In this document: positions 1 through 64,000 of the stretch, piece after piece
Layout: each line of letters starts with the position of its first letter
How positions within the stretch are numbered: position 1 is the stretch's first letter
Origin: an uncultured bacterium
GTDB taxonomy: Bacteria; Patescibacteriota; Minisyncoccia; Phycocordibacterales; UBA9973
Length of the DNA stretch: 64,000 bases
Direction: 5' to 3'
NCBI GenBank assembly: GCA_903892035.1
Contig: CAITGV010000001.1
Coordinates: 419,310 to 483,309, forward strand
Notes under the pieces: model-generated
Databases searched by the model: none
What the model saw: only the letters and a program-made list of their open reading frames with translations
What the model was told of the DNA's origin: nothing
Position numbers and translations under genes: made by a program

Positions 1-1
1 A

Positions 2-793
2 TCTTTAGTTTTCAATGCAGATGGAGCAAAACTCTTTGAAGATATCACAAAAGCAAATATTGGAAAATCTGTAGCAATATTTTTAGATGGTTCACCAATT
101 TCTACTCCAGTTGTACGTGAAGCAATTTCTGGCGGTCAGGCACAAATTTCAGGAAGCTTCACTCCAGACGAAGCAAAACAACTTGTTGGTCGCCTAAACT
201 CAGGAGCTCTTCCAGTTCCAATATCTCTCATTTCAACTCAAACAATCGGTGCAACTCTTGGAGCAAAAGCAATCAATGCTGGCGTGAAAGCTGGAATCAT
301 TGGCCTTCTTGTTATCGCACTCTTTCTTATTTTTTGGTACCGTTTTCCTGGACTCATTGCTGTCATCGCACTTTCAATTTACATTGCAATAATGCTTGCA
401 TTGTTTAAGCTCTTCGGTGTCACTATCACAGCTCCTGGTATTGCTGGTTTTATTATTTCCATCGGTATTGCTGTGGATGCAAATGTTCTTATTTTCGAAC
501 GTATCAAAGAAGAAATTCGTTTGGGTCACAAAGTTGCAGATGGCGTTGCGCAAGGATTTTCTCGAGCGTGGTCATCTATTCGCGATTCCAACATTTCAAG
601 TTTCATTACAGCAATAATTCTTTTCTGGTTCGGAACATCTCTAATCAAAGGATTTGCTTTGACACTTATGATGGGAGTTTTGGTTTCAATGTTCTCAGCT
701 ATCACTGTCAGCCGAATATTTATTCGTGCAAGCAATTTCTGGAAAGAAGGTAAGGTCGCAAGATTTTTATTTAGTTCAGGTTTCAGCAAATAA
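2..793 (+). CDS. secD: Protein translocase subunit SecD, C-terminal part (5' end outside window)
   Basis: Frame open from the window edge. The translation (...FLDGSPISTPVVREAISGGQAQISGSFTPDEAKQLVGRLNSGALPVP...) and the C-terminal 6-TM bundle match SecD. secF follows immediately. Confidence 0.8.
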   Translation, partial: SLVFNADGAKLFEDITKANIGKSVAIFLDGSPISTPVVREAISGGQAQISGSFTPDEAKQLVGRLNSGALPVPISLISTQTIGATLGAKAINAGVKAGIIGLLVIALFLIFWYRFPGLIAVIALSIYIAIMLALFKLFGVTITAPGIAGFIISIGIAVDANVLIFERIKEEIRLGHKVADGVAQGFSRAWSSIRDSNISSFITAIILFWFGTSLIKGFALTLMMGVLVSMFSAITVSRIFIRASNFWKEGKVARFLFSSGFSK

Positions 794-798
794 ATTAT

Positions 799-1704
799 AT
801 GTTTATCATCAATCATAAAAAAATATTTATCGGAATTTCAGTTGCTCTTGTTTTGATTTCTGTAATTTTCATTTCAACTTTTGGTTTGAAATTGGGAATT
901 GATTTTAAGGGTGGAGCAATAATGGAAGTTGCTTATACTACCACAGCTCCAGATACAGTCACTTTACAAAATGCAATCAAGCCTCTTGACCTAGGTGGTG
1001 CATTGGTTCAGCCAACAGGGGACACAGGCTATATCATAAAGACTCGTGACCTTACAGAAACAGAAAGAAGTAATTTATTGAAAGCACTTTCTTTGGACAA
1101 TAAATATACGCTTGAAGAAAAGAGTTTTAACTCCATTGGTCCGTCAGTCGGAAGTGAATTAAAACGTAAAGCAATCATTGCTATCATTTTGGTTTCACTT
1201 GCTATCATTATTTTTATTGCTTTTGCTTTCCGAAAAGTTTCAAAACCAGTTTCATCTTGGAGATACGGTTTCATTGCTATTGTGACTTTGCTTCACGACG
1301 TAATGATTCCAATAGGAATTTTTACTGTGCTTTCGCATTTCTACGGCGCTGAAGTTGATACACTTTTCGTAGTCGCTGTGCTTACCGTACTTGGTCTCTC
1401 TGTTTCTGATACTATCGTTGTTTTCGATCGTATTCGAGAAAATTTGAAGAGCCACGTAGGAAAAGATTTTTCTGAAACAGTCGGAACAAGTATCAAACAA
1501 GTTTACACTCGATCAATAAATACATCTCTTACTGTTATTCTTGTACTCCTTTGTTTGTTCTTCTTTGGACCAGTAAGTACAAAATATTTCGCTCTTATGA
1601 TGACAGCCGGAATGTTTTTCGGAACGTATTCTTCAATTTTCCTAGCGAGTCCTTTACTCGTAGCTGTAGAAGGTTGGCAAAAAAATAAAACAAAAAAGAA
1701 GTAA
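799..1704 (+). CDS. secF: Protein translocase subunit SecF
   Basis: 301 aa with an N-terminal TM, the GIDFKGG motif and C-terminal TM bundle. Located directly downstream of secD. Confidence 0.85.
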   Translation: MFIINHKKIFIGISVALVLISVIFISTFGLKLGIDFKGGAIMEVAYTTTAPDTVTLQNAIKPLDLGGALVQPTGDTGYIIKTRDLTETERSNLLKALSLDNKYTLEEKSFNSIGPSVGSELKRKAIIAIILVSLAIIIFIAFAFRKVSKPVSSWRYGFIAIVTLLHDVMIPIGIFTVLSHFYGAEVDTLFVVAVLTVLGLSVSDTIVVFDRIRENLKSHVGKDFSETVGTSIKQVYTRSINTSLTVILVLLCLFFFGPVSTKYFALMMTAGMFFGTYSSIFLASPLLVAVEGWQKNKTKKK

Positions 1705-1725
1705 TTATTAATTAATAATTTATTT

Positions 1726-2721
1726 ATGAATAAAAAAAATTCGTTCATAGTGCTCGCAGTGGTTGTGGTAGCGCTTCTTGTGTGTGGAGTAACTGGTGTA
1801 TTTGCAAATTTTCAATCACCTAGTACAGTGCTTAAAAAAATGGCAGCAAATATGAGTAAGGTAAATGCCAAGACAGAAAATATCGATGCAGAACTTGCGA
1901 TGGATATTTCTACAGCTTCAAAAAAAGCTGGCGGAGCTCCAACGACAGTTAAACTTACTGGTTCATTTGTAGGCAAGGTTGATAGTAATGATGAAAAGAA
2001 TCCAAAAATGGATTCAGTACTTACTATAAATGTTACGAGTCCAGATTTTGGTGCAGTTAGCGGTACTTTTGATTTTAAAAGTATTGCTGATGCAACTTAT
2101 ATAAAAGTTGAAGATGCACATTTGCCAGCTTTTCTTCCAATAGATATTACTCCACTAAAAGGAGTATGGATGAAACTCGATACTGCAGATTTAAAGAAAT
2201 TACCTAGTGGAGCTGATTCGTTGGCAAGTAAAATTACACCAGAAGAAAAACAACAAGTTCTAGATTTATTTAAGGATCAAAAAATATTTACAAATTTAAC
2301 TCGTCTTCCAAGTGAAAAAATTGATGGAATAAATACTTTCCATTTCCAATTTGGAATTGATAAAGAAGCTTTAAAGGCGTTAATTTTGAAAATTACGGAA
2401 TTACAAAAGGCACATGCAAGTGCTACAGATAAAACACCAATTCCTACTGCTGATGAAATGAATAAAACTTTCGACGGTGTAACATTCAACAAAGGAGAAT
2501 TTTGGATTGGGAAAAATGATTATATGCCGTACAAAGCATCAATCGACTTTTCTATCGCAGATCCAAAGTCACCAGGAGATAGTGGTCACTTTGTTGTAAG
2601 TCTTTCTATGAAAGATTTTGGAAAGCCAGTAACAATTGAAGCTCCTACTGATGCAAAAGATTTCAAGACAGTTTTTGGAAACTTTATGGCGGGACTTGGA
2701 ATGGGCGCACCAACTAGATAA
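1726..2721 (+). CDS. Hypothetical membrane-anchored/secreted protein
   Basis: 331 aa with an N-terminal hydrophobic signal/anchor (IVLAVVVVALLVCGV). No recognisable catalytic motifs. Confidence 0.5.
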   Translation: MNKKNSFIVLAVVVVALLVCGVTGVFANFQSPSTVLKKMAANMSKVNAKTENIDAELAMDISTASKKAGGAPTTVKLTGSFVGKVDSNDEKNPKMDSVLTINVTSPDFGAVSGTFDFKSIADATYIKVEDAHLPAFLPIDITPLKGVWMKLDTADLKKLPSGADSLASKITPEEKQQVLDLFKDQKIFTNLTRLPSEKIDGINTFHFQFGIDKEALKALILKITELQKAHASATDKTPIPTADEMNKTFDGVTFNKGEFWIGKNDYMPYKASIDFSIADPKSPGDSGHFVVSLSMKDFGKPVTIEAPTDAKDFKTVFGNFMAGLGMGAPTR

Positions 2722-2734
2722 TAAAATATTTTTG

Positions 2735-2743
2735 TGGTATAAT
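2735..2743 (+). promoter_or_regulatory. Extended -10 box TGgTATAAT upstream of LemA gene
   Basis: TGGTATAAT lies ~50 nt upstream of the 2795 start codon, in an AT-rich spacer. Confidence 0.3.
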
Positions 2744-2794
2744 AGTGACACTGCTGTAAAAGGTAGTGTTACTATTAATTTATACTAAAAATAT

Positions 2795-3370
2795 ATGATG
2801 ATTCCACTTATAATTCTCGCAGTCTTAGTTCTCTATGTTATTTTTTCTTTCAATGGTCTGGTCACACTTCGCAATCGCGCAAAAGAAGCATGGGCAGATA
2901 TAGATGTTCAGCTTAAGCGCCGTTATGATTTGATTCCAAATTTGGTGAATACAATCAAAGGTTCAACAAATTTTGAACAAGAAACACTTACTCGTGTCGT
3001 AGAAGCTCGCGCAAAAGCAACTTCAATACAAGTTGATCCAAGTAAAGTAGATGCAAATACAATGAAAATGCTCTCTGCTTCACAGGGTGAACTTTCTAGT
3101 GCCCTTGGTCGCCTTATGGTTGTGTCTGAACAATATCCAGATTTAAAATCAAGTGCAAATTTCTTGGCTCTTCAAAACGAACTTTCAGATACAGAAAATA
3201 AAATTCAAGCTGCTCGCCGTTTTTACAATGGCAATGTTCGTGACCTAAACACAAAGACAGAAGTTTTCCCTTCAAATGTAATTGCAAATATGTTTAATTT
3301 TACAAAAATGGAATTCTTTGACCTCGGCACCGACGACGCAGCAAAGAATCCTGTCGAAGTTAAATTCTAA
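2795..3370 (+). CDS. LemA family protein
   Basis: N-terminal TM followed by the LTLRNRAKEAWADIDVQLKRRYDLIPNLV signature typical of LemA. Confidence 0.85.
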   Translation: MMIPLIILAVLVLYVIFSFNGLVTLRNRAKEAWADIDVQLKRRYDLIPNLVNTIKGSTNFEQETLTRVVEARAKATSIQVDPSKVDANTMKMLSASQGELSSALGRLMVVSEQYPDLKSSANFLALQNELSDTENKIQAARRFYNGNVRDLNTKTEVFPSNVIANMFNFTKMEFFDLGTDDAAKNPVEVKF

Positions 3371-3382
3371 TTAAAAAATTTT

Positions 3383-4147
3383 ATGGATATATTAATGTAT
3401 GTAATCATAGCAGCCGTAGTTATATTATTTAGTTCACTTCGTATTTTAAAAGAATACGAAAGGGGAGTTGTTTTCTTTTTGGGAAAAGCAACAGGTGTTC
3501 GCGGTCCGGGTCTTATAATTCTCGTTCCAATTTTTGAAAAGATGACCAGAGTGATGCTTCGCACAGTCACAATGAACATTCCATCACAGAAAATTATTAC
3601 CAAAGACAATGTGTCTATCGACATCGCTGCTGTAGCTTACTATCACGTCGTGGATTCAATGAAAGCTGTTATTTCTATCGAAGACGTTTACAGTGCAGTA
3701 AATCAAATTAGTCAGACGACAGTGCGAAATATTGTCGGACAATTTAGTCTAGATCAATTGCTTTCACAAACATCTGATATCAATACTCAAATTAAAAATG
3801 TCATCGATGCGCACACAGAGCCATGGGGAGCAGAGGTGACTGCTGTAGAAATAAAAGACATTACTCTTCCAGACAATATGCAACGTGCAATGGCTAAAGA
3901 AGCCGAAGCAGAGCGTGAACGTCGCGCGAAGATAGTCGCAGCAGAAGGTGAATTTCAAGCTGCAGTGAAGCTTGGAGAGGCTGCAGACATCATCTCACAG
4001 CACCCTGTCGCTCTTCAGCTTCGCACACTTCAGACAATGTCTGAAATTGCTACAGAAAAAAATTCAACAATTATTTTCCCTGCGCAATTTATGACTACAG
4101 TTCAAGAAGCAATGAAGATGATTAAAACAGATAATATAAATAAATAA
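3383..4147 (+). CDS. SPFH/Band 7 (stomatin/prohibitin-like) membrane protein
   Basis: N-terminal TM, a Band 7 core ([23 protein letters not shown]) and a C-terminal AEAERER coiled coil. Confidence 0.8.
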
Positions 4148-4148
4148 T

Positions 4149-4640
4149 ATGAAAAATAATTCAAATAAAATAATAATAGGTTTGTTGGTTGTGGTAATAA
4201 TAATTCTTGCTTATGTGGCATTTAGTAGAAATGCGCAAGCACCAGAAAATGGTGAAAATAATGTGGCAATCACTCCACCAGTAAATGAAATAATGCCAAA
4301 AGATGGAGTGTTGGGAAATAAAGATGATTTAATTTCTTTTTCTACTTGGCCAGGTTCAAAAGTTTCAGGAATTTTGTCATACAGAGGAGTATTGCAAGGC
4401 GGGTACTTTTTTGAAGGAAATGTTGTAGTTAAAATATTAGATGCAAATAAAAATGTTTTAAAGACAAGCAATGCAGTTGCGAAAAGTGATTGGATGTCAT
4501 CTGGACCAGTAAATTTCGAAGGAAATATTGATTTTACAGGTCTTGCAAAAGGTCTAGGATTTATTGAAATTCATAATGACAATCCTTCTGGACTTCCACA
4601 AAATGATAAAAGTATTTTGATTCCAGTTGTTATACAGTAA
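4149..4640 (+). CDS. Hypothetical membrane-anchored protein (Ig-like/Gmad2-like C-terminal domain?)
   Basis: 163 aa with an N-terminal TM. The start codon abuts the stop of the upstream gene. Confidence 0.45.
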   Translation: MKNNSNKIIIGLLVVVIIILAYVAFSRNAQAPENGENNVAITPPVNEIMPKDGVLGNKDDLISFSTWPGSKVSGILSYRGVLQGGYFFEGNVVVKILDANKNVLKTSNAVAKSDWMSSGPVNFEGNIDFTGLAKGLGFIEIHNDNPSGLPQNDKSILIPVVIQ

Positions 4641-4644
4641 ATAA

Positions 4645-5538
4645 ATGGCGACGCTATATACTCACCAAAGTGAAAATGTGCACAAGACCTGGATGCTAAT
4701 GACCATGTTTTTTATCCTTACCATAGCGCTCGGTTGGGTATTTTCAATGTACTTTCATAATACTTTAATACTCGTCGTCTTTGTCGCAATTTCAGTAGTA
4801 ATGAATGTCGTATCGTATTGGTATTCAGACAAAGTTGTCATTAGTCTTTCTGGTGCGACTTCTGCCGATGGCGCTCAATATCTAGAGCTAAATCGTATTG
4901 TTGAAAATCTTTGCATTACTGCTGGACTTCCAAAACCAAAAGTCTATGTGATAGAGGATCCCGCTCCAAATGCTTTCGCAACAGGTAGAGATAAAAATCA
5001 CTCTGCTCTCGCTGTGACAACAGGGCTTCTTGAAATAATGGATAAAAATGAACTTGAGGGTGTCATTTCTCACGAGCTTTCGCATGTGGGAAATCGCGAT
5101 ATGCTTGTGTCCACTGTTGCCGTCGTTCTTGCAGGAACAATATCGATTGCTTCGCAATTTTTTCTTCGCTCTTTAATTTTTGGTGGTAGACGAAGTAATG
5201 ATAGGGAAGAAGGTGGTGGAGTTTTTATGATTGTCGGAATTGTTCTTGCAATTCTTGCGCCAATTTTTGCAATGCTTGCTCAGTTTGCAATTTCCCGCAA
5301 ACGTGAATTTCTCGCCGATGCTTCCGGCGCACTCCTTACTCGCTACCCCGAAGGCCTCGCTTCTGCTCTCGCGAAGCTCGGCAAATACAGCGCTCCAATG
5401 CAACGTCAGTCATCAGCCATCGCTCATCTCTACATCGCCGATCCCTCAGGTGGTGAAAAAATCCCATGGGCGACAAAACTTTTCATGACCCACCCGCCGA
5501 TAGCGGATAGAATTGCAGCATTGACTGGAAAACGGTAG
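4645..5538 (+). CDS. htpX: Zinc metalloprotease HtpX
   Basis: HEXXH motif (HELSHV) after two N-terminal TMs, plus C-terminal TMs. The architecture is typical of M48 HtpX. Confidence 0.85.
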   Translation: MATLYTHQSENVHKTWMLMTMFFILTIALGWVFSMYFHNTLILVVFVAISVVMNVVSYWYSDKVVISLSGATSADGAQYLELNRIVENLCITAGLPKPKVYVIEDPAPNAFATGRDKNHSALAVTTGLLEIMDKNELEGVISHELSHVGNRDMLVSTVAVVLAGTISIASQFFLRSLIFGGRRSNDREEGGGVFMIVGIVLAILAPIFAMLAQFAISRKREFLADASGALLTRYPEGLASALAKLGKYSAPMQRQSSAIAHLYIADPSGGEKIPWATKLFMTHPPIADRIAALTGKR

Positions 5539-5550
5539 TATAAAATATTT

Positions 5551-5638
5551 GGAGGATTCGCATAGCGGTCTAGTGCGCACGCTTGGAAAGCGTGTGTGGG
5601 TAAAACCACCAGGAGTTCGAATCTCCTATCCTCCGCCC
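5551..5638 (+). tRNA. tRNA-Ser (anticodon GGA)
   Basis: Acceptor stem GGAGGAT/ATCCTCC, anticodon loop cTTGGAaa, long variable arm, T-loop GGAGTTCGAATCTCC. Confidence 0.8.
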
Positions 5639-5671
5639 TCGCTTATAATAAGATATTGAACTAGAAAAATT

Positions 5672-6136
5672 ATGACCACATACAAACACACTCAAATTGG
5701 ATACCTGATGTTATTTATTACGCTAATTCTTTGTGTAATTTTTGGATGGATTTACATTTCTGCTTCAAATGAATTTCCGTCAATAAATTCGGGTCCAAAT
5801 TTTGTTTTTTCTACAATAATGGTATTGATATTATTTATTCTTATATCTTTCTCTACTCTCACTGTTTCACTCGATGAGAAAAATATCCGTATAAAATTTG
5901 GTTATGGAATTTTTAGCAGGAATTTTGAATTGAATCAAATAGCTTCAGCTCACGCAGTAAAAAATCATTGGTATTATGGATGGGGAATAAGATTTTGGCT
6001 TTGGCCAAAAATGTGGATTTATAATGTTTCAGGTTTTGATGCAGTTGAAATAATTATGAAAAACGGAAAAGTGTATCGCATAGGCATCGACACCCCAAAA
6101 GAACTCGAAACTGCACTTAAGAAATCTATACAATAA
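5672..6136 (+). CDS. Hypothetical integral membrane protein
   Basis: 154 aa with three predicted TM helices and no recognisable motifs. Confidence 0.45.
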   Translation: MTTYKHTQIGYLMLFITLILCVIFGWIYISASNEFPSINSGPNFVFSTIMVLILFILISFSTLTVSLDEKNIRIKFGYGIFSRNFELNQIASAHAVKNHWYYGWGIRFWLWPKMWIYNVSGFDAVEIIMKNGKVYRIGIDTPKELETALKKSIQ

Positions 6137-6176
6137 AAAAGAGCAAGCCATTTCTGACTTGCCCTTAATTTTTAAT

Positions 6177-6368
6177 TCAGTACCACCACATTAATGGAGT
6201 TCGATTTTGATTTTCAAGAAATGATTTCTTCTCCATCTCTTTTGTAAGTTTGATAAAGCAATATTTACAATATGGTAATGTTGCCTCTCTTTTTTTATCG
6301 ATACTGTCTTCCATTCTTGGGTAAACCCATTCATGTTTACTTGTTTGCGATTTTTTACATTCTTCCAT
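6177..6368 (-). CDS. Hypothetical small protein (63 aa)
   Basis: ORF only; contains a CKYC pair. Low coding confidence. Confidence 0.25.
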   Translation of the reverse strand: MEECKKSQTSKHEWVYPRMEDSIDKKREATLPYCKYCFIKLTKEMEKKSFLENQNRTPLMWWY

Positions 6369-6439
6369 TTTCTAATTTATTTAATTATTTATTTATATTT
6401 TTTTAAAGAACTTTTCCTACTAATGACGAAAAATAGTTT

Positions 6440-6475
6440 CTGAAGGTGAAAGTATTTCATTTCACCTTCAGTGCT
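6440..6475. terminator. Stem-loop terminator (12-bp stem CTGAAGGTGAAA/TTTCACCTTCAG)
   Basis: Perfect 12-bp inverted repeat with an 8-nt loop, located just downstream of the minus-strand ORF ending at 6485. Confidence 0.4.
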
Positions 6476-6484
6476 ATTTACCAC

Positions 6485-6718
6485 TTAGCAGTGATCACCG
6501 GAAGTATTTCCTAAATAAGGAACAACTTCTTTAATCACTACAACATTCATTTCTGAACCGGGACAAATTTTATCCCGTACATTTCTAAAATGAACATTTT
6601 CATCGCGATCTATAAAACTTGTTACTTTATGTTTAACAAATTTAAATAAACCACTTTTGTTTTCAGTTTCCTGAATTTCAACTCTTTGTCCACATTCTGG
6701 ACACTTATATTCCTTCAT
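6485..6718 (-). CDS. Small zinc-ribbon protein (77 aa)
   Basis: CPECG...CPG Cys pairs. Followed by a stem-loop. Confidence 0.4.
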   Translation of the reverse strand: MKEYKCPECGQRVEIQETENKSGLFKFVKHKVTSFIDRDENVHFRNVRDKICPGSEMNVVVIKEVVPYLGNTSGDHC

Positions 6719-6842
6719 TTTATTTTTTCCAGCGCTCGCGATAGCAAGCTTTCCCGTCCTTTGGCGGTTGATATACTGGATATTTTTTTAATGAACAAAT
6801 TAATTTTGTTTACGATTTTGAAATAGGTACGTAAACTTAAAA

Positions 6843-6874
6843 CCCCTTCGCCCGAGCGGGGAAGGGGTTTTCTT
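6843..6874. terminator. Bidirectional rho-independent terminator
   Basis: GC-rich hairpin AACCCCTTCGCCCGAGCGGGGAAGGGGTT flanked by an A-run on one side and a T-run on the other. Located immediately 3' of the minus-strand YerC-like gene. Confidence 0.6.
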
Positions 6875-6886
6875 CGAAATGTATAT

Positions 6887-7273
6887 TTACGAATACAAAG
6901 ACAACCCTTTCCCAGCTGGAGCGTGGATATGGGTATGATGCCCGCCTGCAGAAGTATTTCGGGCAGGTATGCGATTTAATACTAAGCGGTAGCCACCAAG
7001 AGGCCCTTTGAGCCACTTTGCAATGCGGGCGATAGTAGTAGAAGAAAGGCCAGTTTTGTCGCTTATAGAGCTGTATTGAGCGTCACGCGAGAGAAGGCGA
7101 GCGGCTTCGAGTCGATTGCCAAATTCATTGATTTCTTGGGGTGTCATAAGGTCGCGCATAAAAATCTTTGCTTCACCGGCATTTTTAAGAGAAAGAAGGG
7201 CGTCGACAAGTTGCCTTGCTTCTTTGCCATTCCAATTGATTTCTATAGTTTTTTTCTCGTTTTTATCTGACAT
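6887..7273 (-). CDS. TrpR-like YerC/YecD family DNA-binding protein
   Basis: 128 aa. The segment LLTPQEINEFGNRLEAARLL...GLSSTTIARIA has a Trp-repressor-like HTH characteristic of YerC/YecD. Confidence 0.7.
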   Translation of the reverse strand: MSDKNEKKTIEINWNGKEARQLVDALLSLKNAGEAKIFMRDLMTPQEINEFGNRLEAARLLSRDAQYSSISDKTGLSSTTIARIAKWLKGPLGGYRLVLNRIPARNTSAGGHHTHIHAPAGKGLSLYS

Positions 7274-7278
7274 ATCTC

Positions 7279-7306
7279 GACTTTAGCAAACTAAAGTACT
7301 TTAGTC
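7279..7306. promoter_or_regulatory. Candidate operator: perfect 16-bp palindrome ACTAAAGTACTTTAGT with an extra GACTTTAG half-site
   Basis: Lies in the divergent promoter region between the YerC/TrpR-like gene (-) and the GH18 gene (+). The perfect dyad is visible in the sequence. Confidence 0.4.
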
Positions 7307-7353
7307 AAGTAAAGTAGAAAGATACCTGTGGATAAATTGTTTTTAGCTAGTGA

Positions 7354-8457
7354 TTGGACTATAATATAAAGATGCCTCTACGTAAGACTTTTATCATATT
7401 TTCCCTAGTAATATTTTTTGCATTTGGGAATGTTGGATATACATTTGCAGATGTAAGTTTAAAGCCAGACGAAATGGTAAAGATTTTTTACTATGTGGAA
7501 ACAAATAGTGCTTATAAATCACTTAGAGATAATATTTCCAAGGTCTCAGTGGTGGCGCCTCAAGCATATTCAATAAATGCTTATGGTACTTTTTCTGGTT
7601 TACTTTCAAAACGATTGAAAAAACTTTTGGCCGACAATCCAAATGTGAAAGTGATGCCCCTAGTGATGAATAGCAATTTCAATCAAAACAGCGTTCATTT
7701 ATTTTTGAAAAATAATAAAGCAGAAGATTTGGCAATTAGTAAAATGGTGGCCTTTGCGCAAAAAAATAATTTTTCAGGTTTTCAATTAGACTTTGAACAT
7801 ATGAGTTTTTCAGATCGTGATGCTTATTCTACGTTTGTAGAAAAAGTTGGAAGTGCGTTTCATCAAAACAATCTTACTCTGTCTGTTGCCGTTGCTCCAA
7901 GGCAATCTGAAAAACCTGCAGATTATCCAAAAAATTCTTTTGCAAATTGGAGCGGAGTTTTTGATTATAAAAGAATAGGAGACGCGGCTGACTTCGTCAC
8001 GCTAATGGCTTACGATGAACCAAATGTAAATGGACCAGTGGCTTCAATTGGTTGGGTACGTCAGTCTGTGGATTATGTGCTCTCATTTATTGATGCAAAA
8101 AAAGTTTCTCTCGGGCTTCCGTTTTATGCGTGGACTTGGCATGAAAGTACAGGAAAACGAATCGCAATTTCTGGATGGAAAAATGTCGCAAATATTTTAG
8201 CAAAAAATAAAACAAAATCAGGTTGGGACAGTGAGCTTGGAACTTCATGGATTACTTACAATGGAGCACGAGGAAAATATAAAATTTGGTATGAAGATTA
8301 TAAAAGTTTTGATGCAAAATTGGCTTTAGTTCAAGAAAAAAAGTTGCAAGGTTTTTCGGCTTGGATGCTTGGTCTTGAGGATCCAAAAATTTGGACTGCG
8401 ATGGATTCTACAAATGTTGCGACATTTCCTATTGCACTCGCGGAAAACACTCGATAA
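7354..8457 (+). CDS. Glycoside hydrolase family 18 (chitinase/YaaH-like) secreted protein
   Basis: N-terminal signal/TM; a DxxDxDxE-type catalytic motif (FSGFQLDFEHM) and MAYDE motifs of GH18. Confidence 0.7.
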   Translation: MDYNIKMPLRKTFIIFSLVIFFAFGNVGYTFADVSLKPDEMVKIFYYVETNSAYKSLRDNISKVSVVAPQAYSINAYGTFSGLLSKRLKKLLADNPNVKVMPLVMNSNFNQNSVHLFLKNNKAEDLAISKMVAFAQKNNFSGFQLDFEHMSFSDRDAYSTFVEKVGSAFHQNNLTLSVAVAPRQSEKPADYPKNSFANWSGVFDYKRIGDAADFVTLMAYDEPNVNGPVASIGWVRQSVDYVLSFIDAKKVSLGLPFYAWTWHESTGKRIAISGWKNVANILAKNKTKSGWDSELGTSWITYNGARGKYKIWYEDYKSFDAKLALVQEKKLQGFSAWMLGLEDPKIWTAMDSTNVATFPIALAENTR

Positions 8458-8469
8458 TAGTATAATAGT

Positions 8470-9111
8470 TTGATGTATTTATTGGCCATTTTAAAAGGCA
8501 TTTTTGCAGGCTTTCTCATAAGCTTACCCACAGGTCCTGCTGCATTTCTTACAATAAAACGCACAATTTCAAGTGGTTTTAAGACCGGAATGGTTTCAGC
8601 TTTGGGTTGTATGGCATCGGATATGGCATACGGAAGTGTGGTTATTTTTGGACTTAGTTCAATAGCGCTTTTTATGTTGCATTGGCAACAACATATTCGT
8701 TTCGCTGGAGGAATATTATTGCTTTATGTCGGTATCACGACATATCACAGTATTAAAAGACAAGATTGGGGAAAGAAAATTCTCGGTAATAAAAATTTTG
8801 GAGATTTTGCTAGTGCTTTTTTTCTCACTGTTACAAATCCAATTCAAATTTTGACTTTCGCAATTGTCTTTGGAAGTGTCGGCGCAATTTCTGGAAGTCA
8901 TTTGATGTCTTCATTGTTTATCGGTGGATTACTTTTTGGTGCTTTGCTTTGGTGGATTATTACAAATGCTTTCATTTCAAAATATGCACGACACTGGAGT
9001 GAACATACTCAAACAATTATAAACAAAATTGCAGGAGCAGTAATAAGCATCACAGGTGTCGTGGCGCTTGTAAGTGTTATCTGTTACTTTATAAATACAC
9101 ATTGGAGATAA
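8470..9111 (+). CDS. LysE/RhtB family amino-acid exporter
   Basis: 213 aa with six TM helices and the N-terminal LxxGxFxGFLxSLPxGPA motif. Confidence 0.7.
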   Translation: MMYLLAILKGIFAGFLISLPTGPAAFLTIKRTISSGFKTGMVSALGCMASDMAYGSVVIFGLSSIALFMLHWQQHIRFAGGILLLYVGITTYHSIKRQDWGKKILGNKNFGDFASAFFLTVTNPIQILTFAIVFGSVGAISGSHLMSSLFIGGLLFGALLWWIITNAFISKYARHWSEHTQTIINKIAGAVISITGVVALVSVICYFINTHWR

Positions 9112-9112
9112 T

Positions 9113-9940
9113 ATGAAAAAACTAATAAATAATAAAGCAAAAATCGGAATATTTGATTCAGGGCTTGGGGGGCTTTTTACCATGAAGGCTATTGCAAAAG
9201 AATTGCCGGAATATGACTATGTGTATTTGGGAGATACAAAAAGACTTCCATACGGTTCTCGCTCTCACGAAGTCATTTACCAATTTCTCAAAGAAGGTGT
9301 AGATTTTCTTTTTTCAAAAGATTGCGCAATCATTATCGTTGCGTGCAATACGGCCTCAGCTGAAGCTTTGCGACAAATTCAAAAAGAATATTTACCAAAA
9401 GCGTATCCAGACAGAAAAGTTTTAGGTATGATCGTGCCAATGACAGAAGCATGTAATGAATTTAAAAATGTCGGTCTTGTGGCTACTGGTGCGACAATTG
9501 CTTCTGGTGCATACCCGCGCGAATTTAAAAAAAGAAATCCAAAAACAAAAATTATAGGTCTCGCTACTCCGCTTCTTGTACCAATAGTTGAATCAGGTGA
9601 GAAAAAATGGATTAAGCCAGTTCTTGCCGAATATATGAAATTTTTAAAAAATAAAAAAATTGATGCTTTACTTTTGGGTTGTACGCATTATGCAATTTTT
9701 AAAAAAGAATTTAGTGTATTGTTGCCCAAAGGTGTAACTATAATTTCTCAAGATGTTGTTGTTCCAAAAAAGGTAAAAAACTACCTTTCTCGCCATAAAG
9801 AAATTTCTGACATTCTTTCGTTTACTAAGCATGGCGGAAAAATGGAATTCTATGTTACAGACACAACTACAAATTTTCAAAAGATGGCAAACCTCTGGTT
9901 TGGCAAGAAAATATCTATAAAAAAAGTCGTTATCGAATAA
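9113..9940 (+). CDS. murI: Glutamate racemase MurI
   Basis: IGIFDSGLGGL, ACNTAS and GCTHY motifs (two catalytic Cys). Confidence 0.9.
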   Translation: MKKLINNKAKIGIFDSGLGGLFTMKAIAKELPEYDYVYLGDTKRLPYGSRSHEVIYQFLKEGVDFLFSKDCAIIIVACNTASAEALRQIQKEYLPKAYPDRKVLGMIVPMTEACNEFKNVGLVATGATIASGAYPREFKKRNPKTKIIGLATPLLVPIVESGEKKWIKPVLAEYMKFLKNKKIDALLLGCTHYAIFKKEFSVLLPKGVTIISQDVVVPKKVKNYLSRHKEISDILSFTKHGGKMEFYVTDTTTNFQKMANLWFGKKISIKKVVIE

Positions 9941-9965
9941 TTAACCCTTATGTTAAAATAGGCTT

Positions 9966-11264
9966 ATGAACAAGTACGCCCATATTTTTAAGGGTAAAAA
10001 GGTCACAATAATGGGTCTTGGGCTCCTCGGTAAAGGTTTGGGAGACGCTATTTTTCTAGCGAAAGCTGGTGCAATTTTGACTATTACAGATTTGAAAAAT
10101 GAAAAAGAATTGGCACCATCTTTGGATAAATTAAAAAAATATAAAAATATAAAGTATGTTTTAGGTAAACATGAAATTTCAGATTTTGAAAATTGCGATT
10201 TTGTTCTAAAAGCTCAAGGTGTACCGCTAAATTCTCCATACATTGAGCATGCAAGAAAAAGTAAAATTCCAATAAGAATGGATGATGAATTATTTATTTC
10301 TTTACTACCCAAAAATGTAAAAGTTGTCGGTGTGACTGGCACAAGAGGGAAGACAACTGTAGCATCTTTAATTTTTCACATTTTAAAAAGTTCAGGTAAA
10401 AAAGCTCATCTTGGTGGAAATATTCGTGGTCTCGCTACTCTTTCACTTTTGCCAAAAATAAAGTCTGGAGATATTGTTGTGCTCGAGCTTTCTTCGTGGC
10501 AACTGCAAGGTTTTCATGAGCAAAAAATTTCTCCAAATATTTCTGTGTTTACAAATTTTATGGATGATCATATGAATTATTATTCTTCACGAAAGGAATA
10601 TTATTACGACAAATCTGCAATTTATGCCTACCAGAAAAAAGGCGATATTTGCGTTGTTGGTAGTTCACTTGGTAGTTTCACTACCAAGTCGAAGAAAATT
10701 ATTGCAGAATCCAATGATGTGCCAAAAAATTGGAAATTACCTTTGGTTGGAGAACATAATTTAGAAAATATTTCTTTGTCTGTTGCAGTTGTGAAAGCGT
10801 TAAGAATACCAATAATAAAAATAAAAAAAGGAGTAGAGAGTTTTAAGGCTGTCGAAGGACGATTGCAATTAGTGAAAAAAATAAAAGGTGTGGGAATTTA
10901 CAATGACAACAATTCTACAACACCAGAAGCCACAGTCGCAGCGCTCAAAGCATTTCCAAATAAAAATATAATTTTAATTATGGGCGGAGCAGATAAAGGT
11001 CTTGATACAAAAGAATTAATAAAGACTATTTTAAAATATACAAAAAAAGTTATTTTGCTTCCAGGAACTGGCACTGAGACATTACCCACACTCACACGAA
11101 CCGTTCTTGCGAGTAGTTTACAAGATGCAGTAAAGAAAGCATTGGAATTTGCAGAAAAAGGAGATGTGATTTTATTTTCACCAGCTTTTGCTTCATTTGG
11201 TTTATTTAAAAATGAATATGATAGAAATGATCAATTTATGAATATTATTAAAAAATTAAAATAA
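9966..11264 (+). CDS. murD: UDP-N-acetylmuramoylalanine--D-glutamate ligase MurD
   Basis: Mur ligase P-loop VVGVTGTRGKTT; located between murI and murC. Confidence 0.9.
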   Translation: MNKYAHIFKGKKVTIMGLGLLGKGLGDAIFLAKAGAILTITDLKNEKELAPSLDKLKKYKNIKYVLGKHEISDFENCDFVLKAQGVPLNSPYIEHARKSKIPIRMDDELFISLLPKNVKVVGVTGTRGKTTVASLIFHILKSSGKKAHLGGNIRGLATLSLLPKIKSGDIVVLELSSWQLQGFHEQKISPNISVFTNFMDDHMNYYSSRKEYYYDKSAIYAYQKKGDICVVGSSLGSFTTKSKKIIAESNDVPKNWKLPLVGEHNLENISLSVAVVKALRIPIIKIKKGVESFKAVEGRLQLVKKIKGVGIYNDNNSTTPEATVAALKAFPNKNIILIMGGADKGLDTKELIKTILKYTKKVILLPGTGTETLPTLTRTVLASSLQDAVKKALEFAEKGDVILFSPAFASFGLFKNEYDRNDQFMNIIKKLK

Positions 11265-11265
11265 T

Positions 11266-12516
11266 ATGGAACTCGACCTTACTAAAATCAAAAAAGTATT
11301 TTTTATCGGTATTGGTGGTATTGGTATTTCAGCATTGGCAAAACTCGCAATTTCTAGAGGAATTGAGGTTGTTGGATTAAATGATGATGAAAGCAAGGAA
11401 ACACTTGAGCCTTTAAGACAGCAAGGTGTAGAAATATTTTTTTTGAAAGATTTTAAAGAATTACCCCAAGCAAATATGTATGTGTACAGTGATGCTTGGC
11501 TTTTTCGAGGACCAGAAATAATTGAAAATGCTAAAAAAACTGGTACGCCAGTACTTAGTTATTTTGAAGCGCTTGCAGAATTTGCAAAAAATTATAAAGT
11601 GCTTGCAATTTCTGGCACACACGGTAAGACGACTACTACTGCAATGGTTGCTGAAATTTTGGTGAGTGCTGGGCTCGACCCGACTGTTATTGTCGGCTCT
11701 TTTGTAAAAAGTTTTGGAAGTAATTTTAGGTCTGGCAAAGGTGAGTACTTAGTAGTGGAGGCAGATGAATTTGCACGTCATATGCTTTTCTTTAAGCCTT
11801 ATGTTGGTGCAGTTACAAATATTGAAGTAGATCACCTCGACACCTATAAGGATTTGGAAGATATTAAAAATACTTTTGCCAAGTTTCTTTCACAAAGCGA
11901 AATAAAAATTTCAGAAAATGATTATGAAAAATTTTTACCACTTGTACCTAAACTGCAAGTTCCTGGTGAGCACAATCGTAAAAATGCCGCGTGTGCATTT
12001 GCTGTCGCTCAAATCCTCGGCATCGACGATCACGTTACGAGCCTCGCGTTACACAACTTTGCCGGCACTTGGCGCCGTTTGGAAAATAGGGGAACTCTTG
12101 CATCTGGTACGATAGTCTATGATGATTATGCGCATCATCCAAGCGAGATACGCGCAAGCTTACAAGCTTTACGAGAACTGTATCCAAAAGGAGAGAAAAA
12201 AATTTACGTCCTTTTCCAACCGCATATGTACAACCGTACAAAAGCATTTTTCAAAGAGTTTTCTGAGAGCTTTGTGCTTGCAGACGAAGTAGGATTTCTG
12301 CCAATTTTTTATGCACGAGAAGCTCCCGATCCAGAAGTGTCGAGCGAAAAACTTTCAAACGAAGTGGAGAAATTTCAGGGTAATTCACATTATTTACCAG
12401 ATTTTGATTCTGCAGAAAAATATTTCCGTGAAGCAAATTTTGGTCCAGATGATATTTTCGTTACCATGGGTGCTGGTCTTGCCTATAAAGTGGGGGATAA
12501 TTTAATGAAAATATAA
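11266..12516 (+). CDS. murC: UDP-N-acetylmuramate--L-alanine ligase MurC
   Basis: N-terminal Rossmann GIGGIGISALA and P-loop ISGTHGKTTTT. Confidence 0.9.
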   Translation: MELDLTKIKKVFFIGIGGIGISALAKLAISRGIEVVGLNDDESKETLEPLRQQGVEIFFLKDFKELPQANMYVYSDAWLFRGPEIIENAKKTGTPVLSYFEALAEFAKNYKVLAISGTHGKTTTTAMVAEILVSAGLDPTVIVGSFVKSFGSNFRSGKGEYLVVEADEFARHMLFFKPYVGAVTNIEVDHLDTYKDLEDIKNTFAKFLSQSEIKISENDYEKFLPLVPKLQVPGEHNRKNAACAFAVAQILGIDDHVTSLALHNFAGTWRRLENRGTLASGTIVYDDYAHHPSEIRASLQALRELYPKGEKKIYVLFQPHMYNRTKAFFKEFSESFVLADEVGFLPIFYAREAPDPEVSSEKLSNEVEKFQGNSHYLPDFDSAEKYFREANFGPDDIFVTMGAGLAYKVGDNLMKI

Positions 12517-12519
12517 AAA

Positions 12520-12558
12520 TTCAGGCTTAAAAGATTTCTCTAATAAGCCTGAATGTTT
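12520..12558. terminator. Hairpin between convergent murC and the minus-strand gene
   Basis: Stem TTCAGGCTTA/TAAGCCTGAA with a large loop, then a T-run. Located between convergent genes. Confidence 0.35.
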
Positions 12559-13115
12559 TCTTTTACAAAAAATTTTTGAAGGGAGATTTTAATCTCGCTT
12601 TCGACTGATTCTTGGTCATCGGATACAATGAGTGTATATTTCCCAAGTGATAGATTTTCAAAAAAACCATTATCACTTGTTTGAAAATATTCATCGTCTC
12701 CAAATAATTCAAAATCATAGTCACCATTTCCTCCTTGCGCATTTACATAAAGTGCTACATAATTTATGCATTCATTTAAAGAATCATAAATAATATTGTT
12801 TAGAAAAACTTTAAAATAAATATGCTGGTGAATAGTTACTTTTACTATTTTGCTTTGATTTCCTAAGTCATCTTTTAAAATGACATAGTAGTTACCTGAA
12901 TCTAGATCATTGAAAAAAAGTTCAGGTGAGAAGTTTTTACCACTATCGATAGAGGTGAGATAGTGGGAGTAGTTGTCAGCAGGAGAAATTTGAATATAAC
13001 CCCTATTTCCATTTTTCATCAGATTGCCTGTTGCAATACTGAAGTTAATTTCTTGAGCCTTGGAAATGGTATTAAATAATACCAACATCAAAGCAATTTT
13101 TAGTACTTTTATCAT
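12540..13115 (-). CDS. Hypothetical secreted protein with two internal repeats
   Basis: Signal peptide (MIKVLKIALMLVLFNTISKAQE). Repeated GNYYVILKDDLGNQS / GKYTLIVSDDQES units. Confidence 0.5.
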   Translation of the reverse strand: MIKVLKIALMLVLFNTISKAQEINFSIATGNLMKNGNRGYIQISPADNYSHYLTSIDSGKNFSPELFFNDLDSGNYYVILKDDLGNQSKIVKVTIHQHIYFKVFLNNIIYDSLNECINYVALYVNAQGGNGDYDFELFGDDEYFQTSDNGFFENLSLGKYTLIVSDDQESVESEIKISLQKFFVKENIQAY

Positions 13116-13228
13116 TGGTTTATTTAATTGTTAATAGATAGTTCTTTTTTATAATTATACAAAATTTGAACTTTATATCATAGTTTCTGAAAGGTTGTCT
13201 TTATTCTAATATAAGTTAACATAAGTAT

Positions 13229-16219
13229 ATGAATTTTAATGAAGGATATAAAAAATTAAACAAAGCACAAAAGGAGGCAGTTGATACTATCGATGGTCCG
13301 GTCATGGTTGTGGCGGGGCCGGGGACGGGTAAGACTCAGATATTGGCACTGCGTATTGCAAATATTTTACAAAAAACTGATACACCAGCTTCGGGGATTT
13401 TGTGTCTGACTTTTACAAACTCTGGAGTGAAAGCAATGCGAAGTCGTCTCGAGGCATATATTGGCACGCGAGCAAGAGAAGTAAAGATAATGACATTTCA
13501 CAGCTTCGCACTTTCGCTTATTGAAAAATATTATATCTATCTAGATTTTCCTATTGAGCCGAAATTGCTCGATGACGGAGAAGCAGTTTTGATTGCCGAT
13601 GAATTGCTTCATGGCAATGATTGGGAATATTTGCGACCACGTAGCAATCCCACAATGTATTTCCGTGATATAAAAAATCTCATTTCAAATCTAAAAAGAG
13701 ATGGTGTTAAACCTTTGGACTTTTGTGCAATTATCGATGCAGAAATTGAAAATATAAAAAATGATGAAAATAGTATTTCAAGTCGTGGAGAGACAAAGGG
13801 ACAATTGAAAAAAGAAGTTGAGAAAAAAATAGAATCACTAATGCGTACTCGTGAGGTGGTGAGTTTTTATGAAAAATATGAAGAAATAAAAAAAGAGAAA
13901 TGTGTAATTGACTATGACGATGTTCTCGAACTTCTTGTTACTCTTGTTGAGACCTCAGAAGATGTACGTTCAGAAATGCAAGAAGAAAATTTATATGTGC
14001 TTGTAGACGAACATCAAGATTCATCTGGAATACAAAATAAGTTTTTGCAGGCAGTTTGGAAAGGCGAAGAACAGCCAAATATTTTTGTTGTGGGAGATGA
14101 TCGCCAGCTTATATATGGATTCTCAGGAGCATCTGTTTCGTATTTTGAAGAATTTGCGCATATGTTTGGTGATGCAAAATGTATAACACTCACTGAGAAT
14201 TATCGCTCAACTGGAAAAATTTTAGCTCTTGCGGATGACTTACTCACAAGTACTGTGGCAAAAGCGAAATTGCATAGCAATAAAATGGGGGACATTGCAC
14301 CCGAGCTTTCAGAATACACTTATCCTCGTGATGAAATAATTGGCGCTGGTTTGTATTTTAAAAAGAAAATAGCGGAAGGTGTATCGCCATCTGAATGTGC
14401 AATACTTTTGCCAAAAAATAAACACGTACGTACAGCTTCAAATATTTTACGAGATATGGGCATACCAGTATTGTCTGAAAAAAATACAGCACTTTTTTCT
14501 TGCCCTGAAACTCAAAGTGTTTTGAAAGTTTTGCGAATAATGATTTCACCTTATGATGATATTTTAATTTCAAATATCATTCTCGATGATGCAAGTGGTA
14601 TACCATCTTTGATTGCACATAAATTTTTGAAAAGTCTTGGTTATGAAAAATGTACTCTCGAGCATTTAGTAAAAGCAGGAAGTGGTGACGGACTTTTTGT
14701 GGAATCAAATCCAATTGCAAATTTTGGCAAAAAAATAATGTCGTGGACAGAGCTTTTGTCACATGAAAGAATTTCAGCAATTGTGGCAACAGTAGGAAAT
14801 GAGCTCTTGATTGATACAGTAAAAGATCATGAGCAACTAATTCGCAGAGTTGAAATAGTTCGCAGTCTTATTCACGCAGGTATTTCTTGGGAAGAAAAAA
14901 ATCCGCGAGGAACCCTTGCTGAATTTTTGGAATATTTTTCGCGCCTCGAAGTTTATGACAATATTATAGAGCTTGCGAGTCTCGGTGGTGCAAAGGGTGT
15001 TTCTGTAATGACTCTTCATAAATCAAAAGGTCTCGAATTTGAGTACGTTTGGGTAGCGCATATGAATGAAGAGATTGTAATGTCTGAAAAGAAAAATAAT
15101 TTTACTCTTCCAGAAAAGATAAAAGGAATGGTTGAAAAAAGAGATGAGCTCACAGCCAAAAGGGAATTATACGTTGCTATTACTCGCGCAAAGAGTGAGT
15201 GTACGGTATCGTATGCAGAAAAAGGTTACAATGGAAGTGAAATGACCCTCGCTAGTATTGTTGAAGATATACCAAAAGAACATTTTGTAAAAGTGTCTTC
15301 TAGTGAAAACGAAGAGTTAATACTTTCTGATACTCCAGTGCACTATATTGCCAAGCCAGTAGAAAATGTTTCGACTGATAATATGGAGAAAGTAAAAGAA
15401 TTTGTATGTGAACGTTATGGCGAGACAAAAGTTTCTGTTACACTTTTGAATAATTTTTTTGAATGTCCATGGAAGTGGTATTTTAGGAATTTCTTGCGAT
15501 TACCTGATATGAAAACCGTTTCTCTTTCACTCGGTTCTGCTGTGCATGCAACTCTAGAATTTATTCTCAAAGACCTGTCTGCGCAGGCAGGAAAAGAACT
15601 TCCTAGTGAAGAAAAGATAAATGAAAAAATTGTAGAAGAATTGATAAAAAATCAAGTAAAAGACGATAAAGAAATAACACGTCTTACAAAAGATGGTTTG
15701 AAAGCAGTAATGAATTGGGTGGATGTTTATTACAAAAATTTGGCAAAAGAATATTTCACCGAACGCTCTATTTCATATAGAGATCAAGTTTTTCCAAATC
15801 TGACAATGTATGGAAAAATTGACCTTACTGAAAAATATCCAGACGGCACATATATGGTGACAGATTTTAAAACTGGTTCATCGAAAACTACAGGAATGAT
15901 AGAGAAAATTTCTGAAGAGGGAAGACTTTCAGATTTAATGCGTCAGCTCGCAATGTATTCATATCTCATAGCTGGTGCCGAGAAAGGCAAACACGTGAGT
16001 GTATCGCGCCTGCTTTTCCTTGAAGCACCCAAGACTGATAAAAATGCTGTATATGGCACTCACGTAGACAATGAGAAAATAGACTTACTAAAAAAAGATA
16101 TTAGTGAATACGATGAATTACTTAAATCTGGTGAGTGGACAAATCGACCTTGTAACTTTAATTCTTACGGAAAAAATACTGAATGCGAATATTGTGCACT
16201 GGCTAGTAAAATATATTAG
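13229..16219 (+). CDS. UvrD/PcrA-family helicase fused to a C-terminal PD-(D/E)XK nuclease with a 4-Cys (Fe-S, AddB/Cas4-like) module
   Basis: Walker A VVAGPGTGKTQ and UvrD motifs (DEHQD, VGDDRQLIYGFSGA, TLHKSKGLEF). C-terminal nuclease motifs: CPWKWYF..., D...VTDFKTG (D-x-K), and the C-terminal CNFNSYGKNTECEYC. Confidence 0.8.
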   Translation: MNFNEGYKKLNKAQKEAVDTIDGPVMVVAGPGTGKTQILALRIANILQKTDTPASGILCLTFTNSGVKAMRSRLEAYIGTRAREVKIMTFHSFALSLIEKYYIYLDFPIEPKLLDDGEAVLIADELLHGNDWEYLRPRSNPTMYFRDIKNLISNLKRDGVKPLDFCAIIDAEIENIKNDENSISSRGETKGQLKKEVEKKIESLMRTREVVSFYEKYEEIKKEKCVIDYDDVLELLVTLVETSEDVRSEMQEENLYVLVDEHQDSSGIQNKFLQAVWKGEEQPNIFVVGDDRQLIYGFSGASVSYFEEFAHMFGDAKCITLTENYRSTGKILALADDLLTSTVAKAKLHSNKMGDIAPELSEYTYPRDEIIGAGLYFKKKIAEGVSPSECAILLPKNKHVRTASNILRDMGIPVLSEKNTALFSCPETQSVLKVLRIMISPYDDILISNIILDDASGIPSLIAHKFLKSLGYEKCTLEHLVKAGSGDGLFVESNPIANFGKKIMSWTELLSHERISAIVATVGNELLIDTVKDHEQLIRRVEIVRSLIHAGISWEEKNPRGTLAEFLEYFSRLEVYDNIIELASLGGAKGVSVMTLHKSKGLEFEYVWVAHMNEEIVMSEKKNNFTLPEKIKGMVEKRDELTAKRELYVAITRAKSECTVSYAEKGYNGSEMTLASIVEDIPKEHFVKVSSSENEELILSDTPVHYIAKPVENVSTDNMEKVKEFVCERYGETKVSVTLLNNFFECPWKWYFRNFLRLPDMKTVSLSLGSAVHATLEFILKDLSAQAGKELPSEEKINEKIVEELIKNQVKDDKEITRLTKDGLKAVMNWVDVYYKNLAKEYFTERSISYRDQVFPNLTMYGKIDLTEKYPDGTYMVTDFKTGSSKTTGMIEKISEEGRLSDLMRQLAMYSYLIAGAEKGKHVSVSRLLFLEAPKTDKNAVYGTHVDNEKIDLLKKDISEYDELLKSGEWTNRPCNFNSYGKNTECEYCALASKIY

Positions 16220-16256
16220 TTTATTCACATATTTTTTCTGTTTTAAGTATAAAAAA

Positions 16257-16265
16257 TGCTATAAT
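16257..16265 (+). promoter_or_regulatory. Extended -10 box TGCTATAAT
   Basis: The same TGCTATAAT nonamer occurs upstream of gyrB (25782) and of the acyl-AMP ligase (62652). It lies ~80 nt upstream of the AAGAGG RBS and ATG at 16345. Confidence 0.35.
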
Positions 16266-16344
16266 ATTAGTGCGTTTTCTACCAAAACCACTTTAAATGA
16301 AAGATTTTTTTATCAAAACAATTAAATTAATTAAGAGGCATAAA

Positions 16345-19300
16345 ATGTTGCTAGGTTCTCTTGTTTTTTTGATGATTTTTTCTGTTGCTACTTATGCTCT
16401 TGCCACTCCACTTTATAATCCAGGTCAGACACTAAATCCTAGTTGTGTTCCTGGTAGCACAGATTGTACTGTGAATCTCGGTGCAGTAGATTTGGTGACC
16501 CGCACTATCACGAGTAATTTTACAATTGATTCTCTTGGCCATGACGACATTATTTATGCAGATACAAGTGCAGCAAATGATATTACAATTTCTCTTCCAG
16601 CAATTTCATCGATTAAGCGTGATTTATATTTTATTAAAACTGCCGCATCTCATACTGTGGTGATTTCACCAAATGGTATTGAGACTATAAATGGCGGAAC
16701 GTCTATTCAACTTACAGATATAAATCAATCAGTACATTTAGAAAGTTTGCAGACAGGTGGCTGGAGTGCGACTTACAATTTTCTTGATAATAATCGAGTT
16801 TCACCGATTGATGTAAAGGCTACAACGACAGCAGATCTTGGTACGGTGACTTATTACAATGGAATTTCTGACGATGGTGTTGGTGCTACAATTACAAATG
16901 CAGGTACTCTTCAAGCTTTTCCAAATCAAGATGGAATACCATTGAGTATAAACAATCGTGTATTGGTTCAGTATCAAACAGATCAAAGACAAAATGGCGT
17001 ATATGAACTTTCAACAGTTGGAGATGGTGCGACCCCCTGGGTTTTAACTCGTACAACTGACTCTGATCAAACTTCCGAACTTGATCCACAAATTGTAATT
17101 CCAACTCTTGGAACACAAGCCGGTGTTCAATTTACTCAGACGACGTTGCAACCAAGTATCGGTCCAGATGCAAATGGAATTGGTGATAATATTATTTACA
17201 CTGTTACAGTTGCGGCTTCACCAAATTTAAATGTTACCCAATCTTCAGCGGGTACTCAAGTTGCAAATCAAATTCCCGTATGGAATAGCACCACAAGGCA
17301 ACTAACAAAAGGAAGTGCAAATTTTACATTCAACGAAGCAGCACCAGCAAAAGTTTTGACAATTGGTGGCACTGACAATGGCGCGGGGCAAATAAATCTT
17401 GCAGGCCGAGTTTTTGCAAGACAGTGGGGTACAAAAGGAAATATTGCGGTAGGTCCTCTTTCTGGAAATCCAGCATATGGTCTCGACAATACTTTTATGG
17501 GTTATGGATCTGGAAATTCAGCTGCTACTTCAAATTCAATGAATTACAATAGTTTTTACGGAGCTCTTACTGGGCAAAATATTACATCAGGGACAAATAA
17601 TGTTTTAATTGGTTATCATTCTGGTACAAATGTTGCGTATGGAAATACAAATACATTTACTACGGCAAATAATAATACATTGATTGGATCTAGTACAACG
17701 TCTTGTTCAAATAATATGGTGTTGGGAGGAGAGTCATTTGATTATTATGCCACCGATCTACCTTATCCTCATGGGCTCGGTCAGACGTCATCAAGTAATT
17801 GTTTTATTCAAGATCATCAACCAAAATATTCTATAGCTTTAGGTTCGGGTGCAAATATTACCGATAGTAATGAATTAGTTATTGGTTCAAATACAAATTC
17901 TACAACAACAAATTCTGTACCATCAAATAAAAATGGACAAATTATTGAAGCGTATCTTGGTGCAGGTGTAGCAGCTCCAAATATTCAAGTTGGTGACTAT
18001 GTGCGCCTTCAGTCATCTAGTGGGCTAACTGATGATAGTGGTTTTGGTCCTGGAATATTAAGTTCAGATCAAAACGGTGAAGATTTCTATTTAGCTGCTG
18101 GTAGATCGACTGGTGCAGGAACGGGTGGAAAATTGGTTTTTCAAACTAGTAATCAAATGAATATTCATCCGATGCCAAATCCATTGGTTAATAGATTTAT
18201 TATTTACCCAAACAATAGTGGCAATACAGCTACCAGTGGACAAGTTGCCGTAACAGGAAGCAAATTTGGAATAAACGGATTGAATTATATTTGGCCATCA
18301 TCACAAGGTACTGATCTTACTTCTTTGTTTGATGACGGGTCCGGAAATTTATCATGGGTAAGTGCTTCTACGGCACGATCAAATCTATCTTTGGGTAGTA
18401 TAGCTTTATATAATGTTTTACCGATTGCCCAAGGTGGCACTGGAACATCAAGTTTTAGTAATTTTGGCGATAGCGGATCTTTTTTGGGAAGTAGTGGAGA
18501 GCGAATGAATAGCGTAGGAAGTGTTGTAAGTTCTGCTATCTACTCTGTTGATCCTAGTACTAATTCTTGCGCTGTGATTTCTGGAAATGGTATCGGTAGT
18601 CCACTATCAATAAGTACTTCTTCTCAAACATTTGCACTAAATAGTGGGGTTTCTATTACTTTTGGAGCAAATACTGGACATACCAAGGGAGATTCCTGGA
18701 CCTTTTCTGCTACTTCAAGTATTGGTTCTACAACTTTTACTGGAAGTGGTCTTAATGATATGACTACAAGTGGAACTTATACTGGAACTGGAACAACAAC
18801 TTATATAGTAAATATTCTTACAACAGGAGTGAATGATACTTTTAGTGTAAGCATTAGCAATAATGGTCTTATTTATGGTTCAGGGGCAACATGCCAATTG
18901 GTTATAACGAGCCACCAGATTAGTGCTGTAAATATTTTTGATTCAGTAGCTACTGGAGGTAATGGTTACTCATCTTTACATCCGCCGATTATATTAGTTA
19001 CTTCAGGTACAGTAAGTTCTGGTACAACTAACCTAGTTCCAATTTTTGGTTCTAGTGTTGCAAGTGTCAATGTCAATAGCTCAGCAACATATTCTGTCGA
19101 CCCAACAACTTGTTCTATTACTGCTGGTCAATCAGGACAAGGTGCAACTTGTACAGTTTCTGTTGCTAACCATAAGATTATTGCAATCAATGTAACAAAT
19201 GGTGGTAGTGGATATTCAAATAACAGTATCGATTCAGTTACAATATCTGACGGAACTATTAGTTCTGGGACAAATAGTTTTACTATATATTATGGATCTG

Positions 19301-20997
19301 GTGTAATGGTAAATCGATTATTAACGTTTACAAATGCAAATGGATTAGCAACAAATGTCGGTGGAACTTTAACTGCTCCCAATCTTGGTATCATTTCAAC
19401 AAATACTAAGCTTGATTTCAATATTCCAATGGCTGGTGCTAGTTTAACTTTTAATGCTGATGCAGGTAGTGGTGGTAGTTCAACATCGACAGTATTTCCA
19501 GTTGCTACAGCAGGATTGATTAGTACTGGAACTCAAACATTTGTCGGAAATAAATATTTCTGTGCAGCAAATGGATTGAATTCAAATGGTACTGCTTGTT
19601 CTACAAATTTCAATGGTGATGTGAACTTTAACTTCGGAGGTGGAAATTCAAGTGTGAATATGTCACATTCAGCAGTAGCCACAAACAATGGTGTAACTTT
19701 AGCTTGGGGTGCGACGACAGGCCACACTGCAGGCGACTCATGGACATTTACAGCTTCGTCTGGAGGAATCAATACTGCTACTGCAAATGGAAGTAATTTA
19801 GGTCCAGATGATTTGACGACAGGGGGAACTTTTTCTGGGTCAGGAACTGTGAGCTATGTTGTCACTGTTGTGTGTACGGCGGGTCATTCACCTTGTTCTG
19901 GTGTAGATAAATTTAGTTGGGCAACAAATGGAAGTAATGTTGTAAACTTTGCTGGAGCCACAGTAAACTTTTCTGCAAGTACGGTAAACTATACTGGTGC
20001 ATCACTAAATCTTTTGAGTACAAATCTTAATTTTGGTGATGGAAGTCACATTAACAATTTAACTGTAAATGATAGTGCGACATTCAGTGGACCTTCGTTT
20101 ATACTACAATCAGCAGTTACTAATTTTAATGGAGGGGGTATTAGTTTTGGAAATAGCGCTGATATTACTTTTGCAAATAATGGATTTAATGTAGTTTTTG
20201 GAACTCCATCTTTTTTCAATAATCAAATGTTTGCGACAAATTTGACGCCATCGTCGGCGGGGCAGTCGGCGCTTTGTTTGGATCCTGGGACATTTGAAGT
20301 CACACAGGATGCTTCTGGAATTTGTACGCCATCATCAGAGCGATTTAAACATGATATAAATTCTTTGACTGGTGCAAATGGGGGAACAAGCCTCGATACT
20401 ATTTTAGCTCTTCGACCAGTTTCATATCGTTACAACAATCTTGATCCAAACAATACAAAAAATCCTCGCCTTGGTTTAATTGCAGAAGAAGTAATAAATG
20501 TTGATCCACGTTTAGTTTCTTTTGAAGAAGATGGCACTACACCTCACGGAGTAAATTATTTTGATTTGACTGCAGTGCTTACAAAAGCGCTTCAGGAAGA
20601 AGATGTGAAAGTAAATAGTATTAGTGACTTGAGTCTTACAGATGGAAATTCATTTGGTGGAAAATTGCGAGCGTGGTTGGGAAGTGCGACAAATGGAATC
20701 ACATCACTTTTTGCTGACAAAGTTACAACAAAACAATTATGTTTGGAAGATGTCTGTGTGACAAAATCTCAATTACAAACATTGTTGCAAAATTCTGGCG
20801 GTGGGAACAGTGGGGGAGGAAATGTAAATCCTGCACCTACTCCAGATCCTACACCAGTTCCAGACCCAGTACTAACACCAACTCCAGACCCAACTCCGAC
20901 ACCAGATCCAGTGCCAAGCCCAAATCCTACTCCGGATCCGTCTCCAAATCCTTCACCTTCGCCAGACCCAACTCCTGACCCAATACCAGCTCCTTAG
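16345..20997 (+). CDS. Giant cell-surface protein (about 1550 aa) with a C-terminal peptidase S74 intramolecular-chaperone (phage tail-fibre-type) domain and a Pro/Thr-rich tail
   Basis: AAGAGG RBS 8 nt before the ATG at 16345; the ORF track start 16297 lies upstream in frame. Signal/anchor [19 protein letters not shown]. Ser/Thr/Gly/Asn-rich beta-rich body. S74 motif [20 protein letters not shown]...GLIAEEV near the C-terminus. Terminal (PTPDP)n low-complexity tail. Confidence 0.75.
20824..20994 (+). repeat. Low-complexity Pro-Thr/Asp codon repeat (PTPDP units) at the 3' end of the giant surface protein gene
   Basis: Tandem degenerate CCAACTCCAGACCCA-type units are visible in the sequence. 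Confidence 0.7.
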
Positions 20998-21166
20998 TTA
21001 TCAAAGGTTTATCCACAATTGCTATTGACCTAAAATAGAAAATAGGGTATATTTAAATTAGACTGATAAGTCTGCCCTTTGTCAAATATTATTTGTTTAA
21101 CCTTGGAAATTAAAGGTGGTTTTTGAGGTTAAACAAATAATAATAAAAAATAAATACTTACAGAAA

Positions 21167-23011
21167 ATGGAAAAAATCTTGAAACTAGTAAGAACACTCC
21201 TGCTGGTTGCAGGATTATGTTCAGCGCATTTATCTGCGCAAACCCTGAGCGTGAATTCTCACGCTTATGGAACTTCTGCGAATGATGTAATTGGTTCGCC
21301 ATTGTTTACATCTACATCGTCGGTAATTAAAACTGCTGATGATAATGTTGTCATCGTTGGTACGATGGGAACCAAAGCATTTCTAAAAAAAATTGATACA
21401 AGTGGAAATGTTTTATTTACTACCCTAATTGGGGGTAATTCAAGTACTACATTTGGTACCAGTATTGTTCAAACGTCAGATAGTGGTTATGTAATCTCTG
21501 GTTACACATTGTGTGGTGACGGAGATTTTACAGGAAGTGGTTATCACTCAGGTAACTACGACGCGTTTCTTGCACGTTTTGATGTAAATGGAAGTTTGTT
21601 GTGGACGAAGTGTTATGGAGCAAGCCTTGACGACAAGGCAATAAAGCTTATAAAAACTTCAGATGGTGGTTTTGCCTTTGTTGGTGAAACAAACGATACA
21701 ACAAATATTTCAGGACCTGCTTGGTCTGGTGCTTTGTATCCAAATTATGATTTCTATGTGGTTAAAACTGACAGTACTGGAAATTTGGTTTGGCAAAAAC
21801 GTTTTGGAAGTAAAGGTGTCGATATTGCATTTGATATGACACAACGATCAGACGGTGGTTATGTATTGACTGGAAATACTGGAAGCAACACAACGAACTC
21901 TGGCAATATGACTGGATGTCATGGCGGTGGAGATGGTTGGGCTGTTTGGATTGATTCAGTTGGGACATTTGAGCAGCAGCAATGTTATGGTAGTAATTTA
22001 GCGGATGCAACCAATGGAATGTTTATACTTCCAATGGCTGGCAACAGATATGCACTACTAACAGACGCAACAAATTCAAATACTGGAACTTTTGGAAGTT
22101 TTACGCAATATGGTATGAAAAATATCATTTATTGCGTAATAGACAACACGGGTGCTGTTTTGAATGGACGTAGTTTTGGAAGCGATAGTATCGATGTTGC
22201 TTCCTCATTTCAAATGCTCAGTGATAGTAGTATGATTATTGCTGGAAAAACAAAAGCAGTGAACAGTCAACAGTTTACGGGAGGTCATGGGTTATATGAT
22301 GCATTTATAATGAATGTTAATAAAGCATTTACTCTTTCCTGGCAGAGACTAATTGGAGGAAGTGGTGATGATATTGGGGTTTCACTTATTCCTTATGGTG
22401 ACAGTGTGTATTTCCTTGTAGGGAATACATGGAGTCAGGATTATGATATTCCTCCAAATCAAGGTACTTCAATTAATTCGCTTGATATCTTTTTATCAAG
22501 AATCGAATTAATGCCTGATCATTCTCTTCCAGTCGAACTTACTAATTTTACAGCTTATGTTGTAAATGAAAAAAAAGTTCAGTGCAATTGGACAACTACA
22601 AGTGAAATCAATAATGATCATTTTACAATTCAAAGAACTGTAGATGGTATTCATTATGAAGATCTTGGGAAAATAGCTGGAGCTGGGAACAGTAACAGTT
22701 ATCGCAACTATGTTTTTTATGACGATGCGCCACTTTACGGAGTGTCATATTATCGTTTAAAGCAAACCGATTTTAATGGGCAATCAGAAATATTTAATCT
22801 GGTGCCCGTTGAAATTGGTTCTACTGCCACTACATTTAATGTTTGGCAGACCAATGGAGAACTTCATTGTTCTCCCGATGCGCACATAATCTTGATTACC
22901 GATATTCTAGGTAATCAGATTGATAATTTAACGGTACCAGGAATATACTTCATTACGTTGGAGTCTTCTGATACTAAGATCACAAAGCACATTAAGTTGC
23001 TTTGTAGATAA
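21167..23011 (+). CDS. Secreted beta-propeller (SBBP-like repeat) protein with a Bacteroidetes-type C-terminal domain
   Basis: Signal peptide MEKILKLVRTLLLVAGLCSAHLSAQ; the ORF track start 21116 lies upstream in frame. About 8 repeats of T.SDGGYV..G propeller blades. C-terminal domain carries LTNF..., FTIQRTVDG and YYRLKQTDFNG motifs. Confidence 0.65.
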   Translation: MEKILKLVRTLLLVAGLCSAHLSAQTLSVNSHAYGTSANDVIGSPLFTSTSSVIKTADDNVVIVGTMGTKAFLKKIDTSGNVLFTTLIGGNSSTTFGTSIVQTSDSGYVISGYTLCGDGDFTGSGYHSGNYDAFLARFDVNGSLLWTKCYGASLDDKAIKLIKTSDGGFAFVGETNDTTNISGPAWSGALYPNYDFYVVKTDSTGNLVWQKRFGSKGVDIAFDMTQRSDGGYVLTGNTGSNTTNSGNMTGCHGGGDGWAVWIDSVGTFEQQQCYGSNLADATNGMFILPMAGNRYALLTDATNSNTGTFGSFTQYGMKNIIYCVIDNTGAVLNGRSFGSDSIDVASSFQMLSDSSMIIAGKTKAVNSQQFTGGHGLYDAFIMNVNKAFTLSWQRLIGGSGDDIGVSLIPYGDSVYFLVGNTWSQDYDIPPNQGTSINSLDIFLSRIELMPDHSLPVELTNFTAYVVNEKKVQCNWTTTSEINNDHFTIQRTVDGIHYEDLGKIAGAGNSNSYRNYVFYDDAPLYGVSYYRLKQTDFNGQSEIFNLVPVEIGSTATTFNVWQTNGELHCSPDAHIILITDILGNQIDNLTVPGIYFITLESSDTKITKHIKLLCR

Positions 23012-23082
23012 CACATTGCAGTCCGCTTTTTCGAAAGAGAAAGTGGGCTGTTTTTTTATGTATTTTAGTGTAATATGGTTAT

Positions 23083-23814
23083 ATGGAACAAGAACAAAAA
23101 GGACAATTACACCCGCTTACAATCCTTGCAAATGAGGCCATGGAAGTATTTTCTGAGATGGGCTTTGAGGTGGCTACGGGGCCTGAGCTTGAAACCGAGT
23201 GGTACAACTTCGACGTATTAAATGTTTCAAAAAATCATCCTGCTCGTGATATGCAAGATACATTTTGGATTAAACCCTCTCCTTTACAAGGAGAGGGTGA
23301 AGGGAGAGGTGAATTCGTTCTCCGTACTCACACAACTAGTGTTACGGCTCGAGCAATAGAGCAAGCCGGAAAAGATGGACGTATTCCTTGCGCTTTTATT
23401 TCTATCGGAAAAGTTTTTCGTAATGAATCGACAGATGCAACACATGAAATGCAATTTTTTCAGATTGATGGTGCGATGATTGGCGAAAATATAAATCTCG
23501 CAAATATGAAAGCAGTATTAATTAAATTTTATAAAAAAGCTCTTGGTGAAGATATTGAAATAGAATTTCGACCAAGTTTTTTTCCTTTTACAGAACCATC
23601 AGTCGAAGTCCATGCCAAATTTAATGGTAAATGGCTCGAGATGATGGGTGGAGGAATGATTCATCCACAAGTTTTAAAAAATCTTGGAATTGATTCAGAA
23701 AAATATCAAGGCTTTGCTTTTGGTGGAGGACTCGACCGTATCGCAATGATTCGCTGGAATATTCCCGATGTCCGTCTTTTTTATCAAGGTGATCTTCGTC
23801 TTAATCAATTTTAA
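23083..23814 (+). CDS. pheS: Phenylalanine--tRNA ligase alpha subunit (minimal form)
   Basis: Class II core motifs HPARDMQDTFW, FRNESTDATHEMQFFQIDG and GFAFGGGLDRIAM. Lacks the N-terminal extension. Contains a 13-aa palindromic-element insertion (PSPLQGEGEGRGE). Confidence 0.9.
   Translation: MEQEQKGQLHPLTILANEAMEVFSEMGFEVATGPELETEWYNFDVLNVSKNHPARDMQDTFWIKPSPLQGEGEGRGEFVLRTHTTSVTARAIEQAGKDGRIPCAFISIGKVFRNESTDATHEMQFFQIDGAMIGENINLANMKAVLIKFYKKALGEDIEIEFRPSFFPFTEPSVEVHAKFNGKWLEMMGGGMIHPQVLKNLGIDSEKYQGFAFGGGLDRIAMIRWNIPDVRLFYQGDLRLNQF
23275..23313 (+). repeat. In-frame intragenic palindromic element (copy in pheS): CCCTCTCC-TTTACAA-GGAGAGGG-tgaa-GGGAGAGGTGAA
   Basis: 8-bp perfect stem with a 7-nt loop, then a third GGGAGAGG repeat. 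39 bp (13 codons), encoding PSPLQGEGEGRGE between the conserved DTFWIK and FVLRTHTT segments. Confidence 0.8.
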
Positions 23815-23817
23815 CTT

Positions 23818-25743
23818 ATGAAAATTTCTTACAATTGGCTCAAATGGTATACACCCGACGCACCTACTCCAGAAAAACTGGCGGATATTTTTACATATCA
23901 TTTGACGGAAGTCGAGTCCGTCACCCCCTCGCCTTTACAAGGAGAGGCCGTAGACAGGAGTCTATCAATTTCAGATAGACGGGCAGGGGGAGAGGTAATT
24001 TTTGATTTAAATATTTTACCAAACCGAGCTCACGATTTGCTTTCACATCAGGGCATAGCACGTGAACTTGCAGGACAATTGGAAATTCCTTTCAATGACC
24101 CAACTTCTAAATACAAGATCCCCGCCGTCGCTAAAGCTTTGGTGGGCAAGCAAGAATTAAATATTAATATTCAAACTCCAAATTGTCGCCGTTATATGGG
24201 GCGTATTGTTCGTGGAATAAAAGTCGGTCCTTCACCAGACTGGGTTGTAAAACATCTGGAATCAATTGGCCAGCGAAGTATAAACAACATCGTCGATGCG
24301 ACAAATATTGTAATGTTTGACTGCGGACAGCCATGTCATGCTTTTGATTTGCGCAAAATAAAAGATTCAAAAATTGAAGTTGGACCTGCTCAAGATGGAA
24401 AAGAATTGGAATTACTTGGTTCAGAGAAAATTGTTGCGAAACTAAAAAATACCGATACGGTGATTGCAACTCCCTCGCCTTTACAAGGAGAGGGTCGGGG
24501 AGAGGTGCTTGCTCTTGCTGGTGTGAAGGGTGGTACAAATTCTGGTATTGCCCTAGATACAACTGAAATAGTTCTTGAAGTCGCAAATTTTGATTCGACA
24601 GCAGTGCGCAAGACTGCACGTAGGCTTGGAATTCTTTCTGATGCAGCAAAAAGATTTGAAAATGATTTATCTCCAGAGCTTTGTGATTTTGCAATGCTTG
24701 AACTTTCAGCTTTGATCGCGGAAGTTGCCTGTCCTGAGCGACCGGAGGGAGTCGAATGGGAAGAAATTATAGATGAGTATCCTGTAAAACAAACAGAAAG
24801 AAAAATAGAAATTTCTACAGAATTAATAAATAAAAAACTTGGTACAGATTTTAGTATAGATGAAATTGAAAATGTTTGGAAGAGATATAATTTTAAATAT
24901 GAAAAAAATGAAAGTTCTTTTACTATCACTCCATCAGCGTTACGCCTTGATTTAGTAATTCCAGAAGATTTAGTCGAAGAAGTGGGAAGAATTTTAGGCT
25001 ATGACAAAGTTGTGCCAGTACTTCCTAAAATTAATTTTACCCCTAAAATAAATGAAACTTGGACAAAGATTGCAAGTGCTCGCAACAAACTTATCGCTGA
25101 CGGATATAGAGAAGTGATGACTTATGCTTTTACTGACAAAGGTGATGTACAAGTACTTGCAAGTGCGAGTGATAAAAAATATTTGAGAACAAATATTTCT
25201 GAAGGTTTGAAAAAAAGTATTGCACTCAATCAGATCAACGCACCTTTGCTTGGTATAGATAAAGTAAAAGTTTTTGAAATTGGAACAGTTTTTTCTAAAG
25301 GTAAAGAAATTGTAAATTTAGCATATGGAGATAAAAAAAATGTGACTGAAGTTACCCTAGATGAATATATAAATACAACCCCACCTAACCTCCCCTTGTC
25401 AGGGAAGGAAACTGCTGTGCATTCTATTCCCCCTGATAAGAGGGATAAAGGGGGTTTTTTCAAAATGTGGAGCGCCTTCCCATTCATTTCTCGAGACATT
25501 GCTCTCTGGGTTCCAGCAGACACGAGTGCAGAAAGTGTTGCTGAAGTTATCAATAAAGATATTGGCGACTTGCTCGTAAAAGGTCCCGACATGTTTGACC
25601 AGTTCAAAAAGGAAGACAAGCAAAGCTATGCTTTTCGTCTCGTTTTCCAATCCTTCGACCGCACGCTGACCGACGAAGAAATCAATCCTATAATGGAATC
25701 TATTACCAAAAGAATAGGGGAAAATGGTTGGATGGTGCGCTAA
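23818..25743 (+). CDS. pheT: Phenylalanine--tRNA ligase beta subunit (short form)
   Basis: Position immediately after pheS. B3/4 and B5 domains and a C-terminal FDX-ACB-like region are present. Carries three palindromic-element insertions. Confidence 0.85.
   Translation: MKISYNWLKWYTPDAPTPEKLADIFTYHLTEVESVTPSPLQGEAVDRSLSISDRRAGGEVIFDLNILPNRAHDLLSHQGIARELAGQLEIPFNDPTSKYKIPAVAKALVGKQELNINIQTPNCRRYMGRIVRGIKVGPSPDWVVKHLESIGQRSINNIVDATNIVMFDCGQPCHAFDLRKIKDSKIEVGPAQDGKELELLGSEKIVAKLKNTDTVIATPSPLQGEGRGEVLALAGVKGGTNSGIALDTTEIVLEVANFDSTAVRKTARRLGILSDAAKRFENDLSPELCDFAMLELSALIAEVACPERPEGVEWEEIIDEYPVKQTERKIEISTELINKKLGTDFSIDEIENVWKRYNFKYEKNESSFTITPSALRLDLVIPEDLVEEVGRILGYDKVVPVLPKINFTPKINETWTKIASARNKLIADGYREVMTYAFTDKGDVQVLASASDKKYLRTNISEGLKKSIALNQINAPLLGIDKVKVFEIGTVFSKGKEIVNLAYGDKKNVTEVTLDEYINTTPPNLPLSGKETAVHSIPPDKRDKGGFFKMWSAFPFISRDIALWVPADTSAESVAEVINKDIGDLLVKGPDMFDQFKKEDKQSYAFRLVFQSFDRTLTDEEINPIMESITKRIGENGWMVR
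23924..23998 (+). repeat. In-frame palindromic element, composite copy (pheT copy 1)
   Basis: CCCTCGCC-TTTACAA-GGAGAGG, then a nested TAGAC/GTCTA and TCTATC/GATAGA hairpin spacer, then GGGGGAGAGGTAA. Encodes PSPLQGEAVDRSLSISDRRAGGEV. Confidence 0.7.
24473..24511 (+). repeat. In-frame palindromic element (pheT copy 2)
   Basis: CCCTCGCCTTTACAAGGAGAGGGTCGGGGAGAGGTGCTT, 39 bp, encodes PSPLQGEGRGEVL. The tail is read in a different frame from the pheS copy. Confidence 0.8.
25388..25460 (+). repeat. Variant in-frame palindromic elements (pheT copy 3, two hairpins)
   Basis: CCTCCCC-TTGTCA-GGGAAGG, then CCCCC-TGATAAGAGGGATAAA-GGGGG followed by a T-run. Encodes LPLSGKET...PPDKRDKGGFF. The loop TGATAAG is shared with the purD copy. 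Confidence 0.6.
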
Positions 25744-25781
25744 AATAAGTTATTTTAGCCCTTTCTTTACGTACATTTTTT

Positions 25782-25790
25782 TGCTATAAT
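25782..25790 (+). promoter_or_regulatory. Extended -10 box TGCTATAAT, 10 nt upstream of the gyrB start (possibly leaderless)
   Basis: TTTTTTTGCTATAATAGACACATAA ATG. The spacing implies a transcription start within a few nt of the ATG. Confidence 0.35.
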
Positions 25791-25800
25791 AGACACATAA

Positions 25801-27936
25801 ATGGCTAAAGATAATTCAAAAAACGACACTAAAAAAGCCCCTAAGAAAGAGGGCTCTTATGGTGCAGATGAGATTTCAGTTTTGGAAGGCTTGGAGCCGG
25901 TGCGCAAGCGCCCTGGAATGTATATTGGTTCTACTGGTCCAGATGGTTTGCACCATTTGATATGGGAAATTTTCGACAACTCGCGCGATGAAGCGATGGG
26001 AGGTTTTTGTGATCGTATAGAAGTCACAATTCTTCCAGGTGACACTGTACGCGTCGTGGACAACGGTCGCGGTATTCCAGTAGATATTCATTCAAAAACA
26101 AAAGTTTCTGCCCTCGAAACTGTCATGACGACACTGCACGCAGGAGGAAAATTTGGTGGTGAGGGTTCTGGTTATAAAGTTTCAGGAGGACTTCATGGCG
26201 TGGGAGCATCTGTTGTAAATGCACTTTCAATTTATACAAAAGCAGAAATTCATCGTGATGGTGGAAAATTTATTCAAGAATATTCTCAAGGAAAAAAGAA
26301 AGCAAATGTGAAAAAAATTGGTTCATCGAAACTTCACGGTACTATCATTACTTTCAAACCAGATGCAGAAATTTTTAAAGAGGGAACAACTTTCAATTGG
26401 AATACTATTGTTGGTCATTTGCGACAACAAGCATATTTGGTAAAAGGTTTGAAAATTACAATAATTGATGCTCGTGAAATTGATCCAAAAGTTTTACTAG
26501 GGGGCAAAGGTATGGAGAGTCTCGATGAAGTATTTTATTTTTCAGAAATGAATCTCGAAGTTCCTTCATATTCATTTTATTTTGAAGGGGGACTCGTATC
26601 TCTAGTAGCTTTTTACAATAAAGGACAAAAGGCAGTTCAAGATACAATTTTTTATGTTGAAAAAGAAGTCGATGGTGTTGGTGTAGAAGTCGCACTTCAA
26701 TATATAGATGATATTTCTACAAAGATAGTTCCATTTGCAAACAATATTTACAATCCCGAAGGTGGTACACACGTCACAGGTTTCAAGACTGCGCTCACTC
26801 GTCTTCTAAATACTTACGGCAAGAAAAATAATTTTATAAAAGAATCCGACGGTGGTTTTACTGGAGATGATGTGCTCGAAGGACTCACTGCTGTTATTTC
26901 TGTGAAGCTTCGTGAAATTCAATTTGAAGGCCAGACAAAAGCAAAATTGGGTTCTATGGAAGCGCAGGGTGCAACAGCTACAGCATTTGGTGATGCTTTC
27001 GCATCATTCCTAGAAGAGAATCCAGATGAAGCAAAACAAATTGTAAACAAAGCAATTCTTGCAGTGCGTGCTCGCAAAGCCGCAAAGGCTGCAAAGGATT
27101 CAATACTACGCAAAGGAGCGCTAGAAGGAATGACTCTTCCTGGAAAGCTTGCCGACTGTCAAACAAAAAATGCTGAAGAATCTGAAGTCTTCATCGTTGA
27201 GGGAGATTCTGCTGGAGGTACTGCAAAGACTGGGCGTGATCGTCGCACACAAGCGATACTTCCACTTCGTGGAAAAATTCTAAACATTGAGCGCGCGCGT
27301 CTAGACAAAATGCTCGCTTCAGAACAAATTAAAAATTTGGTTATTGCAATGGGAACAGCAATAGGCGACACTTTTGATATTTCAAAACTCCGCTATCATA
27401 AAATAATAATAGCGACAGATGCCGACGTGGACGGAGCGCACATTCGTACTCTTATTTTGACTTTGCTTTACAGATATTTCAAACCAATTATCGATGGCGG
27501 ATATATCTACATTGCCCAACCACCACTTTATAAAATAAAGAAAGGTAAAGAAATTATGTACGCTTACTCTGATGAAGAGCGTGACAAATTTATAGGTAAA
27601 GATGGTCCAAGTTTGGAAGAATTACTTTCACAATCTGAAGAAGACGAAATAGAAGCTGAAAATACTGACGAACCCGCCTCCGCTAAAGCTTCGACGGGCG
27701 AAGGAAAAGCAAAGACTGCAAAGATTCACATTCAACGTTACAAAGGTCTCGGAGAAATGAATGCCGAAGAACTTTGGGAAACAACAATGGACCCTGCTCG
27801 CCGAATTCTCAAGCAAGTCAACATAGATGACGCTGTTGAAGCCGACAAAGTTTTTGATATGCTAATGGGCTCCGACGTCGCTCCTCGTAAATCTTTCATT
27901 CAAACTCACGCTAAGATGGCAGAGATTGATATCTAG
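25801..27936 (+). CDS. gyrB: DNA gyrase subunit B
   Basis: GHKL ATPase motifs (GLHHLIWEIFDNSRDEAM, GGKFGG...GLHGVGASVVNALS), Toprim EGDSAGG, and the C-terminal QRYKGLGEMNAEELWETTMDP. Confidence 0.95.
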   Translation: MAKDNSKNDTKKAPKKEGSYGADEISVLEGLEPVRKRPGMYIGSTGPDGLHHLIWEIFDNSRDEAMGGFCDRIEVTILPGDTVRVVDNGRGIPVDIHSKTKVSALETVMTTLHAGGKFGGEGSGYKVSGGLHGVGASVVNALSIYTKAEIHRDGGKFIQEYSQGKKKANVKKIGSSKLHGTIITFKPDAEIFKEGTTFNWNTIVGHLRQQAYLVKGLKITIIDAREIDPKVLLGGKGMESLDEVFYFSEMNLEVPSYSFYFEGGLVSLVAFYNKGQKAVQDTIFYVEKEVDGVGVEVALQYIDDISTKIVPFANNIYNPEGGTHVTGFKTALTRLLNTYGKKNNFIKESDGGFTGDDVLEGLTAVISVKLREIQFEGQTKAKLGSMEAQGATATAFGDAFASFLEENPDEAKQIVNKAILAVRARKAAKAAKDSILRKGALEGMTLPGKLADCQTKNAEESEVFIVEGDSAGGTAKTGRDRRTQAILPLRGKILNIERARLDKMLASEQIKNLVIAMGTAIGDTFDISKLRYHKIIIATDADVDGAHIRTLILTLLYRYFKPIIDGGYIYIAQPPLYKIKKGKEIMYAYSDEERDKFIGKDGPSLEELLSQSEEDEIEAENTDEPASAKASTGEGKAKTAKIHIQRYKGLGEMNAEELWETTMDPARRILKQVNIDDAVEADKVFDMLMGSDVAPRKSFIQTHAKMAEIDI

Positions 27937-27954
27937 GTTTTTAGTTAATTTTTT

Positions 27955-27981
27955 CCCACAGGCCTTGCCTGTGGTTTTGTG
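27955..27981 (+). terminator. Rho-independent terminator after gyrB
   Basis: Stem CCACAGG/CCTGTGG with loop CCTTG, followed by TTTTGTG. Confidence 0.6.
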
Positions 27982-28000
27982 TATGTAATATAATATCATT

Positions 28001-28678
28001 ATGAGTATTCGAAATACACCTTTTGTTTCAGGTGAGTATTATCATATATATAATCGTGGTAATGGAAAACACGAAATATTTTTAGATGATGAAGATTATG
28101 ATCGATTTATAAAATTACTTTATGTTTGTAACTCTGAAAAGAAATTTGTGTTTAGAGATTCAATAACAGATATTGGTATTGATGCTTTTGATTTTGAAAG
28201 GGAAGAACCTCTTGTTTCGATTATATCTTGGGTACTCATGCCAAATCATTTCCATATATTTCTTATTTCCCATAGGTCCGACCTATGGGAAGAAGATTAT
28301 AATCCGATTACAGAATTTATGAGAAAGTTATCAACTGCGTATGCTATGTATTTTAATAAAAAATATGGGAGGTCGGGGTCTTTGTTTGAAGGGAAATTTA
28401 AATCGAAACATGTTGAACAGGATAGTTATTTTAATTATCTTTTTGCTTACATACATCTGAATCCAATAAAATTGATTCAGTCAGACTGGAAAGAAAAGGG
28501 TATTAAAAATCCACAACAGGCGAGAGAATATTTATCAGAATATAAATATTCTAGTTTTCAAGATTATTTTGGTAAAGAAAGAAAAGAAGGAAAAATAATT
28601 GACATGAAAAATATTACAAAAGAAATCCAAAATGCTCACATAAAAGAACTTTTTGAGTGGATTGCTATTTCCCCATAG
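28001..28678 (+). CDS. IS200/IS605-like HUH (Y1) transposase / REP-associated tyrosine transposase (RAYT)-like
   Basis: YHIYNRGNGKHEIF N-terminal motif, HUH motif MPNHFHIFL, and catalytic Tyr region YAMYFNKKYG...FAYIHLNPIK. A REP palindrome lies inside the gene and another at its 3' end. Confidence 0.75.
   Translation: MSIRNTPFVSGEYYHIYNRGNGKHEIFLDDEDYDRFIKLLYVCNSEKKFVFRDSITDIGIDAFDFEREEPLVSIISWVLMPNHFHIFLISHRSDLWEEDYNPITEFMRKLSTAYAMYFNKKYGRSGSLFEGKFKSKHVEQDSYFNYLFAYIHLNPIKLIQSDWKEKGIKNPQQAREYLSEYKYSSFQDYFGKERKEGKIIDMKNITKEIQNAHIKELFEWIAISP
28266..28289. repeat. REP-like palindrome TCCCATAGGTCCGACCTATGGGAA inside the transposase ORF (in-frame, 24 bp)
   Basis: Perfect 9-bp arms CCCATAGGT/ACCTATGGG. 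Encodes SHRSDLWE immediately after the HUH motif. Confidence 0.7.
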
Positions 28679-28690
28679 GTCCGACCTATG
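28666..28690. repeat. REP-like palindrome CCCCATAGGTCCGACCTATGGGAA at the 3' end of the transposase gene
   Basis: Second copy of the same palindrome, overlapping the stop codon. Lies between the transposase and convergent thrS. Confidence 0.7.
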
Positions 28691-28695
28691 GGAAT

Positions 28696-30432
28696 TTACA
28701 AACTTCTGTTTTTTATTTCAGTTTCAAGTCGTTCGATAAATTGTTCGATAGAGATATCGACGAGTTTTTCGGTGCGAGTTTCGACGGTGAGGGCACCGGA
28801 AGCAATTTCTTTGTCACCGAGCACGATGACGTAGGGGACTTTTTGCGCTTTTGCACCGTTGATGCGCTTGCCAAGAGAATCTTTGCCCGCGTCGAGTTTT
28901 GCGCGTATGCCTTTTTCCTTGAGAGCGGAAAGCATTTTTTGTCCGTAGTCTTCGTGATTCTCGCGAACCGGTACTATTGCAACCTGGGTCGGGCAAAGCC
29001 AAACAGGGAAAAGGCCGGCAAGGTGTTCAATGAGTGTCGACATGAAGCGCTCGATGGAGCCCATGATTGCGGCATGAATCATTACAACTTGTTCTTTCTC
29101 GCCCTTTTCATTTACACAGGTGAGCCCAAAGTTTTTTGGTTGATTGAAGTCGAGTTGAATAGTTGCAACTTGTAGAACTCTTCCAATTGAATCTTTTGCA
29201 ATGAAGTCTATCTTTGGTCCGTAAAATGCAGCTTCGCCGAGCCCATCGATCCATGTTACTCCTTTACCTTCCATTAGTTTTTGGAGCGCATATTCTGCTT
29301 TTTCCCAAGATGCGGGGTCACCCAAATATTTTTCCGGAGTTTTTGGATCATGGCGAGAAAAACGTACCTGAAGATTGAATCCAAATGTTCCATAAAATTT
29401 TTCAATTATATCCCAAATTGCAAGAGCCTCATTCTCAATTTGATTTTCACGACAGAAAACGTGAGCATCATCTTGTGTAATAGAAAGAACACGTGAAAGC
29501 CCAGAAAGTTCACCTGACTGTTCATCACGGTATACCATTGTGGTTTCCGCATAACGCTGTGGCATATCTCTATAACTTCGAAGTTCACTATCAAATATTT
29601 GTGTGTGGTGCGGGCAATTCATTGGCTTCATTGCGTAAAGATGGTCTTCACGTGTGTGAATTTTAAATAAATCATCAGCATATTTTGCCCAGTGTCCAGA
29701 TGTTTCGTAAAGTTCCTTTTTTGTTATATGAGGAATTGTAACTTTTTCATATCCGCGTTCACGACGAAGTTCCCAAACAAAATCATTTAGTGCTTCGCGA
29801 ATCATTGTTCCTTTTGGAGTCCAAAGTGGAAGTCCGGGACCAACGAGTTCAGAAAAAACAAAAAGACCAAGTTCTTTTCCAATTTTTCTATGGTCGCGTT
29901 TTTTTGCTTCTTCTTGTTGAGTGATATATGCGTCGAGTTCTGCTTGGGTGGGAAATGCAAGACCATAAACACGAGTCAGCATTTTATTTTTCTCACTTCC
30001 ACGCCAATATGCACCTGCGACACGTTCGAGTTTCCAACCAATATTTTTCAAATCTTCTGCAGGATTTTCACTGTGTCCACCTTTACATAAATCTGTAAAA
30101 TTTCCCGCGCTGTATGCTGTAAGACCCGAATCTTTGTGTTCATTAATTAATTCAAGTTTGTATTCATTTTCGGCAAACATTTTCTGTGCTTCTTCTAAGG
30201 AAATATCATTGCCAGACATACTAGTCCAACTAGTTAGCATTTCACGCATTTTTTTCTCGATTTTTACCAAGTCTTCATCTGTGATTTTTCCAGCAACATC
30301 GGTGTCATAGTAAAAACCATTATCAATTGCAGGACCTAGTGTGAGTTTTGAATTTGGGTAGAGCTCTAGAATGGCTGCACCTAAAAGATGGGCAAGAGTA
30401 TGGCGATTTGCTTGTAATTGTTCAGGGATCAT
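28696..30432 (-). CDS. thrS: Threonine--tRNA ligase (lacking N-terminal TGS domain)
   Basis: HTLAHLLGAAI...GFYYD second-additional-domain start; class II motifs; C-terminal anticodon-binding domain. The ORF track extends to 30555, but that extension overlaps a tRNA. The start is placed at the internal Met (ATG at 30432) and is uncertain. Confidence 0.85.
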   Translation of the reverse strand: MIPEQLQANRHTLAHLLGAAILELYPNSKLTLGPAIDNGFYYDTDVAGKITDEDLVKIEKKMREMLTSWTSMSGNDISLEEAQKMFAENEYKLELINEHKDSGLTAYSAGNFTDLCKGGHSENPAEDLKNIGWKLERVAGAYWRGSEKNKMLTRVYGLAFPTQAELDAYITQQEEAKKRDHRKIGKELGLFVFSELVGPGLPLWTPKGTMIREALNDFVWELRRERGYEKVTIPHITKKELYETSGHWAKYADDLFKIHTREDHLYAMKPMNCPHHTQIFDSELRSYRDMPQRYAETTMVYRDEQSGELSGLSRVLSITQDDAHVFCRENQIENEALAIWDIIEKFYGTFGFNLQVRFSRHDPKTPEKYLGDPASWEKAEYALQKLMEGKGVTWIDGLGEAAFYGPKIDFIAKDSIGRVLQVATIQLDFNQPKNFGLTCVNEKGEKEQVVMIHAAIMGSIERFMSTLIEHLAGLFPVWLCPTQVAIVPVRENHEDYGQKMLSALKEKGIRAKLDAGKDSLGKRINGAKAQKVPYVIVLGDKEIASGALTVETRTEKLVDISIEQFIERLETEIKNRSL

Positions 30433-30520
30433 AAGTCGTATCGTATCATAAAAGGCTTTTAAATTAAAGTCACGGACACCAATAAGCTTGCTTTTATCTA
30501 TATTTTTGGTATGGTAAGTG

Positions 30521-30592
30521 TGCGGGGAAGTGTACCGGTTGCACGCGAGGCTCATAACCTTGTAGTAGTAGGTTCGATTCCTACACCCGCAA
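30521..30592 (+). tRNA. tRNA with CAT anticodon (Met/fMet or Ile2), boundaries approximate
   Basis: Anticodon stem CGAGG/CCTTG with loop CTCATAA; T-arm GTAGG-TTCGATT-CCTAC; 3-bp D-stem. One acceptor mismatch and no encoded CCA. Confidence 0.5.
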
Positions 30593-30641
30593 CAATCGGC
30601 ATGTGACAGACGCCAAATCTGTCTTTAATGCCGAAATATAT

Positions 30642-30715
30642 GTCGGTGTAGTTCAATGGTAGAACGAAGGACTCATAAGCCTTAGACAGTGGTCCGATTC
30701 CACTCATCGACACCA
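30642..30715 (+). tRNA. tRNA with CAT anticodon (Met/fMet or Ile2)
   Basis: Acceptor GTCGGTG/CATCGAC, D-arm TAGTTCAATGGTAGAAC, anticodon loop CTCATAA, T-arm AGTGG-TCCGATT-CCACT, CCA encoded. Confidence 0.7.
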
Positions 30716-30761
30716 TCGGGTTCTACCCGATATGAAATGTGATAGTAGTCGCAATTAAATT

Positions 30762-30835
30762 GCGATCGTAGCTCAACTGGTTAGAGCACTCGCCTGTCAC
30801 GCGAGAGGTTGCCGGTTCAAGTCCGGTCGGTCGCG
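30762..30835 (+). tRNA. tRNA-Asp (anticodon GTC)
   Basis: Acceptor GCGATCG/CGGTCGC, D-arm TAGCTCAACTGGTTAGAGC, anticodon stem-loop CTCGC-CTGTCAC-GCGAG, T-arm GCCGG-TTCAAGT-CCGGT. Confidence 0.8.
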
Positions 30836-30887
30836 CATAAAGAAAAAGCCACAGTAATGTGGCTTTTTCTTTATGCGCGACCGACTA
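30824..30887. repeat. About 60-bp near-perfect palindrome spanning the tRNA-Asp 3' end and an intrinsic-terminator hairpin
   Basis: GTCGGTCGCGCATAAAGAAAAAGCCACAG-TAA-TGTGGCTTTTTCTTTATGCGCGACCGAC. The central AAAAAGCCACA/TGTGGCTTTTT is a classic terminator. Confidence 0.6.
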
Positions 30888-30941
30888 AAAGCGTAGCCGA
30901 TAAATATTCCGGTCGGGTAAAATAACTGATATAATACCTTT

Positions 30942-31598
30942 ATGCAAAAAACTATTTTTTATAATTTATTTAAAAATATTGCAAGTCTATATAAAGGAAA
31001 AAATCTGTTGTGGCAATTCTTTTTTATTTTTCTAACTTTTGTTTTGGTAATGAGAGGTTTTGATTGGTACTATTTCGAAGCGACGCGAGGCATCTCTGTT
31101 TCTGTCTGGATGTGGGCAGGAATTTTGGGTTTTATGGTTCCAGTTTTTTTACCACTTCTAATGCTTGCTTTTGGTTTTTATAAAAAAAATAAAAGGACGA
31201 TAAATAGTGCGTATGCAATAATTCAAGCTGGACTCTTGGGCTTAGGTGTATCTTCATTCTATAAAGTTTTTACAGGACGAGTCGGACTTCCTCACATAGC
31301 ATTGAGTATTGATACTAGTAAAATTTTTCAATTTGGATTTTTGCGTGGCGGTGCTTTTCAGGGCTGGCCATCATCACATACAAGTGTGGCTTTTGCTATA
31401 AGTATTGCTTTGTTTACTTTATATCCTGAGAATAAAATCATACGCTATGGAGCAGTTATTTATGCTCTATATATTGGTATCGGAGCTTCTGTCGGTTTTC
31501 ATTGGTTTTCTGATTTTGTATCAGGAATTGTACTTGGAAGCATGATAGGTATTGTGGTAGGTAAAAGTTTCTTGGAAAGATACAAGATGCTGGTATAA
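30942..31598 (+). CDS. PAP2-superfamily membrane phosphatase
   Basis: Multi-TM protein with the PSGH-type motif (GWPSSHTSVAF) and a downstream SDxxxG-like motif. Confidence 0.6.
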   Translation: MQKTIFYNLFKNIASLYKGKNLLWQFFFIFLTFVLVMRGFDWYYFEATRGISVSVWMWAGILGFMVPVFLPLLMLAFGFYKKNKRTINSAYAIIQAGLLGLGVSSFYKVFTGRVGLPHIALSIDTSKIFQFGFLRGGAFQGWPSSHTSVAFAISIALFTLYPENKIIRYGAVIYALYIGIGASVGFHWFSDFVSGIVLGSMIGIVVGKSFLERYKMLV

Positions 31599-31605
31599 TA
31601 TCTGT

Positions 31606-32106
31606 ATGGAAACATCATTTCAAAATGGAGTCTATTATAAACCAGGAAATAAAGTTTTTGTTTATTTTTTGGGCAAAAGAATTTCTATTATTATCGTCGT
31701 ATTTGTCGCACTCGCTATCGGAATTAATTATTTAGAAAAATTATTGCCGAAGATAAATATTGGTTTGCATTTAATTATCGGAATAGGATTAATTTTCTGT
31801 ATTATAAGTTTTCTTTTTTCTTGGATTAAATACGGAAGTATAAAATTTATGCTTGATGAATTTGCCTTTCATATTCAAAAAGGAATTATGGCAAAATCTG
31901 ACATTGCAATTCCATATAGACAAATTCGCAGTGTGAATCACTCACAAAGTATGAATGAAAAAATGTTTGGTATTATGCATCTTACTGTTCAGACTGTGAG
32001 CGAGACAGAAGACAAAGATGCAAGTTGGGGAATACTGCCAATTTTAGATATTCAAATTGCAATGTCACTGGAGCAAGAGATTCTAAAGAGAACAGTTGAT
32101 AAATAA
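31606..32106 (+). CDS. Membrane protein with bacterial PH (YdbS/YdbT-like) domain
   Basis: Two TM helices, then GIMAKSDIAIPYRQIRSVNHSQSMNEKMFGIMHLTVQT typical of bPH_2. Confidence 0.5.
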   Translation: METSFQNGVYYKPGNKVFVYFLGKRISIIIVVFVALAIGINYLEKLLPKINIGLHLIIGIGLIFCIISFLFSWIKYGSIKFMLDEFAFHIQKGIMAKSDIAIPYRQIRSVNHSQSMNEKMFGIMHLTVQTVSETEDKDASWGILPILDIQIAMSLEQEILKRTVDK

Positions 32107-32107
32107 T

Positions 32108-32878
32108 TTATTTAATTTTTTGAGCCAAGAAATAAATACTTGGGCCGAACCACGCACTAGCTAGAGGTTTTTGAAGATGCTTTTCAACGCCTGCCAAGAA
32201 TTTTGCTGGGAATATTTTTTTCAATGTTTGTGAACGGAAATTTGAAACACTTAAAATATTTATTATTTTGAAATTATTTTTCTCTAAAAGTTTTTTTATT
32301 GTAGCAGGGTGGTGATTTACGAAAGTCACATCCTTATGAAGCTCTGCAATGTCCACTGGATTTTCTGATGTAATATTTTTTGTATTTTTTTTGAAAATTG
32401 AAAGTATTCTGTTTTTGAAATGAAATTTATTTGGAATTTCTAAAACCAAATATCCACCCGGTGCAAGTACACGATTCATTTCGTGAATCACATCATCAGG
32501 ATTTTTTATATAGTGGAAAAGTCGCACAGAAAGCATCGCATCACAAGTACCGTCTTCGATATTCATATGATCTGCAAGACTGTGTATTGTTGTAATATTT
32601 TCTTTTAAATATTCAGCTTTAATGTCGTCGAGTTGTTTTTTTGAAGAATCAAGAATAACAAATTCTTTCCAAAGATTTTTATACATTGGAATCATTCGGC
32701 CCATTCCTCCGCCGACGTCGATTATTTTTTTGTGTGGACCATCTATCTGAGCAAAAAGTCTTTTGACTGCAATTTCATCAGCATAATTTTCATAATTTCT
32801 TTCTTCCCAAAATTTTGAGTAATCGTATTTGTCGTAGCCTGTAGGTGGAACTGGATGTGCACTTTCTTTGTGTTGCAT
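32108..32878 (-). CDS. Class I SAM-dependent methyltransferase
   Basis: Motif I IIDVGGGMGRM and the post-I acidic residue; LAPGGYLVLE motif. Confidence 0.7.
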   Translation of the reverse strand: MQHKESAHPVPPTGYDKYDYSKFWEERNYENYADEIAVKRLFAQIDGPHKKIIDVGGGMGRMIPMYKNLWKEFVILDSSKKQLDDIKAEYLKENITTIHSLADHMNIEDGTCDAMLSVRLFHYIKNPDDVIHEMNRVLAPGGYLVLEIPNKFHFKNRILSIFKKNTKNITSENPVDIAELHKDVTFVNHHPATIKKLLEKNNFKIINILSVSNFRSQTLKKIFPAKFLAGVEKHLQKPLASAWFGPSIYFLAQKIK

Positions 32879-33037
32879 AATTAATTTAAATTTTATTTTT
32901 TAATATTTAGTATTGTTTCAGTGTAGACTACAGAGAACTTGCTGTCAAATTTTGCCTTATTTTACTGACTTTTTGCACTTTTGCGAGGTGCAGGTCTAAG
33001 TGCTATGATGAGGTAGTTAAACAATTTTTTATATATT

Positions 33038-34873
33038 ATGTGTGGAATTATTGGATACATTGGTAAAAAAGAGGCGAGTCCGATACTAATTTCGGGTTTA
33101 CGTCGTTTGGAATACCGCGGATATGACTCTGCGGGTGTTTCGGTGTGGAATGGAAGAGATTTGGTAAATGTAAAACGCACTGGGCGCATTTCTGTTCTCT
33201 CAGACGCAATTGACGAAAAAAGACCAGTAGGTTCTTTGGGTATAGCTCACACACGCTGGGCTACACACGGAGCGCCGTCTGAAGAAAATGCTCATCCACA
33301 TTCTGATTGTAGTGGAAAAGTAGCAGTGGTGCACAATGGTATTATTGAAAATTTCGTATCTTTAAAAAAATCTTTACTCTCTGAAGGTCATAAATTTATT
33401 TCTGAAACAGATACAGAGGTCATAGCTCATATGATTGAGAAATATATGAAAGTAGAAGATTTTGAATCTGCTGTCGTAAGTACGTTGAAACTTTTGGAAG
33501 GAGCATATGGACTCGTGGCAATTTCTGCTGATGAGCCAGATAAAATAATTGTTGCAAAAAAAGGAAGTCCATTGGTGATTGGTATCGGAGATGGAGAATA
33601 TTTTGTCGCATCAGACACGTCTGCAATTTTGGATCATACAAAAAATGTAATTTATCTCGACGATGGAGAAGTCGGAGTTGTGGAAAGTGGAGGATATAGA
33701 GTTTTCAATTTACACGACAACAGTGTTGCTGACAAAATGATCGAGGAAGTCAGCGCAAATATGGATGCTATTGAAAAAGGTGGCTTCGATACTTTTATGT
33801 TGAAAGAAATATTTGAACAACCAGAAAGTATTGTAAATGCAATGAGAGGTCACATCACCGAAGGAGGTAGTGTCGTGAAATTTGGCGGGCTCGAAGGTCA
33901 TGAAAAAAGATTATCCGAAATAAATAGAGTAATAATCGTCGCTTGCGGTACATCATTTCACGCAGGTCTTGTAGCAAGGTGGATGATGGAAGAACTTGTA
34001 AAAATTCCTGTAGAAGTTGAGTACGCATCTGAGTTTCGATATAGAAATCCTATTGTAGATGAAAATTGTTTTGTAATTGCAATTTCTCAATCTGGCGAAA
34101 CAGCTGACACTCTCGCTGCACTAAAACTTGCGAAAGAAAGAGGTGCTTTTACATACGGAGTTTGTAATGTCGTAGGATCTAGTATTGCGCGAGCAGTAGA
34201 CGCTGGAGCGTATCTTCACGCTGGACCTGAGATAAGTGTAGCATCGACAAAAGCATTTACCTCACAAATCACTGTCCTTGCTTTGCTTTCAGTATATTTT
34301 GCTCAACAATTTGGAAAAATAAATAAAAATGAGGCTCATAAAATCCTTTCACATTTGGAACAAATTCCAAATAAAGTAAAAGAGTATTTAGAAAATGTAA
34401 AAGATGTGGAAGAAATTGCGAAAGAATTTTATAATGCTACAAATATTTTATATTTAGGACGCGGTGCAAATTTCCCAGTTGCGCTCGAAGGTGCACTCAA
34501 AATGAAAGAACTCTCGTATATACACGCAGAGGGTTGCCCGGCGGCAGAAATGAAGCACGGTCCAATTGCTCTAATCGACAAAGAAATGCCGGTGATTTTT
34601 ATTGCCACAAAAGACAGTACTTACGACAAAATTGTCAGCAATATTCAAGAGGTGAAAGCTCGTGGTGGACGAGTGATAGCGATAGCAACAGTTGGTGACA
34701 ATTATCTGGAAACTTTAGTTGAGCATGTGATTTATGTTCCAGAGACTATTGAAATTTTCTCGCCACTTTTAAATGTAATTCCTATGCAACTTTTAGCATA
34801 TTATATAACCACGATGAAAGGCCACGATGTCGACAAGCCTAGAAATTTAGCAAAAAGTGTAACTGTTGAATAA
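33038..34873 (+). CDS. glmS: Glutamine--fructose-6-phosphate aminotransferase
   Basis: N-terminal MCGIIGYIG (Ntn Cys) and two SIS domains; C-terminal ...KPRNLAKSVTVE. Confidence 0.95.
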   Translation: MCGIIGYIGKKEASPILISGLRRLEYRGYDSAGVSVWNGRDLVNVKRTGRISVLSDAIDEKRPVGSLGIAHTRWATHGAPSEENAHPHSDCSGKVAVVHNGIIENFVSLKKSLLSEGHKFISETDTEVIAHMIEKYMKVEDFESAVVSTLKLLEGAYGLVAISADEPDKIIVAKKGSPLVIGIGDGEYFVASDTSAILDHTKNVIYLDDGEVGVVESGGYRVFNLHDNSVADKMIEEVSANMDAIEKGGFDTFMLKEIFEQPESIVNAMRGHITEGGSVVKFGGLEGHEKRLSEINRVIIVACGTSFHAGLVARWMMEELVKIPVEVEYASEFRYRNPIVDENCFVIAISQSGETADTLAALKLAKERGAFTYGVCNVVGSSIARAVDAGAYLHAGPEISVASTKAFTSQITVLALLSVYFAQQFGKINKNEAHKILSHLEQIPNKVKEYLENVKDVEEIAKEFYNATNILYLGRGANFPVALEGALKMKELSYIHAEGCPAAEMKHGPIALIDKEMPVIFIATKDSTYDKIVSNIQEVKARGGRVIAIATVGDNYLETLVEHVIYVPETIEIFSPLLNVIPMQLLAYYITTMKGHDVDKPRNLAKSVTVE

Positions 34874-35587
34874 ATGAAAAAAATAATTAAACAAAAAAAT
34901 GTTTTCGTAGGAAAAAATGTGACGGTTGAGCCAAATGTTTTTTTTGATACATCAAATGGAAAAATAGAAATTGGTGATGGGACAAAAATAAAAGCCAATG
35001 TCGCACTTCGTGGTCCACTTTCAATTGGAAAAAATTGCGTGATAAATACTTTTTCCGAAATCTCCGATTCTATAATTGGTGATGTATGTAAAATTGGAGG
35101 GGAGGTCGTGAGCTCAACTATTGGAAGTTATACAAATAAAGCGCATCATGGTTTTCTAGGTCACAGTCAAGTGGGCTCTTGGGTAAATATTGGTGGAGGC
35201 ACAAGTGTTTCAAATATGAAAAATACATATGGAAATATAAAAGTTCTAGGTGTTGATACTGGAAAAACTTTTGTCGGTTGTGTAATTGGTGACTACGTAA
35301 AGACGGCAGTAAATACAAGTATTTTTTGTGGAAAGGTTATAGGCACAGCGTCACACATTTACGGCACAGTGACAGAAGATGTACCACCATTTGTGAATCA
35401 CGTCGCTACAGGAAAACTTTTCGAGCTTCCTCTTGAAGTTGCAATAAAAGTTCAGAAAGCAATGAGTGCTCGACGAAATGTTCCATTTACAGAAGATGAT
35501 AAAAAAAATTTTGAAAAAATGTTTAAGGAAACTGCACTAGACAGAAAAAAATCTAAAGTAAAAAAAGGTAAATTATCATTTAAATAA
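34874..35587 (+). CDS. Left-handed beta-helix (hexapeptide-repeat) acyltransferase, GlmU C-terminal-domain-like
   Basis: Repeated [LIV]GxxxxI hexapeptides. Immediately downstream of glmS and overlapping its stop. The gene contains a 17-mer shared with the recombinase-element inverted repeats. Confidence 0.55.
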   Translation: MKKIIKQKNVFVGKNVTVEPNVFFDTSNGKIEIGDGTKIKANVALRGPLSIGKNCVINTFSEISDSIIGDVCKIGGEVVSSTIGSYTNKAHHGFLGHSQVGSWVNIGGGTSVSNMKNTYGNIKVLGVDTGKTFVGCVIGDYVKTAVNTSIFCGKVIGTASHIYGTVTEDVPPFVNHVATGKLFELPLEVAIKVQKAMSARRNVPFTEDDKKNFEKMFKETALDRKKSKVKKGKLSFK

Positions 35588-35605
35588 ATATAGTAAAAAT
35601 AAAAT

Positions 35606-36556
35606 ATGAAAGAAAAAATTTTAATTATTGGTGCATGTGGGCAGATCGGAGTGGAACTTACTTTGGCTTTGCGAAAAATTTATGGTGGAGAAAATGTCAT
35701 AGCGAGTGATATTCGCGATGAGCACCCACTACTTGCAGGCACTGGTCCTTATACAACTTTAAATGCAAATGATGCAGATAATACTCGTGCAATTGTTAAA
35801 AAAGAAGGCATAACACAGATTTATCTTCTTGCTGCACTTTTGTCAGCGACCGGCGAAAAAGACCCGAAACTTTGTTGGGATTTAAATATGGGTAGTCTTC
35901 GCCAGGTACTCGACCTCGCCGTGGAAATGAAAGATGAAAGAAAAATAAAAATTTTCTGGCCAAGTTCAATTGCCGTTTTTGGTGCAACTACTCCTCGACA
36001 AAATACTCCACAGCTCACAGTGATGGAGCCGACTACGATGTACGGCGTGACCAAGTATGCAGGTGAATTGCTTTGCCAATACTACAATCGTCGCTATGGC
36101 ACCGATGTGCGCTCTGTGCGCTATCCTGGGCTCATTAGTTGGAAGTCTGTGCCAGGTGGTGGAACTACAGACTATGCAGTGGATATTTATATTCAAGCAT
36201 TGAAAGCAGGGAAGTATGAATGTTTTCTTTCTGAAAATACATATCTACCGATGATGTATATGGATGATGCAATTCGCGCAACTATCGAGCTTATGCAAGC
36301 TCCAGTTGAAAATTTAAAAACTCACATGGCTTTCAATCTTTCCGCAATGAGTTTTTCTCCGAAAGAAGTTTATGAATCAATAAAAAAAATTATTTCAAAT
36401 TTTGAAATAACTTACGCTCCCGACCACCGCCAAGCTATAGCCGACAGTTGGCCTGCAAGTATCGACGACTCCACTGCCCGCGCCGAATGGAATTGGAAAC
36501 CCAAATTTGATCTCGAAAAAATGACGACTGCAATGCTTGAGAATTTGAAGAAATAA
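35606..36556 (+). CDS. tdh: NAD-dependent epimerase/dehydratase-family L-threonine 3-dehydrogenase
   Basis: Rossmann IGACGQIG. About 316 aa, the size of the SDR-type TDH family. Immediately upstream of kbl. Confidence 0.65.
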   Translation: MKEKILIIGACGQIGVELTLALRKIYGGENVIASDIRDEHPLLAGTGPYTTLNANDADNTRAIVKKEGITQIYLLAALLSATGEKDPKLCWDLNMGSLRQVLDLAVEMKDERKIKIFWPSSIAVFGATTPRQNTPQLTVMEPTTMYGVTKYAGELLCQYYNRRYGTDVRSVRYPGLISWKSVPGGGTTDYAVDIYIQALKAGKYECFLSENTYLPMMYMDDAIRATIELMQAPVENLKTHMAFNLSAMSFSPKEVYESIKKIISNFEITYAPDHRQAIADSWPASIDDSTARAEWNWKPKFDLEKMTTAMLENLKK

Positions 36557-36561
36557 AAATT

Positions 36562-37845
36562 ATGTATAGTAAAAAAATTATTGACGATATAAATAAAGAA
36601 CTTGAAAACTTGAAGGTGCAGGGGAAGTTTAAGGTGGAAAGGGAATTGGAAGGACCGCAGGGGCCGGAGGTTTTGATTGGGGGGAAGAAGGTTTTAATGT
36701 TCGGTTCAAATAATTATTTGGGACTTTCAAATCATCCTGCACTCGTTGAAGCTAGTAATGAATATCAAAAAAAATACGGCTACGGACTTTCGTCTGTACG
36801 TTTTATTTCTGGTACGCAAAATATTCACAGAGAATTGGAAAAAAAGTTGGCAGAATTTCTAGGCACAGAAGATGCGATTTTGTATTCGACAAATTTTATG
36901 TCGAACCTTGGATTTTTTGCGAGCATTGTAAATGAGCCATTTCAGAAATTGGTAGTCGGAGTACCAATTGGTACTCCGACTACCAATTATAAAGATGCAA
37001 TATATAGTGATGCACTGAACCACGCGAGTATTATCGATGCATTTAAACTTTGTAATCGCGAGCGTCTAGAAAAAAGAATTTATCCGCACAAAGATTTGAC
37101 GACGTTGCGCCAAATGCTTGAGGAAGACACTTCGACTTCGCTCAGTGCAGGCAATTCTAAAGATATTCGAAATAAAATAATAGTGACTGACGGAGTATTT
37201 TCAATGGAAGGCGATACTGCAGACCTCGCAGAGCTTGTAAAAATTGCAGAAGAATTTGGCGCAATGCTTTTTGTCGACGATGCACATGCGGTAGGAGTAT
37301 TGGGTGAAAATGGAACAGGTACGGCTGAACATTGTGGAGTTTTTGGGAAAGTAGATGTAATTTCTGGAACATTTGGAAAAGCACTTGGTGGTGCGGTCGG
37401 CGGGTATATTGCAGGTAAAAAAGAAATTGTAGAATTTTTAAGACAAAAATCTCGCACATATATGTTTTCAAATTCTGTGCCACCTGCTGTCATAGGTGCC
37501 ACACTTCGCGCACTCGAACTTTTGAAAGAAGATAATAATTTACTTATTGCAGTAAAAGATAATGCAAAATATTTTCGAGATGGTTTGGAAAAACTTGGTT
37601 TTAAAACTCTTCCAGGGAGCCATCCTATAGTTCCACTAATGATTGGTGATGCAAAGCTGACGCAAGAGATGAGTAAAAAACTTTTGGAAAATGGAATTTA
37701 CGTCGTGGGACTTTGGTTTCCTGTTGTTCCGGAAGGTCATGCACGTTTGCGTTTTCAAATTTCCGCCGCGCATACAAAAGCTCACATCGACCAAGCTCTC
37801 ACCGTCCTCGAAAAAATTGGAAAAGAAATGGGCGTCATAAATTAA
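36562..37845 (+). CDS. kbl: Glycine C-acetyltransferase (2-amino-3-ketobutyrate CoA ligase)
   Basis: PLP-dependent alpha-oxoamine synthase fold with the lysine motif SGTFGKALGG. Adjacent to tdh. Confidence 0.8.
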   Translation: MYSKKIIDDINKELENLKVQGKFKVERELEGPQGPEVLIGGKKVLMFGSNNYLGLSNHPALVEASNEYQKKYGYGLSSVRFISGTQNIHRELEKKLAEFLGTEDAILYSTNFMSNLGFFASIVNEPFQKLVVGVPIGTPTTNYKDAIYSDALNHASIIDAFKLCNRERLEKRIYPHKDLTTLRQMLEEDTSTSLSAGNSKDIRNKIIVTDGVFSMEGDTADLAELVKIAEEFGAMLFVDDAHAVGVLGENGTGTAEHCGVFGKVDVISGTFGKALGGAVGGYIAGKKEIVEFLRQKSRTYMFSNSVPPAVIGATLRALELLKEDNNLLIAVKDNAKYFRDGLEKLGFKTLPGSHPIVPLMIGDAKLTQEMSKKLLENGIYVVGLWFPVVPEGHARLRFQISAAHTKAHIDQALTVLEKIGKEMGVIN

Positions 37846-37849
37846 AAAA

Positions 37850-37890
37850 CACGGAAAACTGATGTTCGTCAGTTTTCCGTGTCTCTTTTT
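37850..37890. terminator. Bidirectional rho-independent terminator between kbl and a convergent gene
   Basis: 13-bp stem CACGGAAAACTGA/TCAGTTTTCCGTG with loop TGTTCG. A T-run follows on the + strand and an A-run on the - strand. Confidence 0.65.
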
Positions 37891-37894
37891 CTGT

Positions 37895-38323
37895 TTACTT
37901 AGTAATTAGATTGCCTGTTGTAGATAATCTAAAACCTGACGCATCATTTGACGCCCTGATACTTACTTGTGCCACATTTTCCGGTAAAGTACCTTTTTTA
38001 AGCCAAAAAAGATATTCGCCGAGTTTGTAAATTTCATAATCAGGGTCATATGGGTCAGGTTTTTTTGAAATAAAACCTAGATCCTGATTAATAAATTTAA
38101 TGAAATCTTTTTCTACGTACATTGTTTTAGGTTTTTTATACCATCCAAATATGAATGTCATAAAACCTACAAAAATTAAGCAAATAAATAAAAATGCTAA
38201 ACCTAATTGATTAGAAATGTTTGCATTAATAATTAGTATGCCAAGAATTCCGCTGGAATAAATAATTGAACCAGTCCAATATAAAATACTGGAAAATAGT
38301 TTTTTGATTAGATAATTTTGCAT
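37895..38323 (-). CDS. Hypothetical membrane protein
   Basis: 142 aa with two or three TM helices. Confidence 0.45.
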   Translation of the reverse strand: MQNYLIKKLFSSILYWTGSIIYSSGILGILIINANISNQLGLAFLFICLIFVGFMTFIFGWYKKPKTMYVEKDFIKFINQDLGFISKKPDPYDPDYEIYKLGEYLFWLKKGTLPENVAQVSIRASNDASGFRLSTTGNLITK

Positions 38324-38438
38324 GTTGTTTAAATTAAATGTTTATTAAATTGTTTAAAGAATAAGTTCATACTATAGTACAAAAATGGGGGTAAGTAAAG
38401 AGCTTTGCATTTGAGCATAAATATCATAAGATGTTTAT

Positions 38439-41333
38439 ATGATATCTCGCATTTATGTAATCCCCACAGCAAATAAGCACGTTTCAATTATTGATTCATA
38501 TACAATAGATGCGGATTTGAGTAGTGTGGAAATTGAAAAAATTGCGCAAGCTCTGAAAAATCCAGTAATTGAAAAATATTCTGTAAATAAATTTTCTTTA
38601 GATTCAAAATGTAATTTTATTATTGAAATTGGATATTTACCTGGAGTTACAGACAATGTAGCAAAGTCCGCGATGGAAATGATTGTAGATTTACTCGGCC
38701 GACCATTTAAAGATGGCGAAGCAGTTTATACTTCAAAAGTACATTTAACAAACATTAACAATGCTTCGGAACTTTACAACCCTTTAATTGAACGAGCCAG
38801 CATTTCACCCTCCCATTTACAAAGGGAGGGCAAGGGAGAGGTGAGTTTACCCCTAACTGTTCCGAAAGTTGTATTACCTAAAAAAATACCAGTAATAGAA
38901 GTTTCTTTAAATATTTCAGATGATGAATTGGTTCGTATTGGAAAAGCTGGAATTGTGGATGAGGGTGGTGCACGTGGACCTCTTGCCCTTGATTTAATGT
39001 CAATGAAAACAATTCAAGAGCATTTCAAAAAACTTGGCAGAAATCCTACAGACATCGAACTCGAATCTTTGGCGCAAACTTGGAGTGAACATTGTAAACA
39101 TACAATTTTTGCAAATCCAATAGATGAAATAAAAGATGGTTTGTATAAGACATATATAAAAGGTGCAACAAATGAAATAAGAAAAATGAAAGGCAAGAAT
39201 GATTTTTGTGTTTCAGTTTTTTCTGATAATGCTGGTGGAATAATTTTTGATGAAAAATATTTAATTACACACAAGGTTGAAACTCATAATAGTCCTTCAG
39301 CGCTTGATCCATTTGGCGGAGCCATTACAGGTATCGTCGGAGTAAATCGCGATACGATGGGTTTCGGCCTCGGTGCAAAACCAGTGGCAAATGTTTTTGG
39401 TTTTTGTTTTGGTTATCCAGACGATGTGCGCCCACTTTATCGTGATAAAAATAAAACTCAAAAAATGCTTCCACCGAAGCGTATTGTCGATGGTGTGATA
39501 AAAGGAATTAATGCGGGCGGAAATTGCTCTGGTATTCCTACTGTATCGGGTTTTATTCGCTACGATGAACGTTTTCGTGGAAAGCCTTTAGTTTTCGCTG
39601 GAACTGTCGGTCTTATTCCAAAAAAAGTTGGAGGAAGACTTTCTCATGAAAAATCTGCTCAACCGGGAGACTATATTGTAATGGCGGGTGGGCGAGTGGG
39701 TGCCGATGGAATTCATGGTGCAACATTTTCTTCTGTGGTGATGGATACTGCATCTCCTGCAACAGCTGTGCAAATTGGCGACCCAATCACTCAGAAAAAA
39801 ATGAGCGATGCAATAGTAAAAGAAGCACGCGACATGGGATTATATTCAAGCATTACTGACAACGGTGCAGGAGGAATTTCTTGTTCTGTGGCAGAGATGG
39901 CAAAAGAATGTGGTGGGCTTGTTGTAGATATTGAAAAAGTTCCACTTAAATATCCAGGGTTAACACCATGGCAAATTTGGATTTCAGAATCCCAAGAACG
40001 CATGACACTTTCTGTGCCAAAAGATAAATGGGAAAGTTTTAAAAAATTAATGGACAAACGTGGCGTAGAAGCGACAGTGATTGGCGAATTTACAAATTCT
40101 GGAAAATGCATCGTGCGGCAAAATGGAAAAATTATTATGGACTTAGCACTTTCATTTTTGCACGATGGTTTACCAAAGCGCCCATTGTTTACAAAAAAAG
40201 TTGCTCATCTTCACAAAGAACCAAAAATGCCAAATGGAATTTCTCGAACTTCTTCACTTTTGAGTTTATTGAGTGAAGGAAATATCGCAGGATTTGAATG
40301 GGTATCGGAACAATATGATCATGAAGTTCAAGCGGGCTCAGTTATAAAACCGCTCGTTGGTCGCGGAAAAATAAATTCTGAAGCTCAAGTTTTTAGACCA
40401 TTACTTTCTTCTCAAAAAGGTGTAGTGCTTTCGACTGGTGTATATCCTTCGTATTCTGACATCAGTACTTACGCAATGGCAATGTGTGCACTAGACACTG
40501 CTGTACGAAATTCTATTGCCACAGGAGGAACACTTTCACATCTCGCAATTCTTGATAATTTCTGTTGGTGTTCTTCGTATGATGAAGAACGTCTTGGTGA
40601 ACTTGTGGCATCTGTGCGAGCTTGTTACGACGGGGCTGTATTTTACGGTACTCCTTTTATTTCTGGAAAAGACAGTATGTTCAATGATTTCAAAGGTTAT
40701 GATGAAAAAGGAAATCCTGTCGCGATTTCAATTCCGCCAACGCTTCTCATTTCAGCAATTGGAGTCGTGCCAGATATAAAAAAAGTTGTAAGTCCAGATT
40801 TTAAAATTGCTGGGGATACAATATATTTAATTGGTGAGACAAATGATGAGCTTGGAGCGTCGGAATATAATAAGATGCTCGCAAAAGGTAGTGGTGCAAT
40901 AGGCAACAATGTTCCAGTTGTTAATTTAGAAAAAAATAAAAAAACATATCTCGCACTTGAAAATGCAATAAAAAAAGAATTAATTGCTTCGTCTACAGCA
41001 CTTACATCTGGTGGACTTGCTGTCGCACTTTCAAAATCTGCTGTTGCTGGCGGACTTGGTTTTTCAGTATCTCTAAAAAATATTGTGGGTAATGCAGAAA
41101 ATGTTGATGCACAGCTTTTCTCGGAAAGCCAAGGACGTATTCTAGTAACAGTTTCAAAGAAAAATATTTCAGCTTTTGAAAAGGCAATGAAAGGCGTCGC
41201 TCTTTCAAGATTGGGAACAGTATCAAAAACAAATATTTGCATCATCAGTGACAAGCAAGGCAAAAAAGCAGTAGATACAACAGTTCAAAAACTTTCAAAT
41301 TCATATCACAGTTTTAGTAAAAAAATGACATAA
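38439..41333 (+). CDS. purL: Phosphoribosylformylglycinamidine synthase subunit PurL (FGAM synthase II), with an N-terminal PurS-like extension
   Basis: PurM-like repeats (HNSPSALDPFGGAITG, DNGAGGIS) over 964 aa. Carries one palindromic-element insertion. Confidence 0.9.
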   Translation: MISRIYVIPTANKHVSIIDSYTIDADLSSVEIEKIAQALKNPVIEKYSVNKFSLDSKCNFIIEIGYLPGVTDNVAKSAMEMIVDLLGRPFKDGEAVYTSKVHLTNINNASELYNPLIERASISPSHLQREGKGEVSLPLTVPKVVLPKKIPVIEVSLNISDDELVRIGKAGIVDEGGARGPLALDLMSMKTIQEHFKKLGRNPTDIELESLAQTWSEHCKHTIFANPIDEIKDGLYKTYIKGATNEIRKMKGKNDFCVSVFSDNAGGIIFDEKYLITHKVETHNSPSALDPFGGAITGIVGVNRDTMGFGLGAKPVANVFGFCFGYPDDVRPLYRDKNKTQKMLPPKRIVDGVIKGINAGGNCSGIPTVSGFIRYDERFRGKPLVFAGTVGLIPKKVGGRLSHEKSAQPGDYIVMAGGRVGADGIHGATFSSVVMDTASPATAVQIGDPITQKKMSDAIVKEARDMGLYSSITDNGAGGISCSVAEMAKECGGLVVDIEKVPLKYPGLTPWQIWISESQERMTLSVPKDKWESFKKLMDKRGVEATVIGEFTNSGKCIVRQNGKIIMDLALSFLHDGLPKRPLFTKKVAHLHKEPKMPNGISRTSSLLSLLSEGNIAGFEWVSEQYDHEVQAGSVIKPLVGRGKINSEAQVFRPLLSSQKGVVLSTGVYPSYSDISTYAMAMCALDTAVRNSIATGGTLSHLAILDNFCWCSSYDEERLGELVASVRACYDGAVFYGTPFISGKDSMFNDFKGYDEKGNPVAISIPPTLLISAIGVVPDIKKVVSPDFKIAGDTIYLIGETNDELGASEYNKMLAKGSGAIGNNVPVVNLEKNKKTYLALENAIKKELIASSTALTSGGLAVALSKSAVAGGLGFSVSLKNIVGNAENVDAQLFSESQGRILVTVSKKNISAFEKAMKGVALSRLGTVSKTNICIISDKQGKKAVDTTVQKLSNSYHSFSKKMT
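38805..38846 (+). repeat. In-frame intragenic palindromic element (purL copy)
   Basis: CACCCTCCC-ATTTACAAA-GGGAGGG-CAA-GGGAGAGGTGAG. The 9-nt loop variant shifts the frame; encodes PSHLQREGKGEV. Confidence 0.75.
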
Positions 41334-41353
41334 AAATATGTTATATTTAAATT

Positions 41354-41710
41354 ATGGATACAAAAATCAAAATTTTAGATAAAAAGTGGAGTATTGATGA
41401 AGTGAAAACTCTTGCTGATTTATGGTATGGTTCTATGATTAAAGGTGCAGTGGATATAGAGGGTTCGCGTGTAGCTCTCGGTGGAGATTATCATATTGAA
41501 GATTCGGAGCTTTTAACTAACACTGGTTCAACATTTGAAAATGTTTGGGGTTTTAATATTCGTTTTGAAGAAAATCCTGAAGGTATTTTGGAATTTGATT
41601 CAATGGTCAACATAAAACCAAATTTTGGTAATCTTTCTAGATCAATAAATAATAAAGAAATTATCGAAAAAGCTACAGAAGTTATTTATAAATTTATAGA
41701 TTTAAAATAA
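41354..41710 (+). CDS. Hypothetical protein (118 aa)
   Basis: ORF between purL and the Cys-rich paralogs. Its stop abuts the next start. Confidence 0.45.
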   Translation: MDTKIKILDKKWSIDEVKTLADLWYGSMIKGAVDIEGSRVALGGDYHIEDSELLTNTGSTFENVWGFNIRFEENPEGILEFDSMVNIKPNFGNLSRSINNKEIIEKATEVIYKFIDLK

Positions 41711-41711
41711 T

Positions 41712-42005
41712 ATGGAAAAGAATTCACTTTTTTACATGGCAAATTTATATCCTGAAATAGGAAGACTTTTTACTTTTTACGATTCGGGAAAATTAGAAGC
41801 CGCAGAAAACGCAAAAATTCGAGCACTTTCAATAGTGGATAAAATACTTTCTTTTCGAGATATTATTCCGGCCGGTAGAGAAGAATGGTGTGTGATAAAA
41901 AATTTTATACTAGGATACGATAAATTAGACTCATATGAAAGAGAAATTTTAGAAAAATATAGTTACCCTTTTTCACTGAAATTTATGAAAGCATACAGTT
42001 CTTGA
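41712..42005 (+). CDS. Hypothetical protein (97 aa)
   Basis: ORF whose stop overlaps the start of the Cys-rich gene. Confidence 0.45.
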   Translation: MEKNSLFYMANLYPEIGRLFTFYDSGKLEAAENAKIRALSIVDKILSFRDIIPAGREEWCVIKNFILGYDKLDSYEREILEKYSYPFSLKFMKAYSS

Positions 42006-42093
42006 TTATGGAAACCAGGATCTGCCAAAATTGCAAAAATGATTTTACTATCGAGCCAGAAGATTTTTTGTTTTACGAAAAAATAAAAGTTCC
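42005..42093 (+). repeat. Near-identical ~90-bp 5' gene segment shared by the two Cys-rich paralogs (copy 1)
   Basis: ATTATGGAAACCAG(G/A)(A/G)TCTGCCAAAATTGCAAAAATGATTTTACTATCGAGCC(A/T)GAAGATTTTTTGTTTTACGAAAAAATAAAAGTTCC also occurs at 43711..43799. Confidence 0.8.
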
Positions 42094-43711
42094 TGCACCG
42101 ACATTTTGTCCGAAGTGTCGCTTGTATCGGCGTTCGGTGTGGCGCAATGAGCATTTTTTATTTAAGAAAAAAGATGACCTTACTGGAAACTTAATATTTT
42201 CTACATATTCTCCATCATCAAAAATTAAAATTTTTGAGCATTCCTATTGGTGGAGCGATGAGTGGGACCCAAAATCTTTTAGTAAGGAATATGATTTCAA
42301 TACAAACTTCTTTGAGCAATTTTATGATTTACTTTACTCAGTACCACTTTGCGATAGATCAATAAAAAGTTGTGTAGAAAGTGACTACTCAAACAATGCA
42401 ACTAATATTAAAAATGCATACCTTTGCTTTAATGCAAAAAATAGTGAGAATGTTTGTTACGGGTTTCATTTTAGCGGAAGTCATGACTGTGTGGATTTTT
42501 ATCAAACTAAAGACTCCCGTCTTTGCTATGAAACCTTTTCAGTTGTTGATTCTGAGCGTATGTTTTGGTGTAGTAACTGCTCGCAATGTTATAATTTATG
42601 GTTTTCAGATAATTGTAGAAACTGCACAGATTGTTTTGGTTGTGTAAACTTAAGAAATAAAAAATACTGTATTTTTAATAAACAATATACAAAAGAAGAA
42701 TATGAAAATGAAGTTAAAAAACTTTACGACGGATCTTTTTCTTGTTTACAGGAAATACTAAAAAAGGTAAAAATTTTTGAAAAACAATTTCCTGTACAGT
42801 ATTATCATGGGAAACACAATGTCAATGTGACTGGTGATTATATTTTTAAATCAAACAATACTTTTGATTGTTTTGAAATCCACAATGTAGATAATGCAAA
42901 ATTTTCTCAATTTATTAGACACTCTAAAGATGTTTATGATTTTAGTTGTTGGGGTATTTCATCGGAATTAATTTATGAGTCTGTAAGTTGTGGAGAAAGT
43001 TCACAAAATCTAAAATTTTGTTATGAATGTTGGCCAACATCTCATGATTTAGAATACTGTGTTGATTGTCACTCATCTTCGTATTGTTTTGGTTGCGTGA
43101 GTTTAAAAAAGGGAAAATACTGTATTTTCAATAAACAATATTCTAAAGATGAGTACTTTGAGCTAAGGTCTAGAATAATTGAACAAATGAATAAAATGCC
43201 TTATATTTCAAAAAATAAACAGATATATAAATATGGTGAATTTTTTCCGACTGAATTGTCACCATTTAATTACGAAGAATGTTCAGCTTCTGATTATTTT
43301 CCAAGTAATGAATTAATAAAAGTGCCGACAAATTATAAAATTGAAATAACACCTCAAGAATTACCAGAAATTTCTATTCAGGCAGATGATTCAATTGTTT
43401 ATAAAGTAATTGAATGCCAAGATAAACAATCCTGCAATCATCGTTGTGTTGGAGCTTTTAAAATAACAGATATTGAATTAAATTTTTATAAGCGTTTCAG
43501 TATACCGATACCTAGAATATGTCCAAACTGTAGATTTTATAATAGAATGGAAAAGTTAAATTCAGTGTTATCTCGTATTGATAATTGTATGTGTATCAAT
43601 GATTTACATGGGCATATGGGTAAATGTGGCCAAGAGTTTAAAACTAATTACCCTAAAAATAAGTCTAGAATATTATATTGTGAAGGTTGTTATCAAAAAG
43701 AAGTTATTTAA
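42008..43711 (+). CDS. Cys-rich repeat protein with N- and C-terminal zinc-ribbon motifs (paralog A)
   Basis: N-terminal CQNCKNDFTIEPEDFLFYEKIKVPAPTFCPKCR. About 20-aa Cys-spaced repeats, twice ending in CFGCVxL(R/K)xxKYCIFNKQY(T/S)K(E/D)EY. C-terminal LNFYKRFSIPIPRICPNCR plus a CxxC/HxH cluster. Confidence 0.7.
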   Translation: METRICQNCKNDFTIEPEDFLFYEKIKVPAPTFCPKCRLYRRSVWRNEHFLFKKKDDLTGNLIFSTYSPSSKIKIFEHSYWWSDEWDPKSFSKEYDFNTNFFEQFYDLLYSVPLCDRSIKSCVESDYSNNATNIKNAYLCFNAKNSENVCYGFHFSGSHDCVDFYQTKDSRLCYETFSVVDSERMFWCSNCSQCYNLWFSDNCRNCTDCFGCVNLRNKKYCIFNKQYTKEEYENEVKKLYDGSFSCLQEILKKVKIFEKQFPVQYYHGKHNVNVTGDYIFKSNNTFDCFEIHNVDNAKFSQFIRHSKDVYDFSCWGISSELIYESVSCGESSQNLKFCYECWPTSHDLEYCVDCHSSSYCFGCVSLKKGKYCIFNKQYSKDEYFELRSRIIEQMNKMPYISKNKQIYKYGEFFPTELSPFNYEECSASDYFPSNELIKVPTNYKIEITPQELPEISIQADDSIVYKVIECQDKQSCNHRCVGAFKITDIELNFYKRFSIPIPRICPNCRFYNRMEKLNSVLSRIDNCMCINDLHGHMGKCGQEFKTNYPKNKSRILYCEGCYQKEVI

Positions 43712-43799
43712 TTATGGAAACCAGAGTCTGCCAAAATTGCAAAAATGATTTTACTATCGAGCCTGAAGATTTTTTGTTTTACGAAAAAATAAAAGTTCC
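43711..43799 (+). repeat. Near-identical ~90-bp 5' gene segment shared by the two Cys-rich paralogs (copy 2)
   Basis: See copy 1. About 3 mismatches in 89 nt, far higher identity than the rest of the genes. Confidence 0.8.
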
Positions 43800-45456
43800 A
43801 CCTCCGACTTGGTGTGCTTACTGTAGGTTTATAAGAAAAATGACTTTCGTCAATGAGAGGTCTTTGTACAAAAGACAATGTGGAAATTGTGGAACTTCCA
43901 TTATCACAATGTATAAAGATACCAATTTATTTCCAGTTTGGTGTGTGAAATGTTATTTAGCGGATTCTTGGGACCCCGTAGCCTATGGTATAGATTTGGA
44001 TTTTTCTAAAAATTTCTTTACTCAGTTTAAAGAATTGCGAGATACCGTCCCACATCGTTCACTTGATCAAAATGAGAAGAATGGTAGTGATACAGAATAT
44101 TCCAATTTTTGTTATAGCAGTAAGAATTCCTATCTTTCTTTTAATGTCACAAGTTCAGAAAATATAAAGTATAGTAAATATGTTTTAAAAAAGAATAAAA
44201 ATTGCATCGATTCTTTTATATTTGCCGACAACGATAAATGTTACGAATTAGTTCAGGCAAGCAAGAATTATAATTGCTCTTTTCTTTTAGAAAGCAGAGA
44301 GTCTATTGATTCACATTTTCTGTATGATTGTTCAAATTGTGTTAGTTGTTGCTTATCTTCAAATATCCGAAATAAAAGCTTTGTTTTTGCCAATCAACAG
44401 CTTTCGAAAGAAGATTACATGAATGCAATAAAAGGACTTGAGCTCGGGACTTATACCGGCCAAGTTCGAGCCAAGAATATTTTTAAGGAAATAGTGGAAG
44501 GCTCAATTCATAAATATGCGCATAATAAAAATGCAGTAAACGTCACGGGGGACTTTATCGAGAATTCTAAAAATATTAAATATAGTTATGGTGTTGTGGG
44601 TGGAGAAAATATGAAAAATATTTTTTTTAGCATGAATGTGGCAAAAGATTCTCATGATTTAATATTTACCGGACGAGGAGAAGAATGTTATGAACTTGCA
44701 TACGGAGGTAGGGGAATAAATAGAGTCTTTTTTTCTTTTAGTTGCGGAAGTGGTAGTAAAAATTTGTTTTATTGTGACAATTGCAAGGCTTGCATGGATT
44801 GTTTTGGGTGTGTAGGGTTGCGGAACAAACAGTATTGTATCTTTAATAAAGAGTATACAAAAGAAGAGTATTTTAAAATCACAGACAAACTAAAAAAAGT
44901 CATGACCGATATGCCGTACGTTGATAAGATCGGCAGAGTTTATGGTTTTGGAGAGTATTTTCCTACAGAAATTTCTCCATTTGCATATAATGAAACAGTA
45001 GCATTTGAAGAACTGCCATTAAGCGAAGAGGGTGTTATTAAAAATGGATTTACATGGCAGAAGGCTGAAGCGAAGTCTCACATGCCAACAATTAGCGTAG
45101 ATGATATTTTAAATAATATTGCAGATATAGATGATAGTATTTGCAATGAAATTATATCTTGTCCTAACAATGGTAGTCCAAAAACTAGTTGTTCAGGAGC
45201 TTATAAAATTTTAAAAGATGAACTTACTTTTTATAAGCAAATGCATTTACCTATACCAAGGTATTGTCCAAATTGCAGATATCACCATCGTTTGGTTTGG
45301 AAAAATCCATTTCGTTTTTATAAAAGGCAATGCATGTGTGAAAAGGAAAACCATGGGCATGAGGGATCATGTCCTAACAAGTTTGAAACCTCATATTCCC
45401 CAGAACGTCCAGAAGTGGTATATTGTGAGAAGTGTTATCAAAAAGAGGTTATATGA
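43714..45456 (+). CDS. Cys-rich repeat protein with N- and C-terminal zinc-ribbon motifs (paralog B)
   Basis: Same architecture as paralog A (ETRVCQNCKNDFTIEPEDFLFYEKIKVPPPTWCAYCR ... LTFYKQMHLPIPRYCPNCR). The first ~90 nt are nearly identical to paralog A. Confidence 0.7.
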   Translation: METRVCQNCKNDFTIEPEDFLFYEKIKVPPPTWCAYCRFIRKMTFVNERSLYKRQCGNCGTSIITMYKDTNLFPVWCVKCYLADSWDPVAYGIDLDFSKNFFTQFKELRDTVPHRSLDQNEKNGSDTEYSNFCYSSKNSYLSFNVTSSENIKYSKYVLKKNKNCIDSFIFADNDKCYELVQASKNYNCSFLLESRESIDSHFLYDCSNCVSCCLSSNIRNKSFVFANQQLSKEDYMNAIKGLELGTYTGQVRAKNIFKEIVEGSIHKYAHNKNAVNVTGDFIENSKNIKYSYGVVGGENMKNIFFSMNVAKDSHDLIFTGRGEECYELAYGGRGINRVFFSFSCGSGSKNLFYCDNCKACMDCFGCVGLRNKQYCIFNKEYTKEEYFKITDKLKKVMTDMPYVDKIGRVYGFGEYFPTEISPFAYNETVAFEELPLSEEGVIKNGFTWQKAEAKSHMPTISVDDILNNIADIDDSICNEIISCPNNGSPKTSCSGAYKILKDELTFYKQMHLPIPRYCPNCRYHHRLVWKNPFRFYKRQCMCEKENHGHEGSCPNKFETSYSPERPEVVYCEKCYQKEVI

Positions 45457-45510
45457 TTAAAATAAAGGCTGTAAAAAATGAGAACCCCGTAGTAGATTTT
45501 TGACTCGATT

Positions 45511-45777
45511 ATGTTCTATGTATATTGCCTAGAAAGTGAAAAATATGATGAACTTTATTTTGGTTATACCAATGATCTTAAACGTAGATTTAAAGAACAT
45601 AATCAGAAGTTAAATTTTTCAACAAAAAGATATGCACCATGGAAAATTATTTACTACGAAGCATGTTTAAACGAAAGTGATGCAAAAAGACGTGAGAAAT
45701 ATTTAAAAACTACGCAAGGTGGCAGAATGATAAAAATTAGATTAAAAGAATATTTTTATGAAAAAAGAAAAATTTAA
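45511..45777 (+). CDS. Stand-alone GIY-YIG nuclease-domain protein (88 aa, YhbQ/UPF0213-like)
   Basis: YVYCLESEKYDELYFGYTNDLKRRFKEHN gives GIY-YIG with the conserved Arg and Glu/His. Confidence 0.7.
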   Translation: MFYVYCLESEKYDELYFGYTNDLKRRFKEHNQKLNFSTKRYAPWKIIYYEACLNESDAKRREKYLKTTQGGRMIKIRLKEYFYEKRKI

Positions 45778-46606
45778 CAAGTCAAAAATTCACTACAGGG
45801 AGAAGCCCAAAGTAATTGTCCTTTCTGGATATGGTTTAAACTGCGAGGAGGAGACAAAATTCGCTTTTGAGCACGCAGGTGGAGTGGCGGATATTGTGCA
45901 TATAAATGATTTGATTGAAAATCCAAAACAACTTTTGAAATATAATATTTTGGCTTTTCCTGGCGGATTTTCTTATGGTGACGATATGGGAAGCGGAAAA
46001 GCTTTTGCGAGTAAGATAAAAAATCACTTAAAAAAAGAATTCGAGGAATTTTTGGCAGGAGATACTTTGGCAATAGGTATTTGTAATGGTTTTCAAATAA
46101 TGACGAGTTTGGGGATTTTACCCGGGGCTTTGGCGCACAATGAAGGTGGGCGATATATAGATAGGTGGGTGGATTTAGAAGTCCCACCCTCTTCCTTAAT
46201 AAGGAGAGGGCCGGGGAGAGGTTCTTCGCCATGGACCAAAGGCATTAAGAAAATTTCTCTTTCAATTGCGCATGGAGAAGGCAGATATATTACAACAGAA
46301 AAAGAATATAAAAATTTGTTGAAGGAAAATAGAATTGCATTTAAATACGTAGAAGGAGAGATGTGTAAATACCAAAATTTGAAAGCAAATCCAAATGGTG
46401 CAATGCATGCAACAGCGGGCGTTTTGGGTTATAATGGCAGAGTCCTCGGTATGATGCCTCACCCAGAGAGGGCGATGTTTTTCACACAGAGGCCAGATTG
46501 GGAATTGCAGAAGGAAGTATTGAAAAGAAAGGGTAAAAAAATTTCAGACGAAGGAGCTGGGATTTTATTGTTTAAAAATGCGGTTAGGTATTTTACAAAA
46601 GCATAA
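45758..46606 (+). CDS. purQ: Phosphoribosylformylglycinamidine synthase glutaminase subunit PurQ
   Basis: Class I GATase: GICNGFQIM (Cys nucleophile), HGEGRY, MMPHPER. Carries one palindromic-element insertion. The start overlaps the GIY-YIG gene by 20 nt, so the true start may be downstream or non-ATG. Confidence 0.85.
   Translation: MKKEKFNKSKIHYREKPKVIVLSGYGLNCEEETKFAFEHAGGVADIVHINDLIENPKQLLKYNILAFPGGFSYGDDMGSGKAFASKIKNHLKKEFEEFLAGDTLAIGICNGFQIMTSLGILPGALAHNEGGRYIDRWVDLEVPPSSLIRRGPGRGSSPWTKGIKKISLSIAHGEGRYITTEKEYKNLLKENRIAFKYVEGEMCKYQNLKANPNGAMHATAGVLGYNGRVLGMMPHPERAMFFTQRPDWELQKEVLKRKGKKISDEGAGILLFKNAVRYFTKA
46183..46224 (+). repeat. In-frame intragenic palindromic element (purQ copy)
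   Basis: CCCACCCTCTTCC-TTAATAA-GGAGAGGG-CC-GGGGAGAGGTTC encodes PPSSLIRRGPGRGSS, a third reading frame of the tail. Confidence 0.7.
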
Positions 46607-46758
46607 AGTATAGTTTTAGTAAAAAATTATAAATTATTATTTTTTACAGTCACATAATTTTCTGGTGAAAATTTGTTTAGTCTCGGCCCGTCGGCCTGCG
46701 AAACCTGTAAAAAACAACAATTCATAATTTTTTACCAACTGCTTACGATTTTATACAT

Positions 46759-48171
46759 ATGGAAGAACTTAAAGAAAAATGTGGAATATTTGGAATTTAC
46801 GGAAAAAGTGGTGCACAGGTTGCGCGCACGGCTTTTTACGGACTTTTTGCACTTCAACATCGCGGTCAAGAAGGCTCGGGTATTTGCGTTTCAGATGGTG
46901 AGAAACTTCATACACACAAAGGCACAGGCCTTGTATCACAAATTTATACAGAAGAAAGCATCGCAGGACTTAGCGGGCATATTGCAATTGGGCACAATCG
47001 TTATTCGACTTCACGTGGAGGGACAAATTCAAATTTAAATCACGTTCAACCTTTTATTTCAGAAGATGGAAATTTAGCTTTGGCACACAATGGAAATTTG
47101 CCATCTGTCGTCGCTCTGCAAAATTTTTTGAAAGGAAAAAATGTAAATACAGAAGGAGCAAATGATTCAAAATTAATGCATTTGGCAATCGAATATTATT
47201 TAAAAAATGGTTTTTCACTTTCAGATGCAGTTGAAAAAAGTTTTCCTCTTTTTACTGGAGCTTTTTCTGTTTTAGTAATGACAAAAGATACAGTCATCGC
47301 AGTGCGAGACAGCTTTGGTATGCGACCATTTTCGTATGGAAAAATAGGGGACGATACTTTTGTTTTTGCATCAGAGACTTGTGCTCTTGAAACGGTAGGA
47401 GTGACCGAACATATGGACGTAAACCCAGGAGAGATAATAATTGTTGAAAATGGAAATATGACAAAAAAACAAATTGTACAACCAACTCCGAAATTTGATA
47501 TTTTTGAATTGGTTTATTTTGCTCGACCAGATTCTGAAATTTTAAATGAGTCAGTTTACGAAGTTCGTTCAAATTTTGGTGCAGAACTTGCAAAAGAGGT
47601 AAATATTTCGGCAGACATCGTAGTGCCAGTTCCAGAGACTGCAATTCCTTGCGCAATACGATTTTCTCGCGAAACAGGAATTCCTCTTGAAATGGCTCTT
47701 ACAAAAAATCGATACATTCACCGCACGTTTATTCAACCCGATCAGCGTACACGCGAACTTGGAGTGAGATTGAAGCTCACAGCTCTTCGAGAATTAATAC
47801 AAGGCAAACGCGTCGTAGTGATAGATGACTCAATAGTGCGAGGAACTACTTCAAAAGAATTGGTAAAATTAATTTTTAACGCCGGTGCAAAAGAAGTTCA
47901 TTTTCTTGTTGCTTCTCCTCCAGTACGCTTCCCAGATTTTTATGGTATCGATACACCAAAACAAGAAGACCTTATTGCTGCACAAATGAAAGTGGAAGAT
48001 ATTGCAAAATATCTTGGTGCAACATCGCTACATTATCTTTCTGTCGATGGTATGGTGCGAGCTACAGGTGTTTCGCGAGATGTACTCTCACTTTCAGCTT
48101 TTACAGGCGAGTACCCAATTTCTCTTCTCGAGCGTGCTAGTGAAATTAATTATGATATTCCAAAAGAGTAA
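46759..48171 (+). CDS. purF: Amidophosphoribosyltransferase
   Basis: N-terminal CGIFGIYG (Ntn Cys), PRTase motif VVVIDDSIVRGTTS. Confidence 0.9.
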   Translation: MEELKEKCGIFGIYGKSGAQVARTAFYGLFALQHRGQEGSGICVSDGEKLHTHKGTGLVSQIYTEESIAGLSGHIAIGHNRYSTSRGGTNSNLNHVQPFISEDGNLALAHNGNLPSVVALQNFLKGKNVNTEGANDSKLMHLAIEYYLKNGFSLSDAVEKSFPLFTGAFSVLVMTKDTVIAVRDSFGMRPFSYGKIGDDTFVFASETCALETVGVTEHMDVNPGEIIIVENGNMTKKQIVQPTPKFDIFELVYFARPDSEILNESVYEVRSNFGAELAKEVNISADIVVPVPETAIPCAIRFSRETGIPLEMALTKNRYIHRTFIQPDQRTRELGVRLKLTALRELIQGKRVVVIDDSIVRGTTSKELVKLIFNAGAKEVHFLVASPPVRFPDFYGIDTPKQEDLIAAQMKVEDIAKYLGATSLHYLSVDGMVRATGVSRDVLSLSAFTGEYPISLLERASEINYDIPKE

Positions 48172-48172
48172 A

Positions 48173-48769
48173 ATGAGATTAGCAATTTTAATTTCAAATG
48201 CAGGTACGGGTACAAATTTGCAAGCAATTATAGATGCCATAGAGAGCGGAAAATTAAATGCTTCGATTTGTGCTGTTGTTTCTGATAAAACGGAAAGCCC
48301 TGGACTCGAAAGAGCAAAGAAGCACAACTTGCCGATAGAGATATGCGCCAAAAAAGAAGATTTGAAGTCCCTTTTAGAAAAATTAAATCCTGATTATATT
48401 TGCCTTGCAGGTTGGAAACAAATAATTTTAGACGAAGTAATTTTGGCTTTTCCGGATAAGATTTTGAATCTACATCCCGGACTTATTCCAAATACTTTAG
48501 ATACTGCCGTCCAAAATCCAGATGGTAGTTATGCTCTTTGGAATGAAGGAATGCTTACAGACAAAGCGATACAAAATTTCTTGGACAAAAAATCCACATA
48601 CGCCGGCTCTTCAGTTCATTTTTTAACTCTGCATTTTGATTTTGGTCCAGTCCTCGGTCACACATTTGAAAAAATTGAATCTGACGATACTGTCGAAACT
48701 CTCTACTCACGATTGAAAGTAAAAGAAAATGTACTCTACGTGAGTGTTTTGCAAAAATTAGCTAATTAA
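48173..48769 (+). CDS. purN: Phosphoribosylglycinamide formyltransferase
   Basis: MRLAILISNAGTGTNLQAIIDA..., HPGLIP, and a formyl-transferase fold. The ORF track's longer version (48002) overlaps purF and is an in-frame extension. Confidence 0.8.
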   Translation: MRLAILISNAGTGTNLQAIIDAIESGKLNASICAVVSDKTESPGLERAKKHNLPIEICAKKEDLKSLLEKLNPDYICLAGWKQIILDEVILAFPDKILNLHPGLIPNTLDTAVQNPDGSYALWNEGMLTDKAIQNFLDKKSTYAGSSVHFLTLHFDFGPVLGHTFEKIESDDTVETLYSRLKVKENVLYVSVLQKLAN

Positions 48770-48770
48770 T

Positions 48771-48926
48771 ATGAATGATAAAAAACAAAAAATTTTAGAT
48801 CTTAAAAAAGAAATGGATGCAAAACTACTAGTACTCCGCCTGAAAAGGAAAGATATTATTCTTAAATTTAAAAAAAAGCTTGAAGAGGTAAAAATAAATC
48901 AAATCAGAAATAAAATATCTAAATAG
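48771..48926 (+). CDS. Possible small coiled-coil protein (51 aa)
   Basis: ATG-initiated ORF MNDKKQKILDLKKEMDAKLLVLRLKRKD... fills the purN-to-giant-gene gap. Below the ORF-track cutoff; weak. Confidence 0.25.
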   Translation: MNDKKQKILDLKKEMDAKLLVLRLKRKDIILKFKKKLEEVKINQIRNKISK

Positions 48927-48933
48927 TAAATAT

Positions 48934-51900
48934 ATGGCATCAAGAGAAGAAAAAAAGAAAATTGAGAATAAAGAAACAAAAAAAGTTGTTGCTAGTAATA
49001 AGGAGGGGAAGGAAGTATCTCAAGAAGAATTTTTAAATATTGCGAATGCAGAGAAAAGTAAATTTGAAGAAGAGACTAAAAATGCTTTACAAAATCTCAA
49101 CTCAGTTGACCTAGATGAACATACTTTTAACGAGATAAAGAATGAAAATAAAATTGAAGAAGCGTTGGGTGAAAACTTAAAAGAGGCCAATGCGGTAATT
49201 GAGAACGCAAAGAAGAGCCTAGAGGGCGCTGAATTTAACAGAGATAAGTGCCTCTATGATTTGAAGGCCAAAATTGAAAATGCCAATAGTCTCGAGGAAA
49301 TTGTGAGTGCAGTGACGATCGTACTCGAAAGTCAAAAAGACAGAGAGGACTTAAAGATGTTATTTAATAATTTTAAGTTTAAGGCATCTGAATTGACGAG
49401 CGATGGCAAGGAGAGTCTTGTTAAAGACTATTTCGGTGACATAGTCAAAACAATTACTGAATCACTGAGCGATCCTCGAAACGTAGAACAAGTAAAGAAT
49501 ACAGACTTAGTGGACATAAAAAAACAATCCATAGAAGCACTGAGTGATATTGTTCCACCTACTTTACAGGGACAAGAAAGCCCGGAGTATCTTAAAATGC
49601 TAGAGAAAATTCAGTCTAAGATTGTTGTTCCAGAATACAATTTAAGCGAATTTGTGGATTTTTTAAACCAGTATAATGAAGTGTCAAAAGGCAGGGAGGG
49701 CACGTTTGATAAATTTATCTTTAAAGATTTTCCAAAGAAAAAAGATGACTTTTTCCATGTAAAAAATGAAATTAATTATTTATTGCAAGACCCGCTTGCG
49801 CTAGAAAAAATTGACTTTATTGATAAAAGTAGCCTAAATAAAACTCTCAATCTTTTTGACGGAGATGAATTTTATAGAACTGAATATGGTGGACCGGAGA
49901 AGGCAGAGTTTCTAGAAGACAGCAACATTCTCAAGATGCCCGATTATAAAAAAGGTGTAAATATTTTTAATACTGAATACGTTCAAACAGAAAGGGCGAA
50001 CAAATTACACGGACTGTCGTTAGGGTCACTGAAACTTGCCAAAAACAACGAGTATTTTGACATTAAAACTAAGTATTCATCTGGTGCTCCAACGATAAAT
50101 CTAATCACAGAGGAAGAACTAAAGAAAATTCACGATTTTGATAGTAATCTAAAAGAATTAGATCTATATCAAATGGAATATTTCAAAGAAAATGTTGAAA
50201 ACCTACCGCAAGACATCAAAGATTTTTACCAGAAAGTTTATAACGAGCAGAATTATTCAGGTAATTTTAGCGCAGTCGCAAATAAATCTTTTTTTGAACT
50301 GGCAAAAAGTCCTGAAAACCTGAATAAAATTAAGAAATGCTTTGAGTCCAGATTGATTAGCACTATATACGATAATAATTATATCGAAAGAGTTGCGGAG
50401 TTAGATGAAAAAATCATTGATTTGATGATAGAAACTGGAGAGGGCTTGAATGCAAACATAGAATTGTTGGAAAAAGTTGCCGGCTTAAACGATCCTGACA
50501 AGGAGAAGTACAAGGAAATTGTTGCGGGGTACAGTCTTTTATCAAATTACGATAAACTTGAAACAACAGAATATGTACAGCGTATAAAGGAAATACCTGC
50601 TGAAGAAATGGACTTTTTTCTGAAATGGCAGAATACTCAGGGTAATAAGTGCTATTTTGGAATCAAAAAACTTACAGGGCCGTTGGATGACGCACTGTAT
50701 AGGAAGGAAGATTTCTCTAAACTAGTAGAGTTCCATAATAGTAGCCCAGACGCGGACTCCTTGATTTTTGATTTTTTTGCCAAGAATGATCCATACGTTT
50801 CTGATATAGTAAGAAATATTGAAACATATGGAAAAAATCCAAAAAAGTTTTTTACAGATAACCCAAAGGATGTTATTAAAAATTTTGATGAGATTCAAAA
50901 GCTTTTGGCGAGTAGGGGCGAGTCTTTAAATCAAGAAGAACTTAACTCAATATTCAATTATACTTTGAAGAGTAGTCCTCAGATGTTTCTTGAAAAAATC
51001 AGCTTCCCACTCTCACCAGAACAGCAGAAAGTTATTGATATTTTCACGAAAATTTCAAACTCGCCATCAAGTGAAATGAAAAATATGGCGCTCGAGCTCT
51101 CACTGCAGATAGTGGAGGGTGGGGATCTTTCAACCATCGATGAACGATATGAAAAGATTGATAGCATTTTTGTGCGAAACAATATCCCGTTTGTGGGAAA
51201 GCAGGCAAAGATTTGTGAAGCGCTCCACCCTCAGATAGTTACACAAAATAATTCTAGCCCAGAACTGCAATCTCTACATAGCAACAATGCTAGGCGACTT
51301 TTGATTTTCAAAGATTTGATGCTCACAAACTTTAACAGTTTGAACTCAAACTTGGAACAATATCTTTTGGTTTTCAAAAGTGGTCAGGAGGTTTTGGATA
51401 AATATGAAAGTGGTGAGCAGTTGAGCGGAGACGAAGAAGAAAAACTGAAGTATTTCTTTAAAAAGATTAACGCTCTTTCCGAAAATACCAAAAAGACTGA
51501 CAAGTTCAACAAGTTTGATTTGGAAGATTTAAGTTTGACTGAAAACTTGCAAGCGCTGAAATCAAATTTTGGTGTTGGAGAAAATCAGACAATAATCGGC
51601 AAATTTGAAGATACTTTTTTGAAAAGAATTGGTATAAGTAATTTCTCTGAAGCCCTAAAACGTTATGATGATTTACGTGAAGCAGTAAGCAACCGTAATA
51701 AGCAACTAGCGGAGAGTGGGCAGATTAATTTAGGTGAAAATGATTTAGCTAAGGGTATTTCTATTGATTATTTTGATAAAAATCTTGATCGAGGTATTTA
51801 TGCACCTGAGTTTATTGGGGCAGAAACCATTGAAGCAAAAGGTAAATCAAAAGGCAGTGATTCTACGCCATGGGATACGGATTTAATTATGGTCGGAAAT

Positions 51901-53154
51901 AGGAATACTTCAGAAATTATAGAAAAATCTACAGCTTCAGGGTATGGCGAAGCAATAATAATCATCAGAGATAGAGGCCAATTTAATCGTACGGAAAAAG
52001 GACAACCCATAGAAAAAGGTCAAGATAAATTGGAGTTATTTAAGACTCGTGCTTTGGGCGAGGACCATTATGGTATCAGGACTGGTTTTGGTTCGACCGA
52101 GATTGATGCGTTGCTGGCCAAGGATAATGTAATACAAAATAGCAAACAGCTAGATTCGCTGAAGTTCTCAATAGCGCAAAAGGGCTTCTATATACCTATC
52201 TGCGATAAAACAGGCAAGGTTATTTTTACTGCCGATGAATATGAAGAATACAAGAAAATATTTGCTGGTGTTGATAAATATCATGGTGAGGAAATCAGCT
52301 TACGGGAAGACTGGAAAAATTCTAAATTCAGCGAAGACATTAGCAAGTTTTCTCAAACTAACGAAAATCTTGATAATATTAACAAGATTAAGGATGATAT
52401 TTATTCTGATATTGAAAGTGACCTGAAAACTTTTGGAATTGAGCTTCATAAAGGACGTTACGACGATAGCGTTGTGGGAGCAAAGATAATCGATACAGGC
52501 TCTACTGGTCGTGGTGCAGCCCTCGACGAAGGATATGATCTTGACTTTGTTATTAAGGTCGACGATCGGGATGCAGATAAGATTAGTCAAATGGCTGAAA
52601 ATTTGAAAAAGAAGTATCCATATGATCAAGATTATGAAAGAGATGGCATGAGAACGTATAGGTTTAAGAGTTTTGAAAAAGATGGAAACAAAATTGACTT
52701 GGATATTAGTTTTGTCAAAAAATCAGACAGTGAAGAACTTGATGCAAATGAAGCCGTCGCGCAGAAGTACGACTCTATCAAAAAATCTTCAGGAGAAGAT
52801 AAGTTACTTGATGTTCTAACAAATGTCAGATTTGCAAAAAAGGAGTTGAAGGAAGCAGGTTGCTATAAGAAAGGAATGACTGGTAATGGAGAACAACAAG
52901 GCGGAATGGGTGGCATTGGCGTTGAAAACTGGATATTGCAAAATGGTGGAGATGCGGTGGATGCATTTAGAGATTTCAATAAAAATGCTTACCAAGATGG
53001 TGAACTCGTATCATTTAATGACTTCAAGAAAAAATACAAGATCTTCAGCGCTGGTAGCAATATACGAGGCGGAGTCAAGGCAGAAAACTTCGTTTATAAT
53101 ATGGATGAAACAGGCTATAATAAAATGGCTGAACTTTCGAAGAAGTTTATTTAG
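48934..53154 (+). CDS. Giant (1406 aa) protein: long Lys/Glu/Asn-rich helical N-terminal region plus a C-terminal polymerase-beta-superfamily nucleotidyltransferase domain
   Basis: C-terminal motif IIDTGSTGRGAALDEGYDLDFVIKVDD (hG[GS]x9-13DhD) plus a downstream IDLDISF acidic strand. No signal peptide. Located inside the pur cluster. Confidence 0.75.
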   Translation: MASREEKKKIENKETKKVVASNKEGKEVSQEEFLNIANAEKSKFEEETKNALQNLNSVDLDEHTFNEIKNENKIEEALGENLKEANAVIENAKKSLEGAEFNRDKCLYDLKAKIENANSLEEIVSAVTIVLESQKDREDLKMLFNNFKFKASELTSDGKESLVKDYFGDIVKTITESLSDPRNVEQVKNTDLVDIKKQSIEALSDIVPPTLQGQESPEYLKMLEKIQSKIVVPEYNLSEFVDFLNQYNEVSKGREGTFDKFIFKDFPKKKDDFFHVKNEINYLLQDPLALEKIDFIDKSSLNKTLNLFDGDEFYRTEYGGPEKAEFLEDSNILKMPDYKKGVNIFNTEYVQTERANKLHGLSLGSLKLAKNNEYFDIKTKYSSGAPTINLITEEELKKIHDFDSNLKELDLYQMEYFKENVENLPQDIKDFYQKVYNEQNYSGNFSAVANKSFFELAKSPENLNKIKKCFESRLISTIYDNNYIERVAELDEKIIDLMIETGEGLNANIELLEKVAGLNDPDKEKYKEIVAGYSLLSNYDKLETTEYVQRIKEIPAEEMDFFLKWQNTQGNKCYFGIKKLTGPLDDALYRKEDFSKLVEFHNSSPDADSLIFDFFAKNDPYVSDIVRNIETYGKNPKKFFTDNPKDVIKNFDEIQKLLASRGESLNQEELNSIFNYTLKSSPQMFLEKISFPLSPEQQKVIDIFTKISNSPSSEMKNMALELSLQIVEGGDLSTIDERYEKIDSIFVRNNIPFVGKQAKICEALHPQIVTQNNSSPELQSLHSNNARRLLIFKDLMLTNFNSLNSNLEQYLLVFKSGQEVLDKYESGEQLSGDEEEKLKYFFKKINALSENTKKTDKFNKFDLEDLSLTENLQALKSNFGVGENQTIIGKFEDTFLKRIGISNFSEALKRYDDLREAVSNRNKQLAESGQINLGENDLAKGISIDYFDKNLDRGIYAPEFIGAETIEAKGKSKGSDSTPWDTDLIMVGNRNTSEIIEKSTASGYGEAIIIIRDRGQFNRTEKGQPIEKGQDKLELFKTRALGEDHYGIRTGFGSTEIDALLAKDNVIQNSKQLDSLKFSIAQKGFYIPICDKTGKVIFTADEYEEYKKIFAGVDKYHGEEISLREDWKNSKFSEDISKFSQTNENLDNINKIKDDIYSDIESDLKTFGIELHKGRYDDSVVGAKIIDTGSTGRGAALDEGYDLDFVIKVDDRDADKISQMAENLKKKYPYDQDYERDGMRTYRFKSFEKDGNKIDLDISFVKKSDSEELDANEAVAQKYDSIKKSSGEDKLLDVLTNVRFAKKELKEAGCYKKGMTGNGEQQGGMGGIGVENWILQNGGDAVDAFRDFNKNAYQDGELVSFNDFKKKYKIFSAGSNIRGGVKAENFVYNMDETGYNKMAELSKKFI

Positions 53155-53168
53155 ATTAACCAACATAT

Positions 53169-54479
53169 ATGCAAAAACAGAAAATTTTAATAATAGGTGG
53201 AGGAGGACGTGAGCATGCGGTCGGGTGGAAAGTGGCGCAGTCGCCGAGAGCGGGTGAGCTGTTTTTTGCGCCCGGCAATGCGGGTACTGCGACACTTGGT
53301 ACAAACGTACCTATTTCTGCTACAGATATTCCTGCACTTATTAATTTTGCAAAAAAAGAAAATATTGATTTAACCTTGGCTTTGCCGGATGATCCACTTT
53401 CACTCGGTATTGTTGATCAGTTTAATGCCGAAGGTCTACGAATCTGGGGACCAACAAAAGCTGCCGCTCAACTTGAATCTTCGAAAGCTTATGCAAAAGA
53501 TTTTATGAAAAGGCACAATTTGCCTACAGCAAAATTTGAAACATTTACTGATTTTGAAAAAGCAAAAGAATATGTAGCAAATGGGTCGTTGCCAGTCGTA
53601 ATCAAAGCAAGTGGTTTGGCGCTCGGGAAAGGTGTGGTTATTTGTGAGACTCTCAATCAAGCAAATGAAGCATTGGAAAATATGCTCGTGAAAAAAGTTT
53701 TTGGCGAATCTGGTGCGACTGTCGTGATTGAAGAGTTTTTATTAGGTCCAGAAATTTCCATTCATGCATTTTGTGACGGAGAAAATTATAAAATATTTCC
53801 TTCCGCTCAAGATCATAAAAGAGTAGGTGTTGGGGACACAGGACCCAATACTGGCGGAATGGGTACAGTTGCACCAGTGCCATTTGCATCCACTGAATTA
53901 ATGAAAAAAATTGAAGAGAGTATTGTCGCTCCGACTTTGCGCGCAATGGTTGCGGACGGAATCCCATTTCAAGGTGTTCTTTTTCCAGGACTGATGCTGA
54001 CAAAAGATGGTCCTAAGATTTTGGAATTTAATGCACGCTTTGGCGACCCAGAAACACAATCTTTTATGCGTTTACTCGACACTGACCTGATTGAAATTAT
54101 TGAAGCGACACTCGATCATAAACTTAATGAAATAGAAATAAAATGGAAACCTTTATTCGCCTGCAACATTGTACTTGCATCTCTAGGCTATCCAGGGAAT
54201 TATGAAAAGGGGAAAGTGATTACGGGACTTGAGAAGTTTCCTCCCCTTGATAAGGGGGAGGTGCCAGAGGCGGAGGGGGTTGTATTATTTCATGCTGGTA
54301 CAAAGGCAGAAAATGGAGAACTTTTAACCAATGGCGGGCGGGTGCTCGGTGTATCAGCCACAGGAAATACACTTCCTGAAGCCCTAGAGAAAGCTTATAA
54401 AGCAATTGAGAGCATTAATTTCGATGGTATGCAATATCGCAAAGATATTGGAAAAAATGCGATGAAAATGCTAGAGTAA
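53169..54479 (+). CDS. purD: Phosphoribosylamine--glycine ligase
   Basis: ILIIGGGGREHA N-terminus and an ATP-grasp core. Carries one palindromic-element insertion near the C-terminus. Confidence 0.9.
   Translation: MQKQKILIIGGGGREHAVGWKVAQSPRAGELFFAPGNAGTATLGTNVPISATDIPALINFAKKENIDLTLALPDDPLSLGIVDQFNAEGLRIWGPTKAAAQLESSKAYAKDFMKRHNLPTAKFETFTDFEKAKEYVANGSLPVVIKASGLALGKGVVICETLNQANEALENMLVKKVFGESGATVVIEEFLLGPEISIHAFCDGENYKIFPSAQDHKRVGVGDTGPNTGGMGTVAPVPFASTELMKKIEESIVAPTLRAMVADGIPFQGVLFPGLMLTKDGPKILEFNARFGDPETQSFMRLLDTDLIEIIEATLDHKLNEIEIKWKPLFACNIVLASLGYPGNYEKGKVITGLEKFPPLDKGEVPEAEGVVLFHAGTKAENGELLTNGGRVLGVSATGNTLPEALEKAYKAIESINFDGMQYRKDIGKNAMKMLE
54237..54284 (+). repeat. Variant in-frame palindromic element (purD copy)
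   Basis: CCTCCCC-TTGATAA-GGGGAGG, then TGCCAGAGGCGGAGGGGGTTG. Encodes PPLDKGEVPEAEGV immediately before the conserved VLFHAGT. Confidence 0.65.
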
Positions 54480-54483
54480 ACTT

Positions 54484-55005
54484 ATGAAAAAAATTAAAAC
54501 ACAAGTTAAAATATTGATGGGGTCAGATTCCGATTTAGAAGTAATGTCAGATGCAGCAAAGGTGTTTGAGGATTTTGGAGTAGCACACGAAATAATCGTT
54601 GCTTCTGCTCATCGAAGTCCAGAATTTGTGCATAAGCATATTTCAAATGCAAAAACCCAAGGTGTGCAAGTAATTATTGCGGGTGCTGGTGGAGCAGCGC
54701 ATTTGGCTGGAGTGTGTGCATCTCTCACAACTCTTCCCGTCATTGGTGTGCCAGTGAAAGCAAAAACTCTCGACGGTTTGGATTCACTTCTTTCAACTGT
54801 GGGAATGCCACCCGGAGTACCTGTTGCAACTGTCGGCATCAATTCTTCAAAAAATGCAGGCCTTCTTGCTGTACAAATTCTCGCGCTTTCTGATGTGATA
54901 CTTTCAAAAAAAATGATTGAATATAAAAAAAAGATGGCAATAGAAATTGAAAACAAAGCTGAAAAACTTTCAAAGTTGGGTTATAAAAAATATCTCGGAC
55001 AATAA
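54484..55005 (+). CDS. purE: N5-carboxyaminoimidazole ribonucleotide mutase / AIR carboxylase
   Basis: MGSDSD...ASAHRSP...IAGAGGAAHLAG motifs. Confidence 0.9.
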   Translation: MKKIKTQVKILMGSDSDLEVMSDAAKVFEDFGVAHEIIVASAHRSPEFVHKHISNAKTQGVQVIIAGAGGAAHLAGVCASLTTLPVIGVPVKAKTLDGLDSLLSTVGMPPGVPVATVGINSSKNAGLLAVQILALSDVILSKKMIEYKKKMAIEIENKAEKLSKLGYKKYLGQ

Positions 55006-55008
55006 TTT

Positions 55009-56046
55009 ATGTCTGATCTTTACAAACAATCTGGAGTTTCGATTGACGATGGAAATGCTGTCGTCGCAAATATAAAAGACGTCGTTGCCAAAACGCATTC
55101 TTCTTCTGTGCTTGTGGGTATCGGAAGTTTTGGCGCTTTGTATGATTTATCCGAAGTATTAAAAAAATATAAAAACCCTGTTCTTGTGCAAAGTGTGGAC
55201 GGTGTGGGTACAAAGCTTATGGTTGCGAAAATGGCAAATGACTATTCTAAAGTCGGTGCCGACATCGTGAACCACAGTGCAAATGACATCGTATGCATGG
55301 GTGCCGAACCGCTGACATTTCTAGATTATGTCGCTCATGAAAAATTGGAAAAAGATGTAATGAATGAAATTATTCGTGGCATGGCGGATGCTTGCGTGGA
55401 AGGAAAAATTTCTCTCATTGGTGGTGAGACTGCAGAAATGCCTGGTGTGTATGTGAAAGGTGAGCACGATATTGCAGGAGCTATCACTGGAGTTGTGGAG
55501 CGTGAAAAAATAATTACAGGAGAAAAAATTGAAGTCGGAGATGCTGTTATTGGACTTTCATCTTCGGGACTGCACACAAATGGTTATTCTCTTGCTCGTA
55601 AAGCATTTTTTGATATTGGAAAATTTGGTGTGAATGATACACCAGAAGGACTCGATGGCACAGTCGGTGAAGTTCTTCTTCGCGCACATTTAAATTATTC
55701 TCCAGCAGTTTTAAATTTAATTTCTCAAAATATACAAATCAACGGTATTGCACATTTGACTGGTGGAGGTTTTGTAGAAAATATTCCACGCATATTGCCA
55801 AAAAATGTAAATGTAAAAATAAACAAAGGCTCATGGCCTGTGCTTCCAGTGTTTTCTACAATTGCGCGTATTGCGAATGTTTCAGAAGATGAATGCTATC
55901 GTGCTTTTAACATGGGAATTGGTATGATTCTTGTCGTCCCTCAGTCTGAAAAAGCTCGCGTATTGGAAATCTTATCCTCAGAACAAAAGTTTAAAGCTTA
56001 CGAAATAGGGGAAATTATCTCTGGAAACGGTGTAGTTGTATTCTAA
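55009..56046 (+). CDS. purM: Phosphoribosylformylglycinamidine cyclo-ligase (AIR synthetase)
   Basis: PurM fold: VDGVGTK, GGETAEMPG, HLTGGG. Confidence 0.9.
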   Translation: MSDLYKQSGVSIDDGNAVVANIKDVVAKTHSSSVLVGIGSFGALYDLSEVLKKYKNPVLVQSVDGVGTKLMVAKMANDYSKVGADIVNHSANDIVCMGAEPLTFLDYVAHEKLEKDVMNEIIRGMADACVEGKISLIGGETAEMPGVYVKGEHDIAGAITGVVEREKIITGEKIEVGDAVIGLSSSGLHTNGYSLARKAFFDIGKFGVNDTPEGLDGTVGEVLLRAHLNYSPAVLNLISQNIQINGIAHLTGGGFVENIPRILPKNVNVKINKGSWPVLPVFSTIARIANVSEDECYRAFNMGIGMILVVPQSEKARVLEILSSEQKFKAYEIGEIISGNGVVVF

Positions 56047-56070
56047 TAAGTTTTGCCGTAATATTAGACT

Positions 56071-57039
56071 ATGTTAAACATACAAGAAATAAAAGACCAC
56101 ATGGACTACGTTATAAGTAGTACAGATTTTACTAATTTAGGTGAGAAAAAAGTCGGCAAGGTTCGAGATATTTATTTACAAAATGACAAGATAATTTTAG
56201 TAGCTACAGATCGCTACAGTGCTTTTGATCGCAACCTCGCCCTCGTGCCACACAAAGGAAGTGTGCTTACTGGTACAAGTTTATTTTGGTTTGAAAATAC
56301 AAAAGACATTGTTCAAAATCACATCATCAGTAGTCCTGACCCAAGTGTCGTAGTCGCAAAGAAATGTTCTGTGATTCCTATTGAGGTTGTCGTCCGCGGA
56401 TACATCACTGGTGTGACTGGTACTGCACTTTGGACACTTTATCAAAAAGGCGAGAGAGACTTCGGAAGCTTCACTCTTCCAGAAGGAATGAAGAAAAATC
56501 AAAAATTGGAAACTCCAGTTCTTACTCCTACTACAAAATCTGACGAACATGACAAACCTCTTACAGAAAAAGAAATTGTGGACGAAGGCCACGTGCGCGA
56601 AGATTTGTGGCAAGAAGTTCGCACGACAGCTTTAAAGCTTTTTGCTCGTGGACAGGAAATTGCATCACAGCGTGGACTAATACTTGTGGATACAAAATAT
56701 GAATTTGGTTTGGACGACAAAGGTAAACTTACATTGATTGATGAAATCCACACTCCCGACTCTTCTCGCTATTGGAAACTCGCAACATACAATGAACGTT
56801 TTGAAAAAGGCGAAGAACCAGAATATTTCGACAAAGAATTTGTCCGTATGTGGTTCAAAGGGCATTGCGATCCCTACAATGACGCCGTTCTACCCGAAGC
56901 TCCAGCTGACCTCATCGCCGAGCTTTCCCGCCGTTACATCGAAATCTACGAAACCATCACCGGCAAAACTTTCACCGCCGACTTCAACCAACCAATTGGT
57001 GAACGCATAGAAAATAACCTAAAAAGTTTTCAAATATAA
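56071..57039 (+). CDS. purC: Phosphoribosylaminoimidazole-succinocarboxamide synthase
   Basis: SAICAR synthetase motifs (GKVRDIY, VVRGYITG, LVDTKYEFG), long form. Confidence 0.85.
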   Translation: MLNIQEIKDHMDYVISSTDFTNLGEKKVGKVRDIYLQNDKIILVATDRYSAFDRNLALVPHKGSVLTGTSLFWFENTKDIVQNHIISSPDPSVVVAKKCSVIPIEVVVRGYITGVTGTALWTLYQKGERDFGSFTLPEGMKKNQKLETPVLTPTTKSDEHDKPLTEKEIVDEGHVREDLWQEVRTTALKLFARGQEIASQRGLILVDTKYEFGLDDKGKLTLIDEIHTPDSSRYWKLATYNERFEKGEEPEYFDKEFVRMWFKGHCDPYNDAVLPEAPADLIAELSRRYIEIYETITGKTFTADFNQPIGERIENNLKSFQI

Positions 57040-57078
57040 AACGTTGCAAAAAGGGGTTAAATCCACTATAATCTCCAC

Positions 57079-58446
57079 ATGATTGATGCGATAAATCCGC
57101 TGGATGGGAGATATAAAGATAAGGTTAAACCTTTGGCGGAATACTTCGGCGAGTACGCTCTGATGAAATATCGAGTGATGATGGAATGTGAATTTTTGGT
57201 ATGTTTGGCTGATTCTAAAATTACAACACTACGAAAATTAAGTACTGCAGAAATCGCTCTACTTCGAAACCTTTACAACAATTTTTCCGAGAAATCTTAC
57301 AACGCAATAAAGAAATTTGAAGCCACAACAAATCACGACGTAAAAGCCGTGGAATATTTCATAAAAGACGCACTTAAAGGTACGAGTTTAAAAGACGCTA
57401 TGGAATGGGTGCATTTCGGTTTGACTTCGGAAGACACGAATAACTGTGCAAATGCTCTGATGCTTTCGCTTGGTTCTCGCAATGTAATACTCCCCGCAAT
57501 AGTTGGCATTGAAAACATGCTCCGCACTTTTGCAAAAGAATATAAAAATCTTCCAATGCTTGCTCGCACGCACGGACAGAGCGCAAGCCCGACAACTCTC
57601 GGAAAAGAATTTGCAGTTTTCACAGCGCGCATAAAACGCCAGCGTGAGCAAATGGCAAAATATAAAATTTTGATAAAGTTAAATGGCGCGACGGGGAATT
57701 ACAATGCTTTTGTTTCCGCATATCCAAAAGCAGACTGGCTTGGTTTTACAAAAAAGTTTACAAAGCACCTCGCAGAAATTTCCGGAGCAGAACTTGAAGC
57801 GAATTTAATTACAACGCAAATTGAAAGTCACGACACATATGCCGAGCTTTTCGATATGATGCGCCGAGCAAATACGATAATGCTTGATTTGAATCAAGAT
57901 ATTTGGCGCTATATAAGTGATGGGTATTTGAGTCAGAAAACAAAAGCTGGGGAAGTTGGATCTTCGACGATGCCACACAAAGTGAACCCAATTGATTTTG
58001 AAAATAGTGAAGGCAACTTGGGAATCGCAAATTCTTTATTTGAATTCTTTGCACGAAAGCTTCCTATTTCTCGACTTCAGCGCGACCTTTCCGACTCGAC
58101 AGTCGAGCGTGCTTTCGGTACAGCATTTGGGCATTCATACTTGGCATATGTATCGCTGGAAAAAGGTTTGGGTAAAATCGGCGTGAATGAAAATAAAATA
58201 AAAGAAGATTTACTCGCTCACCCAGAAGTCGTCGCAGAAGCGATTCAGACAGTGCTTCGTCGTGAAGGCTATCCGATACCATATGAAGCACTGAAAGGCC
58301 TCACGCGTGGCAAGGTGGTGACAATGGAGGACTTCGCAGTATTTATCGACGGACTCGATGTAAATAAAAATATTAAAATAGAATTGAAAAAATTCACTCC
58401 ACAAAGTTATATCGGTCTCGCAGGAAAAATCGCCGGCATGGCGTAA
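57079..58446 (+). CDS. purB: Adenylosuccinate lyase
   Basis: Fumarate-lyase signature SSTMPHKVNP. Confidence 0.9.
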   Translation: MIDAINPLDGRYKDKVKPLAEYFGEYALMKYRVMMECEFLVCLADSKITTLRKLSTAEIALLRNLYNNFSEKSYNAIKKFEATTNHDVKAVEYFIKDALKGTSLKDAMEWVHFGLTSEDTNNCANALMLSLGSRNVILPAIVGIENMLRTFAKEYKNLPMLARTHGQSASPTTLGKEFAVFTARIKRQREQMAKYKILIKLNGATGNYNAFVSAYPKADWLGFTKKFTKHLAEISGAELEANLITTQIESHDTYAELFDMMRRANTIMLDLNQDIWRYISDGYLSQKTKAGEVGSSTMPHKVNPIDFENSEGNLGIANSLFEFFARKLPISRLQRDLSDSTVERAFGTAFGHSYLAYVSLEKGLGKIGVNENKIKEDLLAHPEVVAEAIQTVLRREGYPIPYEALKGLTRGKVVTMEDFAVFIDGLDVNKNIKIELKKFTPQSYIGLAGKIAGMA

Positions 58447-58453
58447 AATACAA

Positions 58454-58528
58454 GCCATCATAGCTTAGTGGCAAAGCACTCCCTTGGTAAGGGAGAGACC
58501 GTGAGTCCGATTCTCACTGATGGCTCCA
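58454..58528 (+). tRNA. tRNA-Thr (anticodon GGT)
   Basis: Acceptor GCCATCA/TGATGGC, discriminator T, CCA encoded. Anticodon loop CTTGGTAA; T-arm GAGTCCGATTCTC. Confidence 0.85.
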
Positions 58529-60035
58529 GAATCAAACAGGACGGGTTTTGAGAAAAATTTTGGCGGGCAGAGCGAAGCTCTGCCCAAGGATTTAAAGGGT
58601 TTCCGAATGCTTCTCGTTTTTGGAGGGTGAGGCTCGAGCCGAAGATTTTTTGGAGGGAGATTTTTTTGGAGGGGAGGTCGTTCGTATTGGCGATTTCATC
58701 CAGTATTAAAGCGTCTTTTATCCATTCTCGCGTCGGTTCGATCCATGCGGAGGGGGTTCGCAAAAGTCGCTGTATTTTTTCCTCAACAGACTTTTTATCG
58801 GACATGAAAGAACGACGCCTTTCGAGGTAGTCGTCTCGTTCGATATCTTGAGAAACATAGACATCTGTAAGTCTGGTGAGGTTTTTTGAAATGTTTTGTT
58901 CTTCTTCTCGCAATTCCAACACAGCTTCTGATGCAGTATGTTTATTTTTCTGTTCTTCAACATCCAACATTTCAAAAAGTTTTGTCGCCCATGCTTTAGG
59001 CATCATATATTCAACAAGTATTGCTGAAAGCTGGCGATCCAGTTCTTCGCCTCGCACGCAAGGCTCAAAACATTTTTGCGTTTTGGATTTCTTTGAGCAG
59101 TGATAATAGGTGTATAAATGTTTTGTGCCATTCTTTTGTCGTTTGATTTTTAGCTCTCCCGTTATTCCCATGCCACAATTCCCGCACGACATAAGCCCGC
59201 AAAATGGTCTCGGGTCAGTTTTCTTGTCGGGCGTTCGACCGCGACCTCGCAATACAGCGTTTGCTTTATCAAAAAGTTCTTTGGAAATAATCGGTTCATG
59301 TTTACCCTCGTATATTTCCCCTGCGTGGCGAAAATGTCCGTAGTAGATAGGGTTGCAAATAATATGCGATATTCTCGAAACATGGACACGATTATTATTT
59401 TTTGATTTTATTTCCGAGTTTTCCAAAATCACAGCGAGGTCTTCAAGTCGCACATTTCCTGTGGCGTAAAGTTCAAATATTTTCTTCACGAGTTTCGCAT
59501 TTTTTTGATGAAGTGCAATTTTCTTGATTGCGGGATTGTTGATATAGCCGAACGGAGCAAGACTGGGGAAGTCGCCATTTCGTGCCTTTTGTCGCAGTCC
59601 GCGAGCGGTATTTTCGCTGAGTTGTCGGACATATTCATTAGCCATTCCTAGCTCCACAGACATCATCAACACATTGTCATTTGGAAAATGACTTTGTCCG
59701 TGAGTTTGGATATGTTGGATTATGTTTTGCTGGAGCATCCATTGGATTTTTCCGCTATCTACTGGATTACGAGATAAGCGATCAATTTTCCAGCAAACAA
59801 TTCCTTGCGCTTCTTCATTCTGAACACGCGAAAGCATTTCATTAAAAATTGGTCTGCCTGGAATTTTCGCAGAACGCTTTTCTATAAACTCATCGGCGAT
59901 TGATAGATTTTCACGCTTGGCAAGCTCGCGCAATTCGGTGAGCTGTGCCTCGATAGATAGGATTTGTTTATCCTCCACATCTGTTGATTTGCGAGCGTAT
60001 AAAAAGTATTTAAGCATGGTTGTATTATACCACAA
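58458..60035 (-). CDS. Large serine recombinase (resolvase/invertase N-domain, recombinase domain, zinc ribbon, coiled coil)
   Basis: N-terminal YARKSTDVEDKQILSIEAQ (catalytic Ser), zinc-ribbon CGLMSCGNCG...HCSKKSKTQKC and a coiled-coil. The last ~75 codons read through the left inverted repeat and the tRNA-Thr antisense, so the true C-terminus is uncertain. Confidence 0.85.
   Translation of the reverse strand: MWYNTTMLKYFLYARKSTDVEDKQILSIEAQLTELRELAKRENLSIADEFIEKRSAKIPGRPIFNEMLSRVQNEEAQGIVCWKIDRLSRNPVDSGKIQWMLQQNIIQHIQTHGQSHFPNDNVLMMSVELGMANEYVRQLSENTARGLRQKARNGDFPSLAPFGYINNPAIKKIALHQKNAKLVKKIFELYATGNVRLEDLAVILENSEIKSKNNNRVHVSRISHIICNPIYYGHFRHAGEIYEGKHEPIISKELFDKANAVLRGRGRTPDKKTDPRPFCGLMSCGNCGMGITGELKIKRQKNGTKHLYTYYHCSKKSKTQKCFEPCVRGEELDRQLSAILVEYMMPKAWATKLFEMLDVEEQKNKHTASEAVLELREEEQNISKNLTRLTDVYVSQDIERDDYLERRRSFMSDKKSVEEKIQRLLRTPSAWIEPTREWIKDALILDEIANTNDLPSKKISLQKIFGSSLTLQKREAFGNPLNPWAELRSARQNFSQNPSCLILEPSVRIGLTVSPLPRECFATKL
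58522..58692. repeat. Left ~170-bp inverted repeat of the recombinase element (overlaps the tRNA-Thr 3' end)
   Basis: Near-identical to the reverse complement of 61060..61243. Contains internal palindrome GGGCAGAGC-GAA-GCTCTGCCC and three TTTTTGGAGGG sub-repeats. Inner end: TTGGAGGGGAGGTCGT. Confidence 0.8.
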
Positions 60036-60077
60036 CGGATGGCGTAAAATACAACCAAAGAGTATAATCCGTGGATA

Positions 60078-60281
60078 ATGAATGAATCAGAGAAACTGGG
60101 TGAAAATTTAAAGCGTATCAGGACAGCCAAAGAAATATCGCAAGGCGAGATTAGCCGTATTCTCGGCGTGGATAAAAGTTTTGTGAGTAATATAGAAAAT
60201 GGCAAGACAAACCCGACACTTGCAACGATTGCAAAAATTGCGAAAGCGATCGGAGTTTCGGTTGGGGAGTTAATGAAATAA
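60078..60281 (+). CDS. XRE-family helix-turn-helix transcriptional regulator
   Basis: 67 aa with a classic Cro/C1 HTH: LKRIRTAKEISQGEISRILGVDKSFVSNIENGKTNPTLATIAKIAKAIGVSVGEL. Confidence 0.75.
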   Translation: MNESEKLGENLKRIRTAKEISQGEISRILGVDKSFVSNIENGKTNPTLATIAKIAKAIGVSVGELMK

Positions 60282-60284
60282 AAT

Positions 60285-60980
60285 ATGACAAGAAAAAACG
60301 ACATAGAAGCTCTTTTAGAAAGAGTAGGAAAAGCAGAACCAAAGATTATTGAAGAATATAACAAATCACTTCACGATAAAACGATTGGAAATAATTTGAA
60401 AATTGATATTAAAGATTATTTTAGTCATCTTCGCTCTGTGTTGGATTATTTAGCTCATGATATTGTGGAAAAAAATTGCCCAAATGTTGACCCGAAAGAT
60501 AGGTTATATTTTCCTATTGGTTCAGACCAAAGTTCGTTTGAAGGAATAATGAAAAAATCATATCCTGATCTTAGTACAAATTCTATAAAAGTTTATAGTA
60601 TCCTAGAAAATATTCAACCATATAAGAAATCAGAAAATTTGTGGCTCAGTTCTTTCAATAAAATTAATAACGAAAATAAACACGAGCAGTTAACTCCTCA
60701 AAAAAGAACAGAAACAAAGAGGATAAATGTACAAGCTAATAACGGAGCTTCTGTTTCTTGGAATCCTTCTTCCGTTCGATTTGGTTCGGGTGTTTCAATT
60801 GCTGGAGTACCTGTAAATCCTAGTACGCAAATGCCAGTACCTTCAAATATTCAAACAGTAACGATTGAAACTTGGGTAGATTTTCAGTTTGAGGGTACGG
60901 GAGTATCAGCAATTTGGTTAGTAAAAGAAAGTCTCAAAAATGTAAAGGAAATTTTTAATGATTTGAAAAATTATATTTAA
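60285..60980 (+). CDS. Hypothetical protein (231 aa), cargo of the recombinase element
   Basis: ATG overlaps the XRE gene stop (ATAAAATATG). No recognisable motifs. The C-terminal half is predicted beta-rich. Confidence 0.5.
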   Translation: MTRKNDIEALLERVGKAEPKIIEEYNKSLHDKTIGNNLKIDIKDYFSHLRSVLDYLAHDIVEKNCPNVDPKDRLYFPIGSDQSSFEGIMKKSYPDLSTNSIKVYSILENIQPYKKSENLWLSSFNKINNENKHEQLTPQKRTETKRINVQANNGASVSWNPSSVRFGSGVSIAGVPVNPSTQMPVPSNIQTVTIETWVDFQFEGTGVSAIWLVKESLKNVKEIFNDLKNYI

Positions 60981-61059
60981 ATTAGGGAGTTTGACGATTT
61001 ACTAATCGGCAAAATTTTTAACACGCGCACGGGTGGGTGGGGCAAGTGTTATCTGAATT

Positions 61060-61243
61060 GCACGACCTCCCCTCCAAAAAAATCTTCCCTCCAAAAATCT
61101 TGGGCTTTTGAATTTTTGAACCTCACCCTCCAAAAACGAGAAGCATTCGGAAACCCTTTAAATCCTTGGGCAGAGCTTCGCTCTGCCCGCCAAAATTTTT
61201 CTCAAAACCCGCCCGTTTTAATTCTGGAGTCCCTCTTAAACAA
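61060..61243. repeat. Right ~180-bp inverted repeat of the recombinase element
   Basis: Reverse complement matches 58522..58692 (GGGCAGAGCGAAGCTCTGCCC, GAGAAAAATTTTGGCGGG, the TTTTTGGAGGG sub-repeats, and a copy of the last ~10 nt of tRNA-Thr). Confidence 0.8.
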
Positions 61244-61285
61244 GGCTCGAACCTACTTTAGCAAAAATTCGTAAGAGTACAAACA

Positions 61286-61500
61286 ATGCTAAGTGGTACG
61301 CTCCACGACCGTCGTTCATCCGAGTTACCACTACGCTCGCACTCTGTGCTAATTCTGTCGCCCGCTTCTCATCGGGAGTACCCTCACGATGTCCGCCCCT
61401 CTCCCGCATCGCTTTTCCATTCTTCTTTGAGTCGGCGGGGTTTCTTTTTGATTCGTATGGGCGATGCGGGAGGGGCGGGCGAGATCTAGAAAATTTTGAC
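61286..61500. other. GC-rich structured intergenic segment with a 19-bp perfect inverted repeat (CCGCCCCTCTCCCGCATCGC ... GCGATGCGGGAGGGGCGGG); candidate structured RNA or element remnant
   Basis: Sharp GC-rich island in an AT-rich genome. The long-range stem encloses a ~45-nt loop. Shares the CCCTCTCC/GGGAGGGG motif with the intragenic palindromic elements. No match to rRNA, tRNA, tmRNA, RNase P or SRP consensus that I can recognise. Confidence 0.3.
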
Positions 61501-61562
61501 TAAAATATATAATAATGTTATTATGTATAAAAATAAATTTGTTCACTTAAAACGTATTAAAA

Positions 61563-62588
61563 ATGGAAGATAAGAAATTAGATAAACAAGTCGCTGGCAT
61601 TTCTGCCGTAGCTCATTACGTTCCGCAGTTAATTAGAACTAGCGAGGATGTAGAAAAGTTGATTAATGCTCACTTAAAGCCAGAAATACAAACTGGCAGT
61701 ATTGAACGCCTTTCAGGTATTATCACTCGACACATTTCTCGTGAAGATGAATACAATTCTACCTTGGCGATAGGAGCATGTCGCATTCTTTTTGAAAAAG
61801 AAAAAATAAATCCAAGTGATATTGATTTATTGATTTTTGCTTCAACTGGTCAAGACATACTCGAACCTGCAACTGCACACATTGTGCAGGCAGAAATTGG
61901 CACGCATTGTAGAGTAATGGATATTAAAAATGCATGCAATGGATTTATTGATGCTTTTGATGTTGCGGTTTCTCTTATTGAAACGGGTAGACATAAAAAG
62001 GTACTAATTGCTACAGGTGAAGTGCCAAGCAAAGCTGCAAAGTTTGAAGTCCCCGATCGTGATTTACTACAGCAATATCTTGTAGGACACACCTTTGGTG
62101 ATTGCGGTACTGCGGTACTGATTACAGAAAAACCTAAGATTGCTACTGTAATAGATTCTTTCTTTTTTTCGGATAGTAGTAATTGGGATGTCGCAATGTT
62201 TCCAGGAGGTGGATCACGTTTTTTAAACCAACGAGATGCCTATTTCTTTAGAGGAGACGCAACTGCTCTCATGGAACCATTTTTCGTCCACACAAAAAGG
62301 CTACTTGAAGACTTTTTGAAACGAAACAATATTTCTCTGTCTAACATTGATCATATCTTCGTACACCAAGTTGCAGAATTTGTTTTAGATAGAATTTGTA
62401 ATGATTTACAAATTCCAAAAGCAAAGATACAGGTTACGATCAAAGAATATGGAAATGTAGCGGCAGCGAGTTTACCACTTGCCCTTGATTTACGCTTAAA
62501 AAGCCAGATTATTTTTTCTGGAACTTATGGGTTGTTTATCGGATTTGCAGGTGGCTTCAGTATTGGGTTTACGCTGGTTAAGTTTTAG
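61563..62588 (+). CDS. 3-oxoacyl-ACP synthase III (FabH/KAS III)-like condensing enzyme
   Basis: Thiolase-fold; active-site Cys in NACNGF; C-terminal HQVAEF/GNVAAASLPLAL (His/Asn region). Confidence 0.7.
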   Translation: MEDKKLDKQVAGISAVAHYVPQLIRTSEDVEKLINAHLKPEIQTGSIERLSGIITRHISREDEYNSTLAIGACRILFEKEKINPSDIDLLIFASTGQDILEPATAHIVQAEIGTHCRVMDIKNACNGFIDAFDVAVSLIETGRHKKVLIATGEVPSKAAKFEVPDRDLLQQYLVGHTFGDCGTAVLITEKPKIATVIDSFFFSDSSNWDVAMFPGGGSRFLNQRDAYFFRGDATALMEPFFVHTKRLLEDFLKRNNISLSNIDHIFVHQVAEFVLDRICNDLQIPKAKIQVTIKEYGNVAAASLPLALDLRLKSQIIFSGTYGLFIGFAGGFSIGFTLVKF

Positions 62589-62610
62589 TTGTCCTTCGGA
62601 AAAATTTTCA

Positions 62611-62642
62611 AAATCTGCACCAGAAATGGTGCAGATTTTTTT
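62611..62642 (+). terminator. Rho-independent terminator after the FabH-like gene
   Basis: Stem AAATCTGCACC/GGTGCAGATTT with loop AGAAAT, followed by a T-run. Confidence 0.6.
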
Positions 62643-62651
62643 ACGCAAAAT

Positions 62652-62660
62652 TGCTATAAT
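62652..62660 (+). promoter_or_regulatory. Extended -10 box TGCTATAAT upstream of the acyl-AMP ligase gene
   Basis: AAAATTGCTATAATCATACAGCACGAT ATG; the same nonamer occurs at 16257 and 25782. Confidence 0.35.
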
Positions 62661-62673
62661 CATACAGCACGAT

Positions 62674-64000
62674 ATGAAATACACTCTTTATTCGAACATT
62701 ATTTTAAATAGTTTAAAAACCACACTTTCAAGCACAGAAAGTGCTCTTATTTTTGATCATAAAAATCGGAACATTACGGGAGTACAAATTTTAGAATCTA
62801 TAGACAAAATTGCTCTAGAACTTATTGGCGAAGGAATAAAAAGAAATGATAGGATTATCTTTTTAGTTAGACCGTCTATAGAATCTATAATCTATTTTTT
62901 TGCTCTACTGCGTGCAGGAGTTGTTGTTGTTCTTGTTGACCCTGAAATGGGACAAGAGAATTTTGTCAGCCGAATCAAATTTTCAAAAGCTCATTTTATC
63001 TTACAAGATAAAATTTTAGAGAAAATTGAAAAGTATTCTTTTATTAAACCTTTACTTAGATTTTTAAATATATGGTTTCCTGATAATTTACCAATTCCTA
63101 CTCAAAATAGAATTACGGTAAAAAATCTTGAATTCATATTACAACGAAATACCGCAGGTATTATTGATGAAAAAGTAGTTGATGCAAGTGAAGATATGGT
63201 AATTATATTTACTTCTGGGACAGTCAATAAACCTAAAGGGGTTGTGCATTCTTACTCATCTTTATTTAATGCACTTAATATAATTTCTTCTGAAATATCA
63301 ATTTCAAAAAGCGATTTTCTATACGCTTCACAATTCTACTTCTTACTCATTGGACTTATGGTTTCTGCTCGGACTTACATTCCAAAAAATAAAACTTTTA
63401 GTCCTGAAAGTTTTTTAAAAATTGGTTTAAAATTCAAGATAACAAGTGCTTTTCTTTTGCCGTATGAGGGCGAGCTTATTTATAAATATTGCACAAAAAA
63501 TAAAATAATCCTTCCTAATTCTTTTAAAACGATCTTATTCGGCTCTGCTCCAGTTACAAAAGGTTTTTTGTCACGATTTTCAAATATATGTAATCTATCA
63601 TTAAAAGTTTACGGTGTTTACGGGGCAACTGAAATGTTGCCAATTTCACTAGTGGAAATGCAGGAAAAAATAAATTATAAAGGCAAGGGAGATTTACTTG
63701 GTAAGCCAACAAAAGGAGTGGAAATAAAAATTTCAGAAGATAAAGAAATTCTTGTTTCTGGCTCTCAATTATTTGTTAAGTATCTAGGCGACAATGAAAA
63801 AGCGAAATATTTTTACTCGGGAGATTTAGGTGAAATTGACAATGAGGGCAACATCATATTATTAGGACGGAAAAAAGATATGATTATTCGGAAAGGATTT
63901 AACATCTATCCAACTTTATTTGAAGTAAGTATTAGTAAAATGCCTGAAATTATTGAGTGTAGTATTGTTGGTGTATATGACGACAAAACAGAAGACGAAA
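62674..64000 (+). CDS. AMP-dependent synthetase/ligase (acyl-CoA/acyl-AMP ligase), 3' end outside window
   Basis: AMP-binding motif IFTSGTVNKPKGVVHSY and later YGVYGATE. The ORF runs off the window end, so it is absent from the ORF track. Confidence 0.75.
   Translation, partial: MKYTLYSNIILNSLKTTLSSTESALIFDHKNRNITGVQILESIDKIALELIGEGIKRNDRIIFLVRPSIESIIYFFALLRAGVVVVLVDPEMGQENFVSRIKFSKAHFILQDKILEKIEKYSFIKPLLRFLNIWFPDNLPIPTQNRITVKNLEFILQRNTAGIIDEKVVDASEDMVIIFTSGTVNKPKGVVHSYSSLFNALNIISSEISISKSDFLYASQFYFLLIGLMVSARTYIPKNKTFSPESFLKIGLKFKITSAFLLPYEGELIYKYCTKNKIILPNSFKTILFGSAPVTKGFLSRFSNICNLSLKVYGVYGATEMLPISLVEMQEKINYKGKGDLLGKPTKGVEIKISEDKEILVSGSQLFVKYLGDNEKAKYFYSGDLGEIDNEGNIILLGRKKDMIIRKGFNIYPTLFEVSISKMPEIIECSIVGVYDDKTEDE

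Follow-up and report, generated by a model that had tools for sequence, protein, structure and literature searches.

Short GC-rich interspersed repeats of the BoxC / PIT / TM_ECO type, a class II purine-type intrastrand-triplex motif, lie at seven sites in the genes pheS, pheT, purL, purQ and purD of an uncultured CPR/Patescibacteria bacterium, and are fixed in these genes. The inserts are predicted to be translated as disordered loops rich in Pro, Ser, Leu, Gly, Glu and Arg, and we put the probability of this explanation as a whole at about 0.8. The repeat family is a known one and its setting is new, in frame within essential genes of a CPR genome.

The window, i.e. the whole stretch of DNA that was analysed, covers 64 kb of a gene-dense genome with 36% GC. 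The host ORFs were identified as PheS, PheT, PurL, PurQ and PurD (Pfam-confirmed), and all seven copies, six clear and one degenerate, 30-71 nt long, are intragenic, as had been claimed when the repeats were first noticed. Four of the seven are concentrated in pheS-pheT, three of them in pheT, and the density is ~110 copies per Mb as counted in the 64-kb window only. Each element runs in the order C-rich arm, loop, complementary G-rich arm, short spacer, and second G-rich arm, a mirror image of the earlier one; the parts are separated by slashes below.

23275..23310, + strand: pheS copy, CCCTCTCC / TTTACAA / GGAGAGGG / TGAA / GGGAGAGG+T; translated as PSPLQGEGEGRG, between DTFWIK and (EF)VLRTH
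23926..23996, + strand: pheT site 1, CCCTCGCC / TTTACAA / GGAGAGGC / 39-nt second loop / GGGAGAGG+T; translated as PSPLQGEAVDRSLSISDRRAGGEV
24472..24506, + strand: pheT site 2, CCCTCGCC / TTTACAA / GGAGAGGG / TCG / GGGAGAGG+T; translated as PSPLQGEGRGEV
25379..25408, - strand: pheT site 3, degenerate and inverted, CCTTCCC / TGACAA / GGGGAGG / TTA / GGTGGGG; the gene strand reads TPPNLPLSGKE, within a length-variable region preceding FKMWS
38808..38842, + strand: purL copy, in the N-terminal extension, CCCTCCC / ATTTACAAA / GGGAGGG / CAA / GGGAGAGG+T; translated as PSHLQREGKGEV
46187..46222, + strand: purQ copy, CCCTCTTCC (1-nt bulge) / TTAATA / AGGAGAGGG / CCG / GGGAGAGG+T; translated as PSSLIRRGPGRG
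54240..54279, + strand: purD copy, divergent, CCTCCCC / TTGATAAG / GGGGAGG / 10-nt loop / GGAGGGGG; translated as PPLDKGEVPEAEG, with the C-arm read in a different frame

Several properties given in the initial annotation change with this list. The core lengths are 30-40 nt, with 71 nt for pheT copy 1 including its nested hairpin, and not ~39-45 bp; the copies do not all share one orientation, the third pheT copy being on the minus strand; and the terminal GGGAGAGG is translated in two frames, as GRG (pheS, purQ) and GEV (pheT sites 1 and 2, purL), where three had been counted. The second loop of pheT site 1 (39 nt, or 41 nt with the 7-nt arms of our three-arm finder) contains a hairpin of its own, GTCTATC-AATTTCA-GATAGAC. 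A search for recurrence of that hairpin sequence found none; a hairpin nested in loop 2 is also present in ~10% of metagenomic copies. A relative (L183) has a forward-oriented copy in the same pheT region that holds the inverted site 3 of the window.

The C-arm pairs with a complementary G-arm at all seven sites, through 7-9-bp arms with at most one mismatch or bulge, and the predicted DNA hairpin energies range from -5.7 to -12.7 kcal/mol. The second G-arm mirrors the first with no mismatch in pheS, pheT site 2, purQ and purD, one in pheT sites 1 and 3, and two in purL. The mirror fit beats a direct-repeat fit in the inverted pheT site 3 and in purD, where the third arm mirrors the G-arm exactly and does not repeat it directly. 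In a triplex this downstream arm could serve as the reverse-Hoogsteen strand. What had been called the 'tail' of the repeat is the mirror of the G-arm, which identifies the element as the known class II intrastrand-triplex motif and not as a new palindromic family peculiar to an AT-rich lineage.

BoxC, PIT (potential intrastrand triplex) and TM_ECO are names for one motif (Hoyne/Maher 2000 and Bachellier, as cited in PMC4666352), whose published pattern is CCCTCNCCC-N3-6-GGGNGAGGG-N3-GGGNGAGGG (PMC4666352). None of the window copies matches this pattern exactly; the pheS and pheT site 2 copies match it with three mismatches, the pheS match requiring a 4-nt spacer, and the others are more divergent. 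In these two copies every mismatch affects the outermost arm position, where the three arms have T/A/T in place of C/G/G. In pheT sites 1 and 2, CCCTCGCC lies opposite GGAGAGGG, leaving one mismatched stem position, and the E. coli consensus used as search query carries the same CCCTCGCC arm; in E. coli the commonest variants are ones with a mismatch (PMC4666352). The second loop of the E. coli motif is TTA (type A) or CCG (type B), and the motif forms a stable triplex in vitro; no triplex was detected in E. coli cells, and RNA does not form triplexes of the purine type (PMC4666352). The purQ copy has the type B loop CCG and pheT site 3 has TTA; the remaining second loops are TCG (pheT site 2), CAA (purL), TGAA (pheS), 10 nt (purD) and 39-41 nt (pheT site 1).

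The repeats exceed chance expectation in the window. The pattern CCCTCTCC-N7-GGAGAGGG, with up to two mismatches, matched at 23275, 23926 and 24472 and in none of 100 shuffles, and a scan for C-rich/G-rich 8-bp hairpins returned only the seven claimed sites, one terminator and tRNA-Thr. The three-arm (triplex-motif) finder recovered the copies at 23275, 24472, 38808, 54240 and 25379 (minus strand), with none in 100 shuffles; it recovered the copy at 23927 once a 41-nt second loop was permitted, and missed purQ (46187) solely because of the 1-nt bulge. No further degenerate copies turned up in the window when the three-arm scan was relaxed or when peptide motifs were scanned for. Three more assemblies, made from other samples, contain the window sequence at 100% identity, and an assembly artefact, which had been named as a possible source of the matches, is therefore rejected. 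Two suggested relatives of the family, the inverted repeat at 61286-61500 (the 61.3-kb hairpin) and the TTTTTGGAGGG sub-repeats of the recombinase-element inverted repeats, are without the layout of C-arm, G-arm and mirror arm and were likewise rejected. Rfam matched only tRNAs in the window, with no credible match at 61.0-61.6 kb.

Alignment with orthologs located extra residues at five of the sites. The PheS loop has 14 aa against the usual 5 aa in relatives (+9); PheT has, relative to L007, +18 aa at site 1 and +7-8 aa at site 2; PurD has +8-10 aa relative to the PurD structures 2yw2 and 2yrw; and PurQ has +8-9 aa relative to the glutaminase domain of Salmonella PurL. At these sites the proposal of in-frame loops between conserved segments holds, as added loops of 7-18 aa. 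It does not extend to pheT site 3, where the region is variable, nor to purL, where the homologous linker is 8-16 aa (120 homologs) and the window protein has only +2-5 aa, so that the purL copy looks like a replacement, not a clean insertion. Net gains of 7-9 aa are smaller than the 11-12 aa length of the element, and this counts against simple insertion. The inserts occupy beta-turn or linker positions tolerating 7-18 extra residues; an AlphaFold model of PheS bears out the suggestion that its insert is a loop, to the extent that the insert is modelled as low-confidence coil, with pLDDT <50 at residues 68-74. In one relative, the empty sites read GAA AAA GAT GG in both pheS and pheT. Six insert-bearing PheS lineages are mutually only 73-83% identical, and their nearest neighbours (80-91% core identity) have the empty 5-aa loop; at least six PheS lineages have gained such inserts in one loop, each independently.

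BoxC/PIT/triplex motifs were first described in the 1990s and are abundant in many bacteria. We know of no function, mode of spread or mobilising enzyme for them. Our searches found the same core at no fewer than 120 loci in more than 10 phyla, among them Proteobacteria, Chloroflexi, Cyanobacteria, Verrucomicrobia, Planctomycetes and Acidobacteria, and the motif in all 5426 of 5426 complete E. coli genomes, at a median of ~19 places per roughly 5-Mb genome (BLAST search). The load is lineage-specific, with 0 copies in 31 kb of a relative and 5 in 11 kb of another, Paceibacteria-like contig. Genomes have their own subfamilies with common loops, inverted doublets are frequent in genomes other than this one, and the 5' flanks of ~280 copies are not conserved. 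A literature search found nothing on in-frame palindromic repeats in CPR/Patescibacteria.

Whether DNA or protein is maintained can be judged from composition and reading frame. Element GC is 0.55-0.70 against 0.36 genome-wide, and the codons of the inserts are those that the genome uses least (CCC for 8% of Pro, GGG for 9% of Gly, CGG for 1% of Arg). In metagenomic ORFs of at least 250 aa the motif lies 11 times in forward and 21 times in reverse orientation, and all three reading frames are used; the host genes include those for ValRS, RecG, UvrC, PNPase, MurE, RarA, HsdR and PheT, and the motif there encodes unrelated peptides such as PLLYKERG, LSFIRRG and TSPQPSPYKGEG. Selection on the Pro/Gly-rich segments as protein features, e.g. 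flexible linkers, with the DNA symmetry incidental, would suit the one frame (PSPLQGEG...) shared by most window copies and the location of the inserts at turns; against this stand the codons and frames just given, a mirror third arm that is meaningless for protein, and the absence of the segments from nearest relatives, and we reject a selected protein motif as very improbable. The claim that this is a DNA-level repeat and not a duplicated protein motif is borne out: the nucleotide sequence is, on these comparisons, what is maintained, and the peptide is probably a by-product. Slightly less improbable, though still far from the preferred reading, is retention through a cis function, either as an mRNA hairpin slowing ribosomes at domain boundaries or as a DNA recombination or replication-pause site. 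The RNA hairpins predicted for six copies have energies of -16 to -27 kcal/mol, the same protein loops gain elements recurrently, and the E. coli motifs are associated with local variability (PMC4666352), but z-scores of -1.3 to -3.1 for the folds are modest, close relatives function without the elements, and PIT elements showed no promoter, terminator or polymerase effect in vivo. Moreover, both orientations are genic, and in the reverse one the mRNA has a single G-rich arm beside two C-rich ones, without a G-rich third arm.

A true miniature transposable element of MITE or RPE type, with a transposase elsewhere, terminal inverted repeats and target-site duplications, is marginally the better of these alternatives and still improbable. 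It would account for the many copies, the genome-specific subfamilies with shared loops, the lineage-specific load and the inverted doublets common in other genomes, and the in-frame insertion resembles that of RPEs. The elements are however only 30-40 nt, below MITE and RPE lengths, their asymmetric three-arm layout differs from paired terminal inverted repeats, and their 5' flank is unconserved; neither terminal inverted repeats nor a target duplication could be seen at the window sites, which have no close empty allele for comparison. No DDE or HUH transposase was found in the window, whose 47 ORFs gave no transposase domain apart from an unrelated serine recombinase, and Holder et al. 2015 (PMC4666352) saw no connection of the E. 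coli motifs with transposons, phages or plasmids. Of the RPE-like mobile element originally envisaged, the in-frame and loop-located character is supported and transposition is not.

Under the preferred reading, i.e. triplex-motif repeats fixed in CPR genes, the window copies would have been generated by copying within the genome, because four of them share the otherwise rare loop TTTACAA. A single G-rich strand, when unwound, could fold into a hairpin or triplex, and this structure may underlie spread as well as local instability. The G-rich strand is the + strand in six of the seven copies, and the positive GC skew suggests that it is the lagging-strand template. The inserts would be neutral or slightly harmful passengers, not adaptations. 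A search for a near empty allele with an insertion footprint found none: the nearest PheS relative, at ~89% core identity, has no DNA-level (blastn) match, and the other three contigs with this PheS do not differ from the window (100% identity) and hence give no footprint. At a filled versus empty locus of E. coli, the 'empty' strain has the whole intergenic region replaced, which makes the pair uninformative on mechanism. A bolder reading makes the triplex repeats active cross-phylum mobile DNA that moves by a route dependent on single-stranded structure, lands repeatedly in purine-rich beta-turn codons of gene-dense CPR genomes and is a main source of CPR lineage-specific loops. We consider this doubtful; if true, the in-gene copies would be the first natural insertion footprints for a BoxC-type copying mechanism.

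The presence of BoxC-type repeats in essential CPR enzymes means that such repeats are not excluded from genes, and they provide a concrete DNA-level source of extra loops in CPR proteins. Genic sites with orthologous empty alleles are a place where the insertion mechanism could be deduced. For annotation, the recurrent metagenomic peptides PSPLQGEG, PLLYKERG and TSPQPSPYKGEG are explained as translated repeat DNA.

Other tiny repeats are known from coding sequences. Intragenic ERIC (Delihas 2007) and Cod-2 (PMC2267715) resemble the window elements in occurring in several coding sequences in different frames; their sequence and architecture are unrelated, and we know of no description of either from CPR bacteria or with a triplex-type arrangement. 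The REP/REPIN-RAYT system (PMC3116915) shares short GC-rich hairpins, frequent inverted doublets and genome-specific subfamilies. The window elements are without its conserved GTAG-type flank and have a mirror third arm, and no RAYT (Y1_Tnp) gene was matched in the 64-kb window. REP sequences have been described for individual genomes, whereas the core of the window family is common across phyla. RPEs, described by Ogata et al. 2000 (as cited in PMC10969869) as ~100-150 bp, with a family-specific conserved peptide and, in that account, confined to Rickettsia, are likewise selfish-looking and in frame in unrelated housekeeping genes, and in both cases the extra surface segments are compatible with protein function. 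Compared by description, the window elements differ in their 30-40-nt cores (71 nt with the nested hairpin), three-arm triplex type, cross-phylum distribution and use of several frames.

The closest system is the E. coli BoxC/PIT/TM_ECO repeat, which shares the three-arm layout of C-arm, loop, G-arm, short spacer and mirror G-arm, the core CCCTC(T/G/C)CC ... GG(A/G)GAGGG ... GGG(A/T)GAGG, a strongly lineage-dependent copy number and, in two window copies, the CCG or TTA spacer. The window arms are about 7-8 nt against 9 nt in E. coli, the first loop has 6-9 nt, or 3-7 nt once the flanking T:A pairs are counted into the stem, where the published range is 3-6 nt, and three copies depart from the 3-nt spacer, with 4, 10 and 39 nt. 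For E. coli an intergenic location is reported for every copy, a description of those copies and not part of the structural definition, whereas all seven window copies lie within ORFs, in frame, and their host is a CPR bacterium.

The seven copies in the window belong to a cross-phylum DNA repeat. They sit in frame at tolerant protein loops, have been acquired repeatedly, and are under constraint at the nucleotide level. They lie in pheS (23275), pheT (23926, 24472 and, on the minus strand, 25379-25408), purL (38808), purQ (46187) and purD (54240). A scan of the window for C-rich/G-rich 8-bp hairpins returned these seven sites, already claimed in the initial annotation, plus one intergenic terminator and tRNA-Thr, and nothing else; relaxed structural scans and peptide scans found no extra copies in the window. 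The core CCCTCTCC-N7-GGAGAGGG (up to two mismatches) matches 23275, 23926 and 24472, and none of 100 shuffles. The apparent tail, GGGAGAGG, mirrors the G-arm GGAGAGGG. A finder requiring C-arm, complementary G-arm and mirror G-arm together recovered 23275, 24472, 38808 and 54240 on the plus strand and 25379-25408 on the minus strand, as well as pheT copy 1 (23927) once a second loop of 41 nt was permitted; it made zero matches in 100 Markov shuffles, so the repeat observation is real. The purQ copy departs from this layout by a 1-nt C-arm bulge only. A mirror relation fits purD (GGGGGAGG ... GGAGGGGG) better than a direct repeat does, and likewise the inverted pheT copy. The second loop of pheT copy 1 (39-41 nt, by arm boundaries) holds its own hairpin, as in ~10% of copies elsewhere. 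Two details had been put differently: orientation is not uniform, the third pheT copy being inverted, and translation of the tail uses two frames rather than three.

From their sequence, the layout and core of the elements are those of a published family, named successively E. coli BoxC, PIT elements and TM_ECO (PMC4666352). TM_ECO is a class II purine-type intrastrand triplex motif, CCCTCNCCC-N3-6-GGGNGAGGG-N3-GGGNGAGGG, with TTA or CCG as loop 2; in vitro the oligonucleotide folds into a stable triplex (Tm 70-82 C), none was detected in vivo, the motif lacks promoter or terminator activity, and a count over 262 proteobacterial genomes gave 3610 copies (PMC4666352). The pheT2 and pheS copies have three mismatches to this pattern, all of them affecting the arms' outer position (T/A/T across the three arms here, versus C/G/G), and in pheT1 and pheT2 CCCTCGCC opposite GGAGAGGG leaves one mismatched stem position. 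Mismatch-bearing variants are the commonest form in E. coli (PMC4666352).

Kinship had also been proposed with two nearby repeats, which lie among the following features:

58454-61229, 2.7-kb segment adjoining tRNA-Thr, with 158-bp inverted repeats at 58524-58681 and 61062-61229 (89-96% complementary)
58458-60035, minus strand, large serine recombinase within that segment
61286-61500, non-coding stretch, rich in GC and containing a stem of 15-18 bp (61393-61412 paired with 61461-61480)

Neither the TTTTTGGAGGG sub-repeats of the recombinase segment, which were rejected as triplex motifs, nor the 61.3-kb hairpin has the three-arm layout. The segment resembles an invertible or integrated element, and a 231-aa ORF in it has no Pfam match. 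The non-coding stretch, flanked by the right inverted repeat on one side and a FabH-like gene on the other, gave no credible Rfam match.

The host genes were identified by Pfam as PheS, PheT, PurL, PurQ and PurD, and the closest named PheS and PurL homologs are from Patescibacteria/CPR (Paceibacterota, Nomurabacteria, Kaiserbacteria). A 359-kb metagenomic contig encodes the identical PheS, as do three shorter ones recovered from other samples, and all are 100% identical to the window. This PheS (23083-23814), at just 243 aa, consists of the catalytic core alone. The best homologs have similar lengths of 227-290 aa, so the short form is common to the clade. A near-complete de novo purine pathway (purL, purQ, purF, purN, purD, purE, purM, purC, purB) occupies a single strand at 38439-58446, which is unusual for CPR bacteria, a group usually regarded as lacking nucleotide biosynthesis. 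At 16297-20997, 48934-53154, 21116-23011 and 42002-45456 are very large ORFs for which Pfam gives little or nothing; a 1566-aa ORF has a Peptidase_S74 chaperone domain as its sole match, and ORFs of 1406, 631, 569 and 589 aa have none.

Alignment with orthologs bore out the expected clean indels in part. The PheS loop between DTFWIK and VLRTH has 5 aa in most of 120 homologs versus 14 aa here, and AlphaFold predicts a coil flanked by two strands for the insert (pLDDT <50 for residues 68-74). Against L007, a syntenic contig of the relative GCA_964423445.1 (57% identity), PheT aligns with clean gaps, 18 aa long at site 1 and 7-8 aa long at site 2; PurD has 8-10 residues more than solved structures, and PurQ 8-9 extra. 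PheT site 3 is variable in both the window and L007, and the PurL site, an N-terminal extension linker of 8-16 aa in homologs, is only 2-5 aa longer here and looks like a replacement. Since net gains of 7-9 aa fall short of the element's 11-12 aa, native codons were partly lost or overwritten. Empty sites in the relative are purine-rich turn codons: GAA AAA GAT GG at pheS and pheT site 1, GAT GGT GAA GGT at pheT site 2. Triplex-type inserts occupy the one PheS loop in 6 of 120 homologs, in both orientations; each of the six has its most similar sequences (80-91% core identity) with an empty 5-aa loop, and they are only 73-83% identical to one another, which argues for independent gains. In the variable PheT region before FKMWS the window has an inverted copy and the relative L183 a forward one. 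There L007 (~12230-12260) carries another in-frame GC-rich perfect palindrome, CCCGCTAGCGGG, so small palindromes of other kinds may also occupy this loop.

Constraint acts on the DNA, not the protein. At 55-70% GC the elements stand out from the 36% GC genome, whose rarest codons they are built from (CCC, 8% of Pro; GGG, 9% of Gly; TCG, 8% of Ser; AGG, 7%, and CGG, 1%, of Arg). In metagenomes, scanning for the TTTANAA-loop subfamily found at least 131 copies, those listed coming mostly from contigs of 33-49% GC. Among them, 32 lie within ORFs 250 aa or longer (11 forward, 21 reverse), encoding PSPLQGEG, PLLYKERG, LSFIRRG, TSPQPSPYKGEG or PHPNPLLVKERG; hosts, recognized by eye from conserved motifs of the translated ORFs, include ValRS (twice), RecG, UvrC (three copies), PNPase, MurE, RarA, HsdR and PheT. 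One UvrC-like ORF (metagenome contig Ga0172381_10012879) has three triplex-type inserts: TSPLAPLLIKERG, HPSPLLEGEG and TSSLTPLLIKERG.

Scanning species genomes with CCCTCNCC-N5-9-GGNGAGGG-N2-5-GGGAGAGG gave at least 120 loci, the matches listed including alpha-, beta-, gamma- and delta-proteobacteria, Chloroflexi, Cyanobacteria, Verrucomicrobia, Planctomycetes, Acidobacteria, Bacteroidota, Myxococcota, Nitrospirota and Patescibacteria. Among these loci the three arms are conserved and the 5' flanks are not, inverted pairs occur at many, and loops are common to copies of one genome. The E. coli-type consensus is in all 5426 complete E. coli genomes (median 19 places per genome), with no annotated feature beneath the best eight matches listed. 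Copy load varies by lineage, from 0 in 31 kb (L007/L008) to 5 in 11 kb (L005, a Paceibacteria-like contig). Loop TTTACAA, shared by four window copies, is absent from ~150 loop-unconstrained copies of other genomes, an indication that copying took place inside this genome. Within 2.2 kb of pheS-pheT (23275-25408) lie four of the seven copies, which could reflect local hopping or unusual tolerance of PheS/PheT; contigs L004, L005 and L183 also have PheS or PheT as hosts.

The elements may be selfish or neutral passengers. The window (~36% GC) carries nearly all its genes on the plus strand. Its GC skew, positive throughout, suggests that the plus strand is the lagging-strand template; this is the G-rich strand in all seven copies but one. 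During replication a hairpin or triplex could arise there and could drive copying and local instability, TM_ECO loci being associated with local sequence variability (PMC4666352). The window has no transposase besides the unrelated large serine recombinase. ORFs cover ~91% of it, so seven of seven genic copies are about what unselective insertion would give (0.91^7 ~0.5); what is unusual is the contrast with E. coli K-12, where 23 of 23 copies are intergenic (PMC4666352).

A literature search, not exhaustive, found no account of these motifs set in frame within genes, or of their presence in CPR. For the E. coli family no tie to transposons, phages or plasmids was found (PMC4666352), whereas three low-GC viral contigs (L010, L011, L012; IMG/VR) carry complete, apparently intergenic copies, GGAGAGGG-TAA/TTA-GGGTGAGGT. 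The window elements resemble Rickettsia palindromic elements in acting as in-frame selfish DNA, but differ in size. Loop 2 reads CCG in purQ and TTA in the inverted pheT copy. The window elements form a variant of the BoxC/PIT/TM family, set apart by 7-8-nt arms, AT-shifted outer positions and a genic location.

Follow-up and report, generated by a model that had tools for sequence, protein, structure and literature searches.

A palindromic hairpin inside the gene of a RAYT-like Y1/HUH protein of Patescibacteria co-varies with the copies that flank the gene

In the E. coli RayT/TnpAREP REPtron (PDB 4ER8; Messing et al., 2012; Ton-Hoang et al., 2012; Corneloup et al., 2021, PMC8266576), cognate hairpins border a gene that is present once and inherited vertically. 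In vitro, the enzyme, TnpAREP, cuts REP DNA in single-stranded form and joins it again (PMC8266576). The E. coli REPs are imperfect palindromes of 29-37 nt that carry a GTAG foot and are highly abundant, and the E. coli gene holds no copy of its own. Cognate palindromes also flank the gene in the REPtrons of subclass 2.4, or Bertels group 4 (Quentin, Siguier, Chandler & Fichant, 2018, PMC6006769). Specifically, in this subclass in-frame REPs inside tnpAREP genes have already been reported, situated in a peripheral loop (Quentin et al., 2018, PMC6006769). Furthermore, intragenic REPs have been catalogued, and many of their host genes serve replication and repair (Di Nocera et al., 2013, PMC3733652). 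The in-gene REPs of subclass 2.4, this catalogue and the single-strand chemistry of TnpAREP mean that the phenomenon examined here was already known, and a preliminary description of the present locus overstated matters in calling a palindrome within the enzyme's own gene unusual.

Among the other described groups, subclass 2.1 (Bertels group 1, or TIRYT) comprises proteins of approximately 238 aa with NH[YF]H and Y[IV]HLNP motifs and a C-terminal SS motif. Members of this subclass were reported without associated REP-like hairpins, and TIRYTs are flanked by terminal inverted repeats with the motif GGGGWSAS (Di Nocera et al., 2013, PMC3733652; Quentin et al., 2018, PMC6006769). The insertion sequences of the IS200/IS605 family (subclass 1.1), represented by TnpA of IS608 and of ISDra2, have the Y1 HUH fold and subterminal hairpins that are recognized on single-stranded DNA. 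These elements occur as multiple copies of high identity, and their tyrosine motif has the form Y---Q, as opposed to the Y---NP signature that defines class 2 (PMC6006769, Table 1).

The window analyzed here is a 64-kb stretch (64,000 nucleotides) of DNA from the genome of an uncultured member of the ultra-small Patescibacteria. It contains one gene of the transposase family, which lies between gyrB and thrS (Table 1). The encoded protein matches Pfam PF01797 (Y1_Tnp) over residues 46-152 with 24.3 bits against a cut-off of 23 (E = 3.7e-5), a small margin. Its sole NCBIfam match is NF047646 (REP_Tyr_transpos), whose score of 43.4 bits does not reach the equivalog cut-off of 80; judged from this score, the protein is a distant relative rather than the equivalog itself. 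Both histidines of the H83-F-H85 motif and the catalytic Y150 are invariant in 23 orthologues, as is the entire YIHLNP motif. The region around the catalytic tyrosine, a point left to be checked by the preliminary description, is therefore intact.

An AlphaFold (AF2) model built on alignment A1 (pLDDT 73, pTM 0.79) places H83-F-H85 on a strand of residues 83-90. Residues 91-101 form the loop after this strand, and residues 102-121 a long helix. A Foldseek search with this model returned as its top match 4er8_A, the E. coli RAYT bound to a REP hairpin (E = 4.6e-6), followed by ISDra2, IS608 and Sulfolobus TnpA with probabilities of 0.75-1.0. The window protein and the E. coli enzyme share 14% sequence identity, and a search of the PDB with the sequence profile from alignment A1 gave no match at E <= 0.01, so the link to 4ER8 comes from the comparison of folds by itself. 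Together, sequence and predicted fold support the assignment of the protein as a class-2 Y1/HUH single-stranded DNA endonuclease/transposase of the RAYT/TnpAREP type, in agreement with the original reading of the open reading frame as a RAYT-like Y1/HUH transposase of 225 aa.

Within class 2, a motif-level comparison with the published Table 1 places the protein nearest to subclass 2.1, whose motifs it fits with NHFH, YIHLNP, an invariant S184-S185 pair in the C-terminal tail and a length of 225 aa. The signature of subclass 2.4 consists of WQ, YIxNNP and typical core insertions in proteins with a median length of 194 aa, whereas the window protein carries FE and YIHLNP.

Table 1. Positions of the gene, its motifs and its hairpins in the window.
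Feature	Position	Strand	Sequence or motif	Remarks
5' hairpin	27956-27974	+	CCACAGGC-ctt-GCCTGTGG, then TTTT; 5' variant sequence, CCACAGGCNNNGCCTGTGG	between gyrB stop and ATG, 26-45 nt upstream of ATG
Promoter-like site	27965-27994	+	-35 TTGCCT, 18-nt spacer, -10 TATAAT	10/12 matches; scan not significant alone
Gene for 225-aa class-2 Y1/HUH (RAYT/TnpAREP-type) protein	28001-28678	+		open reading frame, profiles, fold, motifs
HUH motif	28247-28255	+	CAT TTC CAT = H83-F84-H85	beta strand of residues 83-90
Internal in-frame hairpin	28267-28291	+	TTCCCATAGGT-ccg-ACCTATGGGAA	21-nt core, an exact match to CCCATAGGTCCGACCTATGGG, at 28269-28289; segment encodes S90-H-R-S-D-L-W-E97
Catalytic tyrosine motif	28448-28465	+	Y150-I-H-L-N-P (Y---NP, class 2)	intact
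3' hairpin	28672-28692	+	CCCATAGGT-ccg-ACCTATGGG	exact match to CCCATAGGTCCGACCTATGGG; same orientation as, and identical to, internal core
Stop codon	28676-28678	+	TAG	inside 3' hairpin

The hairpin unit measures 21 nt and is perfectly palindromic, its stem being 9 bp and its loop 3 nt long. Its two exact copies in the window, one internal to the gene and one at its 3' end, form direct repeats with a spacing of 403 bp. No further copy was found in the window even when three mismatches were allowed, and none is expected from shuffled sequences. At the internal site the pairing extends to a perfect 11-bp stem with a predicted RNA folding energy of -16.6 kcal/mol, and the palindrome has a GC content of 62% versus 29% for the gene. 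The core of this copy is read as H-R-S-D-L-W, and in the model its residues occupy the predicted loop between the HUH strand and the helix of residues 102-121. The unit corresponds to seven codons, and in either orientation two of its three frames are free of stop codons. Translation passes through the 3' copy in the remaining frame, which includes TAG, and this copy thus supplies the stop codon of the gene, in line with the overlap with the stop codon noted at the outset.

The count of two palindromes given in the preliminary description holds for exact copies but omits a third, diverged hairpin upstream of the ATG. This 5' hairpin is related, not identical, to the other two. In orthologues, the hairpin at this position (-30 to -60 relative to the ATG) is a copy cognate to the internal and 3' hairpins of the same gene. 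The window's 5' hairpin, located after the gyrB stop codon and followed by a T run, is the only terminator-like site of the region. A terminator role for the internal and 3' copies was rejected, as they were not flagged by the scan and have no T tail. Overlapping the 5' hairpin is a promoter-like site, whose -35 element falls in the loop and right arm of the hairpin. Only 6 nt separate the end of its -10 element from the ATG, which implies that the mRNA is leaderless or nearly so, and most of the 11 related loci compared have a TATAAT-like box at a distance of 6-9 nt from the ATG. A search of the locus for known RNA families gave only a sub-threshold match to RT-6 (18 bits versus a gathering score of 46.7).

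To examine the history of the internal copy, we compared the gene with its relatives, which number approximately 8000 and are nearly all from Patescibacteria. The segment is present in all 22 close orthologues that were aligned (60-74% identity), indicating that its insertion is neither recent nor private; an insertion of that kind was accordingly rejected. A broader set of 76 genes from 80 GTDB loci includes relatives that lack the hairpin. In these, the stretch from LMPNHFH to the helix has a constant length of 28 aa, in contrast to 35 aa in the window protein, a difference of 7 aa or 21 nt. Alignment with orthologues, proposed earlier as a check, hence bears out an in-frame insertion just after the HUH motif when deeper relatives are considered, but the insertion is common to the whole clade and is smaller than the 24 bp and eight residues originally assigned to it.

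All 40 insert-bearing genes fall into a single clade of a neighbor-joining tree calculated with the insert masked. We infer from this that one ancient in-frame insertion took place; on the simplest reading, the 21-nt unit entered the gene once, at the root of a large clade. The internal hairpin is intact in 33 of the 40 genes and decayed in the remaining seven (L001, L003 and five other loci).

The family as a whole carries one cognate hairpin approximately 45 nt ahead of the ATG and a second one at the stop codon or immediately downstream of it. Genes of the insert-bearing clade usually have three cognate copies, of which the in-gene copy is the additional one. The 7-nt stem core of the internal hairpin recurs in the flank of its own gene at 31 of 33 loci, compared with 5.8% when cores and flanks of different loci are matched. 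Across loci there are 21 distinct cores, including CATAGGT, CCTAGGC, CATAAGT, CACCAGT, CGGAAGC, CGGTAAC, CAAAAGA and CCTATCC. Where one genome holds paralogues, each of these comes with a hairpin set of its own.

The encoded peptide varies among these genes (SHRSDLW, SPRQGLG, NAEARLP, PAGNPVTG and others) while base pairing is preserved, and amino acids change in compensatory pairs such as H..W to P..G. Conservation of the amino acid sequence was on these grounds rejected as the cause of the palindrome. The pattern runs contrary to what the preliminary description would have taken as evidence against itself, namely the same eight residues in every orthologue without palindromic DNA. The feature under selection thus appears, from these sequence comparisons, to be the DNA rather than the peptide.

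This co-variation extends to genes that have remained in one place. At least eight genomes (that of the window and those of L001, L002, L004, L006, L007, L009 and L010) have the gene between gyrB and thrS, as do metagenome contigs. Across these loci GyrB is 73-78% and ThrS 50-60% identical, and third-codon identity is 0.54 where 0.34 is expected from composition. Such a conserved site indicates that the gene is inherited vertically at a fixed place, as is typical of RAYT genes and unlike an active insertion sequence. Nearly all stems in the gyrB-thrS group are perfect and the three hairpin positions change together; the 5' copy in the window genome has not been homogenized with the internal and 3' copies. 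Because co-variation also marks genes that have not moved from the gyrB-thrS position, the copies are actively kept alike. A neutral palindrome would decay, as it has in L001, L003 and five other lineages, which argues that the copies are maintained either by selection or by ongoing copy correction.

We also asked how widely the unit is dispersed by scanning metagenome data for CCCATAGGTNNNACCTATGGG, which yielded 90 matching DNA stretches, 80 loci of which were examined. Approximately 25 matches among these 80 are at RAYT-like genes, where they lie about 16 residues before the start, at residue ~90 or at residue ~225. Six of the 80 loci belong to a subfamily of 48-52% identity and have the palindrome at residue ~55 instead. 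Most of the remaining matches in this set are solitary and usually intergenic. Solitary copies are usually bracketed by extra complementary A/T bases (TTT...AAA), an order opposite to that of a terminator. L043, L054 and L078, which are scattered on the tree, also have a cognate hairpin at residue ~55, suggesting that the cognate hairpin has entered the enzyme's own gene more than once.

On related metagenome contigs, in-frame copies are present in ligA, mnmA, miaA, rnhB, tsaD and a xerC/D-like gene. These hosts, confirmed with Pfam, encode NAD-dependent DNA ligase, MnmA, MiaA, RNase HII, TsaD and a XerC/D-type recombinase, and the copies add the peptides SHRSDLWE or PIGxTYG. A unit of seven codons that is stop-free in two of three frames can land in genes without breaking them, and the combination of solitary intergenic copies with in-frame copies in housekeeping genes indicates that it behaves as a small mobile REP-like element. 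Rickettsia palindromic elements (RPE), reportedly described by Ogata and colleagues in 2000, are located in frame in protein-coding genes. Like intragenic REPs and RPE, the present unit is a palindrome tolerated in frame in housekeeping genes, often those of DNA or RNA metabolism. It differs from RPE in its size (21 nt versus ~100-150 nt) and in being found also inside the gene of the enzyme presumed to mobilize it.

The hairpin at residue ~55 in other subfamilies and the in-frame copies in housekeeping genes fit the self-targeting that had been put forward for this locus, and the alternative that the palindrome occurs nowhere else is contradicted by the 80 loci examined among the 90 metagenome stretches. 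Approximately four to five additional cognate copies were detected in ~200 kb of sequence flanking orthologues. In the 64 kb from the window genome, however, the palindrome is confined to the two copies at the transposase gene, which makes its dispersal in that particular genome putative.

The arrangement can now be set against the described systems. Family-wide, cognate palindromes flank the gene as in a REPtron; in the window, the cognate flanking copy is the 3' one, the 5' copy having diverged. The hairpins are minimal 21-nt perfect palindromes flanked by TTT or TTC and AAA, and no GTAG or GTGG is present as a GT[AG]G foot, in contrast to the GTAG-footed REPs of E. coli and to the long or 'double-foot' REPs of subclass 2.4. 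Subclass 2.4 further differs in its hosts, which are Cyanobacteria or Bacteroidetes rather than Patescibacteria, and the in-gene copy described here derives from a single ancient insertion that is conserved and co-varying across a large clade. Compared with subclass 2.1 and the TIRYTs, to which the protein is close as judged by motifs, the present genes are flanked by short perfect hairpins and contain one more inside; inspection of the locus by eye revealed no GGGGWSAS motif.

We consider it moderately probable that the locus as a whole is best explained by a vertically inherited, 2.1-like RAYT gene with REPtron-like cognate hairpins, whose copies are homogenized by their own enzyme and whose insert is tolerated. 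In this model, the gene has been passed on vertically between gyrB and thrS in a Paceibacteria-type Patescibacterium, together with a REPtron-like set made up of a copy ~45 nt before the ATG, an in-frame copy after the HUH strand and a copy that supplies the stop codon. By analogy with the cleavage and rejoining carried out by E. coli RayT, the window protein would bind and cut these hairpins, recognizing them on single-stranded DNA. Hairpin-specific cleavage and rejoining might then exchange one cognate copy for another through copy replacement or gene conversion. All copies, including that in the enzyme's own gene, would in this way be homogenized, and enzyme and hairpin would co-evolve. The seven extra residues would merely be tolerated in a surface loop, and the internal copy would not be a required regulatory device.

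Several observations run counter to this explanation. The hairpins do not have the GT[AG]G foot of canonical REPs, the score of 43 bits is below the cut-off of 80 for the NCBIfam RAYT equivalog, and in the window the palindrome is present only at the transposase gene. Also, the 5' copy of the window has not been brought into line with the other two, and direct selection on the internal copy could account just as well for its perfect pairing in 33 of 40 lineages.

Such direct selection is the substance of a second explanation, which we regard as possible but doubtful. It holds that the internal hairpin is selected as a cis-acting control element: the enzyme binds or cuts the copy in its own mRNA or in its own gene, there on DNA that replication or transcription has made single-stranded, or else the GC-rich stem slows translation or triggers RNA processing, with negative feedback on a potentially harmful nuclease as the outcome. 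The palindrome has remained perfect in those 33 lineages despite near-saturated silent-site divergence. It is also perfect in L021, neither flank of which yielded a cognate hairpin, and in L014 and L040, whose flanks have only near-variants. RAYT genes have acquired cognate hairpins several times and independently (here at residue ~55, and also in subclass 2.4), the stem is stable and lies in a gene of low GC content, and both the internal and 3' copies would be within the mRNA if transcription starts at the TATAAT-proximal site. Nevertheless, the internal copy has decayed in seven lineages in which the gene and its flanking hairpins persist, many functional members of the family have no internal copy at all, and equally perfect copies occur in unrelated housekeeping genes, where autoregulation cannot be the reason.

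A stronger form of this proposal, which we judge unlikely, is that the in-gene hairpin is both a selected self-recognition device, through which the coding sequence or mRNA is bound or nicked so that production is limited, and a protected 'master copy'. If true, the master copy could not be lost without destroying the enzyme, and hairpin and enzyme would be locked into co-inheritance. This would explain why one codon position has retained a perfectly paired, cognate palindrome while the stem sequence changed 21 times across a deep patescibacterial clade.

It is highly unlikely that the hairpin-gene-hairpin unit is instead an autonomous IS200/IS605-type insertion sequence, with the flanking hairpins as ends and the internal hairpin as an alternative end that gives truncated derivatives. 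Hairpins border the gene, as they do in IS200/IS605, its product has the Y1 fold, several genomes hold two paralogues, and the internal and 3' copies are direct repeats. In contrast to such elements, the gyrB-thrS position is conserved even though ThrS is just 50-60% identical, the window contains one syntenic copy, and no tnpB accompanies it. The paralogues are divergent and have different hairpins, indicating that they are not recent copies. Moreover, the tyrosine motif is the class-2 Y---NP rather than the Y---Q of IS200, and, wherever an aag/ctt loop reveals the orientation, the two flanking hairpins point in opposite directions, which is the arrangement of a REPtron. Finally, the notion that the palindromes are ordinary terminators or chance, amino-acid-driven sequences unrelated to the enzyme draws on the terminator-like 5' hairpin with its T run after the gyrB stop codon, but has a negligible probability because T tails are missing from the internal and 3' copies, solitary copies typically have TTT before and AAA after them, no copy is expected by chance, and the peptide changes while base pairing is preserved and each paralogue has its own cognate set, co-variation that refutes chance and termination for the internal and 3' copies.

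The preliminary description is thus borne out in what it observed and, in essence, in how it read the locus. The in-gene hairpin is a fresh example of an arrangement already known from other bacterial phyla and not a new kind of system. It differs from the known cases in its occurrence in a 2.1-like subclass and in Patescibacteria, in the minimal, footless 21-nt hairpin, and in an ancient in-gene copy that tracks the flanking copies across a deep clade. In the searchable literature we found nothing relevant that links REP or RAYT systems with Patescibacteria or the CPR. The locus extends RAYT/REP systems to this group, and to a 2.1-like subclass that had been reported without hairpins.

The gene itself has a domesticated look. 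Its stop-free 21-nt unit illustrates how a minimal palindromic repeat colonizes coding sequence in tiny, gene-dense genomes, and the peptides that it adds to DNA ligase, tRNA-modification enzymes and other proteins (SHRSDLWE, PIGxTYG) matter for the annotation and alignment of CPR proteins. Three co-varying copies at a fixed syntenic locus constitute a clean natural data set for the co-evolution of a REP family with its enzyme.

The 21-nt palindrome shared by the internal and 3′ hairpins of the transposase gene is also found in frame within genes for NAD-dependent DNA ligase, MnmA, an XerC/D-like recombinase, MiaA, RNase HII and TsaD. These housekeeping copies are carried by metagenome loci L116, L112, L142, L131, L102, L113, L118 and L092, and the peptide that each protein gains is either SHRSDLWE or PIGxTYG. 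Further hairpin-derived segments are present in the MnmA gene of L112 and the TsaD gene of L092.

The transposase itself has a second in-gene site. In other subfamilies of the protein, the cognate hairpin lies in frame near residue 55 (related loci L089, L100, L104, L124, L130 and L152, and also the GTDB relatives L043, L054 and L078). This position falls in a low-confidence loop (residues 50-62) of the predicted AlphaFold model, and the L078 protein is 7 aa longer there. The hairpin near residue 55 looks as if it had inserted itself independently, at another site that tolerates it.

Solitary palindromes (L105, L113, L137, L144, L132 and others) are bracketed by extra complementary bases that differ by locus, as in ggcagttt-CCC...GGG-aaactgcc, which makes each of them a perfect palindrome of greater length. 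These bases could be variable outer arms of the element, templated correction could lengthen the palindromes, or insertion could prefer palindromic targets.

Hairpin types can be mixed at one locus. In the relatives L009 and L018 the 5′ and internal hairpins are alike and the 3′ hairpin is different, and at the window locus the internal and 3′ hairpins are alike and the 5′ hairpin is different. This arrangement recalls E. coli, wherein several REP subfamilies occur at one REPtron.

The window carries other inverted repeats (see table). Together with their flanks, the two 9-bp-stem hairpins form an inverted repeat of ~33 nt whose copies are 2.6 kb apart, one of them within the 3′ end of the serine recombinase open reading frame. 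The bracketed region is possibly an element that has integrated or that can invert.

Inverted repeats and neighboring features in the window
Feature	Position	Strand	Remark
5′ hairpin and promoter-like site	27956-27994		hairpin is terminator-like structure after gyrB
thrS start	30555	minus	
Perfect inverted repeat, 28-nt arms, 4-nt loop	30826-30885		~270 nt upstream of thrS start
42-nt perfect palindrome, 19-nt arms	36947-36988		AATTGGTAGTCGGAGTACC aatt GGTACTCCGACTACCAATT
Large serine recombinase gene	58458-60035	minus	bracketed by ~33-nt inverted repeat
9-bp-stem hairpins (two)	58565-58585; 61168-61188		GGGCAGAGC gaa/ttc GCTCTGCCC
231-aa ORF	60285-60980		also between ~33-nt repeat copies

Among family members with loops that reveal orientation (aag/ctt), the 5′ copy nearly always reads ‘ctt’ on the coding strand. 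In the window, the loop and right arm of the 5′ hairpin make up a -35-like TTGCCT. A TATAAT follows 18 nt downstream and ends 6 nt before the ATG of the transposase gene. Of the 11 related loci listed, most likewise have a TATAAT-like box at a distance of 6-9 nt from the ATG on its upstream side, which suggests leaderless mRNAs.

Follow-up and report, generated by a model that had tools for sequence, protein, structure and literature searches.

The window analyzed here, a stretch of 64,000 nt of genomic DNA from an uncultured member of the Patescibacteria, carries five open reading frames on the + strand between purL, encoding the large subunit of FGAM synthase (38439 to 41333, + strand; Pfam AIRS_C, 8.2e-46; AIRS, 1.7e-18; FGAR-AT_linker, 1.4e-16), and purQ (45758 to 46606, + strand; GATase_5, 2.6e-67). 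A first-pass annotation had described these five genes, and all of them were found at the same coordinates. The first encodes a protein of 118 aa (41354 to 41710, + strand) that belongs to DUF5674 (PF18924; 67.1 bits against a gathering threshold of 27, covering profile positions 2 to 109 of 109), and the second, orf97, a protein of 97 aa without a Pfam match (41712 to 42005, + strand). They are followed by two large Cys-rich paralogs, A (567 aa; 42008 to 43711, + strand) and B (580 aa; 43714 to 45456, + strand), and by a gene for a stand-alone GIY-YIG domain protein of 88 aa (45511 to 45777, + strand). Upstream TTG codons at 42002 (A) and 43687 (B) are possible starts, but we chose the ATG starts, which are backed by gene callers and homologues and give spacers of 20, 1, 2, 2, and 54 nt from purL to the GIY-YIG gene. 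Of the overlapping stops and starts reported earlier, the very tight packing stands, whereas whether the genes truly overlap depends on which start codons are used. The annotated purQ ORF is overlapped by the GIY-YIG gene by 20 nt. A promoter and terminator scan, in which the number of sites did not exceed that in shuffled sequence, revealed no + strand terminator-like site inside the first four genes, and no Rfam family, group I introns included, was detected between 37500 and 49000.

A four-gene block and a probable GIY-YIG cassette

The five genes had been taken for a single unit. Closer inspection separates them into a four-gene block (DUF5674, orf97, paralog A, and paralog B) and an apparently independent GIY-YIG cassette. 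The identity of the GIY-YIG protein is clear (PF01541, 1.3e-16; 61.1 bits, cutoff 22.6), with FYVY and YFGYT readable in its sequence. It scored below the cutoff of the intron-endonuclease model TIGR01453 (17.1 versus 56.05 bits), and its 88 aa make up the catalytic domain only; by these marks, it was not placed among the group I intron or homing GIY-YIG endonucleases. Among the PHROGs, the five proteins gave only one weak match, that of the GIY-YIG protein to a homing-endonuclease PHROG (2.4e-4). The gene is bracketed by an inverted repeat whose left arm (45485 to 45505, + strand) is complementary in 18 of 21 nt to a right arm (45780 to 45800, + strand) that falls within codons 1 to 15 of purQ as annotated; the Pfam match of PurQ begins at residue 16. 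The RNA fold of positions 45470 to 45815 has a z score of −4.0, and the inverted-repeat stem closes the structure. Analogous, perfect flanking repeats of 15 and 20 nt surround the homologues at two other loci (L012 and L019). Furthermore, of about 120 loci, only 5 have a GIY-YIG gene near members of the Cys-rich family; in the window and at L012 it directly follows a family copy. The gene thus appears to be a separate cassette. Its insertion would have taken place right at the beginning of purQ, and the start codon of purQ would now be supplied by the 3′ end of this cassette.

Paralogs A and B belong to a very large Cys-rich family

Full-length alignment of paralogs A and B gives 38% identity, and the features read from the sequence at first, namely a ribbon at either end and the Cys/His cluster, are present in both. 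Paralog A is predicted to open with a treble-clef zinc ribbon, to continue with two solenoid-like Cys-ladder modules, and to end in two zinc sites; paralog B has an additional CxxC...CxxC motif at residues ~57 to 90. The recurring unit described before, CFGCVxLRNKxYCIFNKxYTKEEY, is present twice in A, whereas B has only one intact unit, the first being degenerate (CCLSSNIRNKSFVFANQQLSKEDY). At the DNA level, these units form a direct repeat family of three copies: unit 1 of A (the CFGCVNLRNKKYCIFNKQYTKEEY region; 42588 to 42703, + strand), unit 2 of A (43041 to 43156, + strand; 68% identical to unit 1), and unit 2 of B (44756 to 44871, + strand; 72% identical to unit 1 of A). The internal duplication is also visible as a second BLASTP segment. 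In the AlphaFold model, the Cys-ladder modules form beta-solenoid-like coils, with moderate confidence for the solenoid (pLDDT, 55 to 74). The C-terminal zinc sites of A (predicted; 43415 to 43690, + strand) comprise the putative ligand sets C470/C480/C505/C508 and C527/C540/C558/C561, the latter with C529/H534/H536, and their Cys columns are 92 to 100% conserved in 159 family members. Three Cys4 sets are conserved without exception, from which three or more zinc atoms per chain, perhaps five, would be expected. These conserved Cys/His sets are consistent with a multi-zinc protein and, therefore, with the metal binding proposed earlier. An exact copy of paralog A (P0001) is present in public assemblies.

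The paralogs had been regarded as an isolated pair. Instead, they are members of a very large, multicopy family of Cys-rich proteins of ~570 to 600 aa with a median of 35 Cys. Of 8,000 candidates scored in database searches, 7,872 matched, and none of the 120 matches listed carries a functional name; the relatives fall into 5,223 clusters at 50% identity and occur in at least 574 species-representative genomes. All of the 79 loci listed are, by record title, from Patescibacteria, mostly from groups assigned to Parcubacteria/Paceibacteria, and together they hold 198 copies. Many copies stand in tandem arrays of up to seven diverged genes in a row (35 to 45% identical), some of them truncated, and a single metagenome-assembled genome has at least 11. 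The architecture does not vary within the family: a treble-clef ribbon at the N terminus, two Cys-ladder modules with internal duplication, the conserved segment YGEFFPxExSPFAYNE, and a pair of zinc sites at the C terminus. Among 45 diverse members, length is constant and 51 columns are invariant. A metal store of the metallothionein kind is unlikely, since invariance extends to many residues other than Cys and protein length does not vary.

Paralogs A and B gave nothing significant against Pfam, NCBIfam, PADLOC, or PHROGs, and no solved chain in the PDB was matched by sequence profile or fold. The first impression that the architecture belongs to no known family was borne out by these profile and structure searches, in which neither a curated family nor a solved structure was matched. 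In the literature on DUF5674, Parcubacteria Cys-rich families, the zf_Tbcl domain, and small GIY-YIG proteins, a description of the family was not found. This zinc-ribbon/beta-solenoid family of ultra-small Patescibacteria is undescribed in the literature searched.

The near identity of the 5′ ends of the two genes, noticed before over ~90 nt, was confirmed and measured: 91 nt of paralog A, covering codons of the N-terminal zinc ribbon (42003 to 42093, + strand), and of paralog B (43709 to 43799, + strand) differ at 3 positions. At identical residues, the same codon is used in 25 of 28 cases within the first 31 aa, compared to 97 of 187 in the remaining sequence (Fisher P = 1.5e-4; binomial, 3e-5; the segment was picked post hoc). 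The same test gave P < 0.01 in 16 of 155 same-locus pairs, spread over 10 loci counting the window. It is imaginable that the nucleotide sequence itself is constrained, be it by RNA structure, as a regulatory target, or by translational coupling: the tract begins 5 nt upstream of the ATG and covers the initiation region, and with the genes 2 nt apart, translation may be coupled. However, when genomes are compared, identical residues of the tract share a codon at a frequency of 0.49, equal to the background, the tracts show no RNA-structure signal (fold z scores of 0.30 for A and −0.32 for B), and they have no Rfam match; we consider such a constraint very improbable. The codon test, its recurrence at other loci, the background level between genomes, and the missing RNA signal together make gene conversion, as had been suggested, the best explanation. 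Short-tract conversion between tandem copies would have produced the near-identical 5′ ends, and it may be seeded by the most conserved segment of the genes, such that the N-terminal ribbon stays uniform within a genome. A recombination hot-spot motif was not identified for the tract.

Gene neighborhood and possible roles of the module

The 118-aa and 97-aa proteins, which had been listed as small unknowns, form a highly conserved pair that recurs beside the Cys-rich family. There are 190 homologues of orf97, the listed ones 75 to 86% identical, and where enough sequence precedes them, the gene just upstream is nearly always DUF5674; both members of the pair are conserved at 75 to 86% across genomes. 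A family copy directly adjoins the pair in about 20 of 41 loci, and about one-third of the loci with the pair lack both a family copy and an ATPase in the vicinity. The commonest flank of the family arrays is a VirD4/TraG-like ATPase (31 of 79 loci). The most frequent arrangement is an island in which dnaK is followed by a long soluble VirD4/TraG-like ATPase, family copies, the pair of DUF5674 and orf97, further family copies, a short VirD4-like ATPase, and dnaJ. The ATPases carry the Pfam signatures TrwB_AAD_bind, T4SS-DNA_transf, TraG-D_C, and DUF87, and no N-terminal membrane segment was evident in the neighboring sequences inspected. The long ATPase, in addition, has a related treble-clef finger, zf_Tbcl_2.

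A tblastn search with ATPase representatives found no VirD4-like ATPase in the 64-kb window and, therefore, the block can exist away from the ATPases, at least locally. Neither is it always found inside the pur operon: other genomes place the module in the dnaK operon or in the S10 ribosomal-protein operon (L082), and neither purL nor purQ was found in the related loci examined. The four-gene block is a local version of a module that recurs in the Patescibacteria genomes sampled, and we infer that it is a relocated sub-block without ATPases. Because the module occupies different operons in other genomes, an insertion into the pur operon is plausible from the gene arrangements compared, and a rearrangement may have brought the block to the pur cluster. 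The four-gene block is not bounded by direct repeats or target-site duplications. Its GC3 is 0.17 to 0.27, compared to 0.19 to 0.38 in the other genes of the window. A recent foreign origin was rejected on composition, the low GC content sitting in codon positions 1 and 2 with GC3 within the range of the window. The block would thus be native in composition and is probably cotranscribed with the pur genes.

This bears on a further reading, in which the locus is a mobile or defense-type island in an essential operon; the paralogs would be immunity or conflict proteins undergoing diversification, and the GIY-YIG nuclease would belong to the system. The variable position of the module (pur, S10, and dnaK operons), the tandem arrays of diverged and partly truncated copies, and the GIY-YIG genes that, in the window and at L012, come next after a family member would fit such an island. 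However, none of the five proteins matched a PADLOC-DB family at E values up to 1, the paralogs had no significant PHROG match, and no family relatives were found on viral contigs (IMG/VR); with GC3 in the range of the window as well, the defense-related or mobile character suggested in the first-pass annotation found no support. Furthermore, the invariant columns and constant length of the family are unlike those of arms-race proteins, the DUF5674-orf97 pair is strongly conserved, and the GIY-YIG gene is rarely near the family and has its own inverted repeats. We regard the island as quite unlikely.

The position of many arrays between grpE and dnaK or between dnaK and dnaJ (L016, L020, L030, L038, L054, L060, L066, L068, L098, L108, and L117), together with the many conserved Cys sets, could indicate zinc- or redox-switch chaperones or holdases, similar to Hsp33 or the zinc center of DnaJ, that are coexpressed with grpE-dnaK-dnaJ, the ATPases being unfoldases. 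Contrary to this idea, no similarity to Hsp33 or DnaJ was found in sequence or fold, the block of the window and that of L082 are located elsewhere, and 10 or more paralogs per genome are unusual for a chaperone. The dnaK-dnaJ island could also reflect, in part, inherited gene order within one order of bacteria rather than a functional link. A chaperone role is therefore unlikely in our view.

The adjacent VirD4/TraG-like genes also bring secretion to mind. Multicopy, diversified families are typical of effectors, and Patescibacteria encode type IV secretion systems (PMC12102498); the family members could be recognized by VirD4-like coupling proteins and delivered to the host cell. However, only 148 of the 5,713 VirD4-like coupling-protein homologues reported for 2,918 Patescibacteria genomes are near virB4 (PMC12102498), i.e., such homologues are mostly encoded far from it, and the ATPases inspected here are without the N-terminal membrane segment. 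Tightly folded multi-zinc proteins are, in addition, poor secretion substrates, and the family shows strong conservation in its core, making secreted effectors a rather improbable reading.

Taken together, the best explanation of the locus is a relocated module of Patescibacteria with a Cys-rich family, gene conversion between its copies, and a separate GIY-YIG cassette; we judge this whole to have a little less than an even chance of being right. For the function of the family, we offer as a working model, with low confidence, that its members are multi-zinc adaptors acting with the ATPases. By inspection, no signal peptide was found in family members, and they are therefore taken as cytoplasmic. 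Docking to a shared partner, be it the VirD4-like ATPases or DUF5674/orf97, would occur through the constant zinc-ribbon ends, and the variable solenoid cores may provide a different client or ligand for each paralog. The basis of the model is the gene neighborhood, the shared zinc-finger class, and the pattern of conserved ends and variable cores. Extending the adaptor model, it is conceivable, as a tentative proposal, that the paired soluble VirD4-like ATPases together with the Cys-rich family, DUF5674, and orf97 make up one machine, not described before and restricted to these Patescibacteria. One possibility is a set of zinc-ribbon adaptors that feeds protein or nucleic-acid clients to a cytoplasmic translocase of the FtsK/VirD4 type. 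If true, this would explain the thousands of "orphan" coupling-protein homologues far from type IV secretion genes.

The genomes of Patescibacteria are typically ~1 Mb in size, and some of these organisms devote an estimated 1 to 2% of the genome to the Cys-rich family, which is retained beside two strongly conserved small genes and ATPases. Being abundant, conserved, and without known relatives, the family offers a tangible way into the biology of ultra-small symbiotic bacteria, and the orphan VirD4-like ATPases gain testable candidate partners.

Comparison with known systems

The closest known modules are the zinc fingers of the CxxC-x17-CxxC class, zf_Tbcl (PF13451) and zf_Tbcl_2 (PF23477). 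The N-terminal ribbon of the family (CQNCK..F.IE.EDF.FYEK..VP.PT.C..CR) follows their pattern, as do its second ribbon and the C-terminal ...P.RPEIVYCE.CY motif. Ten of 45 aligned members match PF13451 (best, 1.1e-6) and three match PF23477 (best, 2e-4); paralogs A and B match neither at E values up to 1, and the motif and its four Cys ligands are 100% conserved in the family. In contrast to the family proteins, zf_Tbcl and zf_Tbcl_2 are modules of ~35 aa without an established function that cover less than 20% of a family member, and the central ~400 residues have no counterpart in them. Cys-ladder and other beta-solenoids, such as the Tenebrio antifreeze protein (1ezg), curli CsgA (8c50), and the heads of trimeric autotransporters, are also among the closest known systems.

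Small stand-alone GIY-YIG proteins are known, for example YhbQ of E. coli. The cassette resembles these proteins and the free-standing GIY-YIG homing endonucleases in its catalytic domain, its intergenic or gene-start site, and its signs of insertion. It differs in that the protein of the window has only 88 aa, lacks a DNA-binding domain, and fails the intron-endonuclease model. The bracketing, gene-spanning inverted repeat sets the cassette apart as well; a description of it for the GIY-YIG class was not found in the literature.

The ATPases flanking the arrays fit the coupling-protein homologues described as encoded away from virB4 (PMC12102498), whereas the passages of that paper considered here draw no link to the Cys-rich family, DUF5674, or orf97.

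Finally, the paralogs resemble other cases of concerted evolution by short-tract gene conversion in that ~90 nt are nearly identical, synonymous sites included, and the rest of the genes is saturated; the pattern arose independently in ten genomes. They differ in that conversion would be limited to one gene end, the codons of the zinc ribbon. Recurrent, end-restricted conversion of this kind would be a clean natural example of how one domain is kept uniform and the rest of each copy diverges.

Genes between purL and purQ

All five open reading frames (ORFs) that the first-pass annotation had placed between purL (38439-41333) and purQ (45758-46606) are found there in the ORF list and Pfam searches: a DUF5674 protein of 118 aa (41354-41710; Pfam, 67 bits), orf97, a 97-aa ORF without a Pfam match (41712-42005), two long ORFs for the Cys-rich paralogs A (42002 or 42008 to 43711) and B (43687 or 43714 to 45456), and an 88-aa GIY-YIG protein (45511-45777; Pfam, 61 bits). 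Together with purL, purQ, purF (46759-48171), and purN, which follows purF, they form one co-directional run on the + strand. Public gene calls on the identical contig use ATG starts for the paralogs (567 and 580 aa), and with these starts, the four genes from DUF5674 to paralog B are spaced by only 1 to 2 nt. Since the scan also revealed no terminator-like site on the + strand within this block, nor more promoter-like sites than in shuffled sequence, cotranscription with the pur genes would be the simplest reading.

The pur cluster has a second interruption between purN and purD, a 1,406-aa ORF (48934-53154) with no Pfam match, whose C-terminal part contains, by eye, a candidate Pol-beta-type nucleotidyltransferase motif, GSTGRGAALDEGYDLDFVI. 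The region from 38439 to 58446 encodes at least purL, purQ, purF, purN, and purD (Pfam) in a Patescibacteria-like genome, and more ORFs follow downstream; purine biosynthesis is not known from most members of this group.

The five genes had been taken for one unit, but our data point toward a four-gene block and an apparently separate GIY-YIG cassette (45485-45800). The GIY-YIG gene is bracketed by an inverted repeat of 21 nt (45485-45505 and 45780-45800; 18/21 complementary), and two homologues in related loci have perfect bracketing repeats, each of a different sequence, of 15 nt (L012, around 13240-13525) and 20 nt (L019, 11840-12130, − strand). The repeat scores of 12, 15, and 20 compare with a 99th percentile of 9 in 400 control small ORFs; two other GIY-YIG homologues have no bracketing repeat. 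An RNA fold of 346 nt over the window cassette has z = −4.0, and the inverted-repeat stem closes it. For each of the three repeat-bracketed genes, the right arm contains or adjoins the start codon of the next gene downstream: purQ in the window, a gene read as phosphoglycerate kinase in L012, and a VirD4-like ATPase gene in L019. Removal of 45485-45800 puts an upstream ATG (45478) in frame with purQ, giving MRKKPKVIVLSGYG; likewise, removal of the L012 cassette with a 2-nt duplication restores ATG AAA ACT TTG (MKTLKD) at the start of the downstream gene. With only five examples, this is suggestive, not proof, of a small cassette that inserts at gene starts.

A Cys-rich protein family of Patescibacteria

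Paralogs A and B are 38% identical over their full length. Neither has a Pfam match, and NCBIfam, PADLOC, and PHROGs added nothing. Their sequences are already public as "hypothetical protein," and no description of the family or its gene cluster was found in the searchable literature; the family is novel, as the first-pass annotation had supposed. The pair is not isolated, however, but belongs to a very large multicopy family. A word-indexed search gave 7,872 significant matches among 8,000 scored candidates; among the 120 matches listed, none has a functional name, and the organism, where given, is a Patescibacteria lineage. An exhaustive profile search yielded 5,223 clusters at 50% identity (2,188 at E ≤ 1e-30), and a scan of species-representative genomes gave at least 574 confirmed stretches. 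By record titles, the 79 loci among the matches listed include Nomura-, Staskawicz-, Lipton-, Jorgensen-, Sung-, and Magasanikbacteria, Paceibacteria, and Minisyncoccia, and many others were deposited as "uncultured Candidatus Saccharibacteria" or just "bacterium." In these loci, 198 family ORFs were counted, with up to seven copies in a row on one strand (L014); JAKAKW01, a metagenome-assembled genome, carries 11 copies or more (loci L038 and L041). Truncated or split family ORFs of 118 to 319 aa occur inside the arrays of L005, L006, L008, and L038, which suggests pseudogenization and birth-and-death turnover, although assembly errors may also account for them.

The architecture is fixed, both in an alignment of the paralogs with 43 homologues and in a separate one of 159 copies from related loci. 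An N-terminal ribbon with fully conserved ligands (C6/C9/C34/C37; 100%) is accompanied by a pair of internally duplicated modules that each close with CFGCVxLRxKxYCIFNxxYxKEEY and, after it, a helix; direct repeat D1 in the DNA and a second BLASTP segment reflect this duplication as well. A YKYGEFFPxExSPFAYNE segment is likewise conserved. The second ribbon has C470/C480/C505/C508, and the terminal site C527/C540/C558/C561, to which 69% of members add C529/H534/H536; the median number of Cys per protein is 35. PF13451 is reached by 10 of 45 aligned members and PF23477 by 3 of 45, the paralogs themselves reaching neither, and the ribbons would by their sequence belong to the treble-clef zf_Tbcl class. 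Paralog B has an extra CxxC...CxxC motif (RQCGNCG...WCVKCY; residues ~57-90, 43882-43983) that is degenerate in paralog A and whose first Cys (column 56) is present in ~58% of family members.

Near-identical 5' ends

The segments 42003-42093 and 43709-43799 differ at only 3 of 91 positions, and shared residues use the same codon at 25/28 positions within the first 31 residues versus 97/187 elsewhere. This is recurrent: of 155 same-locus pairs tested, 16 (p < 0.01) in 10 loci, including the window, gave such a signal, for example, 28/31 versus 101/220 in L006. The DNA likeness might also be read as a nucleotide-level element; codon identity of the segment between genomes is 0.49, equal to the background, and RNA folding of both 5' segments is not unusual (z = 0.30 and −0.32). 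Unequal crossing-over carrying upstream sequence is unlikely, since identity begins only 5 nt before the ATG. The gene conversion proposed by the first-pass annotation, as recurrent short tracts seeded in the most conserved segment, is the best explanation. Conversion would leave the copies of a genome with nearly the same N-terminal ribbon even as their cores diverge.

Gene neighborhood and possible function

Orthologues of paralog A (65 to 67% identity) are single genes in unrelated context (L002 and L003), and therefore, the pur location is not conserved; neither purL nor purQ was found in the fetched related loci. DUF5674 and orf97 are an essentially invariant adjacent pair, 73 to 86% identical across genomes, with a family copy immediately up- or downstream in ~20 of 41 orf97-centered loci. 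The predicted DUF5674 model is confident (pLDDT 84) and gave no informative structural neighbor. The commonest array flank (31 of the 79 listed loci) is a soluble P-loop ATPase with TrwB_AAD_bind, T4SS-DNA_transf, TraG-D_C, and DUF87 signatures. These VirD4/TraG/HerA-like ATPases (L016, 5810-7912; L054, 11767-13281; and many other loci) come in two lengths: the long form (~670 to 715 aa) carries a zf_Tbcl_2 finger and an extended low-complexity tail, and the short form measures ~490 to 515 aa. The two forms enclose an island that lies between dnaK and dnaJ. The fullest pattern is dnaK, long ATPase, (ABC transporter), (family copies), DUF5674, orf97, (family copies), short ATPase, dnaJ, as observed in L068, L096, L098, L101, L103, and L108. 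No VirD4-like ATPase was found in the 64-kb window.

The dnaK-dnaJ setting, and that between grpE and dnaK in L117, might, with low probability, speak for a chaperone or a redox switch linked to dnaK; the same dnaK-dnaJ island lacks family copies in L100 and L104, and in L082 (957-8081), the module lies within the S10 ribosomal-protein operon, between the L2 and S19 genes. This break in a normally invariant operon is unusual; in addition to the family copy, DUF5674, and orf97, it comprises a pair of small ORFs (one UPF0150), three proline-synthesis-like genes (P5CR_dimer, AA_kinase+PUA, and Aldedh), and, on the other strand, a gene for a VIT1 transporter.

The block has a low GC content (0.29 to 0.33 versus 0.36 to 0.41 in other measured window genes), which could raise the question of a foreign origin. 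The low GC resides in codon positions 1 and 2, and GC3 (0.17 to 0.27) is within the range of other window genes (0.19 to 0.38). No repeats bounding the block were found, nor relatives in the viral contig scan, and neither PADLOC nor PHROGs lent support to a defense island, a defense-related role being among those considered in the first-pass annotation. Our data favor a conserved, vertically maintained, and presumably cytoplasmic system over defense or mobile cargo. The T4SS-type signatures of the flanking ATPases could also be taken to make the paralogs secreted effectors; these ATPases are soluble. In a working model drawn from neighborhood and architecture, and rather doubtful still, the paralogs would be adaptors whose zinc-ribbon ends are constant and whose cores vary, working with VirD4-like ATPases and DUF5674/orf97.

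In a recent survey (PMC12102498), VirD4-like coupling-protein homologues number 5,713 across 2,918 Patescibacteria genomes, and just 148 lie near virB4. The island ATPases probably belong among these thousands of "orphan" homologues, and the array-flanking ATPases fit this population.

Follow-up and report, generated by a model that had tools for sequence, protein, structure and literature searches.

A giant protein encoded between purN and purD carries a predicted C-terminal Pol-beta-type nucleotidyltransferase and belongs to a candidate new family that occurs mainly in ultra-small bacteria

The purine cluster of this uncultured bacterium raises the question of what a protein of 1406 amino acids, ending in a nucleotidyltransferase (NTase) signature, does between purN and purD. 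The ORF lies exactly where the original prediction had placed it in the window (the whole 64,000-nucleotide stretch of DNA that was analysed), and both motifs quoted there are present, GSTGRGAALDEGYDLDF as residues 1189–1205 and IDLDISF as residues 1254–1260. The long upstream part, described as rich in Lys, Glu and Asn, has a K+E+D+N+Q content of 42% over residues 1–930. The locus contains the following features:

48173..48769, + strand: purN, directly before the small ORF and the giant ORF in the co-directional pur cluster
48771..48926, + strand: small ORF of 51 aa, Lys/Glu-rich and probably helical; candidate conserved partner (BLASTP, HMM)
48934..53154, + strand: giant ORF of 1406 aa, stop codon included; identical protein P0001, orthologs P0002 and P0003
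48934..51000, + strand: N-terminal extension, residues 1–689, Lys/Glu/Asn-rich, fast-evolving, with no recognisable domain
51001..51723, + strand: predicted all-helical conserved region, residues 690–930 (AF2 model, conservation in 141 members)
51724..52335, + strand: predicted alpha/beta domain, residues 931–1134 (AF2 secondary structure, conservation)
52336..53151, + strand: predicted two-lobed Pol-beta-type nucleotidyltransferase, residues 1135–1406 (AF2, Foldseek, homolog conservation)
52498..52545, + strand: catalytic motif G1189-S1190 ... D1202-x-D1204, invariant in 141 homologs
52702..52704, + strand: third catalytic acid, D1257 (in IDLDISF), invariant in 141 homologs
53169..54479, + strand: purD, downstream of the giant ORF in the co-directional pur cluster

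The giant gene is real. An ORF of 1406 codons in DNA of ~35% GC, with orthologs at 65% (P0002) and 53% (P0003) identity and hundreds of more distant homologs, is not a chance reading frame; the identical protein P0001 is carried on contigs of up to 488 kb. The whole protein and four sub-fragments gave no match in Pfam, NCBIfam, PADLOC or PDB-sequence searches (0 matches at E<=1 for the protein in the first three). As anticipated in the original prediction, no signal-like or TM-like hydrophobic segment was found in it, and a TM-like segment occurs in only 2 of 139 large family members; the best explanation is a soluble, cytoplasmic protein. The statement that no obvious partner gene lies nearby, also made at first, does not hold, since the 51-aa ORF directly upstream is conserved and is a candidate partner. 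Its stop codon is located 7 nt ahead of the ATG of the giant gene, it matches the 60-aa ORF upstream of the ortholog P0003 (BLASTP, E=3e-5), and a conserved ORF of ~50–60 aa immediately precedes the giant gene in many CPR loci. An HMM built from 17 of these ORFs and searched among 16,786 short segments gave matches at E<0.01 only upstream of the giant gene and on the same strand, often with an ATGA overlap; the matches outside the seed were in L024, L017, L042 and L041. Bacilli loci lack such an ORF.

In the AF2 model of the last 272 residues (pLDDT 90.1, pTM 0.88), a catalytic lobe is followed by a PAP/OAS-like helical lobe. At prob 1.00, Foldseek matched this model with numerous NTases, among them the class I CCA-adding enzyme of archaea (1r89), Cid1, TbTUT4, CdnC/CdnD, NF90/NF45 and the Pol lambda palm. 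The hallmarks of the Pol-beta superfamily, namely the GS loop, D1202-L-D1204 and D1257, occupy the expected elements of the pLDDT-90 model. D1257, placed on a long strand (residues 1252–1262), is the third acidic residue that the original prediction had left to be located. Conservation of G1189, S1190, R1193, D1202, D1204, D1257, K1302 and Y1311 is 100% across 141 homologs, a pattern that speaks for an active enzyme. As modelled, the C-terminus has the fold of a Pol-beta-type NTase and retains the complete GS / DxD / D catalytic set. This part of the original classification stands, whereas the likeness to MNT and to GlnE/GlnD-type enzymes does not: neither these nor kanamycin-NTase-type entries are among the top 50 fold matches. 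The MNT of HEPN-MNT pairs is a small single-lobe protein of about 100–150 aa, without the second helical lobe seen here, and no HEPN gene was found next to the giant gene. Of the sequence profiles, PF01909 matched 10 of 42 aligned relatives and PF18144 (SMODS) weakly matched 4, and neither CD-NTase/SMODS profiles nor defence models matched the giant protein itself. PDB sequence-profile searches with the family alignments A2, A5 and A6 returned only coiled-coil noise and, at the top, OAS2 and OAS3, all non-significant.

The conserved core of the protein comprises residues ~690–1406, i.e. the helical region, the alpha/beta domain and the NTase. In residues 1–689 identity to P0002 and P0003 is 46% and 32%, versus 70–89% in the remainder, and in an exhaustive search this extension was matched by only a few of the closest relatives. 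With the core taken to begin at residue 640, the stretch ahead of it ranges across the family from 2 to 2343 aa (median 690). Residues 1–689 have no Pfam match, and a Pfam scan of 25 giant relatives revealed no recurrent N-terminal domain. The AF2 model of residues 650–1134 (pLDDT 80.7) shows helices as far as residue ~925, in a region carrying the motifs SPSxE, NN-P-VGK, DLL and S-N-SL. In the alpha/beta domain that follows, K940, E959, D976, T978, D981, D983, H1045, R1049, T1050, Y1086, P1088 and G1112 are near-invariant. Foldseek of this model against PDB gave non-significant matches only, the best of which, covering the alpha/beta part, were ADP-ribosyltransferase (ART) folds (tankyrase/PARP, with tankyrase at E=0.26, and DarT at prob 0.57, the highest value). 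No PDB-sequence or Pfam profile, including that of any ART, matched the domain, neither an H-Y-E nor an R-S-E triad could be assigned, and a Foldseek search of the middle region against BFVD returned nothing informative. The motifs also bring to mind HAD-like, Toprim-like (E...DxD) and ligase-like (K-G) proteins, likenesses that we do not claim. The conservation of so many polar residues hints at a second catalytic activity, which would lie outside a model of RNA tailing and counts against it.

The original prediction had regarded this architecture as unusual; it turned out to be the standard layout of a family for which an exhaustive search at E<=1e-3 gave at least 670 cluster representatives, most of them of 1100–3000 aa and all of them without annotation. 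Species-representative genomes contain 533 loci, and the 79 listed are mostly from CPR, plus Bacilli/Clostridia MAGs; named records of the family likewise come for the most part from CPR/Patescibacteria, with others from some Bacilli/Clostridia MAGs of the gut. In 125 of 148 members the core match extends beyond residue 1380 and so takes in the NTase, and 0–16 residues follow the NTase match in the complete-core members among the 40 rows listed. In some lineages the core is encoded by two adjacent genes, collinear with the fused protein, and this collinearity indicates that the upstream regions are functionally linked to the NTase. Residues 1050–1185, at the C-terminal end of the upstream partner in locus L009, align to residues 700–816 of the giant protein (E=4e-9), and the partners in L009 and L008 together align to residues 700–924. 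BLASTP of the ~835-aa genes upstream of the short homologs in L006 and L007 gave no match to the giant N-terminus. These alignments bear out a fusion of two genes for the conserved helical region, and not demonstrably for residues 1–690. In the Clostridia lineage L008 the split falls inside the alpha/beta domain and the HYGIRTG motif is missing, a further observation that counts against RNA tailing. No account of the family turned up in the literature searched, although such an absence is not proof that none exists; our best guess is a new family and architecture inside a known superfamily.

Among solved structures, the NTase comes nearest in fold to the class I CCA-adding enzyme of archaea, Cid1/TUT4, CdnC/CdnD and NF90. 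The best fold match was the CCA-adding enzyme of A. fulgidus (1r89, E=6.6e-6, TMq 0.57; also 4x4u), which shares the catalytic lobe with GS / DxD / D and the helical 'neck' lobe after it. The K..LK....YK...GG-GG-G-E-W stretch of the giant protein sits where CCA enzymes of this class have a K...G.SGY..ELL-type motif. The differences are considerable. Identity is 11–13%, no Pfam family is matched, and more than 1100 unrelated residues precede the giant's NTase. The CCA enzyme (~440 aa) continues into a body and a tail domain, which hold the acceptor and T-arm of the tRNA, whereas the giant protein lacks both and ends at the helical lobe; this absence of RNA-binding domains counts against RNA tailing. 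The TM-score normalised by the CCA-enzyme target is only 0.34–0.39, so that part of the target is unmatched. The family occurs in bacteria, whose usual CCA enzymes are of class II, as stated for Patescibacteria (10.64898/2026.05.29.728689). The highest query-normalised TM-scores (0.56–0.59, with Cid1 at 0.58–0.59) were obtained with Cid1/TUT4 and non-canonical poly(A) polymerases (4e8f, 4fh3, 2q0e, 6ywp), which work without a template on the 3' ends of RNA; their minimal layout of two lobes is that of the giant NTase, and both lobes are spanned by the alignment. These families are eukaryotic, their identity to the giant NTase is 11–14%, and the giant protein has no PF01909 or PF03828 match. 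TMq is slightly higher for Cid1 and the CCA enzyme (0.57–0.59) than for CdnC, CdnD and cGAS (0.45–0.52), a small difference. The model groups the NTase with archaeal class I CCA-adding enzymes, Cid1-type TUTases, OAS and CD-NTases, a likeness of fold that does not separate RNA tailing from oligo- or cyclic-nucleotide synthesis or protein nucleotidylylation.

The explanation that we prefer, tentatively, is that the protein belongs to a family of cytoplasmic template-independent NTP transferases, probably acting on RNA 3' ends. NTP would be bound by the GS loop and the conserved K1302, K1306 and Y1311 of the helical lobe, and D1202, D1204 and D1257 with two metal ions would catalyse template-free transfer of NMP to a 3'-OH, in all likelihood one at the end of an RNA (tailing). 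The helical region and the alpha/beta domain always accompany the NTase, in the same gene or in the adjacent one, and would select or present the substrate or add a second activity. Lineage-specific targeting or regulation would fall to the variable N-terminal ~690 residues and to the small upstream protein. We infer in this way the activity itself, the use of NTP, an RNA 3' end as acceptor and what the remaining parts do.

A less probable reading is an OAS/cGAS/CD-NTase-like sensor-synthase, in which the variable N-terminus would sense a ligand (e.g. a cue from phage or host) and a linear or cyclic oligonucleotide messenger, made by the NTase, would act on an effector encoded elsewhere. CdnC (6p8v) and CdnD (6p8u) of CBASS, together with cGAS/OAS, are significant fold matches (E=4.5e-5 to 1e-3), and the weak SMODS and non-significant OAS2/OAS3 matches point the same way, as does the pairing of a rapidly changing N-terminus and a conserved enzyme at the C-terminus, typical of sensors. 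The genomic context speaks against it. CBASS operons, which include an effector gene and often Cap2/3 or HORMA/TRIP13, differ in architecture from this giant fused protein, which has neither an adjacent effector or regulatory Cap gene nor a PADLOC match, and no effector or Cap-like gene is conserved beside the homolog at any of the 79 loci, where no large neighbour gene family is common to more than 5 loci. Housekeeping genes, with RNR, CTP synthase, aaRS, PBP, PolA and TGT among them, make up the 122 nearest neighbours, whose PADLOC matches are generic only; a defence-island context was hence rejected. A phage or mobile origin was rejected as well, since the family was found neither in IMG/VR nor in phage records, with no viral contigs. 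The role in defence or signalling proposed at first is therefore without contextual support. A conflict-related role would nevertheless agree with the patchy distribution and the fast evolution of the N-terminus, and this too counts against RNA tailing.

Rather unlikely is a self-contained abortive-infection or toxin NTase in the manner of MenT/AbiEii, which would tail tRNA or RNA when triggered and so block translation, with the small ORF as antitoxin or regulator and the N-terminus as trigger sensor. The small, translationally coupled upstream ORF kept in many CPR loci, the variable genomic position, the variable N-terminus and the paralogous copies within single MAGs (L075/L076 and L066/L082) agree with it, but Bacilli loci do without the small ORF, the flanks are housekeeping genes and not defence islands or mobile elements, and MenT/AbiEii (DUF1814-type) proteins gave neither a Pfam or PADLOC match nor an entry in the top 50 fold matches. 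Slightly less likely still is a protein nucleotidylyltransferase (an AMPylase or UMPylase like GlnE, GlnD or DrrA), whose target would be recognised by the helical and alpha/beta regions. The GS...DxD core is common to such enzymes and the large accessory regions could bind targets, but DrrA, like GlnE and GlnD, is missing from the top 50 fold matches and none of the three families was matched in Pfam or NCBIfam. It is very improbable that the NTase fold is only a scaffold without catalysis, like that of NF45/NF90 or MiD51: the DZF domains of NF90/NF45 are among the fold matches, but the catalytic residues, unlike those of pseudo-NTases, are invariant. Least credible is a part in de novo purine synthesis, as enzyme or as regulator, which the tight co-directional packing in the pur cluster (gaps of 7 and 14 nt) and nucleotide-metabolism neighbours elsewhere (RNR in 4 related loci, CTP synthase in 2) would favour, but which was rejected and is largely refuted by context: pur genes flank the homolog in 0 of 88 other loci, the 65% and 53% orthologs lie in unrelated contexts, and further genes are inserted in this pur cluster, namely two Cys-rich paralogs, a GIY-YIG gene and DUF5674. 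The place inside the purine operon, to which the original prediction drew attention, is a genome-specific insertion that brings co-transcription and no functional tie to purine synthesis; it is a false lead, with no functional meaning.

More speculative than the NTP transferase reading is a two-enzyme machine of reduced-genome bacteria (CPR, gut Firmicutes), in which the alpha/beta domain (K940/E959/D976/D981/D983/H1045/R1049/Y1086) would be a new catalytic centre, possibly ART-like and NAD-using, joining the Cid1/CCA-like NTase in building or modifying either an RNA end or a product derived from nucleotides, with the small upstream protein as its dedicated subunit. This is improbable on present evidence; if true, it would constitute a housekeeping pathway of nucleic-acid or nucleotide modification without counterpart in model bacteria. 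Much of bacterial diversity belongs to CPR/Patescibacteria, in which the majority of conserved proteins lack an assigned function. Here a protein of 1100–3000 residues with an invariant enzyme centre is retained, without annotation, in very small genomes. Its substrate, once assigned, would bring to light a new activity of these organisms that modifies nucleotides or RNA, and hundreds of 'hypothetical proteins' could then be named.

The giant gene, whose 1406-residue product ends in a Pol-beta-type nucleotidyltransferase (NTase), lies between purN and purD as had been claimed. It forms part of the co-directional cluster purL, purQ, purF, purN, giant gene, purD, purE, purM, purC and purB, with the following immediate surroundings:

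48173..48769, same direction as the giant gene: purN, upstream flank
48771..48926: small ORF of 51 aa, its stop 7 nt ahead of the giant's start codon
48934..53154, plus strand: giant gene
53169..54479, same direction as the giant gene: purD, downstream flank, after a 14-nt spacing

The giant ORF is a real gene. An identical protein was seen on contigs of up to 488 kb, and the full-length orthologs P0002 and P0003 are 65% and 53% identical to it. Identity to P0002/P0003 was 46%/32% for residues 1-689 (N-terminal extension), 83%/70% for residues 690-930 (helical), 79%/64% for residues 931-1134 (alpha/beta domain) and 89%/71% for residues 1135-1406 (NTase). K, E, D, N and Q make up 42% of residues 1-930, and a TM-like segment was not found in the protein. 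Searches of Pfam, NCBIfam, PADLOC and PDB sequences gave zero matches for the whole protein or four of its fragments.

Further genes are inserted in the pur cluster between purL and purQ (41354..45777), and other features were observed elsewhere in the window:

41354..41710: DUF5674 gene, between purL and purQ
97-aa ORF, between purL and purQ
42002..43711 and 43687..45456: tandem paralogous Cys-rich proteins (38% identical; 40 and 34 Cys), neither with a Pfam match
45511..45777: GIY-YIG gene, between purL and purQ
58454..58528: tRNA-Thr, abutting a large serine recombinase gene
58458..60035, minus strand: large serine recombinase gene, followed by an HTH gene (region 58454..60281)
13229..16219: UvrD/PD-(D/E)XK helicase-nuclease, preceding a second giant ORF
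16297..20997: second giant ORF (1566 aa), unrelated to the NTase giant protein; its only domain is Peptidase_S74 (endosialidase-chaperone), near the C-terminus

This arrangement of tRNA-Thr, recombinase and HTH genes is suggestive of an integrated element immediately after purB.

A search with giant residues 1135-1406 alone retrieved 51 relatives, and a 42-row alignment from this search was the input for modelling the NTase (pLDDT 90.1, pTM 0.88). When the model was compared with the PDB by Foldseek, 36 matches passed E<=1e-3, each to a Pol-beta-type NTase that carries a second helical lobe. They included the archaeal class I CCA-adding enzyme 1r89 (E=6.6e-6, TMq 0.57), Cid1 (TMq 0.56-0.59), CdnC and CdnD (TMq 0.45-0.52), NF90/NF45 and TbTUT4; CutA, cGAS and the Pol lambda palm fell just past this threshold (E=2e-3 to 7e-3, probability 0.98-1.00). 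PF01909 was weakly matched by 10 of the 42 NTase relatives. The NTase motifs quoted in the original prediction are present, and across 141 aligned family members G1189, S1190, R1193, D1202, D1204, D1257, K1302, L1305, Y1311 and G1374 are 100% conserved, whereas the GG-GG-G-E-W segment (1323-1333) reaches 91-99%. K1302, K1306 and Y1311 are presumably triphosphate-binding residues, by analogy with Cid1, OAS and CCA enzymes. Since an NTase fold was matched and the catalytic residues are not substituted, the assignment as an NTase holds.

With giant residues 1-1134 as query, an exhaustive HMMER search yielded 670 cluster representatives at E<=1e-3, of which 337 also passed E<=1e-30; most representatives are 1100-3069 aa long, and nearly all align just to giant residues ~640/690-1130. 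The core match extends beyond residue 1380 in 125 of 148 representatives, and therefore includes the NTase; among the 40 matches listed, members matching past this residue end 0-16 residues after the match. The stretch preceding the core spans 2-2343 aa (median 690), and the N-terminal parts of 25 large members have no Pfam domain in common. All named members are annotated as 'hypothetical protein' and come from Patescibacteria, Parcubacteria or Magasanikbacteria. When one genome per species was scanned, 533 loci turned up; the best 79 are spread over many CPR lineages plus Bacilli and Clostridia MAGs of gut or rumen origin, and some records are, by title alone, 'uncultured Gammaproteobacteria'. 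The fused giant form predominates among these 79, so that the architecture, initially regarded as unusual, is typical of an unannotated family. The reading frame runs more than 2000 residues past the NTase in loci L067 (355..14169) and L073 (10..14094), with no N runs in the sequence, and about 400 residues in L071 (37..5352); even larger proteins can therefore carry the NTase core at an internal position. Two paralogous pairs were observed within single genomes (L075 and L076 in one Bacilli MAG; L066 and L082 in one MAG).

In four independent loci, a shorter NTase gene comes right after a large gene that has no annotation:

L006: upstream genes of 838 aa and 94 aa; NTase gene of 533 aa
L007: upstream gene of 833 aa; NTase gene of 644 aa
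L008: upstream gene of 906 aa; NTase gene of 423 aa
L009: upstream gene of 1192 aa; NTase gene of 700 aa

Giant residues 700-816 align with the C-terminus of the L009 partner (E=4e-9), P0002 residues 738-924 align with the L008 partner, and L007 links to L009. This collinearity indicates a functional tie between the NTase and the regions that precede it. Motif mapping placed the split point differently among lineages. In L008 (5267..9272, Clostridia lineage) it falls inside the alpha/beta domain, with a 13-nt gap, just where the HYGIRTG motif, near-invariant elsewhere but absent here, would lie. Short genes of the L008 kind are common in gut samples, since a cluster of similar ~407-aa NTase genes (P0017) occurs on >160 contigs. 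Some apparent 'standalone' NTases are mere fragments; one such (P0006) belongs to a 1336-aa protein. Downstream of the split form in L007 (10042..13552) come a gene with a Bro-N domain and a further unannotated gene of 865 aa.

The statement that no obvious partner gene lies nearby was incorrect, as the 51-aa ORF, a candidate partner, is conserved in related loci. A short same-strand ORF terminates at the giant's start in 29 of 55 complete loci, several with an ATGA overlap, and the window ORF aligns with that of locus L002 (E=3e-5). An HMM built from 17 upstream ORFs and run on 16,786 short segments matched at E<0.01 only at the position upstream of the giant, including four loci outside the seed alignment; in L042 the match lies upstream of where a frameshifted giant gene would begin. 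The Bacilli loci showed no such small ORF.

The 122 nearest neighbours of family loci are housekeeping genes (class II ribonucleotide reductase, CTP synthase, aminoacyl-tRNA synthetases, PBPs, ABC transporters, PolA, TGT and sigma-70 among their types). The class II reductase adjoins the family gene in four related loci and CTP synthase in two, as the pur operon does here (nucleotide-metabolism neighbours downstream in L016, L017, L019 and L020, upstream in L028); this recurrence could be chance in small genomes.

The reading with the strongest support, though tentative as a whole, is that the giant would be an active, soluble, template-independent NTP transferase, an RNA 3'-end being the favoured acceptor because of the closest fold, the housekeeping context and the absence of an effector. 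An OAS/CD-NTase-like signal synthase is unlikely: SMODS was weakly matched by 4 of the 42 NTase relatives, and OAS2 and OAS3 were the top sequence-profile matches, non-significantly, but the suggested signalling or defence role found no support in the context, where PADLOC gave generic matches only on the 122 neighbours and no large neighbour family was common to more than 5 of 79 loci. An Abi/toxin-type NTase regulated by the small ORF is quite unlikely; IMG/VR contigs and phage records yielded no relatives, which together with the housekeeping neighbours argues against a CBASS-like, toxin-island or phage origin. A protein nucleotidylyltransferase is very unlikely, and MNT, kanamycin-NTase, GlnE/GlnD, DrrA and MenT had no entry among the best 50 Foldseek matches. 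A pseudoenzyme scaffold is highly improbable. A purine-pathway role is scarcely credible, as pur genes adjoin the homolog in 0 of 88 other loci, and the P0002 and P0003 orthologs adjoin unrelated genes.

A full-text search of the accessible literature found no description of this giant-NTase family. The family and its domain architecture are new, within the known Pol-beta NTase superfamily, and the giant is very probably an active NTase of this new family whose location among the pur genes is incidental.
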